Source: a virus | Lineage: Duplodnaviria; Heunggongvirae; Uroviricota; Caudoviricetes | Reading direction: 5' to 3' (one strand) | DNA: 32,320 bases | IMG/VR virus record: IMGVR_UViG_3300044557_000292 | Coordinates: 387,388 to 419,707 of that record | Shown: piece after piece, positions 1-32,320 of the stretch | How the letters are laid out: the number at the start of each line of letters is the position of its first letter | Position numbering within the stretch: the first letter of the stretch is position 1 | The notes under the pieces: model-generated | Databases searched by the model: none | What the model saw: the letters and a program-made list of their open reading frames with translations, nothing else | What the model was told of the DNA's origin: nothing | Made by a program: the position numbers and the translations under genes

Positions 1-81
1 CTCCTCTATAGTTACAAGCTAATTTTGTAATTACAGATAGAATCTATCACATCTTATTCGGAGGATGAACTGTAGGTTTCA

Positions 82-1113
<1,032 letters not shown>

Positions 1114-1195
1114 TTATTACCTTATCTTTCTTTTAATAGAAAGATATATTCTAAACCCGTTTCTCATAGTACTGCTTGACCATCAATCATCACAT

Positions 1196-1265
1196 GAGCA
1201 CCCCGATCGTCAGCACTCTGTTCTACTGAGACCACGGTTCCCAACCCCAGTGCGGTGGGGTGCTC
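1196..1265. other. Intergenic structured element closed by a 9-bp inverted repeat
   Basis: GAGCACCCC (1196-1204) pairs with GGGGTGCTC (1257-1265). Nested GCACT/AGTGC pairing. Function unknown. Confidence 0.4.
1202..1226. repeat. Dispersed intergenic motif, copy 1 (copy 2 at 19938-19964)
   Basis: CCCGATCGTCAGCAC-T-CTGTTCTAC versus CCCGATCGTTAGCAC-CAG-CTGTTCTAC. Confidence 0.7.
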
Positions 1266-1269
1266 GTTA

Positions 1270-1285
1270 GTGCACATTTGTGCAC
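1270..1285. promoter_or_regulatory. Operator-like palindrome
   Basis: GTGCACA-TT-TGTGCAC has perfect 7-bp arms and lies between divergent genes. Confidence 0.4.
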
Positions 1286-1305
1286 ATCCCACAAGCAGGA
1301 CATGC

Positions 1306-1333
1306 AGGTTCAACCCCGCAACGCGAAGACTCA
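1306..1333 (-). repeat. Solitary degenerate CRISPR repeat (array-type)
   Basis: AGGTTCAACCCCGCAACGCG matches 19 of the first 20 nt of the array repeat AGGTTCAACCCCGCAATGCG. The GGGG stem arm is lost (GAAG). Confidence 0.65.
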
Positions 1334-1375
1334 AGGCAACACGCGCGCCATGAGAACAACAAGCTGCGTGTCTTG

Positions 1376-1384
1376 TGTTATAAT
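1376..1384 (+). promoter_or_regulatory. Extended -10 promoter TGTTATAAT
   Basis: Perfect TGnTATAAT 24 nt upstream of the ORF at 1409. The same motif occurs at 9894-9902 (-) and 30531-30539 (+). Confidence 0.65.
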
Positions 1385-1408
1385 GAAATTGTTCTCAATC
1401 ATATGTGA

Positions 1409-1723
1409 ATGGAGTTTACCGTGATTACACTGCTTACCGCAATCCAGGTCGTCCTCATCTCGGTATTGTCGGGATTGTCGATCTTCCTCTTCCGTGGAAC
1501 TAGGAATGCCATCAAGTTCCATGACGTGAGAGTGTCGATTGGAATTGGCGCGTTATTCACCATCACGTTCGCCGTCTTCGTCTTAGCCACCTCACGCATT
1601 CTGAGCAGCCAGTACGGATGGATCATTGTGCTCAGCGGATTAATTGTAGGATTCGTATTCTTCCTCTCCATGGTCTCAATTGTCCACGATTACCTCGTGA
1701 GTCATAAGATCATTGCTGAGTAA
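1409..1723 (+). CDS. Small membrane protein (about 3 TM helices)
   Basis: 104 aa with three hydrophobic stretches, directly downstream of the promoter. Confidence 0.65.
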   Translation: MEFTVITLLTAIQVVLISVLSGLSIFLFRGTRNAIKFHDVRVSIGIGALFTITFAVFVLATSRILSSQYGWIIVLSGLIVGFVFFLSMVSIVHDYLVSHKIIAE

Positions 1724-1762
1724 TCGTCTGCAATGATCTGAAAGGCCTCAAGCGGGAAAGGA

Positions 1763-2209
1763 TTGGATCTTATGAACATCGTTTTTGATCGAACACTCAT
1801 CATATCAAGTGGAGATGATCATCCTCCCATTCCGGGGATTAGAATCATGTCCACAGGATCATTCATGGGCGTCCGTTACGTTATAGCAGAATCTCCGCTC
1901 ACCGGGCCGCATAACCCGAATGGGTACGTTAGGCTACCTGACGGTCATCCGTGGAGTCATAAAGATCCATCTGATATTGAGGTTGACGTTCACGGGGGAA
2001 TCACGTACGGCCCTGTGGAAGGATGGATAGGATTCGATACGGCTCATTGGAGTGACGATATGGGGGCTCTGGATCCTAGGAATCATCATAATCCTATTGA
2101 TGATTTGTTTCCTTATATCGGACCGGATCCATCCCTGAATCAATGGAATGAGGACAAAGTGAGAGATGAGGTTAAGCATCTCATCACGCAGATCGTCTAT
2201 TACGAGTGA
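1763..2209 (+). CDS. Conserved phage-type hypothetical protein
   Basis: Contains NGYV..P..HPW..DVHGGITY..WIGFDTAH, a pattern typical of a common phage hypothetical family. ATG at 1772 after AAAGGA is the likelier start. Confidence 0.7.
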   Translation: MDLMNIVFDRTLIISSGDDHPPIPGIRIMSTGSFMGVRYVIAESPLTGPHNPNGYVRLPDGHPWSHKDPSDIEVDVHGGITYGPVEGWIGFDTAHWSDDMGALDPRNHHNPIDDLFPYIGPDPSLNQWNEDKVRDEVKHLITQIVYYE

Positions 2210-2298
2210 TCTTACTGTTAGCATGAATTCAGATTTGCTCAATCTGAATTGATATTTTATAGTCATTCCTTGGAAACTATATAGGAGGGTTAGAAGAC

Positions 2299-2973
2299 AT
2301 GAGCAATCAACAGGAGGATAATGGAAGGGTCACCATCCTGATCGACTTTGATGGCGTGCTGAACGCTTTCCCTGACGATAAGTCCATGCGGAGGGGAGGA
2401 TTCTCTGATACGGTGTCAAAATGGAGGGATGATAATCCGCGCAAGAAGCTCTACGCTCCAGACCATGCGTTCAAGCCCGCCAGGAAGGCCATCATCCACT
2501 TCGGAGACGCCAGGGCGAGGATAAGATGGTCCGGGGAGCTTGTCACCGAGCTGCTTGGATTAGACGCTGATTGGAGGTGGCTGTCCACATGGCAGCCGTT
2601 CATCGAGTCAGACGTGAACCCAGCGCTCGGCCTCAATGGTAATCCAAAGGTGACGAACGCTCAATGGTATCGTTACAGTCCGTTCGGATCTACTCCACTC
2701 CACGGTAAGGAAGACTACGTGGGCAAGTGGATTGTTGAGCATCCTGGAGATCCAGTGATCTGGGTTGATGATGAGGATGCTGACGCGCACGCGTGGAATA
2801 GGATCAAGCAGAGGTTCGGTGAAGACTATCCCATACTAGTGGTGAATCCTAACAGTGAGATTGGTATCAGTCGACCGCAACTAGAACTCATGAAGAGCTT
2901 TACCATTAACCAAGATCCCGGGTTCACGAGTGAGGCTTGGCTCGACTGGGATGGAGCTCATCTGGGATTCTGA
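2299..2973 (+). CDS. HAD-superfamily phosphatase (Swiss-Army-Knife RNA-repair-like)
   Basis: Motif I ILIDFDGVLN and C-terminal VIWVDDED. GGAGG RBS. Confidence 0.75.
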   Translation: MSNQQEDNGRVTILIDFDGVLNAFPDDKSMRRGGFSDTVSKWRDDNPRKKLYAPDHAFKPARKAIIHFGDARARIRWSGELVTELLGLDADWRWLSTWQPFIESDVNPALGLNGNPKVTNAQWYRYSPFGSTPLHGKEDYVGKWIVEHPGDPVIWVDDEDADAHAWNRIKQRFGEDYPILVVNPNSEIGISRPQLELMKSFTINQDPGFTSEAWLDWDGAHLGF

Positions 2974-3013
2974 TAAGCATCATTTCCGTAAGAACCTTAA
3001 AGGTAGGAATCAG

Positions 3014-4087
3014 CTACTCGCCAGCCTTTGACCCCCGAACTTGAAACTCACTGATGAACCTCTTCCACTGTCCCGTGCGATCATCATACCTCACGCGATT
3101 ACCATTAGACGTAATGAACTCCCCCGGCTTGTCAGAATCCTCACGCCATCCCCGCTGATCCATATCGGGATAGTACGATGAGGGCTTGCTGAGATCCATA
3201 TGAGATCGCAATACTCTCACCCCGTTGACCTTCTCACGATTCCAATTGGAATCAATGAATGATGACGGGCGCTCGGACTGGTGATCTGATGGTATCTGGT
3301 TATGACTGCTGGTAAGATGCTCTAGCCGTAACGCCTTCTTGTAATCGTCAGCATTGATCCTAGCACTCTTCAATGAGTCCTTAATATAGTGATCATCGCT
3401 CTTAGATGCATCCATAATGATCTTCTTATAGACAAGATTAGCATGATCAATATCATCAGCAATCATTGATGCGTCATCACCGGTAAGTCCATGCTGCTCA
3501 ACGTAATGCGACCCGCTCTCATAGAAGTCGGCGGATGAAGCCCACTGGACGATCTCCCGCTTCAACTGCGTTCTATCATCTTCCTCATCTTCTTCTACAG
3601 GAGCAGTTGTGTTGAAACGACCCCACACCTTCTTCATATTGTCTACTGATCCGAGACCATTCTCGCTATCCATGATCGTTTCGAGCTCACGTGGAGCTCC
3701 ATTCTCTGACATGAATTTCCTATACTCTTCATTCATGCGTTGCTTTCCATGATCCGGGTCTTCTGGACTATATCCCATAGCTCGAAACTCATATGCCTTC
3801 TCAGCAAGATTCTGATAATCGTCCTCGGTTATCTTATGCCCTAATTCTGCCTTTTCCTGCAATGATCTCAACGAGACGCCGCCCCGCGCCTCCTGTGCGC
3901 ATCTATTCCAAATCTCGGCGGACTCATAATCCGCGAAGTCGCGGTGAACCTCATCACCGCCAACCGGGCAAGCCCTCTTCTCCGCATGGCATGGTCTCAT
4001 GTAAGCATGACCATTCCTATTCATAGACATATGACAGCGGATCAGATACCTCCTGAGATACATCTTCATTAAAGATTTACTTGACAA
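3014..4087 (-). CDS. Hypothetical protein with N-terminal C-x-A-x4-CP-x6-H module
   Basis: 357-aa ORF containing RCHMSMNRNGHAYMRPCHAEKRACPVGGDEVH. The true start is uncertain. Confidence 0.7.
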   Translation of the reverse strand: MSSKSLMKMYLRRYLIRCHMSMNRNGHAYMRPCHAEKRACPVGGDEVHRDFADYESAEIWNRCAQEARGGVSLRSLQEKAELGHKITEDDYQNLAEKAYEFRAMGYSPEDPDHGKQRMNEEYRKFMSENGAPRELETIMDSENGLGSVDNMKKVWGRFNTTAPVEEDEEDDRTQLKREIVQWASSADFYESGSHYVEQHGLTGDDASMIADDIDHANLVYKKIIMDASKSDDHYIKDSLKSARINADDYKKALRLEHLTSSHNQIPSDHQSERPSSFIDSNWNREKVNGVRVLRSHMDLSKPSSYYPDMDQRGWREDSDKPGEFITSNGNRVRYDDRTGQWKRFISEFQVRGSKAGE

Positions 4088-4164
4088 AATCTATCAATGG
4101 TAAGATATTTGTTCAGATTAGAAGAGATTTAATAGAACTGTTAACTATCATATACTTGATTCTT

Positions 4165-4914
4165 TTATCGTCGTGCGTGTCGGTACTCATCTGTACCCTG
4201 CATGATAGCCGTGAGCATGATGCCTGCAGCTCCAGCGATGGCTGCTGAGGACAGAGTCGACTTCCTCATGACCGCACTCTTCATCTCATTATTGAACTGT
4301 TCAGTCTTACTGGGATTCCCAGGTAGCTCGACGTTCTCAAGACCACCACTGGATGCCGTCAGGTATACTTTCCCATCATTTGACCTAACATGATAGACGA
4401 TATCCTCAGTCCCGGTCTTTAGCCTGTTCTGGCTATGGACCGTGACCTTCTTACCGTCTGGGGGCTTAACCGTGTTCTCATACCCGGTCTTCTTCTGCTG
4501 GACGCGATGAGAGAATACTCTTCCCTTCATGATGATCGTGTGCTTAGCGGTCTCATTATAGGAAGACGGTGTAGACGCGGCTTGGACGATCTCAACTGGT
4601 TGACTGACCTCGGTAGTGTTGACTGCGTTCACGAGTGATCCACCCAGGAGACCAGCTACGGCAAGACCAACACCCGCAACGGCCATGGTCTTCAGACTGT
4701 AATTCTCCCCTACCGAGAATGATTTCTTAAGATCCTTCAACTTACTCAAGATTGGCTGGTGACGCCTGTAGTATCGTCTGGACTCCTTCTCCGCGGCGAT
4801 ATACGCTAGGGCGAGATTATCATAATGCTTACTCTTGAATGGGCATTGACCCTTCTCCGCCCTGCACTCGCCAACGATTCCATTAGGAGAAATGTGGTAT
4901 AACGGTTTGTTCAT
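4165..4914 (-). CDS. Membrane protein with N-terminal Cys/His module and two TM segments
   Basis: Begins LYHISPNGIVGECRAEKGQCPFKSKH. Hydrophobic helices near residues 78-98 and at the C-terminus. Confidence 0.75.
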   Translation of the reverse strand: MNKPLYHISPNGIVGECRAEKGQCPFKSKHYDNLALAYIAAEKESRRYYRRHQPILSKLKDLKKSFSVGENYSLKTMAVAGVGLAVAGLLGGSLVNAVNTTEVSQPVEIVQAASTPSSYNETAKHTIIMKGRVFSHRVQQKKTGYENTVKPPDGKKVTVHSQNRLKTGTEDIVYHVRSNDGKVYLTASSGGLENVELPGNPSKTEQFNNEMKSAVMRKSTLSSAAIAGAAGIMLTAIMQGTDEYRHARR

Positions 4915-5047
4915 ATCAGATCCTTAAGCTCCCATTCATCTAATATTCCACATGAGAATGGAATTACTAATTATTACGCATTTGTGCATGTTAGTTAACT
5001 TTCACATACGATCTAACTATCTTTAGATTAGAGGAATGACCGTTAAT

Positions 5048-5440
5048 CTACTTAGTGTTCGGCTTGATCTTCGTGAGAGTAAGACTCATGATGAGGGATG
5101 CTACGTAATCCCTGATCTCGTTAGCGGTAGCATCAGTGTCCCCCAGTATCGTGGACAGCGTCCTCACGGCGACGGCCCTCACGTCATCGCTATCATCAAG
5201 ACCGAGATCGGACAGCGACCTCCGCCATCCTGTGGCCATGTTGAGCAGCTTGATCTTATCATTCCTTGACGCGGCCTTGCCCAACTGGGTGAGCCGTTTC
5301 CTCACCGAGTTCAGATAATCGTCCGTAAGAGACCCATCACCGTTATGATCTTCCGGCCTATCGTGGAAAAGATTGCTGTCATTGTCTTCACTACTATCAT
5401 CACTCATAAGCATAAGATATTCGTCTGCGAGCAGATCCAA
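5048..5440 (-). CDS. Hypothetical helical protein
   Basis: 130-aa ORF co-oriented with its neighbours. TTG start is uncertain. Confidence 0.5.
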   Translation of the reverse strand: MDLLADEYLMLMSDDSSEDNDSNLFHDRPEDHNGDGSLTDDYLNSVRKRLTQLGKAASRNDKIKLLNMATGWRRSLSDLGLDDSDDVRAVAVRTLSTILGDTDATANEIRDYVASLIMSLTLTKIKPNTK

Positions 5441-5462
5441 TACTCAAGCATTTGTGATCAAA

Positions 5463-5518
5463 CGAACTTGAGCTCACTGATGAGCCCCTTCCATTGACCA
5501 GTACGATCATCGTCCTCA
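5463..5518 (-). pseudogene. Frameshifted relic of the C-terminus of ORF 3014-4087
   Basis: 48/58 identity to 3036-3093 with two 1-nt deletions. Still encodes DDRTGQWKGLISE versus DDRTGQWKRFISE. Confidence 0.5.
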
Positions 5519-8500
5519 TGATCGTTTGACCAACTGCGAGAGCGACGATCGCATTTTTGAAGATATCCTCACGCTAGACGTGATAGCGTCATCTCTTACT
5601 GACGCCTTCATACTGCCGTCCATGATTGACCTCACGTCAGCGTCAAGCGCTTCCTCCCTGAACAATCCCATGTCATTGACCAATCGTCGACCTGCTTCTC
5701 TCCCTCCCCACGTGTCAAATATCGAGTGGAATCCACTAGTGCTAATCATCATGCTCTTGTACAGTCCGACCACGATGCTATCATCTTTGAGAGCATCATC
5801 TATCCTCGATTCAACCGTGTGGTACTGCGGTGTAAGCTCATATCCACGTCCGCGGAGCATGTTCATCAACGGCCGTATGACCTGTGCTGGTTTGACTCCA
5901 TCGGAAAGGCCGGGTATCACGTCATCATGATTGTTGGCAGAAACCAACCCCAGGGTGACGAGATCCCTATTCCTCATGATGATGCCCCTCATAGCGTCCA
6001 CGTCACCGCTAGTGACCCTATGGGCTTTCCTGTGAATGATGCCAGACTCGGATAGATCGCTGATAATAGAACTGTTCAGAGATGACACGTCTCCAGACTT
6101 GAGGGCAGACGCCACAATGCGACCCTCCTGTCTGATCTTCTCCAGCTCAAGCGCGTTAGCGTGATTGTTGACCACGTTCTGCGCTATCAGCCAGCTATCG
6201 TCATCTTGCCTATTAGATGAAGATCCACTCCCCCTCTTCTTTGATATAGCCGAGGCCTTCTCGTTCACGTATGACCTCAGCATGGACATCTTCTCCCTCT
6301 GTGATGCATCCCTGTACCCAGTGAAACCGGAATTCGTCTCCTTCCTCATAGCCTGATCAGCACTGTCTAGAATCGATGCCGTCACAAGATCCTCAGTGCT
6401 AGTGATCGATCCAGTGGAGAGGTCAGACGCTAGTCGTGAGCCGATCACCGAACCATTCTCATCATACATCTTAACCGTGGTGTCATCTGGCTCGATCCTC
6501 ATCCCCTTCAGGGTCTTGGCCGTAACGCTCCTCTCGAATCTTGTCACGCCGTACAGTGTAGACAGAGTGAGTCCAGGATGCAGCTCTTGATCGTTGCCGT
6601 CGATAGCCCGTGGAATGATCACGTGGCCAGTTACCTTACCAGGATCTTTAGGGTCAATCCGGGACGCTCTTCCAATAGCCTGGGTGATGGCTCGCTCTGA
6701 TGTCTTCCCCTTGTCACCAATGACCACGGTGTCGATCGTATCCACGGACACGCCCTCGCTCAGGATGTCCACGTTGGCCATAATGTTCTTATGCGGATCC
6801 CACCCCCTCGTATTCCTACGAGCCCTCGTGAAGAACTTGCCGATCTTATCAGGTTTACGCTCCCCCTCGGTTGACTCTGAGGTCACTGAGGTGACGTTCG
6901 CGTTCATGGCGAGCAGGTGCAGCCTGGCTGCCCTCCTCCTACCCGGGTCACTGGAATCCCTGTCGATCATGGCCTGCCTGTCCGTGATATCACCAGACAT
7001 GCTCATGACCACATTCTTGAAATGATCCCTGAAATCGTTTGACCTCCTGATTCCACCACTGCCACCTCCGCAGTACGCTAGAACATTATGGCTGGGATTC
7101 ACTCCATCATCTTGATCTGACACTAGAGCGTTAGCCGTGGAGACTATGCTAGCATACGTGTCCACATCCATTCCACGTCTATGAGGGCTATACGCCTCAT
7201 TAGCCGCACGTGGATCCCTATCTGGCGCAATATAATCCCCATTATCATCAACGAGCCCAGATTCCAATTGTCCTCCCGGCTTCTTACTCCCGCCACCGAT
7301 CCTCACCGGAATCATCTGGTAGTCAGCGCCTGCGAGATCATGATGGTCAACGGCTTCATTCTTCGATATGAACCCGCTGACGCGCCCAACCACGGCTGAA
7401 TCAGTGGAGTACACGACCATCCTGGCGCGATCATCATCATCCATCTCTAGCGCCCTTCTCTTAAGATCATCAATGGCCGTATCTTGACTCTTCACGTCAG
7501 GCGGCTGATCACTTGTGGACTCCTGGATGACGGGGGTTGCTGTCATGTAGAGTCGATGAGACGCGAGCATTGATCCTGGTATCCTGTTATCAAAGCTCCT
7601 GTAGCTCTGGACGCCCTCGTCAACCGGATCATTAACAGCGTCACCATCGTCAACCGCATCCTCATCATCGGCAGGACCGCTCGACCCGGTGGTCTTACTA
7701 GGAGCATTCCTCTGACCTAGAATATTATGGGCTTCATCATTGATGAGCAGGACAGCCTCCGCGTTCAGATGGTCTTCCTCAGCGATCTGATTCTGTATCT
7801 GCGCAATGCGACCAGAACTACGGTACGTTGACACGAGTATGATCCTCCGACCATGCATCATGTCATCAAGCATCCTCTCCTTGATGATGCTATTCGATAT
7901 CTTACCGTTCTTATCCTGGACTTCCTTAGATGACGTGTCAATCTCGATCACGTCCACATCGTGCCCGCCATCCCTTATAGCGGCCGACTTCTCGTAATCC
8001 TTACTCGTACTATCGGCTAGAGCGACGGAACTCGTGAGCACAATACCAATACCGGTGGAGCCCGGCTCGCCCATCATCCTAGCCATGAGCTGCCTGCCCA
8101 TGTACGACTTACCGGTTCCACACGCGGCCACAAGCTGCGTCTTCCCCTCTTCATGGAGAGCGTTGGCCGTCTCATCCATTGGTCCAGGCTGGATGTCCTT
8201 TGGAGGCCATTCGCCCCTAGGAGTCATGTGACCATCGCCATCATCTTCCATACCAAGATTACCGTAATAGTAACCATTTCTGAACATGGAGCCATCCCAC
8301 GATCCGTCTTGAGGATCTTTGTCATTGACCCCGCGCTTACGCAATGTTTGATCGCGACCTACTCTAGAATAGGCGGCCTCATTCCTCTCCTCGGCCATCC
8401 CCCTGGTAAGAAGCTCATGGGAGGAATGGGGGCACCTGTACTTGCCGACGTTCTCTGGCCTAGCATTGCACGGACTCCAGGTGCCGTCGGGATTCTCACC

Positions 8501-8623
8501 ATACCTCTGCTTCACGTCTTCCCCTCGCTGTACGGGATGACGCTCGTCATGACTAGAAGAATGTTCTCGTAACGTTGCCTCAACCTTCTTCATAACAGCC
8601 ATGACCTCCTCAATACTGAGCAC
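5516..8623 (-). CDS. SF2 DEAD/DEAH-box helicase-like ATPase (ResIII / Type ISP-like helicase core) with N-terminal Cys/His module
   Basis: Motifs AACGTGKS (I), NDEAH (II), MTATP (III), ILSEGV (V) and QAIGRASR (VI). No methyltransferase or nuclease motif was recognised. Confidence 0.85.
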   Translation of the reverse strand: MLSIEEVMAVMKKVEATLREHSSSHDERHPVQRGEDVKQRYGENPDGTWSPCNARPENVGKYRCPHSSHELLTRGMAEERNEAAYSRVGRDQTLRKRGVNDKDPQDGSWDGSMFRNGYYYGNLGMEDDGDGHMTPRGEWPPKDIQPGPMDETANALHEEGKTQLVAACGTGKSYMGRQLMARMMGEPGSTGIGIVLTSSVALADSTSKDYEKSAAIRDGGHDVDVIEIDTSSKEVQDKNGKISNSIIKERMLDDMMHGRRIILVSTYRSSGRIAQIQNQIAEEDHLNAEAVLLINDEAHNILGQRNAPSKTTGSSGPADDEDAVDDGDAVNDPVDEGVQSYRSFDNRIPGSMLASHRLYMTATPVIQESTSDQPPDVKSQDTAIDDLKRRALEMDDDDRARMVVYSTDSAVVGRVSGFISKNEAVDHHDLAGADYQMIPVRIGGGSKKPGGQLESGLVDDNGDYIAPDRDPRAANEAYSPHRRGMDVDTYASIVSTANALVSDQDDGVNPSHNVLAYCGGGSGGIRRSNDFRDHFKNVVMSMSGDITDRQAMIDRDSSDPGRRRAARLHLLAMNANVTSVTSESTEGERKPDKIGKFFTRARRNTRGWDPHKNIMANVDILSEGVSVDTIDTVVIGDKGKTSERAITQAIGRASRIDPKDPGKVTGHVIIPRAIDGNDQELHPGLTLSTLYGVTRFERSVTAKTLKGMRIEPDDTTVKMYDENGSVIGSRLASDLSTGSITSTEDLVTASILDSADQAMRKETNSGFTGYRDASQREKMSMLRSYVNEKASAISKKRGSGSSSNRQDDDSWLIAQNVVNNHANALELEKIRQEGRIVASALKSGDVSSLNSSIISDLSESGIIHRKAHRVTSGDVDAMRGIIMRNRDLVTLGLVSANNHDDVIPGLSDGVKPAQVIRPLMNMLRGRGYELTPQYHTVESRIDDALKDDSIVVGLYKSMMISTSGFHSIFDTWGGREAGRRLVNDMGLFREEALDADVRSIMDGSMKASVRDDAITSSVRISSKMRSSLSQLVKRS

Positions 8624-8675
8624 AAGCTCCTAATCCGACTCGACAGCATCTGATAATGCCATCGAATCTGGCATG

Positions 8676-8720
8676 GTAACGCGCATTGACATATTCTCAT
8701 TTTATGTCAATGCACGTTAC
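8676..8720. terminator. Long hairpin (terminator or operator)
   Basis: GTAACGCGCATTGACATA / TATGTCAATGCACGTTAC gives a 17/18 bp stem with a 9-nt loop, between the DUF4238-like gene and the helicase. No U tract. Confidence 0.5.
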
Positions 8721-8759
8721 GACATACTAGAATCGTTACCGTCAGACTAAATCTATCAA

Positions 8760-9806
8760 CTATGATAGTGGAAGATCCTTCCTTGGAATCCACACGGGGG
8801 AGGACGGGGCCCACGGAACATCCTCCATATCCATGATGAGACCAGCATCCGTTCCATGGATGAGGTCAAACAGCACGTCATCATCTGGGAGCACAAGATA
8901 GGGAGGCCTCCAGGTGACCTGTGACCCGAACGCCTTGATGGCATCATATGGTCCACTCGCCCCATCAAGATCAAACTCCCCGCTAGAAGCAAGATACGCG
9001 ATCGGGTACGTCCAGTTCCATATCGCTCGCATGGGAAGCCATTCCGTCAGCCATCTCATGAACCCGTGGTCCACGTTCAGGGGAGCATAGTTGATCGCGT
9101 CATCCCTATTAGACGCGGTCACCTGGTGGGCTTGCTTCGATATGAGATTATTCGCTATGTGAGCATCCCTGCTCACGGACCTCAGGGTGAAGTTATCCCT
9201 GAACTGGATAAGCGTCTTACCATTCAAAGACGTATCGGGCCATGAGACCACGAGCATCGCGTTACTCGATATAGGGATGAGGAGTTTGTCATCATCAGCA
9301 TCCCACGCATACCCCGAGTCATTCAAGATGAAGTTCCTGTTCGTCCTCATGATAGCAATGCTAGCCGTGGAGAGAGCGGTCAGGGTGGCCGCGAAGATCA
9401 TGATTCTCGTCGCATCCGGATCTAGCTGATAGCAGCAACGATACCATTCCGTGCGTGAGAACTCGTAGTGGGCGAACCTGTCCCTGGCAACGAGCCCAGC
9501 TATATAGGGCTTGAGGGAGAACCAGTACGACTTACCGTTGATCGAGTTGCCACCAGCCCGTATCGTACCTATGACGTTAGATGCGAACCCCTCATAACCC
9601 CTCCAGGAGTCATCGAGATCCTTACCGTAGATGTTATTCTCCCAGTAGTACTTACCGCTAGCCCCGGAGTGAATGATCAGCCCGTCCATCGTGTTGATCC
9701 ATGCTGAGTTATCGTCATCATTGAACCCGCTGACGATGAACCTGGGCACAACGTGCTGTCGATTGCATACGGGAGTAATGACGCCGTGGCTCCTCTTTAT
9801 AGACAT
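8760..9806 (-). CDS. DUF4238-like protein
   Basis: N-terminal RQHVVPRFIVSGF resembles the HYVPxFYLxxF signature, and FILNDSG resembles FITSDxP. GGAGGTG RBS. Confidence 0.6.
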   Translation of the reverse strand: MSIKRSHGVITPVCNRQHVVPRFIVSGFNDDDNSAWINTMDGLIIHSGASGKYYWENNIYGKDLDDSWRGYEGFASNVIGTIRAGGNSINGKSYWFSLKPYIAGLVARDRFAHYEFSRTEWYRCCYQLDPDATRIMIFAATLTALSTASIAIMRTNRNFILNDSGYAWDADDDKLLIPISSNAMLVVSWPDTSLNGKTLIQFRDNFTLRSVSRDAHIANNLISKQAHQVTASNRDDAINYAPLNVDHGFMRWLTEWLPMRAIWNWTYPIAYLASSGEFDLDGASGPYDAIKAFGSQVTWRPPYLVLPDDDVLFDLIHGTDAGLIMDMEDVPWAPSSPVWIPRKDLPLS

Positions 9807-9843
9807 GTGAAGACACCTCCCATTATCCCTTAATCTATTCTAG

Positions 9844-9938
9844 GTAATGAACCCCGCATAAACGTGGAATACATATAATTGACAAACGATTTCATTATAA
9901 CATAAGGTGGGATGAACCCCCGCATAAACGGGGAGTAC
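9844..9938 (-). CRISPR. Degenerate type I-E-like mini-array (2 repeats, one 36-nt spacer)
   Basis: Plus strand: GTAATGAACCCCGCATAAACGTGGAATAC (9844-9872), spacer 9873-9908, GGGATGAACCCCCGCATAAACGGGGAGTAC (9909-9938). The reverse complements start GTATTCC/GTACTCCCCG and have a CCCCG..CGGGG stem. Confidence 0.65.
9894..9902 (-). promoter_or_regulatory. Extended -10 promoter inside the mini-array spacer
   Basis: The reverse complement reads TGTTATAAT and points at the DUF4238-like gene. Confidence 0.6.
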
Positions 9939-10158
9939 ACTGGGAGCACGAGGAGATCCCAGTGTACTGAAATTATCAGTAATGCGCATCGAGCATGTTC
10001 TTCATTAAACAGTTATATAAAGTTGTACCACATCATATATTCGCCTTATCTGCGAATAGGAGTCGCAATGAGCATTACTGGCCATCATTGGCGTGTCGTG
10101 ATCTTATCCGGGTTATGATAATCACGTCAACAAAACGTGACAAGGAATAGGATTCATC

Positions 10159-10422
10159 ATGAGTGTAACGGTAAAGCCAAAGTCCTCCGCGAGAACGTAC
10201 ACGATCATCAAGATGCACCGTGGCCGCGTCTCAAAGCAAACGGGGACAATCCAGGAGCTTATCGAGTACTTCCATTACACCCTCGAATGCGGTAACGGTT
10301 GGAATCACAGCATCTCGCTCAACCCGCGCGGCGGGAGGGCGCTCGTGAACGCGCTTAACAAGTGCGTCCGCGAGCTGCAGGGCGGGTGCTTCAACCAGGA
10401 TCACTACGAGCTTGAATCTTGA
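10159..10422 (+). CDS. Small hypothetical protein
   Basis: 87 aa, with an AGGA RBS and GC-richer coding-like composition. Confidence 0.7.
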   Translation: MSVTVKPKSSARTYTIIKMHRGRVSKQTGTIQELIEYFHYTLECGNGWNHSISLNPRGGRALVNALNKCVRELQGGCFNQDHYELES

Positions 10423-10447
10423 TGATAGTAAAACCCTAGGATAGGAT

Positions 10448-10473
10448 AATCGCCCCGCGCCAGCGGGGCGATT
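10448..10473. terminator. Perfect 11-bp hairpin whose core equals a type I-E repeat stem-loop
   Basis: AATCGCCCCGC-GCCA-GCGGGGCGATT, 25 nt after the stop of 10159-10422. The core CCCCGCGCCAGCGGGG is the E. coli I-E repeat core. Confidence 0.55.
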
Positions 10474-10560
10474 CCAATTCGGGGCGGGGTGACGCGGGTT
10501 GCTAGGCTCGTGAGCGCCCATCACGCGGCAATCCCGTGGGGGTGACCCCAAGCACGCCCC

Positions 10561-10586
10561 AGACGCATTCCATGACCCTTAGACGC
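10561..10586 (+). repeat. Left arm of a 26/27-bp inverted repeat
   Basis: AGACGCATTCCATGAC-CCTTAGACGC versus the reverse complement of 11578-11604. Confidence 0.8.
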
Positions 10587-10674
10587 TCGATCTATCATGG
10601 CATGTGTTTTTTTACTCACCTGTGTTTCGGTGCGTTAGAGCGCATCCTCCGCGCTTCCATTCTGAACCGCTTGT

Positions 10675-11088
10675 TCAATGGAATAGAATCTTACGCACCT
10701 CGTCTACGCTCCCAGATGCTGCTGATAGTGCAACGCTCACGAGATCATCCACCGTGTACCCGCCGGTGGACAGCCCCTGGTACTCCATAAGAGTGAGCCC
10801 AGCCACGAGAGCAGTCCGCTTGTTACCGTCCGGATAGCAGTGTCCTGTGGCAATGCGCACCATGAGGTCGACGATCTGGTCTTCAGCATTCTCATACTCC
10901 CTCGAGGCGAAGACAGTATAGCAGACCGCGTTAATGCCGTCGATCGATCTACGTGGAGTCAGGTTGAGACCAGCGCTAGCAGACAGTGACCCGTCGTGGG
11001 CAGCAGTGATGATGCTCACAATGGAATCAAGATCGTCATTACCGTCCACAGATAGGGGTGCGATCGTCCTATCCAGCATTACTCTCAC
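10675..11088 (-). CDS. Doc-family (Fic/Doc) toxin
   Basis: HCYPDGNKRTA matches the Doc variant HxFx(D/N)GNKR of the Fic motif. 137 aa, typical Doc size. Confidence 0.85.
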   Translation of the reverse strand: MRVMLDRTIAPLSVDGNDDLDSIVSIITAAHDGSLSASAGLNLTPRRSIDGINAVCYTVFASREYENAEDQIVDLMVRIATGHCYPDGNKRTALVAGLTLMEYQGLSTGGYTVDDLVSVALSAASGSVDEVRKILFH

Positions 11089-11204
11089 CTGTCCTCAAGC
11101 TCATGAAGCGCGTCTAGTACCAACCTACTACCCAGAACGTCGTGTAAGCATGATTCCGCCCGATCATGATCAAAGGAATCGTGGGGCTCATCTCTTGCCA
11201 TCAT
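11085..11204 (-). CDS. 39-aa acidic ORF coupled to doc, putative minimal antitoxin (not in the ORF track)
   Basis: MMARDEPHDSFDHDRAESCLHDVLGSRLVLDALHELEDR*. AAGGAAG RBS. Its TGA overlaps the doc GTG (GTGA). Confidence 0.65.
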   Translation of the reverse strand: MMARDEPHDSFDHDRAESCLHDVLGSRLVLDALHELEDR

Positions 11205-11221
11205 CTTGATCTTCCTTAAGT

Positions 11222-11262
11222 TTAGTGACGGTTATAGTTTTTATATTAGTGACGGTTATAGT
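11222..11262. repeat. Two exact 17-bp direct repeats (24-nt period), operator-like
   Basis: TTAGTGACGGTTATAGT at 11222-11238 and 11246-11262, immediately upstream of the 39-aa ORF RBS. Confidence 0.85.
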
Positions 11263-11577
11263 CTTATAATCGTTATCATCCTCATCGAGGACTTCTGATT
11301 ATCGTTTATAAATGGACCCAACAGGAATCATGGATTCCAAGTCTGATAGCAGCCACCCGCTGCCGCAGCTACACGAATGACCAGCCAAGCCCACCATATA
11401 GGGGACGTAAGCATTGCTCGCAACTCTGAATATATCACGAGATTAAAGACTAATAACCATAATCGTAAAGAATGGTAATCAACGGCTATTTGATAACGAT
11501 TATGGAAGACGTTCTAACGCGCCATAGACGCACTTTTCCCCACGGGAGTATTTTTTTCACACGCCTTGACGGTACTT

Positions 11578-11604
11578 GCGTCTAAGGCGTCATGGAATGC
11601 GTCT
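11578..11604 (-). repeat. Right arm of the 26/27-bp inverted repeat
   Basis: GCGTCTAAGGCGTCATGGAATGCGTCT. Confidence 0.8.
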
Positions 11605-11744
11605 TAAGTGCATTCAGGCATGAATCCAGAAGTGATCTACGTCTAAACCCTCGAAGACTCGCCTATTAACGATGATTTGTGGATACCATCATGTAACGAT
11701 AAGATCATCACATATGGTCGATGGGGTTATTAGAGGAGTAGATT

Positions 11745-11918
11745 ATGGGAGACATGACGAATCGTGATCATTGGAATCAGGACGATTACTGGAAGTCGCT
11801 AGAGCGATCATTCAACAAGACGTTCATCAAATCTGTACGAGCAGGGGATCACCCCGAACGACTTCCCCTCATGGACGAGGAGCCAGACGACCCAGCTGCG
11901 CCCAATGGTGATCATTAA
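11745..11918 (+). CDS. 57-aa hypothetical protein (below the ORF-track cutoff)
   Basis: AGAGGAG RBS followed by MGDMTNRDHWNQDDYWKSLERSFNKTFIKSVRAGDHPERLPLMDEEPDDPAAPNGDH*. Confidence 0.5.
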   Translation: MGDMTNRDHWNQDDYWKSLERSFNKTFIKSVRAGDHPERLPLMDEEPDDPAAPNGDH

Positions 11919-12117
11919 CCATGATGATAATCGTGCGCGCCGCGTAAGACCATCTGCCGCAATGAGAACAACCGTTAACTAACATTGCGTCTATCCTAGA
12001 CGGGAATAAGGCCACCTCGAATAGTAAGCGTCTCAGCGCCCTGATGGCAGCATATGATCACATCAGGGGCTTGTTAGTTCTAAGAGGATCGACGGTACAC
12101 GATCGGGACTAGAAGGC

Positions 12118-12468
12118 TCATTCTTCATAGGTAAGACCAGTCCACACGATCGTGTACACGATCACGACTCCAGCAGTGATCGTGTAAGCAGTAGATGCGA
12201 ACCCGAATGTCCATATGATGATGAGCGCGAGGATGACCGTGAGGATCATGAGCAGGGAGTCTAGGAGCACGGACGCGCTTTGTAGCAGTATGATCCTCAC
12301 GAAGGTGGTCATGGTGAGCACAAGCATCACCACCGTCGACCAGATCTTCACGCTGAGATGGACTGCGCCGCTGGTTAAGAACAATGAGAACAGTAACGCG
12401 GTGGGTAGAGCCTCAACAATCCCCAGCATCCATCGCTCTGATAAGATCTTAATCATATGGAATAGCAC
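12118..12468 (-). CDS. Small integral membrane protein (about 4 TM)
   Basis: 116 aa, almost entirely hydrophobic helices. Confidence 0.65.
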   Translation of the reverse strand: MLFHMIKILSERWMLGIVEALPTALLFSLFLTSGAVHLSVKIWSTVVMLVLTMTTFVRIILLQSASVLLDSLLMILTVILALIIIWTFGFASTAYTITAGVVIVYTIVWTGLTYEE

Positions 12469-12473
12469 TTCTT

Positions 12474-13298
12474 CTAATCAGATGAATCTTCACGTTTATC
12501 CTCCTGATCGCCCTCATGGCTGGGGGTAATCGGGAGAATAAACGCGCTGGCCGTAAATGACCCAGCTGGAATCTCAGTGAACCCGGCGTCATGAATGATC
12601 ACGTCATCCGATTCTGATGGTATTCCAAGCGTGGGTATGATCTTGTAACCGGATTCAGCCCAGCTATCATAGGCGTCATCATCGAGTCTCATAACGGCAA
12701 CCTGAACAGCGTGAAGGTATTGTGCGATTATCTTACCCGGGCTCATGCCCAGTTGACTGTTCACTGTCACCAGTAGAACACCAGCACTGTCATCACTACC
12801 CTGTGGGGGCCACTCATCGCGGACCTTGTAGCCCTGCAGCTGGAGCTTGTGGACTGGCTTGAACCATTCCTCCCTCTGCACGCTCTCTGGAAGCGGTGGA
12901 AGGACGATGCTTGCATTATCCTCATCTTCAGTGGTAGCGAGGGGGAGATCACGCGCTCGCAGGGCGTTGACGATGGCGGCGTATTTTGACGACTTCACGT
13001 GCTTCACGACCTTACGGATCCTCCCGTCAACCCATCTCTTGAGGAGATCATGATACTCTCCATCACTTGATGACAGCTGCGAGAATAGTGAGAGCATAGA
13101 CGTAGACGCGAGTGACATAGACCCCTCAAGAGTCTGCAACGGTGAACCGTCCTGCCCCTTAGACGTCTTCATGATGATGATCATGCTCACTGGATCGATA
13201 CTATCGTCAATCCCATGATCATCATCCCACGCGCTTGTCTGCATGGTCTCACGGAATAGGTCAAGACCGTTCCTTAACGATTCGTCTTTCTTTATCAT
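12474..13298 (-). CDS. Peptidyl-tRNA hydrolase type 2 (PTH2)-like protein, actinobacterial long form
   Basis: VNSQLGMSPGKIIAQYLHA and IHDAGFTEIPAGSFT match PTH2 signature motifs. Confidence 0.75.
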   Translation of the reverse strand: MIKKDESLRNGLDLFRETMQTSAWDDDHGIDDSIDPVSMIIIMKTSKGQDGSPLQTLEGSMSLASTSMLSLFSQLSSSDGEYHDLLKRWVDGRIRKVVKHVKSSKYAAIVNALRARDLPLATTEDEDNASIVLPPLPESVQREEWFKPVHKLQLQGYKVRDEWPPQGSDDSAGVLLVTVNSQLGMSPGKIIAQYLHAVQVAVMRLDDDAYDSWAESGYKIIPTLGIPSESDDVIIHDAGFTEIPAGSFTASAFILPITPSHEGDQEDKREDSSD

Positions 13299-13445
13299 TA
13301 TTTACCCATGATAGTTAAGTTAGACATCCACATTCATCCATGCTCCTAATGATTGCTCCCTTTGAGTAGAGTGTTGATCTTGCCTACCGTGCGTTTCATC
13401 CGTACTCCAAGTTGAGAACGGAGTCCATCATCTAGATTCTTTGAA

Positions 13446-13910
13446 TCATTTTCGAAGAACAACCCTGTTGAGAAGCATCCTACCACCCTGTACGTACACG
13501 AAGTCATTATCACTGGGATCATCCAGACCCTTGATTGTCTTCATGGTCTCACCGAATGTCTTCATGTCCTCCACGGACCCGCGGAGGCTAACAGCCTCAT
13601 CCCTGAGACGATCACGATTCACCTCAGATCGCGGAATGAATCCCATGATGACATTAGCCTCAGAACGCTCGGACTCAGCCCTGTCCCTCGACCCGACCTT
13701 ATCGTACTCCTCAGCGCTCTTCACGCGCTGGCGCACCTGGGTCTTGAGGAATCCAATGATCTCATCATCACTGTACTCGTGAGGATGCTTGCCCTGCTTC
13801 TCCTCATTCTGTAGGGATGACAAGAGCGTGGATAGGATCGTCTTCCTCGTGAGATTGCCGTTCTTCCATGCTGAGATCATGTCCTCATGAATCGTATCCC
13901 TAATAGTCAT
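13446..13910 (-). CDS. GatB/YqeY-domain protein
   Basis: IHEDMISAWK..RKTIL..EEKQG..SDDEII..QVRQRVKSAEEYDKVG..AESE follows the YqeY pattern. Confidence 0.85.
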   Translation of the reverse strand: MTIRDTIHEDMISAWKNGNLTRKTILSTLLSSLQNEEKQGKHPHEYSDDEIIGFLKTQVRQRVKSAEEYDKVGSRDRAESERSEANVIMGFIPRSEVNRDRLRDEAVSLRGSVEDMKTFGETMKTIKGLDDPSDNDFVYVQGGRMLLNRVVLRK

Positions 13911-14078
13911 TGTAATATCCTCTTCCTCACATAAATTGACAATGACTCCATTGTATCACGGTTTTAGAATCATGGACAACTCACTTGTCTTCCATAATGC
14001 TCGATTATGTACTTATAGGTGTCATTACCTCAGACCCTTCGGACGATGCTTGATGTCTTTTATCTTACGCATGATCTT

Positions 14079-14456
14079 CTATTCATTCTCCTTCACGTTA
14101 AGATTGACTCCGTTAATTTTATCGTGCACAGATGCATCTGTAGAGAATGAGTACTTATATGAATAACCATTCTTCTCTAGATTTTTCGTGTCAGCATTAC
14201 TAGGACGATACTTCTCCTCAATCCAGGAAAGATCAGACGAGCTCATGGTAAGATCATTGCCTGGATCAACTGGACTCATGATAACGTTTATCCCCCTAGG
14301 GTAATCGTTAGCATGATGCTCTAGGTCGACAGAACCCTTAAACAGTGGTCCGTTACAATCTGACTGCACTGTCAGAACAAGATCTTTCACCTGTTCCAGC
14401 ATATTGTTCTCAATGGTGAACTCGACGTTCCCATTATGATCCGTGTGATTGTACAC
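14079..14456 (-). CDS. Paralog of the C-terminal domain of 14877-15632
   Basis: YNHTDHNGNVEFTI..VQSDC resembles FYHSDDNGDINLTV..VQC. In frame with 14475-14864 across a TGA. Confidence 0.6.
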   Translation of the reverse strand: MYNHTDHNGNVEFTIENNMLEQVKDLVLTVQSDCNGPLFKGSVDLEHHANDYPRGINVIMSPVDPGNDLTMSSSDLSWIEEKYRPSNADTKNLEKNGYSYKYSFSTDASVHDKINGVNLNVKENE

Positions 14457-14474
14457 GACGATGAGGTCAGCTCC

Positions 14475-14864
14475 TCAAAGATAGCCTACATTAGGTGCAG
14501 ATGTGTCACCCCACCCGCTGTAAGATCCGTCTTTAGCAATGAAGAATGATTCAGAAGAACTTTTCTTCTTGAAGCTAAGACCAGCAGACCAAGATCTTTC
14601 CATCTCCTTGTCTGTTCTCACCTGAACTGGGTATAGGTCAACAGCCCACTTATCGTCTTCACCTCTCTCATATTCTGATTGTCCAGCATAACAGTATGCT
14701 AGTGACGATCCGTTCTTGTCAGTAAGGTGGATCTTCGCTGTTAACGATTCCATGTAATGGGCCTCAGAGAATCCTATAGGAGAATCAGAAGCAATGATAA
14801 GAGAAGATGCCACCAAAACTATGATTAATAGGGTTTTGTATGATCTGCTCACGAATCTATACAT
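14475..14864 (-). CDS. Exported protein, paralog of the N-terminal domain of 14877-15632
   Basis: Signal or TM segment, then IHLTDKNGSSLAYCYAGQS, which resembles LHLVNASGSSLSNCYVGQS. Confidence 0.65.
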   Translation of the reverse strand: MYRFVSRSYKTLLIIVLVASSLIIASDSPIGFSEAHYMESLTAKIHLTDKNGSSLAYCYAGQSEYERGEDDKWAVDLYPVQVRTDKEMERSWSAGLSFKKKSSSESFFIAKDGSYSGWGDTSAPNVGYL

Positions 14865-14876
14865 AATCTAATCTCA

Positions 14877-15632
14877 CTATTGAATGGTAGATGAATACAG
14901 ATCTTTATAAGACGTGACTCCTACCTCATTGAGACTAACAGTCTTATCATGATATGGAATAGAACCACGTCCTACCTTGGATAAGATCCAATTCGTATCC
15001 TTTTGTGGTTCGCTATTGCTAGACGTACTCTTCATGTGGACAATATGAGAACTAGATCTGTTTACTATTCCTATAACAGGGATACCAAGTCTAACTCGAC
15101 CTTCTGATACACCATCGCCACATTGCACCCGAATGTTAAGATCATAATCTCTTAAGTGCTTGATCGTTGTGCTATTAACGGTAAGATTAATGTCACCGTT
15201 ATCATCACTATGATAGAATGTTGTTTCTATCTTAACTTCTTTCTTGTTATCATCTTTATTAGAATCATTGGAATAATTTGGTGCCACGGGCGTCTCGTTA
15301 CTAAGTACACCTTGATTGTAATATGACTCCTTGGGGAATCCTACGCCAACCTCGTGATCTGATAGACCTGTCTTCACTGTTGAAGACAATTCCTCCCCAC
15401 GATATAGAGTCTTAAGGTTACCGTCAACTATGTGCTCTCCTGAATGATCTAGACTATGAGATTGTCCCACATAGCAATTAGATAAGCTTGATCCACTAGC
15501 ATTAACTAAATGAAGTGTTGTTGTAATAGTTCTGTGACCATAAGAATAAGCTGTAATCAAAACTATCATAGTTGCTATTGCAATAAGTAGAATTGAAATA
15601 ATATTTTTTATTCTTTTATTCTGCATGATCAC
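14877..15632 (-). CDS. Membrane-anchored exported two-domain protein
   Basis: 251 aa with a basic N-terminus and a TM helix, in the AT-rich island. Confidence 0.7.
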   Translation of the reverse strand: MIMQNKRIKNIISILLIAIATMIVLITAYSYGHRTITTTLHLVNASGSSLSNCYVGQSHSLDHSGEHIVDGNLKTLYRGEELSSTVKTGLSDHEVGVGFPKESYYNQGVLSNETPVAPNYSNDSNKDDNKKEVKIETTFYHSDDNGDINLTVNSTTIKHLRDYDLNIRVQCGDGVSEGRVRLGIPVIGIVNRSSSHIVHMKSTSSNSEPQKDTNWILSKVGRGSIPYHDKTVSLNEVGVTSYKDLYSSTIQ

Positions 15633-16710
15633 TTATAATCTCCTGTATTGTTTCAAATGTTGATTCTGTCAATCTGGTTGCTATATTCCCATTACTTTCA
15701 TCAACATCATCATCGGTTAGATCGTCACAAGAACCACTTAAACAAACCTCTCCTTTATTAACTCCAATAGCCATTAACGATAATGAATTCGGATCATCTA
15801 TAGCAATAGCTGCTCCACTCTCACCAGAAGTTTCATCAAATGAGTGAGCTATATTTTCTCCATTGTTAAATATTTCTTTAATATGATTTCCATATTGTGT
15901 CCACATTGTCCAATCAGACTTATCACTCGGGTAACCGGTTAACCTAGCATCAGCATATGATCCCCAAACATACTCATCTAGAACACCATATCCATACCAT
16001 CCAACTTGATCTCCAATAGAATCATTAAGAACAATGATTCCCCAATCATTAAGATTATCAGTACCATCAGAATAACTCTAACTAATTGCTTCTCCTGATG
16101 CTGATGATTTTATACTAGAATTAGGAATTGGATTACCATTAGAATCTTGAGTAGAATCAACGGCTCCAGCATAGACTGTAAAATCCTTATTCCAAGTTTC
16201 AGAATCTATATCATAAAGGCAATGAGCTGCCGTAAGAACAATATTAGATCCTATAAGAACGCCACTGCATCCAAGACCTCCGCTCCCTGATCCATTATTA
16301 GCTGTTATAGCGATTATAGGAGCATAAACTGGATTACTCTCTGTGGCTGTCACCTGGGTACGATCATCGTCCCCAATGATCATGTACGGGGTGATGCCGG
16401 AAGAAGTATCTGATTCTGTTCCATTATCTTTGAACGGCGTCCAACCGTGATGAACATAAGATCGACTTGAAGATGAGGACAATGATTTTGATAATGTTTT
16501 CGGAACGGATCTTGTCCCAGACTCATTAGGATTCATACTGCCATCATGCCATAAGTATGATAATGATTCTTGTGAAGAAGATCTTGTTGTCGATGCACTG
16601 GCCGATTCTGGATTCAACGCTATCATTAAAACTGAGATCATTGATGCAGTTTTGATAATCGACAGCGTTTTTACTATTCTAATATGAACGGCACTATTAA
16701 TCCTATCCAT
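15616..16710 (-). pseudogene. Secreted trypsin-fold (V8/glutamyl endopeptidase-like) serine protease interrupted by one in-frame TAG
   Basis: CSGVLIG..LTAAHC (His) comes before the TAG at 16078-16080. The same frame continues NDWGIIVL (Asp), LTGYPSDK and DETSGESG (Ser) into ORF 15616-15906. Confidence 0.8.
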
Positions 16711-16809
16711 GATTTTATCTTCGTTGAGTCTTAACGGTTAATTCTAATATGAGACTAAATGGTAAGATATCAATAAGATTCACGAGGAGGAGTATTAGAA
16801 CAACCGGCC

Positions 16810-17790
16810 TCACACGGATGGAGATGGTATCCTCCTAGACAAGTCCTCAAAGACTGCCGTGGACTCACGAATCTCTCGCGCGTCCTGCGAGTATGATTCA
16901 AGCTTATCATCAAGGCTACTCAGGACCGTCACCATATGATCCAGCTCGCGGTTGACCACGTCGCTATCCTGCCGCTCACTGTTATCCTTCTTGAGAAGAC
17001 TCCTCGCATGATTCACCACGTCGCCATCCAGGCCAACACCCACAAGCGCGGCCTTCTCCACGACGCGATTCAAGAGATCATTCAACCGCTCGTAGGTATA
17101 GTTAATACTGTCAACGGTATCCCTCGGGGAGATTCCGGGGTCCATGAGCTCTCGGGCGATCGTCTCGTTAACAATCCTAATAATCTCCTCCTGCTCGGCC
17201 TTTGAATCCCTCACACCATCGGCATCAGTGACTACGGACACTACAGCGCCTTCGAGCACGTGGTTACTCAACCCGGTAATACGGAATGCTTGGTTACAAG
17301 AATCAAGATGAAGATTCTTGTTACACCAATTGTTAAGATCATCAGGACCATAATTAAATCCAATGATCGCGTCACGCCCCCTAACGCGCATCCTCAACAC
17401 GGTTCCAGCTTTCAATGGATTAATGGGCCCCGGGCCATCCAGTAATGACTTCTCCCCCATAACAGATCTCGAGATATTCATAACCATTGTTGCGCTTGAG
17501 AGACCTAACACCAAGAGAGCAATCGGGGCTACAAAGACCGCCGCGATGGTACCGAGCAGGTAAGGAGTTCTCACCGCAAACAGGAAATTAGTGAGGAGCA
17601 GTCCAGCTGAGGCTAGGACGACGGGGAGCTGGCAGATGAACGCGAGCTTGGACTTGCGCTCGCTATACCATCGATACCACCTGTGATGAAGCTTCCTGCC
17701 AGTCGATCTAACCCACTTGTCCTCGCGATCGATTCTAGTAGATATGATGCGCGCTTCTTCCACCCCATGTGGATTATTCATCGTAATCAT
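16810..17790 (-). CDS. Hypothetical membrane protein (2 TM, helical C-terminus)
   Basis: 326 aa with a hydrophobic hairpin at about residues 48-105. Confidence 0.6.
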   Translation of the reverse strand: MITMNNPHGVEEARIISTRIDREDKWVRSTGRKLHHRWYRWYSERKSKLAFICQLPVVLASAGLLLTNFLFAVRTPYLLGTIAAVFVAPIALLVLGLSSATMVMNISRSVMGEKSLLDGPGPINPLKAGTVLRMRVRGRDAIIGFNYGPDDLNNWCNKNLHLDSCNQAFRITGLSNHVLEGAVVSVVTDADGVRDSKAEQEEIIRIVNETIARELMDPGISPRDTVDSINYTYERLNDLLNRVVEKAALVGVGLDGDVVNHARSLLKKDNSERQDSDVVNRELDHMVTVLSSLDDKLESYSQDAREIRESTAVFEDLSRRIPSPSV

Positions 17791-18184
17791 TCCAATCTCT
17801 CATGGAAACCTGGTCTCTAGCAGTAATAGCGTCGTATTGCACTACCTGACCGGACGGAACCTGAGACACGAGCTGGTGGAAGAGACTCATCCCCCTTGAA
17901 GAATCCAGCAACTCCGCTCTTCTCTCCTCAGGAGTAGATCCGTGTAGATGAGACGTCATGTTCAAAAGCATCACTAGACGGTCATGATGCTCATCATGCA
18001 TTTGACGACCAGTCATCCACCCGTTAACCGTTCTTGGGTAGACCCCGAAGAGCCTTCCCAATTGGCTAGATGATAGCCCGGTAAGATCTCGTAACCTTAC
18101 CATGTCATCTGCACTATTGGTATCAATAGAATGACTCTTCACCAGAGAACACCGCCCGTCAATCATCGAATAAGATTCCGTCAA
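17774..18184 (-). CDS. XRE-like helix-turn-helix protein
   Basis: LRDLTGLSSSQLGRLFGVYPRTVNGWMTG. Confidence 0.65.
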   Translation of the reverse strand: MTESYSMIDGRCSLVKSHSIDTNSADDMVRLRDLTGLSSSQLGRLFGVYPRTVNGWMTGRQMHDEHHDRLVMLLNMTSHLHGSTPEERRAELLDSSRGMSLFHQLVSQVPSGQVVQYDAITARDQVSMRDWNDYDE

Positions 18185-18192
18185 CAGACATA

Positions 18193-18795
18193 TTAACGTG
18201 TCTTAATGATCTCATCAACAAGACCATACTTGACGGCATCCCCGGCCGTGAAGACCTTGTTAAACTCGATGTCCTTACGAATCAACCCCCTGCTCTTACC
18301 CGTGTACTCGGAGAGCGTGGACTCCATCCACGCGCGGATACGATCAAGCTCCCCGGCAAGAACGGCGATCTCCGTTGCCTTGCCTCCCTCATTGCTCATG
18401 GCGGGCTGGTGGAGTACGACCCGCGCGTTCGGCAAGATGAACCTCTTACCACGAGTACCTGCCGCCAGGATGATGGCAGATGCGGCCACCGCCTGCCCCA
18501 GGCATACGGTCTGCACGTCCGTCTGCACGTACCTCATCGTGTCCACGATGGCCGTCATGGCCGAAGTAGATCCTCCCGGCGAGTTCACGTAGATCGTCAC
18601 GTCACGACGCCCGTCTTCCGCCTCAAGGGCGAGCAGCTGGGCTATCACGTCATTCGCCACCACGTCTGTCACTGGCTGCCCGAGGAAGATCACCCTGTCC
18701 TCATAGAGTCTGTCATATGGATCAATCCTCAGGTATCCCCCGTCACTGAGCCTCTTCGCCATTGACGGCAGTATGCGGCCATACGTGTCAGCCAT
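18193..18795 (-). CDS. clpP2: ClpP2-like subunit, predicted catalytically inactive
   Basis: DRVIFLG, YVNSPGGS and HQP are present, but GQAVAASA replaces GQAASAAA (Ser to Ala) and EFNKVF replaces the catalytic Asp. Confidence 0.9.
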   Translation of the reverse strand: MADTYGRILPSMAKRLSDGGYLRIDPYDRLYEDRVIFLGQPVTDVVANDVIAQLLALEAEDGRRDVTIYVNSPGGSTSAMTAIVDTMRYVQTDVQTVCLGQAVAASAIILAAGTRGKRFILPNARVVLHQPAMSNEGGKATEIAVLAGELDRIRAWMESTLSEYTGKSRGLIRKDIEFNKVFTAGDAVKYGLVDEIIKTR

Positions 18796-18813
18796 TCTCC
18801 ATCCCCTTCCCTA

Positions 18814-18838
18814 AGATTCCCCGCATGTCTGATGAACT
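18814..18838 (+). repeat. Possible internally deleted CRISPR-repeat derivative between clpP1 and clpP2
   Basis: AGATTCCCCGCATGTCTGATGAACT shares ATTCCCCGCAT (11 nt) and TGAAC with the array repeat. Confidence 0.3.
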
Positions 18839-18859
18839 TGTCATGATTCTCCTCTCGAC

Positions 18860-19483
18860 TCACTTGATGTCATCGATCGTGCTCACGATGTGATCAACGA
18901 ACCCGTAGTCAAGAGCTTCCTGGGCCGAGTACCAGTGATCATACTCATTGTCCTTCAGGATCTTCCTCACCGTATGGCCAGTCTGACCTGCCGTCAGTTC
19001 TGCCATCTTCCTCTTCATGTCGAGGATGAGATCAGCATCAATACGCACGTCAGTCTGTGTTCCACCCGCCCCTCCTGAGGGCTGGTGCATGAGCACGCGG
19101 GTCTCGTCGAGGAGGAACCTGTGACCAGGCTCACCTGACGACAAGATGAACTGTCCCATGCTAGCACATAGGCCAAGTCCAACCGTCCATACTGGCGCGC
19201 TGATCGATGTCATTATTGAGTACAGGGCCATGCCCGCTGTCACGGATCCTCCCGGCGAGTTGATGAAGAGTATGATGGGCTTAATCTTATCCTCACCGTT
19301 CATGATGATGAGACGGGCGGCAAGCTCATTGCAATTGTCATCACTGACCTCACCACGTAGCCAGAGGATCCTATTAGCACTCAACCTCTTGTACGGGTCA
19401 TCTTGATTACGATCGTGACTCACTAATTCATGCGAGCCCGAGTCGAATTCTAATATTCCATTCATGTGTGACCATGGTACCAA
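18860..19483 (-). CDS. clpP1: ATP-dependent Clp protease proteolytic subunit 1
   Basis: FINSPGGSVTAG, GLCASMG (Ser), MHQP (His) and NEYDHW (Asp): the triad is intact. Confidence 0.93.
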   Translation of the reverse strand: MVPWSHMNGILEFDSGSHELVSHDRNQDDPYKRLSANRILWLRGEVSDDNCNELAARLIIMNGEDKIKPIILFINSPGGSVTAGMALYSIMTSISAPVWTVGLGLCASMGQFILSSGEPGHRFLLDETRVLMHQPSGGAGGTQTDVRIDADLILDMKRKMAELTAGQTGHTVRKILKDNEYDHWYSAQEALDYGFVDHIVSTIDDIK

Positions 19484-19591
19484 AAACGATCAATAGGAAT
19501 GGAATGACGCAACACTCGGGTTGAATATTCTTTTGAAGACCCATATTAGACAACTGATCAGCAAGCGATTCCACTTGGTACCATACCCGTT

Positions 19592-19873
19592 ATGGCGTAC
19601 ATTACGAGTAGAGAACTCCTCAGGAGGGTCGCTGAGAAGACGGGTTCTAGTGAGTACATGGTGAACAAGATCATGTCCACGCTCACTGACGAGATCGCCA
19701 GCAGCCTGGATGAGGACACTGACGTTAAGATCCGCGGCATCGGAACGGTGACCGTGAAGATCATGAAGCCGAGGAGGCTGTACTCTCCAGCTGAGGGCAA
19801 GATGGTAACGATCCCAGAGCGTAAGAACGTGGTTATCAAGCCGTCAAAGACCATTGAGAGATCGCTGAGCTAG
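19592..19873 (+). CDS. HU/IHF-family DNA-binding protein
   Basis: 93 aa, basic. ELLRRVAEKTG..VKIRGIGTVTV..PRRLYSP..G..VTIP..VVIKPSK follows the HU pattern. Confidence 0.85.
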   Translation: MAYITSRELLRRVAEKTGSSEYMVNKIMSTLTDEIASSLDEDTDVKIRGIGTVTVKIMKPRRLYSPAEGKMVTIPERKNVVIKPSKTIERSLS

Positions 19874-19937
19874 CTTGACGCTCTCCACAAGAGAGCCATT
19901 TGACCCGCGGGACAATGCCGTCCCCCAGTCTTGCCCT

Positions 19938-19964
19938 CCCGATCGTTAGCACCAGCTGTTCTAC
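19938..19964. repeat. Dispersed intergenic motif, copy 2
   Basis: CCCGATCGTTAGCACCAGCTGTTCTAC, between the convergent HU and permease genes. Confidence 0.7.
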
Positions 19965-20038
19965 AGCACTATCTGATAGGGGTTGATAAGACTAGTTAAC
20001 CGTTGGTCTGGTCGCTAATACGATCAAGATCATGGCGT

Positions 20039-22051
20039 CTACTCATCCCTGATTCCATGAGCTCCGTCCCTGAGCACGATGATCCCGGGGATGAATGCGC
20101 TCACCCAGCCGATCACGATGCTGGCCACGACAAGCCACGAGATAAGGAGCAACGGGAATCCTCCACCCCCAATCGTACTCATGCCGACGATCACGCCAAC
20201 CACACTACCAGCAATGGTTGACGATAGACCCGCGAACCCAGTGATCATTACCGCCTCCATCCATAGTGACCTCTTCAACTGCATGCCACTCATGCCGTAA
20301 GCAGATAGTAGCCCAAGCTCCCTCTTCCTCTGCATGATGGACAATGTCATCATCGTCATGAGCCCAAGAACGCTCACCGTGATGACTAGGGATGCTGCCG
20401 CGTACTCGACTAGGAGTGTCTGTAGAGCCGAGGCTCCCCATGACTTGATTCTAGACTCCCTATCCTCGCCCACGTAGTCTTTACCGTACCTAGACCTCCA
20501 TGCTCTCACGAACCCGTGGTCATTAGGATCAGTGGTCACGATGTACGCGCTGGTCGCGTGCGTAAGCTTGTACGCGGAATCACTCACGAAGATACCGTCA
20601 GAGCTGTACCCGTCTATGATAGCCCCAACCCTTATCACGACGTTCTTACCATGCGTCTCATCTTTGACCGTGAGCTTTTGACCGACCTTGAGCCCATACT
20701 TTTCAGCATTCTTGGACCCGACTATAGCCTGTCCCTCCTCATAGGCCTCGGCAACATCGGGATGGCCAACAATCATATCCTCGAACGGGTTGCTGCCCTT
20801 GACCGCATGAATACGGTACAAGTACACGTCATTGTCAGCCTGATCGGTCTTCCCCACGTTAAGAACGGTTCCCTGGAACTCGTAGACGGCATCAACCGTA
20901 CCCATCTGAGCCCATTCCTGAACGTCAGAATCACGGAACGCCCTAGGAGTTGACCCATTCGCGTTATTATTGATCTTGAGCGTACCGTTATACCCCGTTG
21001 CTGCTTCAAGGGAATCCTGATCGCTCTGCCATGACCCCACAACGGTAACCGCTCCAAGGAACATGACGCCAACAGTGAACGCGGTTGCAACCGCCACAGC
21101 GCTCGTCCCCCTCGCCGTTACAGACCTCACCGCCATCTTGAAGACTGGAGCATTCAGATTCCTCGTGATCTTATCGATGAGCCCGAACAGTCCGCGGAAT
21201 AGTATCGGGAACGAAATATAGAATCCCATGACGATGAGGGCAGATGCCCCGACAGCAGTCTCCACGGTCACGCTACCGCCCATGAACGCGATGAGGTTAC
21301 CCGTCACCATGACCGTGATTCCAATGAGGAATCGCGTGCTATCGGAGATGCGGGAGTGATTCCTCTCCCGCTCTCCAAGCGTTCCCATAGCAGCGTTCTT
21401 TGATGGTCCCCATGATGCTATCATGCTGGCCAGCAGCCCACCGATGACAGCAACCGGTATCGACCACCATGAGAAGTTCAGGGCTGCCTCGTTTAACCCG
21501 CCTCCGTCCAGCGTCCTCAGCCACGGAATCATTGAAGACACGATGGCCACTCCCACGCCCACTCCGAGGAATGATCCAAGCGTGGCCGCCACGAGCGTCT
21601 GCAGCCTGATCGTCCACTCCAAGTCTATAGGATCTTCACCCATGAGGAGGAGTAGAGTGTAGTCCTTCCTAGACTCTAATCCAGCAACGATCACGGTCTG
21701 TCTTATGTTCACGATCCCAGTGATGAGGCAGGCGATGGCAGAGAACCAGAACACGAACTGCATGTCAGAATCACCGATCTTCAAGATGAGGGCGATCGTG
21801 GCCGCCGTCACGCCGAAGAACACGGCCGTAACGATACTCAGCCACCTGCTCTTATTCCTCCAGAGCTGCCTCCAGAACACGTTGCGCAGGAGCCCACTCC
21901 TGTCCAGGGGTCGGAAGTGATCTTTCGAAGATCTGGCGGCCAGCATGTGCGCATCTACACGATCTGTAAAATTCAAACGATGCTCCCTAAGATAATAAAC
22001 TGGATTATTCTGATTCCTGAGATCCGGCATCAGCACGGGATGGATTACCAT
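20039..22051 (-). CDS. FtsX/MacB-family ABC permease
   Basis: Two FtsX-like TM blocks, an extracytoplasmic domain, and QRKRELGLLSAYGM. Confidence 0.85.
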   Translation of the reverse strand: MVIHPVLMPDLRNQNNPVYYLREHRLNFTDRVDAHMLAARSSKDHFRPLDRSGLLRNVFWRQLWRNKSRWLSIVTAVFFGVTAATIALILKIGDSDMQFVFWFSAIACLITGIVNIRQTVIVAGLESRKDYTLLLLMGEDPIDLEWTIRLQTLVAATLGSFLGVGVGVAIVSSMIPWLRTLDGGGLNEAALNFSWWSIPVAVIGGLLASMIASWGPSKNAAMGTLGERERNHSRISDSTRFLIGITVMVTGNLIAFMGGSVTVETAVGASALIVMGFYISFPILFRGLFGLIDKITRNLNAPVFKMAVRSVTARGTSAVAVATAFTVGVMFLGAVTVVGSWQSDQDSLEAATGYNGTLKINNNANGSTPRAFRDSDVQEWAQMGTVDAVYEFQGTVLNVGKTDQADNDVYLYRIHAVKGSNPFEDMIVGHPDVAEAYEEGQAIVGSKNAEKYGLKVGQKLTVKDETHGKNVVIRVGAIIDGYSSDGIFVSDSAYKLTHATSAYIVTTDPNDHGFVRAWRSRYGKDYVGEDRESRIKSWGASALQTLLVEYAAASLVITVSVLGLMTMMTLSIMQRKRELGLLSAYGMSGMQLKRSLWMEAVMITGFAGLSSTIAGSVVGVIVGMSTIGGGGFPLLLISWLVVASIVIGWVSAFIPGIIVLRDGAHGIRDE

Positions 22052-22820
22052 GACCAGTTGTAATTCTTGACAGATCAGCCGCCCTCGTCATAGCGTCCTC
22101 AAGATCATTCCTCTTCGGGTGCTCGATATCGTCAGTGATCCTTCCATCTGAAAGCACCAGACCCCTGTCCGATAGCTGGGCGGCATCCATGCTATGCGTG
22201 ACCATGATGACCGTGAGCCCAAGATCATCAACCATTGACCGTAGGAGACGGAGGACCTCACCCGTAGACTTAACGTCAAGGGATCCCGTTGGCTCATCTG
22301 CCAGCACGACGGGTGGACGCTGGAGTAGAACCCTCGCGAGCGCTGTCTTCTGTTGTTGTCCCCCCGAGAGCTCTGACGGCATGTGTTCTAGTCGATTCGT
22401 AAGCCCAAGCGAGTCCACGATGCTCTTCATCCTGTCACGATCATAACGCTTACCGTCAAGAGACATTGGGAGCAGGATATTCTCCCTGCACGTGAGCACG
22501 GGTATGAGCCCGTACTGTTGGAAGATGAATCCTATTGACCTTCTCCTGAACTCAGATCTTCTGCTCTTCCCCAGGGATTGCACTGGGATGCTATTAATGA
22601 TCGACGAGCCCTCATCTGGCTCATCGAATCCAGACATGCAGTGCAGTAGGGTAGACTTGCCGGAGCCCGACGCGCCAACTATGGCTGTCATCTCGCCCTT
22701 CCTGAACCTCACGGTGACGTGATCCAGCGCGAGCACCCGAGCCTCGCCAGTACCATACGTCTTCGTTAGATTGCTGGCAGACGCTGCTATTAGCCCATCA
22801 GTTGTTCCATTGATAGTCAT
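22005..22820 (-). CDS. LolD/MacB-type ABC ATPase
   Basis: GASGSGKST, LSGGQQQK, LADEPTGSLD and MVTHS. Confidence 0.92.
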   Translation of the reverse strand: MTINGTTDGLIAASASNLTKTYGTGEARVLALDHVTVRFRKGEMTAIVGASGSGKSTLLHCMSGFDEPDEGSSIINSIPVQSLGKSRRSEFRRRSIGFIFQQYGLIPVLTCRENILLPMSLDGKRYDRDRMKSIVDSLGLTNRLEHMPSELSGGQQQKTALARVLLQRPPVVLADEPTGSLDVKSTGEVLRLLRSMVDDLGLTVIMVTHSMDAAQLSDRGLVLSDGRITDDIEHPKRNDLEDAMTRAADLSRITTGHGNPSRADAGSQESE

Positions 22821-22895
22821 GGATTGAAGATATCAGACGAAATGGGTCTTTCCGGGTAGCAGGCCATCAGGGGCTGGTATCCACCGGTAAGATCT

Positions 22896-23492
22896 TCAGG
22901 AGACTCTGATGGGATCCCGGTCTCCTCCGAACGTGCGTGAAAGATCCAAATCGTGGATCGCCCCGTCGGCAGGTCTTATAATGAAGAGTGTATTTTGTGA
23001 GTGCTTGGGATCGGTCACCCACGCAATGACCTTACGGTACTCCCGCTCAAGGGCTCTTAGCCGCGAGTCAGCATACTTCTCGTCAATGAGCAGACGATCA
23101 CTCATCCAGTCTTCACCTCTGTGAGACCACGCCTTAAGCACGGCGGCTGCATGACCGGCGGCCGCCTCCCATTCCTCCCGGATCGCATCGTCAAGATCAT
23201 GCTGATTCAGCTTAGCGTCCTGTAATCGTAAGGACGCTTCACTCTGGAACCATCCTGGGATGGGCTCATCATGCTTGACCTTCCATTCAAGCATCTCACC
23301 CATCCTTCTCGTCTCAACGTCCATCATCGATTCAGCATCAGATCTAGACCACCCGCGGAATATGCTCACGAACCAGTCACCAATTGGGCTCAGCACCCGC
23401 CTCACACCGTACAAGAATGACGAGAGACCGTTAATCACCCTGCTATCATGATCCGTATCCACGACAGACCCCATCTTATCCTCATCAGTCAT
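22896..23492 (-). CDS. Hypothetical protein
   Basis: 198 aa with AGGAGG RBS. Confidence 0.6.
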   Translation of the reverse strand: MTDEDKMGSVVDTDHDSRVINGLSSFLYGVRRVLSPIGDWFVSIFRGWSRSDAESMMDVETRRMGEMLEWKVKHDEPIPGWFQSEASLRLQDAKLNQHDLDDAIREEWEAAAGHAAAVLKAWSHRGEDWMSDRLLIDEKYADSRLRALEREYRKVIAWVTDPKHSQNTLFIIRPADGAIHDLDLSRTFGGDRDPIRVS

Positions 23493-23536
23493 GCATCCTC
23501 CTTATAGAAGATCCCCACGATCATCATTTCTTTCAT

Positions 23537-23920
23537 CTAGATCAGGAATGGGTTCACTGGCGCGTCATACGCCCCACCCATACCCGTGGCGTCACGCCCC
23601 GACGTGACCTTGATTGGCTCGGCCTCAGGATTCGACAGGACGTCCTTAAGACCGTCCTCCCTGATCTTCTCCCTTGACTCATAATCGTACAGGGTCTTCC
23701 TCGCCCTGTCAAGGAACCTATCGACCTCCCGGGCGTCATACCATCGCCCACTACTCTTAGCTCTGAAGGTAACCGTCTTCACCTCATCAGAAGTCACGTC
23801 TACCCCATCGGTAGGCTCAGGGCTATCATGCTTCCCGTCTTCAATCCTAGCAGCATTCCTCTTATCGTCATCCTCATCATGAGGACGATCAGGATCGCCT
23901 TCCTTCTTGAACCAGCTCAT
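23537..23920 (-). CDS. DivIVA-domain protein
   Basis: VTSDEVKTVTFR..GRWYDAREVDRFLDR matches the DivIVA domain motif. GGAGG RBS. Confidence 0.7.
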   Translation of the reverse strand: MSWFKKEGDPDRPHDEDDDKRNAARIEDGKHDSPEPTDGVDVTSDEVKTVTFRAKSSGRWYDAREVDRFLDRARKTLYDYESREKIREDGLKDVLSNPEAEPIKVTSGRDATGMGGAYDAPVNPFLI

Positions 23921-23922
23921 GC

Positions 23923-24708
23923 TTATTCCTCCAATCTTCCAGTAAAGAGCGCTCCAGCAGTCATCGAGAAGATTCCATTCCCCTGGATCGTATTCCTCGA
24001 CATATAGAGTCCTCTATTCGTATGCACGGTTGTAGATAGATATGACTCCCGGCCGCCAAGCAGGCCAACCAGACGGGCTCGGGTGGGTCTACCATGACTC
24101 ATCCATGAATCGTACTCACTACCGTGGCCAGTTGCAGACAAACGCGATGTTAGTATTGAGTGGTAGCAGTAAAGCACGTCTTCCATCTGTAACTCTGGTC
24201 TATTCAGTACTAATGATGACAACTGCACTTCTAGGACAATTGATTCTACATTATGGTCATCACGGACGTAGGCGATCTTCCCAGTATTCCGATCTTCGCT
24301 ACGCAGTATCTCATTCACGTTGTGATCGATCATAGATATAATCCGCGGCGCGAACATCACGACCTCATACCCGTTCACCTCATCTGTACCGTGAACGTGT
24401 GGGATAGTACTCCTCTTGAGGTCATCGATTACAGCATGATCATCTATAATGACGACCTTGAACCCTGGGTATGAGCTAAGATCTTCGATGTCGAGTACGG
24501 ATACCAGACTGTCAAACGCATTCAGAACTATAGTCGACAACGCCCCAACGTCTATTCTGCTAGCATTACTAGCCCAAATAGCAACCAGGACGCGAGCATC
24601 TTTTAGGATGCAGAATGGGCCTCCATCGCCATTAGGAATGGGGAGACGCCTCACCACTCCAATGTACTCAGTCATGTCCAACGTCATCATTCCCATCATT
24701 AAGATCAT
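23923..24708 (-). CDS. Hypothetical protein
   Basis: 261 aa, coupled to its neighbours. Confidence 0.6.
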   Translation of the reverse strand: MILMMGMMTLDMTEYIGVVRRLPIPNGDGGPFCILKDARVLVAIWASNASRIDVGALSTIVLNAFDSLVSVLDIEDLSSYPGFKVVIIDDHAVIDDLKRSTIPHVHGTDEVNGYEVVMFAPRIISMIDHNVNEILRSEDRNTGKIAYVRDDHNVESIVLEVQLSSLVLNRPELQMEDVLYCYHSILTSRLSATGHGSEYDSWMSHGRPTRARLVGLLGGRESYLSTTVHTNRGLYMSRNTIQGNGIFSMTAGALFTGRLEE

Positions 24709-26062
24709 TGGCTAACGCAGGGGTCATGGGCATAGCACCATTGAGAATCTTTTCCATTCTTACGGATAGCGACCTGCTAGGCCATGTGAGCGCCTCGAAC
24801 ATCCTGAACAGGGGGCCAGGATCAGCATTATACGCGCCGGCCTCACCGTTCACGATGTGATCGAAGATAGCAGCGTCATCATCTTGATCTGTGAGTAGAT
24901 CATTCGCATCTACCCATGATGGAAGCATCCTGAGACCCCGCCACGTGTCAGCAGCCAACCCCATGATCTGATCTTCATCAGACGACGTGAGATCTTGCAC
25001 CTCGCGCTCATAGGAATCATGTGGTAGCCCATCTTGCGACCATGCTTCTGGTATCACGCCTGTCGTAATGAGCTGCATGAGGTCATCGAGGAGGCCGGAG
25101 GCTATACGATCGGATAAGATGGTGTCTGAGTCCCAATCCCTATCCACGATCCACCATGACAGCTCTGATGCGAGTCTTGCCGCACCCACGTGTTCTTGAG
25201 ATCTCGCCCATAATCTAGACGTCCAATCGGCTACTCCGCCTGCCAGGGTTGAGACGACCCTACCAGCAATCCTGTTATTGGGTCTTCCTCCCAATAACGC
25301 CACAACCCTCCTGTACGGCAGCCATTGCCCCCACGACATGCCGGCAGCATCAAGATCATCAGTCCAATCAGACCACGATCCGGGGAGGTTCATGTGGAGG
25401 TCAGTCGCCTTCAGTCGCCCGTACACGTCGACTGACGAGGCGTCTATCACGTCCATATCATCGGCTGACGGTGAGACCATGTTACTCGACCTCCTAATGA
25501 TCTCATCTATGGTGGTCTCATCCTCATCGCCATAAATCTTCTCGAGACGATGCAGTTCGAGATCCTCGGCCACCCTCACGAGGAAGAATGCCGCCCTGCT
25601 CGGATCGAGATTCCAAAGATCGCGGAATGATTCCTTAAAGTGCTCCTCATCATCAGGCGTCCACATGGACGGATCAACGTCATGAACGATCCTGATGGCA
25701 TTCCACCAGCTCAGACCCGGCCCATCAATTGGTGACGCGCCGTCGAATATCCTCATTGACCTGTCCATGCAGAACACGTCATGGGTGTCAGCCCACTGGT
25801 AAAGACAAATTGGAGAGGGGACCCTATAATCCACCTTCTCATCATCAGCATAAACAGAACGTACAGTCATGGTCCTCGGATCCATGCCGACAACAATTGG
25901 AGTCGACGCGGTGAACCCACCCGCAAGCTCGAACGCTCTCCTCGCATTCACCAATCCAACCATGATCGTCCTCCAAAGATTCCATAAATCACATAATCTA
26001 TACTTATTGTAATCAACAGTGGATGCGATTGCAATATTCCCCGTTGCTAGCTCATTGCCCAT
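24668..26062 (-). CDS. Hypothetical acidic, Trp-rich protein
   Basis: 464-aa ORF with no motif recognised. Confidence 0.65.
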   Translation of the reverse strand: MGNELATGNIAIASTVDYNKYRLCDLWNLWRTIMVGLVNARRAFELAGGFTASTPIVVGMDPRTMTVRSVYADDEKVDYRVPSPICLYQWADTHDVFCMDRSMRIFDGASPIDGPGLSWWNAIRIVHDVDPSMWTPDDEEHFKESFRDLWNLDPSRAAFFLVRVAEDLELHRLEKIYGDEDETTIDEIIRRSSNMVSPSADDMDVIDASSVDVYGRLKATDLHMNLPGSWSDWTDDLDAAGMSWGQWLPYRRVVALLGGRPNNRIAGRVVSTLAGGVADWTSRLWARSQEHVGAARLASELSWWIVDRDWDSDTILSDRIASGLLDDLMQLITTGVIPEAWSQDGLPHDSYEREVQDLTSSDEDQIMGLAADTWRGLRMLPSWVDANDLLTDQDDDAAIFDHIVNGEAGAYNADPGPLFRMFEALTWPSRSLSVRMEKILNGAMPMTPALANDLNDGNDDVGHD

Positions 26063-26133
26063 CCAAATAACCGGCAGTTACCACATCATAGGATTTGCAT
26101 TACCGGCGACTATACGGGTAATATGGTCTTCAC

Positions 26134-26652
26134 GTGTTTGTTAACGAAGGTCTTATCAGGAAGGAAGATCACATCATGGCGCATCATGGTAACAGTAATC
26201 AGTATGGAAGAGCAATCGTAGGCGTGCTAGTGGCTGCTGGCATATCAACCGTGCTCGCAGGAATTGGATGGAGCATCACTAAGATCATTGACGGGAAGTA
26301 CGCGGCGCTTGACGGTGGTCTCACCCACGGGAGCGAAGACGACTGGTATGAGGACGTGCAAGATGATGCGGGGTACGATTACTGGGTGACCATGTGGAAT
26401 GAGATCAACAAGCGCTTGCTGAGCGATAAGATCTTTCCAATCGACCTCATGTTAAGAAATGGTGGACAGTCACGCGAGCTGACCCATCATCTGCTCGACA
26501 CGTATTACGAGAGTGGCCATGAGGACAATATGGAATGGTTGATCCTCCATGAGGATGAGATCGTACGATTCCTGAATGACATCAAACCGGATGGGAGCAT
26601 CGCTTTTGATCCAGAGCACAAAATGGTCATTAGGAGCAATGGGGGCCGCTAG
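26134..26652 (+). CDS. Hypothetical protein with N-terminal TM helix
   Basis: Likely start is ATG 26176 after AGGAAGG. Hydrophobic AIVGVLVAAGISTVLAGIGW. Confidence 0.6.
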   Translation: MFVNEGLIRKEDHIMAHHGNSNQYGRAIVGVLVAAGISTVLAGIGWSITKIIDGKYAALDGGLTHGSEDDWYEDVQDDAGYDYWVTMWNEINKRLLSDKIFPIDLMLRNGGQSRELTHHLLDTYYESGHEDNMEWLILHEDEIVRFLNDIKPDGSIAFDPEHKMVIRSNGGR

Positions 26653-26755
26653 GGGATTGCTAGAGAAGCTCAAATAACCTAGATCAGAACATATCTTGCC
26701 CATGTAAGATGAGTCAGCAGTCTCATGGGAGAATCGACGAATAGGCCAGCCCAGG

Positions 26756-28036
26756 ATGATCTTGGGCTGGTTGGAAAGGGTAGACGCTATGAGCGCCAGT
26801 CAACAGGAAGAAATCAATCCGCATGAGAGTCTGGTCAATGACGCGGAGGGCGCGTACGGGCAGTGGAATTCGATCCTTGGTCACGTGATCCTCACGCAAG
26901 ATGAGGTCATGAGCCCAATACAGGACACGATCCGCGGCGTCAGGTTCAAGGGTGAGGAGCCCCGCGCGAAGCACACTGACGGCACGATGAATGATCTCCT
27001 AGACGAGTATTACAGGAGACGGCGCAATGCCGAGGATAAGATACGATTCCTCAGCCACACCTTCTTTGAAGATTCCGGGATGCTTGACGAGAGGGTGTCA
27101 TACTCGCCCGTAAGGATGATTGGATGGTGGGTGAAGAACCTATCCGATGAGATCGACTGGATACTTGCTAATGGAGGAACGCTGGAAGATCCGTACGACC
27201 AGTCGTCGTTCTATGATCCGAACAAGATACCCCCAGCGTTCACTGATCGTGACCTCACCACCGAGGGCATTCGCAAGATCTGTGGGTCTGCTGTCATCCT
27301 ACAGGGTAGAACACCGTCTGACGTTGGCTACCTGCAATCGAAGATCGATGAGGAGGTTGAGAAGAATGAGCTTCTATCAGGGCGTACTTTCACCACGCGC
27401 GAGCGTACGGATGCAACCGTGCAAGCAATCAGGCACATGCTCACTAGACACCGCACTGTTGACACGGTTCTTGGTATAGATCTTGAGACCACTGGACTCA
27501 AGCCGTCGAGGGCTTGGGTCATCAACTCGGGCTGGCTGTACACTGACCTGCATGATCCAACTGGAAGGCTCTATGGCGGGGAGAGGAGATCATACGGCGT
27601 GTCAAAGACGAGGATGATGCTTGGGAATCCCACCGAGAACATCAGCGGTATCACGACGGGGGAACTTGATGGGCTCAAGCCGCTCGAGCTTGACCCGTGC
27701 ATGCAAGATGAGATACTAGACGCCCTTACCGGGGGCGTACCGTTCGTTGCTCACTCCGCCGGATTCGAGGACTCGTTCTTCAAGCAGAACATTGACGGGT
27801 ATGCTGAGGCAAAGCGCGACGGGCTTGTCAAGATCATTGACTCTAGGAAGATCAGTCAATGGCTAGATGATTATGACGGTAAGAGGGGGAATCATCTCGA
27901 ACAGTACGCCAGGCACTGGAATGCGTTAGACCCAGAACTGGATAGGGAGCGTCACCTTGGTCTTGAGGATTCGGAGATCATGCTCAGGGCCATGGGTCGC
28001 CACTTAAGGTCAATAACACCACAAGATGAGAAGTAG
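26756..28036 (+). CDS. DEDDh/DnaQ-like 3'-5' exonuclease with N-terminal extension
   Basis: GIDLETTG (ExoI), VAHSAGFE (ExoII-like) and RHLGLEDS (ExoIII). Likely start is ATG 26789. Confidence 0.85.
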   Translation: MILGWLERVDAMSASQQEEINPHESLVNDAEGAYGQWNSILGHVILTQDEVMSPIQDTIRGVRFKGEEPRAKHTDGTMNDLLDEYYRRRRNAEDKIRFLSHTFFEDSGMLDERVSYSPVRMIGWWVKNLSDEIDWILANGGTLEDPYDQSSFYDPNKIPPAFTDRDLTTEGIRKICGSAVILQGRTPSDVGYLQSKIDEEVEKNELLSGRTFTTRERTDATVQAIRHMLTRHRTVDTVLGIDLETTGLKPSRAWVINSGWLYTDLHDPTGRLYGGERRSYGVSKTRMMLGNPTENISGITTGELDGLKPLELDPCMQDEILDALTGGVPFVAHSAGFEDSFFKQNIDGYAEAKRDGLVKIIDSRKISQWLDDYDGKRGNHLEQYARHWNALDPELDRERHLGLEDSEIMLRAMGRHLRSITPQDEK

Positions 28037-28111
28037 AAGCAATATGGGAGTTGTAATGATGGTGTAGAAGCATTCTACTTGAAATGCGAGGAATGAAGGG
28101 AAGATGGAATC

Positions 28112-30445
28112 ATGAGAGACAATGATGCTACTAGCCGGGAGAAGAGCAAGTTCATCGAGTCCATCATAGCCGAATGGCAGAGGAGTAACCCAGCAGAGAA
28201 TCTTGAGGATCACGACATCCCCCTGCTCGTGTCAAGGCTACTGGTCGAGGCGTGCACTGACATTGTTCCTCAGATCATGCCCAACGATGCACCGGCAGAT
28301 GAAAGCGCGTCTAGCGTCATCCACTGGCTGTCTGAGAAGGAGAATCCTATCGTCGGCATACGCGGGACCGCCTATTCCGGTAGGCGGGTGGTCGTTGGAA
28401 TCATAGCATGGAGGTGCTTGCACGACGATCGTGTACCACGATACCTGATGGGCTGCCTCATGAGGACGCTGAGGCCAATCGTGTACAGTGACCCCATGTC
28501 AAGGGAGGCCATCGCGTGGCGGATCTGGCAGAGGGATTACGCCTTCGAAACGGTAGACCAGATCATCATCCACGTGAGGGGTGGAAGATTCGTTGAGGAT
28601 CTCCTCAGGGGCCCACGCCTCCTCGCCACCCCAATCATCGTTGAGGAGGAGACTGATGGGAATATAGAAACGATCCCCACAGCTACCCCATTCATAAGCT
28701 TGTGCAGTGAGTACACCTGGGGCTCTGTCAGCATAGCCATCAAGCCCAGGAGGAACATTAAAGACGTGGCCAACCTCATCTGGAGTGAGGCCATCGCCCC
28801 TAACGGGGAGAAGTACAGGAAGACTTACGGGTGGATCCCAACGAGGGCGGTCGTACGGGAGGCTGCAAGGATAGAATCCCTGACCGTAGATGGGAACATT
28901 GAAGACTATTGCACTAGTAGAGTCTTAACCATTCTTCACTCTGCCATGGACAAGTGGTTCACCCCGGGCTCTGGCCATTCTAAGCTCAGTGTCGGTGATC
29001 TTAGGAGTATAGCCCTCAAGGCATATGTGATACCAGAGATCAAAGATCCATCAGCAGGGCTCGTCCTGAGCGGGTATGACGAGAAGAATGACGACCCTCC
29101 TAGGCCATCAAGACCGTCACCAGCGAATATCCCAAACCACGATCCAGCACATGATCCTGACAAGAACGATCATTCCCACACGACCGGCCCAGGGCGCTAT
29201 GGAGATGGGCGATCCCACGTCAGGGGGTCAGCTAATGGTAAGACGCCAGGTGCAAGGGGTGGCCTGGACGGTGTCAGCAATGGTGGTGGCGCTTATAATC
29301 AGTATGATAATAAAACCCTCATCAAAATGCTGAATGCCGCATTGAAGAGCCCTGAAGATCATATTATGAATGATAGAATCCAGAACATCCTAAGCCAGCT
29401 GTCCTCGAACAAGAAGAGTGGCAGGGTGGATACCGAGACTGAGTCTGAGGAGGAGTCAAGGGATGATGACGCTGCGAGGTTCAAGTTCACGGACCGCGCT
29501 GATCTGCTCAACCAGCTGGAGGATCGCATCATAGGACAAGATGAAGCCCTCAAGCGCGTCGTGAGGCCGATCATGATGAGGAGGGCTGGTATTCGTGATC
29601 ATGACAGGCCGATCGCCGGTCTACTCCTGGCGGGACCGTCGGGCGTAGGTAAGACGGAAACAGCCCTCGCCCTCGCGGATGTGGTATACGGGTCAGAGGA
29701 TAGCCTCATCCGAATTGACTGTTCTAGCATGAAGAACGGCGAGATGTCCGTGTCATCACTCCTTGGATCTGGCAACGGGTACGTTGGGTCTAATCAGGGT
29801 GGGCGGCTCACGAACTGGGTGCGTGATCATAAGGCTGGGGTCATCGTGTTCGATGAGATCGAGAAGGCAAGCCCGGAGATATGGGATGCTGTACTCCTGC
29901 CAATGCTAGACTATGGAAAGATCACTGACGCTTCCAAGGGAACCCGCGATTGTTCTAACTGCATCATCATACTCACAAGCAACATCGGTACGGGCGGCAT
30001 CGGTAAGAACGGGATGAGGAGCGTTGGATTCGGTGGATTAGAATCCAGCATTGATGACGAGATGAAGATCCTCGAGAATGACGTGAGGAATGCCGTGGGT
30101 AAGACGTTCCGTCCAGAGCTTGTCGGCAGGTTGACTGACGTGATCGTGTACCGTCCACTCTCTAATGAAGACTACGCGAAGATCTTCATGGTCCAGTGGG
30201 TGAATAGGGCCGAGCAGTTGAATGGTCTCAACGTGCATGTCGATATTGACGATACCGTCCCCAGGTGGTTCGCATCCCACTGCCGTGAGGACGATCATGG
30301 AGTCAGGGTGCTCGGCAAGATGATCAACGATAAGATCATTGACCCGCTCACTGACATGATCGTGGGGACCGAGGAGCCGTTAGACGTCACCGTGTCGATT
30401 AGCGCTAATGGCGAGGTCAGCATTGAGGATAATCCAGACTTCTGA
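28112..30445 (+). CDS. ClpC-like AAA+ ATPase with degenerate D1 and intact D2
   Basis: D2 has GPSGVGKT, FDEIEKA, TSN, a VGF ClpP-docking loop, FRPELVGR and GVR. D1 aligns with ClpC, but Walker A reads GTAYSGRR and Walker B is lost. Confidence 0.85.
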   Translation: MRDNDATSREKSKFIESIIAEWQRSNPAENLEDHDIPLLVSRLLVEACTDIVPQIMPNDAPADESASSVIHWLSEKENPIVGIRGTAYSGRRVVVGIIAWRCLHDDRVPRYLMGCLMRTLRPIVYSDPMSREAIAWRIWQRDYAFETVDQIIIHVRGGRFVEDLLRGPRLLATPIIVEEETDGNIETIPTATPFISLCSEYTWGSVSIAIKPRRNIKDVANLIWSEAIAPNGEKYRKTYGWIPTRAVVREAARIESLTVDGNIEDYCTSRVLTILHSAMDKWFTPGSGHSKLSVGDLRSIALKAYVIPEIKDPSAGLVLSGYDEKNDDPPRPSRPSPANIPNHDPAHDPDKNDHSHTTGPGRYGDGRSHVRGSANGKTPGARGGLDGVSNGGGAYNQYDNKTLIKMLNAALKSPEDHIMNDRIQNILSQLSSNKKSGRVDTETESEEESRDDDAARFKFTDRADLLNQLEDRIIGQDEALKRVVRPIMMRRAGIRDHDRPIAGLLLAGPSGVGKTETALALADVVYGSEDSLIRIDCSSMKNGEMSVSSLLGSGNGYVGSNQGGRLTNWVRDHKAGVIVFDEIEKASPEIWDAVLLPMLDYGKITDASKGTRDCSNCIIILTSNIGTGGIGKNGMRSVGFGGLESSIDDEMKILENDVRNAVGKTFRPELVGRLTDVIVYRPLSNEDYAKIFMVQWVNRAEQLNGLNVHVDIDDTVPRWFASHCREDDHGVRVLGKMINDKIIDPLTDMIVGTEEPLDVTVSISANGEVSIEDNPDF

Positions 30446-30498
30446 TCAATAGTGATTCCTACCGGCATGTCTTGCACTCGATCCTGTACTCAAGATCA

Positions 30499-30527
30499 TT
30501 ATCCCACGTTTATGCGGTGCTCATCTC
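30499..30527 (+). repeat. Solitary degenerate CRISPR repeat (mini-array type)
   Basis: TTATCCCACGTTTATGCGGTGCTCATCTC is 23/29 identical to the reverse complement of 9844-9872, with a 14-nt identical core. Confidence 0.65.
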
Positions 30528-30530
30528 ACG

Positions 30531-30539
30531 TGTTATAAT
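30531..30539 (+). promoter_or_regulatory. Extended -10 promoter TGTTATAAT
   Basis: TGTTATAATGGAATCG, 3 nt after the solitary repeat and upstream of the ORF at 30592. Confidence 0.65.
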
Positions 30540-30564
30540 GGAATCGTAAGCGAGTGTTACCATC

Positions 30565-31011
30565 ATGGTAACCCATCGGAAAGGAATCGTCATGTCCAAG
30601 CAGGTCTTCAAGTTGAATCACGCGGGAGTGAATTACGGAGTGGAATCAAAGGTGTACAGGGTTGATAGGAATAGCCTGGAGGGTTTAGTCAATCTCATCA
30701 TTGATAGCCTCGATACCTCCCCATTCAATCCACGGCAGATGGAGTTCGAATCGTCCGTGTACAGTCTGGTGGTCATGTACTCGGAACAACTTGCTGCTGC
30801 TTCCGCTAATGACGAAGATGTTGTTTGGATTGACCCCCGGACGTTATCTATAGACATCGTCCATCGGTACGTCGCCAAGAATAATTTTGTTGATTATGGA
30901 TCCAAGAGGGATGACGCAGCATGGCTGTCTGCTTGGAATCAACACTGCAGGGAAGCATTGCCGTCAATCGTGGTCGCCTATGAGTACAACCTAGATCATA
31001 ACAACGATTAG
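30565..31011 (+). CDS. Hypothetical small acidic protein
   Basis: Likely start is ATG 30592 after AAAGGA (139 aa). Confidence 0.7.
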   Translation: MVTHRKGIVMSKQVFKLNHAGVNYGVESKVYRVDRNSLEGLVNLIIDSLDTSPFNPRQMEFESSVYSLVVMYSEQLAAASANDEDVVWIDPRTLSIDIVHRYVAKNNFVDYGSKRDDAAWLSAWNQHCREALPSIVVAYEYNLDHNND

Positions 31012-31038
31012 GGATGAACCCCGCATAGATGAAAATAT
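31011..31038 (-). repeat. Solitary degenerate CRISPR repeat (mini-array type)
   Basis: GGGATGAACCCCGCATAGATGAAAATAT. The first 17 nt match the 9844/9909 consensus. It overlaps the upstream stop codon. Confidence 0.65.
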
Positions 31039-31091
31039 GATATCATGGCATCATGGAAGCATACTGATAATCCACAGGAAAGAAACTCATC

Positions 31092-31661
31092 ATGGAACTC
31101 ATACCATGCATTCAGAACATGTTCACCATCAGTCATGGGAACCAGTATATGGCAGCGGGAATCATCGCCTGCGCGATATTCATCGTCCTCATTGTGGTTG
31201 TTCTTATCGTCATGCATGCACGAGGCAAAAGCGCCAACATCATCAACGGTATCGCCTTCATCCTCGGATCCATCAGTGCCATCATCATGATTGCATTGAT
31301 GTTTCAGTCATCATGGATAAGTCCAGCAGCAGACGTGGCGTGGAACGACTACACCAATGCAATAATCACGAAGAACATCGATAAGATAGAACGATCCTAC
31401 GGCATCACCGATCTTGAGTTCAATGGCGGCAACAGCAAGGACATACTTCTGACCAGTTATAACTTCGATATGAACAAGCTCTCCGATAAGGACAAGGAAA
31501 TCACCAAGGCCTACCGTGATAATGAGCGTAAGGCCGGAGTCCAGATGCAGACCATCACCTTCACACAGGACGGTAAGAGCTACTCGGGAACCATCAAGGA
31601 GAACCTCGGTACCATCACCATATACCGGGACGGCACCATGATATCACCTATACGGCAATAA
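31092..31661 (+). CDS. Membrane protein (2 TM plus soluble C-terminal domain)
   Basis: 189 aa with two strong hydrophobic helices. Confidence 0.7.
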   Translation: MELIPCIQNMFTISHGNQYMAAGIIACAIFIVLIVVVLIVMHARGKSANIINGIAFILGSISAIIMIALMFQSSWISPAADVAWNDYTNAIITKNIDKIERSYGITDLEFNGGNSKDILLTSYNFDMNKLSDKDKEITKAYRDNERKAGVQMQTITFTQDGKSYSGTIKENLGTITIYRDGTMISPIRQ

Positions 31662-31782
31662 ACAGACCGCTCATGCCAGTCCATGTTTGCCGGCCGCCAC
31701 GTTTCGACCATATGAGTGCAAACACAGTTCATGATACATCATGATGATAAGTCAAACCCACAATGACCTGGCCAGCCCCTAT

Positions 31783-31809
31783 GATGAACCTGCAGAAATC
31801 GTGAAATAC
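31783..31809 (-). repeat. Highly degenerate CRISPR repeat on the trailer side of the array
   Basis: GATGAACCTGCAGAAATCGTGAAATAC versus GATGAACCCCGCATAAACGTGGAATAC: 19/27 ungapped, about 23/28 with two gaps. Confidence 0.4.
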
Positions 31810-31920
31810 AGCGGTAATCCTCCCTCACACATACCACATGGATAACTGATGTCGTCCACATCATTGTCGGCAAATCCTCGATATCATCCCCAGGATGACA
31901 ATACCAGGTCAATCATCAGC

Positions 31921-32320
31921 AGGTTCAACCCCGCAATGCGGGGAATACTTTGACAACCCTAGGCTAAGCCAACAAGCGTCTTGGGTTCAACCCCGCAATG
32001 CGGGGAATACTCCACATTGTCAACAATTTTTGTCCATCTGTAGTAGGTTCAACCCCGCAATGCGGGGAATACCATCGTTCATAATTCCTCCTAGAATGCC
32101 ATGCTCGGGTTCAACCCCGCAATGCGGGGAATACAGATCATACTCGTATGATCATACAAGAAGGAGATAGGTTCAACCCCGCAATGCGGGGAATACCAGC
32201 TGGTTCTCAATTCCTCGTCTATATAGATTCAGGTTCAACCCCGCAATGCGGGGAATACGAATGTATCATCGTATGCTACATCTGTATCATCAGGGTTCAA
32301 CCCCGCAATGCGGGGAATAC
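31921..32320 (-). CRISPR. Type I-E-like CRISPR array, 7 repeats and 6 spacers visible, truncated by the window edge
   Basis: Invariant GGTTCAACCCCGCAATGCGGGGAATAC starts at 31922, 31984, 32046, 32108, 32170, 32232 and 32294, always preceded by A or G. The reverse complement GTATTCCCCGCATTGCGGGGTTGAACC(Y) has a 6-bp stem. Spacers are unique. Confidence 0.95.

Follow-up and report, generated by a model that had tools for sequence, protein, structure and literature searches.

The window analysed here, a stretch of 32,320 nt that makes up the terminal 32 kb of a 419.7-kb giant-phage record, carries CRISPR-type repeats scattered between protein-coding genes and in part only a few nucleotides from promoters, which raises the question of whether these repeats control the neighboring genes or are left over from the arrays of the phage itself. 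The copies look like scars and by-products of array turnover, more than like a new control system. On balance they are probably remnants and mini-arrays of the phage's own type I-E arrays, situated at the recombining junctions of promoter-bounded cassettes, and those sense copies that are intact are likely to be cut by Cas6e. The locus is a case of how the arrays of a cas-carrying giant phage may break up, take in genes and strand repeat fragments in front of other genes. Positions are those of the window, unless given as genome positions.

CRISPR-Cas system and repeat copies

The type I-E cas operon of the record is complete and, like the three arrays, lies on the minus strand. The eight cas genes (cas3-cse1-cse2-cas7-cas5-cas6e-cas1-cas2, genome positions 244537-253508) all score above the Pfam cut-offs. 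The operon adjoins array B, and the leaders of the three arrays are mutually homologous. Because the cas operon and all three leaders are on the minus strand, this is also the functional sense of the repeats, and the repeat orientation assumed in the earlier note was reversed. The distal part of array A occupies positions 31921-32320 (minus strand; seven repeats of 28 nt each with a period of 62 nt) and runs on at genome positions 1-1146 to a total of 26 repeats, followed by the leader at genome positions 1147-1340. In array C a pilin-like gene sits between two perfect repeats. A scan of the whole window at the Rfam gathering thresholds gave no match.

Among the dispersed copies that had been proposed for the window, those at 1306, 9843, 9909, 30499 and 31011 were recovered, whereas those at 1236 (P 0.025 per 45-nt window), 18814 (an 11-nt match, P 0.007) and 31783 (covariance model E 10) do not exceed chance. 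The best preserved copy is R1 (9909-9938, minus strand), a family-2 repeat with a 1-nt insertion, a covariance model E-value of 1.4e-6 and an intact hairpin of -12.3 kcal/mol, located 6 nt upstream of a class-1 promoter. That promoter (9886-9902) is held in a 36-nt 'spacer' (9873-9908, minus strand), which is followed by a second family-2 repeat, R2 (9842-9872, minus strand; covariance model E 0.025), with a weakened stem of -4.6 kcal/mol. R2 lies within the predicted 5' UTR of a DUF4238-like gene (8760-9806). A 12-bp hairpin (9934-9968) and a conserved stretch upstream of R1 make up the segment 9934-10019 (minus strand), which has 78% identity to a paralogous module at genome positions 264151-264250.

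The copy at 1306-1333 (minus strand; covariance model E 0.02, nhmmer E 0.011) is a truncated family-1 repeat upstream of nrdF (minus strand) and agrees fully with the repeat of arrays B and C over 19-22 nt at its 3' side; the remainder is truncated and the 5' half pairs only via two G-U pairs. It is 43 nt from a divergent class-1 promoter (1376-1392, plus strand) that drives a 104-aa ORF (1409-1723). The copy at 30499-30527 (plus strand) has 22/29 identity to the family-2 consensus, where about 0.013 hits of such identity are expected genome-wide; it has a 14-nt stretch in common with the copy at 9843 and lies 3 nt upstream of the class-1 extended -10 promoter TGTTATAATGGAATCGT (30531-30547, plus strand), which drives a 139-aa ORFan (30592-31011). 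The stop codon of this ORFan is abutted by a degenerate repeat of family-2 type (31011-31038, minus strand), with 17 nt at its 3' side identical to the 3' half of family 2. The six-bp GC stem with a 3-4-nt loop and an 8-nt 3' handle is intact in R1, weakened in R2 and in the 1306 copy, and lost in the 30499 and 31011 copies. Many of the stems are degraded, in keeping with an origin as array remnants. The copies at 30499, 31011 and 1306 are probably relics.

The two repeat families named in the earlier note intergrade, with hybrids at genome positions 242130, 331006 and 65637. Arrays B and C carry the family-2 variant at their old (distal) ends too, and a private C-to-T change in the stem is common to R1, R2 and the 30499 relic. 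The dispersed copies are scattered across about 135 kb of accessory region. Two repeat-like units around a spacer-like sequence occur at 9842-9938 and at genome positions 343157-343248 and 264086-264172. The modules at 264 kb and 397 kb have about 100 nt plus R1 in common and are paralogous mosaics.

Promoters and transcribed repeats

The class-1 promoter is a conserved promoter of the extended -10 type, TGTTAYAATRGAATCGT, a type that is missed by a simple sigma-70 scan. Its 23 copies are concentrated from 380 kb across the origin to 95 kb. All three TGTTATAATG sites of the window lie near a repeat copy (43, 6 and 3 nt away), as had been noticed before, and the association extends to the whole genome, with 5 of 11 repeat loci at most 60 nt from a TGTTAYAATRGAATCGT promoter against 0.48 expected (P <2e-4). 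Repeat-bearing promoters nevertheless account for only 5/23 of the class, and R1 and other hairpins stand directly upstream of the promoter in a subset of the 23 copies.

The repeat is separated from the TG of the extended -10 element by 6 nt at R1 and by 3 nt at the 30499 relic, so that the repeat DNA might serve as an operator that covers the -35 region and controls the promoter class when a protein or Cascade binds to it. The probability of this is close to negligible: the other 18/23 promoters are free of repeats, the distance between repeat and promoter differs among copies (1, 3 and 6 nt), the copies vary in sequence with one of them heavily degraded, and extended -10 promoters do not require a -35 box. 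Nor does any array-encoded crRNA match a repeat or promoter region. The dedicated regulon with repeat-derived operators envisaged in the earlier note is left without support also by orthologous promoters without repeats in relatives, by the loss of the stem in the very copy that covers a -35 position (30499) and by the absence of any guide-target relation.

A hairpin in sense on a transcribed strand is present in R1 (9909-9938) and in the copies at genome positions 65496, 65637, 264086 and 17723, and intact hairpins of several copies have predicted energies of -8.6 to -13.2 kcal/mol. R2 (9842) and the copies at genome positions 65637 and 264086 lie 6-21 nt past a -10 box and would therefore be at the extreme 5' end of the mRNA in three genes, which hints at use rather than pure decay. 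Under the favored reading, sense copies that keep their hairpin would, once transcribed, probably be bound and cut by the Cas6e of the phage, and the cut would trim the mRNA leader; such cutting would be incidental or, at most, have been co-opted recently and within this lineage.

A stronger version, in which sense repeats in 5' leaders are functional Cas6e sites that trim, stabilize or repress accessory mRNAs, implies a CRISPR-derived post-transcriptional regulon timed by cas expression. It is unlikely, even though the phage encodes a Cas6e with a conserved C-terminal glycine-rich loop, sense repeats at five genes lie 6-21 nt past the -10 box and 12-70 nt before the start codon, several of the hairpins are intact, and 11/14 dispersed copies are in crRNA sense upstream of a co-oriented gene, an orientation bias that also counts against the array-remnant reading. 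Leaders of orthologous genes in relatives are free of repeats: the orthologues of a PIF1-like helicase gene in three relatives have the promoter and no repeats, and so does the orthologue of the DUF4238-like gene in strain L172, although this strain ends in an array whose repeat is identical to that of the phage. Stems are weakened or lost in R2 and several other copies, and in a comparison of the genome with strain L051 substitutions are as frequent in the repeats as in their flanks, one of them breaking a stem. The genes concerned have no function in common.

Mini-arrays, known viral repeats and searches outside the genome

The arrangement repeat-36 nt-repeat at 9842-9938 fits a mini-array, and others occur at genome positions 343157/343218 and 314272/314335. 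These might yield crRNA-like regulators resembling CreR, CreA or Cracr, or Racr-type RNA decoys, that divert or sequester Cascade proteins belonging to the phage, its host or rival phages; the 36-nt promoter-bearing 'spacer', for example, might guide Cascade to repress the promoter class. R1 is preceded on its own strand by a sigma-70-like promoter at a distance of about 180 nt, and both solitary repeats downstream of promoters and crRNA-like arrays are known from viruses. This alternative is very unlikely on the following grounds. The six PAM-proximal positions of the pseudo-spacer match other promoters at 1-3/6 only. The 12-nt seeds of seven pseudo-spacers have only chance-level matches in the genome, no PAM-proximal match to a cas or toxin promoter reached the minimum of 9-11 nt that characterizes CreR, CreA and Cracr RNAs, and 0/76 array spacers match the genome of the phage. 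A decoy would, moreover, impair the I-E system of the phage itself, and no Acr or Aca families were recognized near the repeats.

The viral solitary repeat units described as Racr RNA anti-CRISPRs (Camara-Wilpert et al. 2023, PMC10651486) are likewise single CRISPR-type repeats in viral intergenic DNA, often just downstream of a promoter, so that such a placement is not without precedent. R2 (9842) and the copies at genome positions 65637 and 264086 are solitary intergenic repeats with a promoter at most 250 bp upstream, as in Racr. In contrast to Racr units, which lack cas genes and arrays of their own and mimic host repeats, the phage itself encodes a cas operon and carries arrays of this repeat family; its repeats are followed by protein-coding genes rather than by the end of a small RNA, many of its copies have no hairpin, and no host array of the type turned up in the scans described below. 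Solitary phage repeats are not automatically anti-CRISPR decoys. The crRNA-like regulators CreR and CreA and the viral Cracr arrays (PMC10120712; bioRxiv 10.1101/2024.10.29.618823) resemble the mini-arrays in the order degenerate repeat, short spacer-like sequence, degenerate repeat. They differ in that the present copies lie away from the cas genes, no promoter of the genome is matched by the PAM-proximal part of a pseudo-spacer, and two of the 'spacers' double as the promoter of the gene downstream.

Phage and plasmid collections contained no related record. In IMG/VR, scans for the junction of repeat and promoter, for the promoter by itself and for the family-2 repeat produced at most single matches at chance level, and a protein-based scan gave one distant locus only. 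Metagenome scans with the junction pattern and the family-2 repeat gave no matches, and the family-2 repeat was absent from the metagenome and viral contigs scanned. A scan of genome contigs for the repeat core yielded only family-1-like arrays among the matches listed, the closest of these being from a Lachnospiraceae MAG; no array with family-2 repeats was among them, nor was a host system to mimic identified.

Cassette junctions in related strains

Arrays and gene cassettes interleave in this phage, with genes occupying spacer slots, and close strains differ by entire cassettes exactly at promoter and repeat junctions. In strain L178 (about 95% identical) array A consists of two repeats and lies immediately next to the 139-aa gene, in the order terminal repeat, one spacer, first repeat and leader. 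Since the terminal repeat of L178 directly follows the same gene, the copy at 31011 is the terminal repeat of array A, parted from it by an inserted gene. The segment between this repeat and the rest of array A (31039-31920, plus strand, about 880 nt) bears a 189-aa ORF (31092-31661) without a Pfam family and is a gene in a spacer slot. At the 30499 junction (30488-30528), L178 has a promoter and a 173-aa gene in the slot of the relic; the relic is absent from both L177 and L178, and L177 also lacks the same flank. Compared with L172, the block from nrdF to the DUF4238-like gene has the opposite orientation and is flanked by two promoter copies in inverted arrangement.

These strain comparisons are consistent with the earlier suggestion that the copies are recombination sites or relics. 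The copies would derive from terminal repeats, collapsed mini-arrays and truncated single repeats of the phage's own arrays, set in a hyperplastic accessory region whose gene cassettes are bounded by the class-1 promoter. Recombination between promoters and between repeats would shuffle the cassettes and leave repeats adjoining promoters. The analogy is with the PeSL promoter/stem-loop cassettes of T4-type phages (Arbiol et al. 2010, PMC2839356; PMC4122927), which likewise pair a stem-loop with a strong promoter, recur in ORFan-rich hyperplastic regions and bound insertions, deletions and replacements between close strains. Such boundaries are found here in the replacement at 30488-30528 relative to L178 and in the L172 inversion between two promoter copies. 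Unlike in PeSL, the stem-loop is a CRISPR repeat and not a U-tract terminator (no U-tract follows the repeat hairpins), and it is present on a fifth of the promoters only.

The copies resemble ordinary CRISPR terminal repeats and collapsed mini-arrays in that their sequences grade from the array consensus, are of the variant type seen distally in arrays B and C and, at 31011, are orthologous to the terminal repeat of a sister strain. Unlike at ordinary CRISPR loci, the copies extend over about 135 kb, protein genes lie between repeats, and promoters are only a few nucleotides away. Arrays and cas genes are also known from other huge phages (Al-Shayeb et al. 2020, PMC7162821); here the focus is on array fragments interleaved with accessory genes.

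The arrays might go further and serve as cassette platforms, with promoter-plus-gene units entering and leaving spacer slots through repeat recombination or the Cas1-Cas2 integrase and Cas6e cutting the transcripts at the flanking repeats. This is distinctly unlikely; if true, the array machinery would double as an integron-like system of mRNA processing and gene capture. The window offers concrete sites for two questions, namely whether a phage Cas6e cuts phage mRNAs and whether CRISPR repeats are recombination points of accessory genes.

Further observations count against the copies being remnants of array turnover. The 1306 copy retains pairing by way of its two G-U pairs, both paralogous mini-arrays (397 kb and 264 kb) keep the layout repeat-promoter-repeat despite differing promoters, and the modules are invariant among the available strains. 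The invariance is explained by mosaic identity, and no signal of selection was found among strains as similar to the window as L051 and L174-L176; the 6% divergence of L176 is confined to the body of the DUF4238 gene. Contigs of four DNA runs over positions 800-11000 contained no structural variant of the modules. The joints 9872/9955 and 1325/9955 were considered as variants and rejected on account of their short sides and of cross-mapping of the paralogous 264-kb module and the array repeats. A low-depth contig joins 1039 to 9767 on opposite strands, which fits an L172-like gene order.

CRISPR arrays, cas operon and repeat variants

The window (G000:C1:387388-419707) forms the final 32 kb of a single 419,707-bp virus record with a completeness rating of 100% and direct terminal repeats. 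Both record ends fall within array A (genome 419309-419707 and 1-1146). Array B is located at genome 242130-244385 and array C at 331006-331224 and 332162-333492, interrupted by the gene for a 272-aa pilin-like protein; a two-repeat array (314272/314335) lies among tRNA genes. A complete type I-E operon (cas3, cse1, cse2, cas7, cas5, cas6e, cas1, cas2) adjoins array B outside the window, on the minus strand at genome 244537-253508, about 78 kb from array C; all 8 cas genes exceeded the Pfam cut-offs. On the scale of the genome the arrays are therefore not cas-less. Arrays A, B and C carry a homologous leader on the high-coordinate side and degenerate repeats on the low-coordinate side. Given these leader positions and the strand of the operon, the minus strand carries the repeats in crRNA sense, the reverse of the orientation in the earlier note. 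In this sense the repeat reads GTATTCCCCGC-GTT/ATT-GCGGGG-TTGAACC(Y), a canonical I-E layout.

Repeat sites in the window were checked with an nhmmer profile of repeat variants, with a covariance model whose filters were off, and with a local-alignment null. R1 (9909-9938, covariance model E 1.4e-6) has an intact hairpin, and the stem of R2 (9842-9872, E 0.025) is weakened by an A-G mismatch. The truncated repeat at 1306-1333 (E 0.02) equals the array B/C repeats over its 3' 19-22 nt and is truncated beyond; its remaining stem pairs via two G-U pairs. The stem is lost in the relic at 30499-30527 (22/29 identical, about 0.013 expected genome-wide) and in the copy at 31011-31038 (17 nt identical). 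These proposed sites were above chance, whereas 1236, 18814 and 31783 gave no more than the chance level for a 32-kb search.

The second repeat family proposed earlier exists as a variant, with loop YTAK and handle TTCATCC, and not as a system of its own. Arrays B and C have this variant in their distal repeats, and hybrids at genome 242130, 331006 and 65637 combine a family-1 (array-type) loop with a family-2 handle. A private C-to-T stem change is common to R1, R2 and the 30499 relic. The family-2 repeat was not found in any metagenome or viral contig scanned, and the genome-contig scan yielded only family-1-like arrays among the matches listed.

Mini-arrays and their promoters

The recurring unit is a mini-array, not a lone repeat. 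On the minus strand at window 9938-9842 the order is R1, 36 nt with a class-1 promoter (described below), then R2; a leader of 36 nt that includes a ribosome-binding site connects R2 to a DUF4238-like gene. At genome 264172-264086 this layout recurs in front of a PIF1-like helicase gene, with another promoter (TGGTACTATAAA), and about 100 nt upstream, hairpin and R1 included, are common to the 397-kb and 264-kb modules (78% identity). Two repeats 111 nt apart, with a class-1 promoter between them, precede a 58-aa ORF (genome 65496-65662), and two repeats plus 35 nt precede a kinase gene (343248-343157). In the latter, degenerate mini-array (343136-343248, stretch L018), the kinase start codon lies about 20 nt past the repeat and a ribosome-binding site is not obvious. 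A single repeat with a full leader is present at genome 17723; the stretch 17640-17749 (L001) reads as a full CRISPR leader and then one intact repeat, an 'empty' array.

Arrays B and C likewise have promoter-like boxes and gene starts no more than a few nt beyond their distal repeats, and 11 of 14 dispersed copies are in sense and precede a gene of the same orientation. Intact sense copies would be expected, from established I-E biology, to be cut by Cas6e; a leader regulon based on Cas6e is regarded as unlikely.

The class-1 promoter, in extended form TGTTAYAATRGAATCGT(AAG), is of the extended -10 type without a -35 box and therefore escapes a simple sigma-70 scan. It has 8 exact copies outside the arrays, and 23 when up to 2 mismatches are allowed. 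Most stand 35-60 nt ahead of a start codon, and they cluster in the mixed-strand stretch of small ORFans that runs from 380 kb across the origin to 95 kb; the motif is also present in the relative L172. The repeat-promoter link drawn in the earlier note held genome-wide from the side of the repeats: 5 of 11 repeat loci outside arrays lie within 60 nt of a class-1 promoter, against 0.48 expected under random intergenic placement (P < 2e-4), and 5 of 9 against 0.70 expected (P = 0.001) when only the accessory region is counted. From the side of the promoters, only 5 of 23 have a repeat within 70 nt. Paralogy among part of the copies means that these events are not fully independent. A role of the repeats as DNA operators is considered highly improbable. 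Four copies of an approximately 70-nt element (...CCTAGGATATGCTTCC..TGTTACACTAGAAGCGTTGCTAT...) with a promoter-like score, at genome 34848, 205138, 205430 and 380761, seem to form a conserved noncoding family of their own.

A function as crRNA-like or decoy RNAs is rather improbable. None of the 76 array spacers matched the genome at up to 7 mismatches, and for seven pseudo-spacers the 12-nt PAM-proximal seed gave chance-level matches only. The promoter-bearing pseudo-spacer matches other promoters over the shared 17-nt core, but of its first six positions just 1-3 agree with them. No Acr or Aca families were recognised beside the repeats, and a decoy RNA would hit the phage's own CRISPR system too. 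Viral solitary repeats just downstream of promoters (PMC10651486), crRNA-like regulators and viral Cracr arrays are already described; on the features tested the copies do not belong to these families, as the phage carries cas genes and arrays of its own and the seeds found no match.

Junctions compared with relatives and strains

The most telling comparative case is the strain L178, 94-95% identical to this genome. Its order is a ClpC-like gene, promoter, extra 173-aa gene, promoter, 139-aa gene, family-2-like degenerate repeat, one spacer, family-1 repeat and array A leader (91% identical to genome 1120-1966). By this comparison the window 31011 copy is the terminal repeat of array A. An approximately 880-nt segment with a plus-strand 189-aa ORFan (window 31039-31920) separates that copy from the array A body, where L178 has one spacer only, in parallel to the pilin-like gene within array C. 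Window 30488-30528, with the 30499 relic, occupies the position of a promoter and gene in L178; in L177 (82% identical) the flank and promoter are present, with only four nt of the relic.

The nrdF-to-DUF4238 block (window 82-9806) is inverted relative to L172, between two inverted promoter copies. In L172 the helicase gene lies on the opposite side of nrdF. The L172 DUF4238 orthologue has a class-1-like promoter upstream and lacks R1 and R2, although its contig terminates in an array of the identical family-1 repeat. Helicase orthologues of relatives at 57-70% protein identity have upstream gaps of 55-65 nt, compared with 288 nt in this genome; these gaps of the relatives contain a similar -10 box but lack a repeat.

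Genes and repeats are interleaved, cassettes differ between strains at the junctions, orthologous promoters occur without repeats, and many stems have decayed. The dispersed copies are, by a modest preference, taken to be array-derived remnants and mini-arrays at promoter-bounded, recombining cassette junctions. Recombination at promoter and repeat copies would have generated the pattern, and compaction of short intergenic regions would account for the tight repeat-promoter spacing. In operation, PeSL promoter/stem-loop cassettes, known from T4-type phages (PMC2839356), come closest; in this phage the stem-loop is a CRISPR repeat.

The near-identical strains L051 and L174-L176 have modules that are unchanged, or substitutions as frequent in repeats as in flanks, one of which breaks a repeat stem. 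Opposite window 8600-9600, the DUF4238-like gene body of L176 is about 12% divergent with identical flanks; this variant is a mosaic allele replacement. No selection signal on the modules is readable in these strains, because substitutions are equal in repeats and flanks and the L176 divergence is confined to the gene body.

Other repeated elements were observed. An intergenic repeat about 100 nt long is dispersed in at least 16 copies that are 75-89% identical (window 10561-10658; genome 35040, 381292, 376868, 53561, 16076, 63515, 91452 and others; L178:2950-3060), one of them upstream of the array A leader. An 82-nt stretch at window 10079-10160 is 95% identical, in inverted orientation, to genome 16566-16647; with an 87-aa ORF beside each, the two look like paralogous small-gene cassettes.

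Follow-up and report, generated by a model that had tools for sequence, protein, structure and literature searches.

An extended -10 promoter motif in the spacer slot of a degenerate type I-E mini-array on a huge phage with its own CRISPR-Cas system

The analysed window, a stretch of 32,320 nt, corresponds to positions 387388-419707 of a 419,707-bp virus record (G000; 49.5% G+C) and encodes a ribonucleotide reductase, two paralogous ClpP proteins (18193-19483), a Clp/Hsp100-type ATPase (28112-30445), helicases and other proteins characteristic of huge phages, as well as a PTH2-domain protein (12474-13298) and a YqeY-like protein (13446-13910). Upstream of a gene for a DUF4238-like protein, the minus strand (9938-9843) carries two type I-E-like repeats, R1 (29 nt) and R2, which enclose a 37-nt spacer (Table 1). 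Both repeats match a profile built from the type I-E repeats of this genome (nhmmer), and an alignment of the two has one 1-nt indel and approximately 24 identities over 29 positions. The spacer slot measures 37 nt compared to 35 or 36 nt in the genuine arrays of the phage, and like nearly all spacers of these arrays it begins with a pyrimidine. It contains the extended -10 motif TGTTATAAT at 9894-9902 on the minus strand, with TG at 9901-9902 and TATAAT at 9894-9899. This motif faces the DUF4238-like gene and lies 88 nt before its ATG (9804-9806), or 58 nt if R2 is discounted, with a Shine-Dalgarno sequence, GGGAGGTG, at 9814-9821. Transcription is predicted to start near 9886-9888, which would place R2 in the 5' leader of the downstream mRNA, and the SF2 helicase gene that follows on the same strand is probably co-transcribed. 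The repeat profile, the presence of TGTTATAAT and the alignments described below bear out the preliminary description of this locus as a mini-array in which a promoter resembling others of the same element serves as the spacer. Rfam contained no match for the mini-array locus, nor even for a real array of the phage, and searches of IMG/VR proteins returned one weak match for the DUF4238-like protein and none for the SF2 helicase.

Table 1. Features of the mini-array locus, its paralogues and the CRISPR-Cas system of the phage. Coordinates refer to the window unless marked G000 (whole virus record).
Feature	Position	Strand	Evidence or remark
SF2 helicase gene, 1035 aa, next on same strand as DUF4238-like gene	5516..8623	-	ResIII and Helicase_C domains; PHROG DNA helicase
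DUF4238-like protein gene, 348 aa	8760..9806	-	Pfam DUF4238 below cut-off
R2, family-2 repeat, mismatched stem	9843..9872	-	nhmmer E 1.3e-5; fold -4.6 kcal/mol, z -0.9
Spacer slot, predicted extended -10 promoter, 37 nt	9873..9909	-	17/17 match to class consensus TGTTATAATGRAATYGT
R1, family-2 type I-E-like repeat, intact hairpin	9910..9938	-	nhmmer E 1.5e-5; fold -12.3 kcal/mol, z -3.1
Perfect 11-bp inverted repeat, 11-nt loop, overlapping first four bases of R1	9935..9967		folds as 12-bp stem
Leader-like stretch common to the 264-kb mini-array	9968..10020	-	~85% identity over ~55 nt, spacers different
Promoter of gene at ~1409-1421, closest paralogue of spacer	1370..1404	+	alignment
Repeat relic (30499-30527, hairpin gone) fused to class promoter (30531-30547)	30499..30547	+	homologous to R1 + spacer promoter
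Trailer end of genuine family-1 type I-E array, continuing over record ends	31922..32320	-	
Type I-E operon, complete: cas3, cse1, cse2, cas7, cas5, cas6e, cas1, cas2	G000 244.5-253.5 kb (L013:8537-17508)	-	
Second mini-array	G000 ~264.09-264.24 kb (leader ~264.18-264.24 kb)		in front of Dda-like helicase gene

Two further elements precede R1. The inverted repeat that overlaps its first bases may act as a terminator-like hairpin or as a site bound by a protein; it occurs a single time in the genome, and a role as a recurring operator was rejected on this ground. Next to it lies an AT-rich segment that had been proposed as a leader, a reasonable assignment given that a leader-like stretch is conserved at this position in a paralogous module. 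This stretch contains a possible extended -10 motif of its own, TGATAATTT, at 9970-9978. In IMG/VR, matches to an 18-mer from the leader core were limited to chance occurrences in coding sequence, and a longer leader pattern had no match in JGI contigs.

The paralogous module is situated at 264 kb of the virus record, in front of a gene encoding a Dda-like helicase, for which the IMG/VR protein searches found only relatives of up to 38% identity. Both modules share the 55-nt leader-like stretch, the inverted repeat (partly conserved at 264 kb), R1, R2 and the sequence GGGATAAT after R2. The state of the repeats is reversed relative to the locus in the window, with a degenerate R1 and a nearly intact R2 at 264 kb. 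The spacer of this second module is 31 nt long and differs in sequence, and it also contains a -10-like motif.

The phage encodes a complete type I-E CRISPR-Cas system (Table 1), with the operon followed by an array and then by the dnaE gene, whose start codon lies 51 nt past the last repeat of that array. Three arrays with approximately 80 copies of a 27-nt core repeat are present in total, all read canonically on the minus strand, and the record's "terminal repeat" is one of these arrays running across both record ends. The inserts after the 27-nt core measure 35 nt in 63 cases and 36 nt in 12, and 73 of the 75 array spacers have a pyrimidine as first variable base. A leader of approximately 100 nt is common to the three real arrays and differs from that of the mini-array. 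The same leader also precedes a lone family-1 repeat at G000 17723-17749 (17.7 kb), a unit that looks like an empty array consisting of leader and one repeat without a spacer. The repeats of the mini-array belong to a second family, which is set apart from the array repeat of the phage by both its loop (TTAT) and its handle (TTCATCC ending), and which occurs in this genome only as lone units, in mini-arrays and as the last two repeats of two arrays. As these trailer repeats of the phage's own arrays share the TTCATCC ending, family 2 looks ancestral to the phage rather than foreign.

Relics of CRISPR repeats are also scattered elsewhere in the genome. At least seven of them, on both strands, are clustered among small genes at G000 63.1-65.7 kb (L012:5170-7670); this region includes a unit of promoter, repeat, ribosome-binding site and ATG at 65607-65675 and, at 64180-64219, a relic pair arranged back-to-back in the gap separating two divergent genes. 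Between tRNA genes at G000 314272-314361, there is also a unit of two repeats whose stems are weakened.

The core of the spacer is shared with a recurrent promoter class. Its consensus TGTTATAATGRAATYGT is found at 29 genomic sites with three or fewer mismatches, compared to 2-4 in shuffled genomes, and those inspected are followed by ribosome-binding sites and start codons at a distance of approximately 35-55 nt. The spacer combines the hallmarks of a bacterial extended -10 promoter, namely a TGnTATAAT motif facing a gene with a ribosome-binding site and membership in a recurrent class, and is thus a predicted promoter. Sites of the TGTTATAATGGAATCGT class are concentrated at 24-95 kb and 280-418 kb of the whole genome with few in between, which may mark one temporal gene class.

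The closest paralogue of the spacer is the promoter at 1370-1404, which is preceded by a reversed family-1 repeat relic 43 nt upstream (1307-1333). A gapped alignment of the two contains 29 identities, as previously stated, but over 37 rather than 36 positions, the shorter length resulting from assignment of the first C of the spacer to the repeat. The local alignment score is 44, whereas shuffled sequences reached a maximum of 24. The second similarity that had been noted, to 30531-30547, is likewise real, although it comprises 16 of 17 positions and not a perfect 17-nt match. Here, the resemblance extends beyond the promoter, as R1 together with the spacer promoter aligns across both repeat and promoter with 30499-30547 (local score 43, shuffle maximum 23), and a further copy homologous to R1 plus promoter was identified at G000 64208. 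The relic at 30499-30527 (plus strand; fold -1.8 kcal/mol) and another at 31012-31028 (minus strand) form an inverted pair bracketing the promoter and a 148-aa ORF (30565-31011). The remaining class members match the spacer at 24-27 of 37 positions; on this scale, the 75 genuine array spacers reach at most 25/35 against their own genome. While the shuffle controls reject chance similarity, the excess is explained by the promoter consensus, since other class members also score 24-27. Judged by these alignments, the similarity of the spacer to 1370 and 30531 is a matter of shared promoter consensus and paralogy and not of guide-target complementarity. An origin of the spacer from an array leader promoter was rejected, as the three arrays share a different leader without the motif. 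Five of the 29 class promoters are located within 60 nt of a repeat relic, compared to approximately 0.2 expected, and 24 have no repeats nearby. Frequent occurrence of the promoter module without flanking repeats had been named beforehand as an argument against a guide function, and this is largely the observed situation.

Strain variants and related phages provide additional information on the history of the locus. In two variants from other samples (L029 and L030), the locus is identical or nearly so, and all differences fall in the R1 stem, including a C>A change in L030, the R2 tail and flanking bases, with none in the spacer. Sister phages lack both modules and retain similar promoters without repeats. 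Their DUF4238-like homologues (63% identity) carry PF14022, and in sister phage L031, which has the family-1 repeat, the homologue is preceded by TGTTATGAT at normal distance without any repeats. Likewise, in four helicase homologues, which are 57-70% identical and lie on contigs of up to 519 kb, just 46-65 nt precede the gene. In light of the protein tree, the simplest reading of this distribution is a gain on the branch of this phage. Each of the two spacers resembles the native promoter of the orthologous gene in sister phages, with a shared 9-mer and a 12/14 stretch, respectively, values reached by 26 and 24 of 2000 shuffles.

Two contigs from RNA libraries also cover parts of the locus; as assembled contigs they are silent on transcription starts, strand and processing, and the parts they leave uncovered are uninformative. 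A 194-nt contig from a wastewater RNA library matches 9895-10088 without differences and extends from the leader across R1 into the spacer, which is a weak hint of transcription, as its strand and ends, and RNA versus carried-over DNA, are indistinguishable. The second contig (run X5; window 9833-9871) contains R2 and 11 nt of leader joined to unrelated upstream sequence, in which TGATATAAT is found 19 nt from R2. It may be an allele or a paralogue whose slot is occupied by a different promoter, which suggests that strains differ in the content of the slot but retain a promoter there.

Taken together, we consider the locus, with somewhat better than even confidence, to be a functional promoter in the spacer slot of a decaying family-2 mini-array and one of a set of repeat-promoter composites copied within the phage lineage. 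Accordingly favoured is the alternative that had already been raised, the capture of a promoter module between repeats. According to this model, older type I-E repeats of the second family would form a one-spacer mini-array on a phage with its own complete I-E system, with the slot holding a working-type copy of the standard extended -10 promoter of the phage. Transcription would start inside the spacer and run through the worn R2 as a leader into the DUF4238-like gene, probably continuing into that of the helicase. Repeated copying of the composite would account for the resemblance to 1370 and 30531, and the repeats would be decaying remains, possibly serving as homology arms for the exchange of slot content, rather than parts of an active guide. 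The strain changes in repeat stems next to an unchanged spacer, together with the apparent loss of the R2 hairpin, are consistent with this model. On the other hand, a processed RNA is possible in view of the near-canonical slot, the conserved leader, the intact R1 hairpin and the cognate Cas6e and Cascade genes in the same genome. The model also does not account for the presence of repeats around native-type promoters of the genes at two separate loci, and the proximity of 5 of 29 class promoters to repeat relics is more than passive decay predicts, so that the pairing could have a function.

One such function would be coupling of gene expression to the Cas proteins of the phage, in which transcripts originating at the leader and spacer promoters are bound or cleaved by Cas6e at R1 and R2, so that the 5' end, stability or translation of the mRNA depends on how much Cas6e or Cascade is present; the ribosome-binding site and ATG would fall within the 36 nt past the R2 handle. 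We regard this as unlikely, although as more probable than the alternatives below. The cognate cas6e and Cascade genes reside in the same genome, every lone repeat inspected is oriented like the next gene, and repeats are found 12-62 nt before start codons at G000 65636, 242130 (dnaE), 264085, 331007, 343157 and 397231. The enrichment of class promoters near repeats and the conserved distance between promoter and R2 in the X5 variant point in the same direction. However, Cas6e would have to act on the mismatched stem of R2, the 30499 copy has no hairpin, polymorphisms between strains fall within stems, and the genes evidently do not need the modules, as sister phages lack them. A decoy of the Racr type, in which strongly expressed family-2 repeats mimic the type I-E repeats of a host or rival and soak up foreign Cas6e and Cas7, appears very unlikely. 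While Racr RNAs can share a transcript with a protein gene, e.g. racrIC1-acrIC5 (PMC10651486), the spacer promoter lies approximately 21 nt ahead of R2, and family 2 differs from the phage's array repeat in loop and handle, the repeat behind the promoter has lost the hairpin that Racr activity requires. Furthermore, no array of family-2 repeats was found in 185,579 species genomes (GTDB), JGI metagenome contigs or IMG/VR, the family-2 pattern giving 75 single scattered matches and no array in the species genomes and no match at all in the JGI contigs, and the TTCATCC ending of the phage's own trailer repeats makes the family look ancestral rather than borrowed.

The preliminary description had proposed a guide that represses a whole promoter class in the manner of CreA and CreR, and had itself raised mismatches in the seed as an objection. 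This objection holds throughout, as identity to class promoters is confined to spacer positions 8-24 (extended -10 and start region), and no class member has the same I-E seed (positions 1-8). A genome-wide seed scan returned 41 and 33 matches in two registers, approximately the number expected by chance, none of which extends; the cas locus of the phage has no partial match to the spacer, and no seed-anchored match of at least 10 nt beside a PAM at a promoter target was found within this genome. Given also the degraded hairpin of R2, the multi-target repressor is not upheld. A true guide of another kind remains a doubtful alternative, to which we assign a low probability: a crRNA-like RNA made from the leader promoter would load Cascade and silence or cleave a matching promoter in a rival phage or host, with the repeat in place of a PAM protecting the resident copy. 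This would fit the near-canonical slot with a pyrimidine as first base, the intact R1, the conserved leader combined with different spacers in the two modules, the resemblance of both spacers to promoters of sister-phage orthologues, the presence of Cas1 and Cas2, and the RNA-library contig across leader, R1 and spacer start; phage crRNA-like RNAs that silence promoters have been described (bioRxiv 10.1101/2024.10.29.618823). Against it, IMG/VR does not contain a 20-mer taken from the spacer, approximately 1 Mb of fetched loci contained no spacer match, and the sister-phage promoters available share just 9-14 nt with the spacer, while the hairpin of R2 needed for 3' processing is degraded. The array protospacers, which had been suggested as a source for PAM inference, yielded no PAM, as the 75 array spacers have no protospacer in their own genome (maximum 25/35), the fetched loci or cultured-phage records. 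The I-E crRNA-like RNAs described so far, moreover, have 21-24-nt spacers and adjoin their targets (bioRxiv 10.1101/2024.10.29.618823). A combination of both roles is highly improbable in our view; in such dual-use modules, the promoter in the slot would drive the gene and also encode a guide against that promoter in related rival phages, the repeat in place of a PAM would protect the resident copy, and the repeats would allow promoter swapping.

If the promoter-in-relic model is correct, ordinary control regions of genes can incorporate what is left of a phage's own CRISPR arrays. On two occasions, upstream of genes unrelated to each other, a predicted promoter occupies exactly the spacer slot, and relatives of this lineage do not have the arrangement. 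For annotators, repeats that are only relics would call for caution, as promoter-like or self-similar spacers in mini-arrays of mobile elements should not be taken as regulatory guides without evidence from seed and PAM. If the repeats are still in use, expression of the helicase and the neighbouring gene would be linked to the phage's own Cas6e or Cascade; to our knowledge, such a link has not been demonstrated experimentally for any phage. As one of few huge phages with both adaptation and nuclease genes, this phage offers a good system for testing such links.

Of the systems described previously, mini-CRISPR arrays and single repeat units carried by viruses (Faure et al., 2019, cited via PMC10651486; Medvedeva et al., 2019, PMC6858448) are similar in that a viral repeat-spacer-repeat unit is intergenic, located away from cas genes and has one repeat just downstream of a predicted promoter. 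Unlike these, the mini-array described here resides on a virus that encodes a complete cognate I-E system, its repeats belong to a second family present in this genome only as relics, and its spacer matches no other virus found and is itself the predicted promoter of the adjacent gene. With CreA, CreR and the viral Cracr (PMC10120712; bioRxiv 10.1101/2024.10.29.618823), the locus shares the mini-array architecture, degenerate repeats and a promoter-related spacer. Such regulatory crRNA-like RNAs rely on a seed-anchored match next to a PAM, with the target usually close by (PMC10120712), whereas the similarity observed here avoids the seed, no target was found, the spacer has full length and the cas operon is approximately 145 kb away. 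The order of promoter, repeat and protein gene on one predicted transcript resembles the racrIC1-acrIC5 bicistron (PMC10651486). In contrast to Racr, however, the stem of the promoter-proximal repeat is broken, no host array of that repeat is known, and the downstream genes encode a 348-aa DUF4238-like protein and a helicase instead of small Acr-like proteins. As in the survey of huge phages and their CRISPR-Cas systems (Al-Shayeb et al., 2020, PMC7162821), the phage described here is larger than 400 kb and carries CRISPR arrays. In that survey, almost all phage systems lacked Cas1 and Cas2 and often a nuclease (PMC7162821), whereas this phage has the full set from cas3 through cas2 and approximately 80 array repeats. 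The arrangement is an unusual variant of the known virus-borne mini-arrays rather than the multi-target repressor proposed previously.
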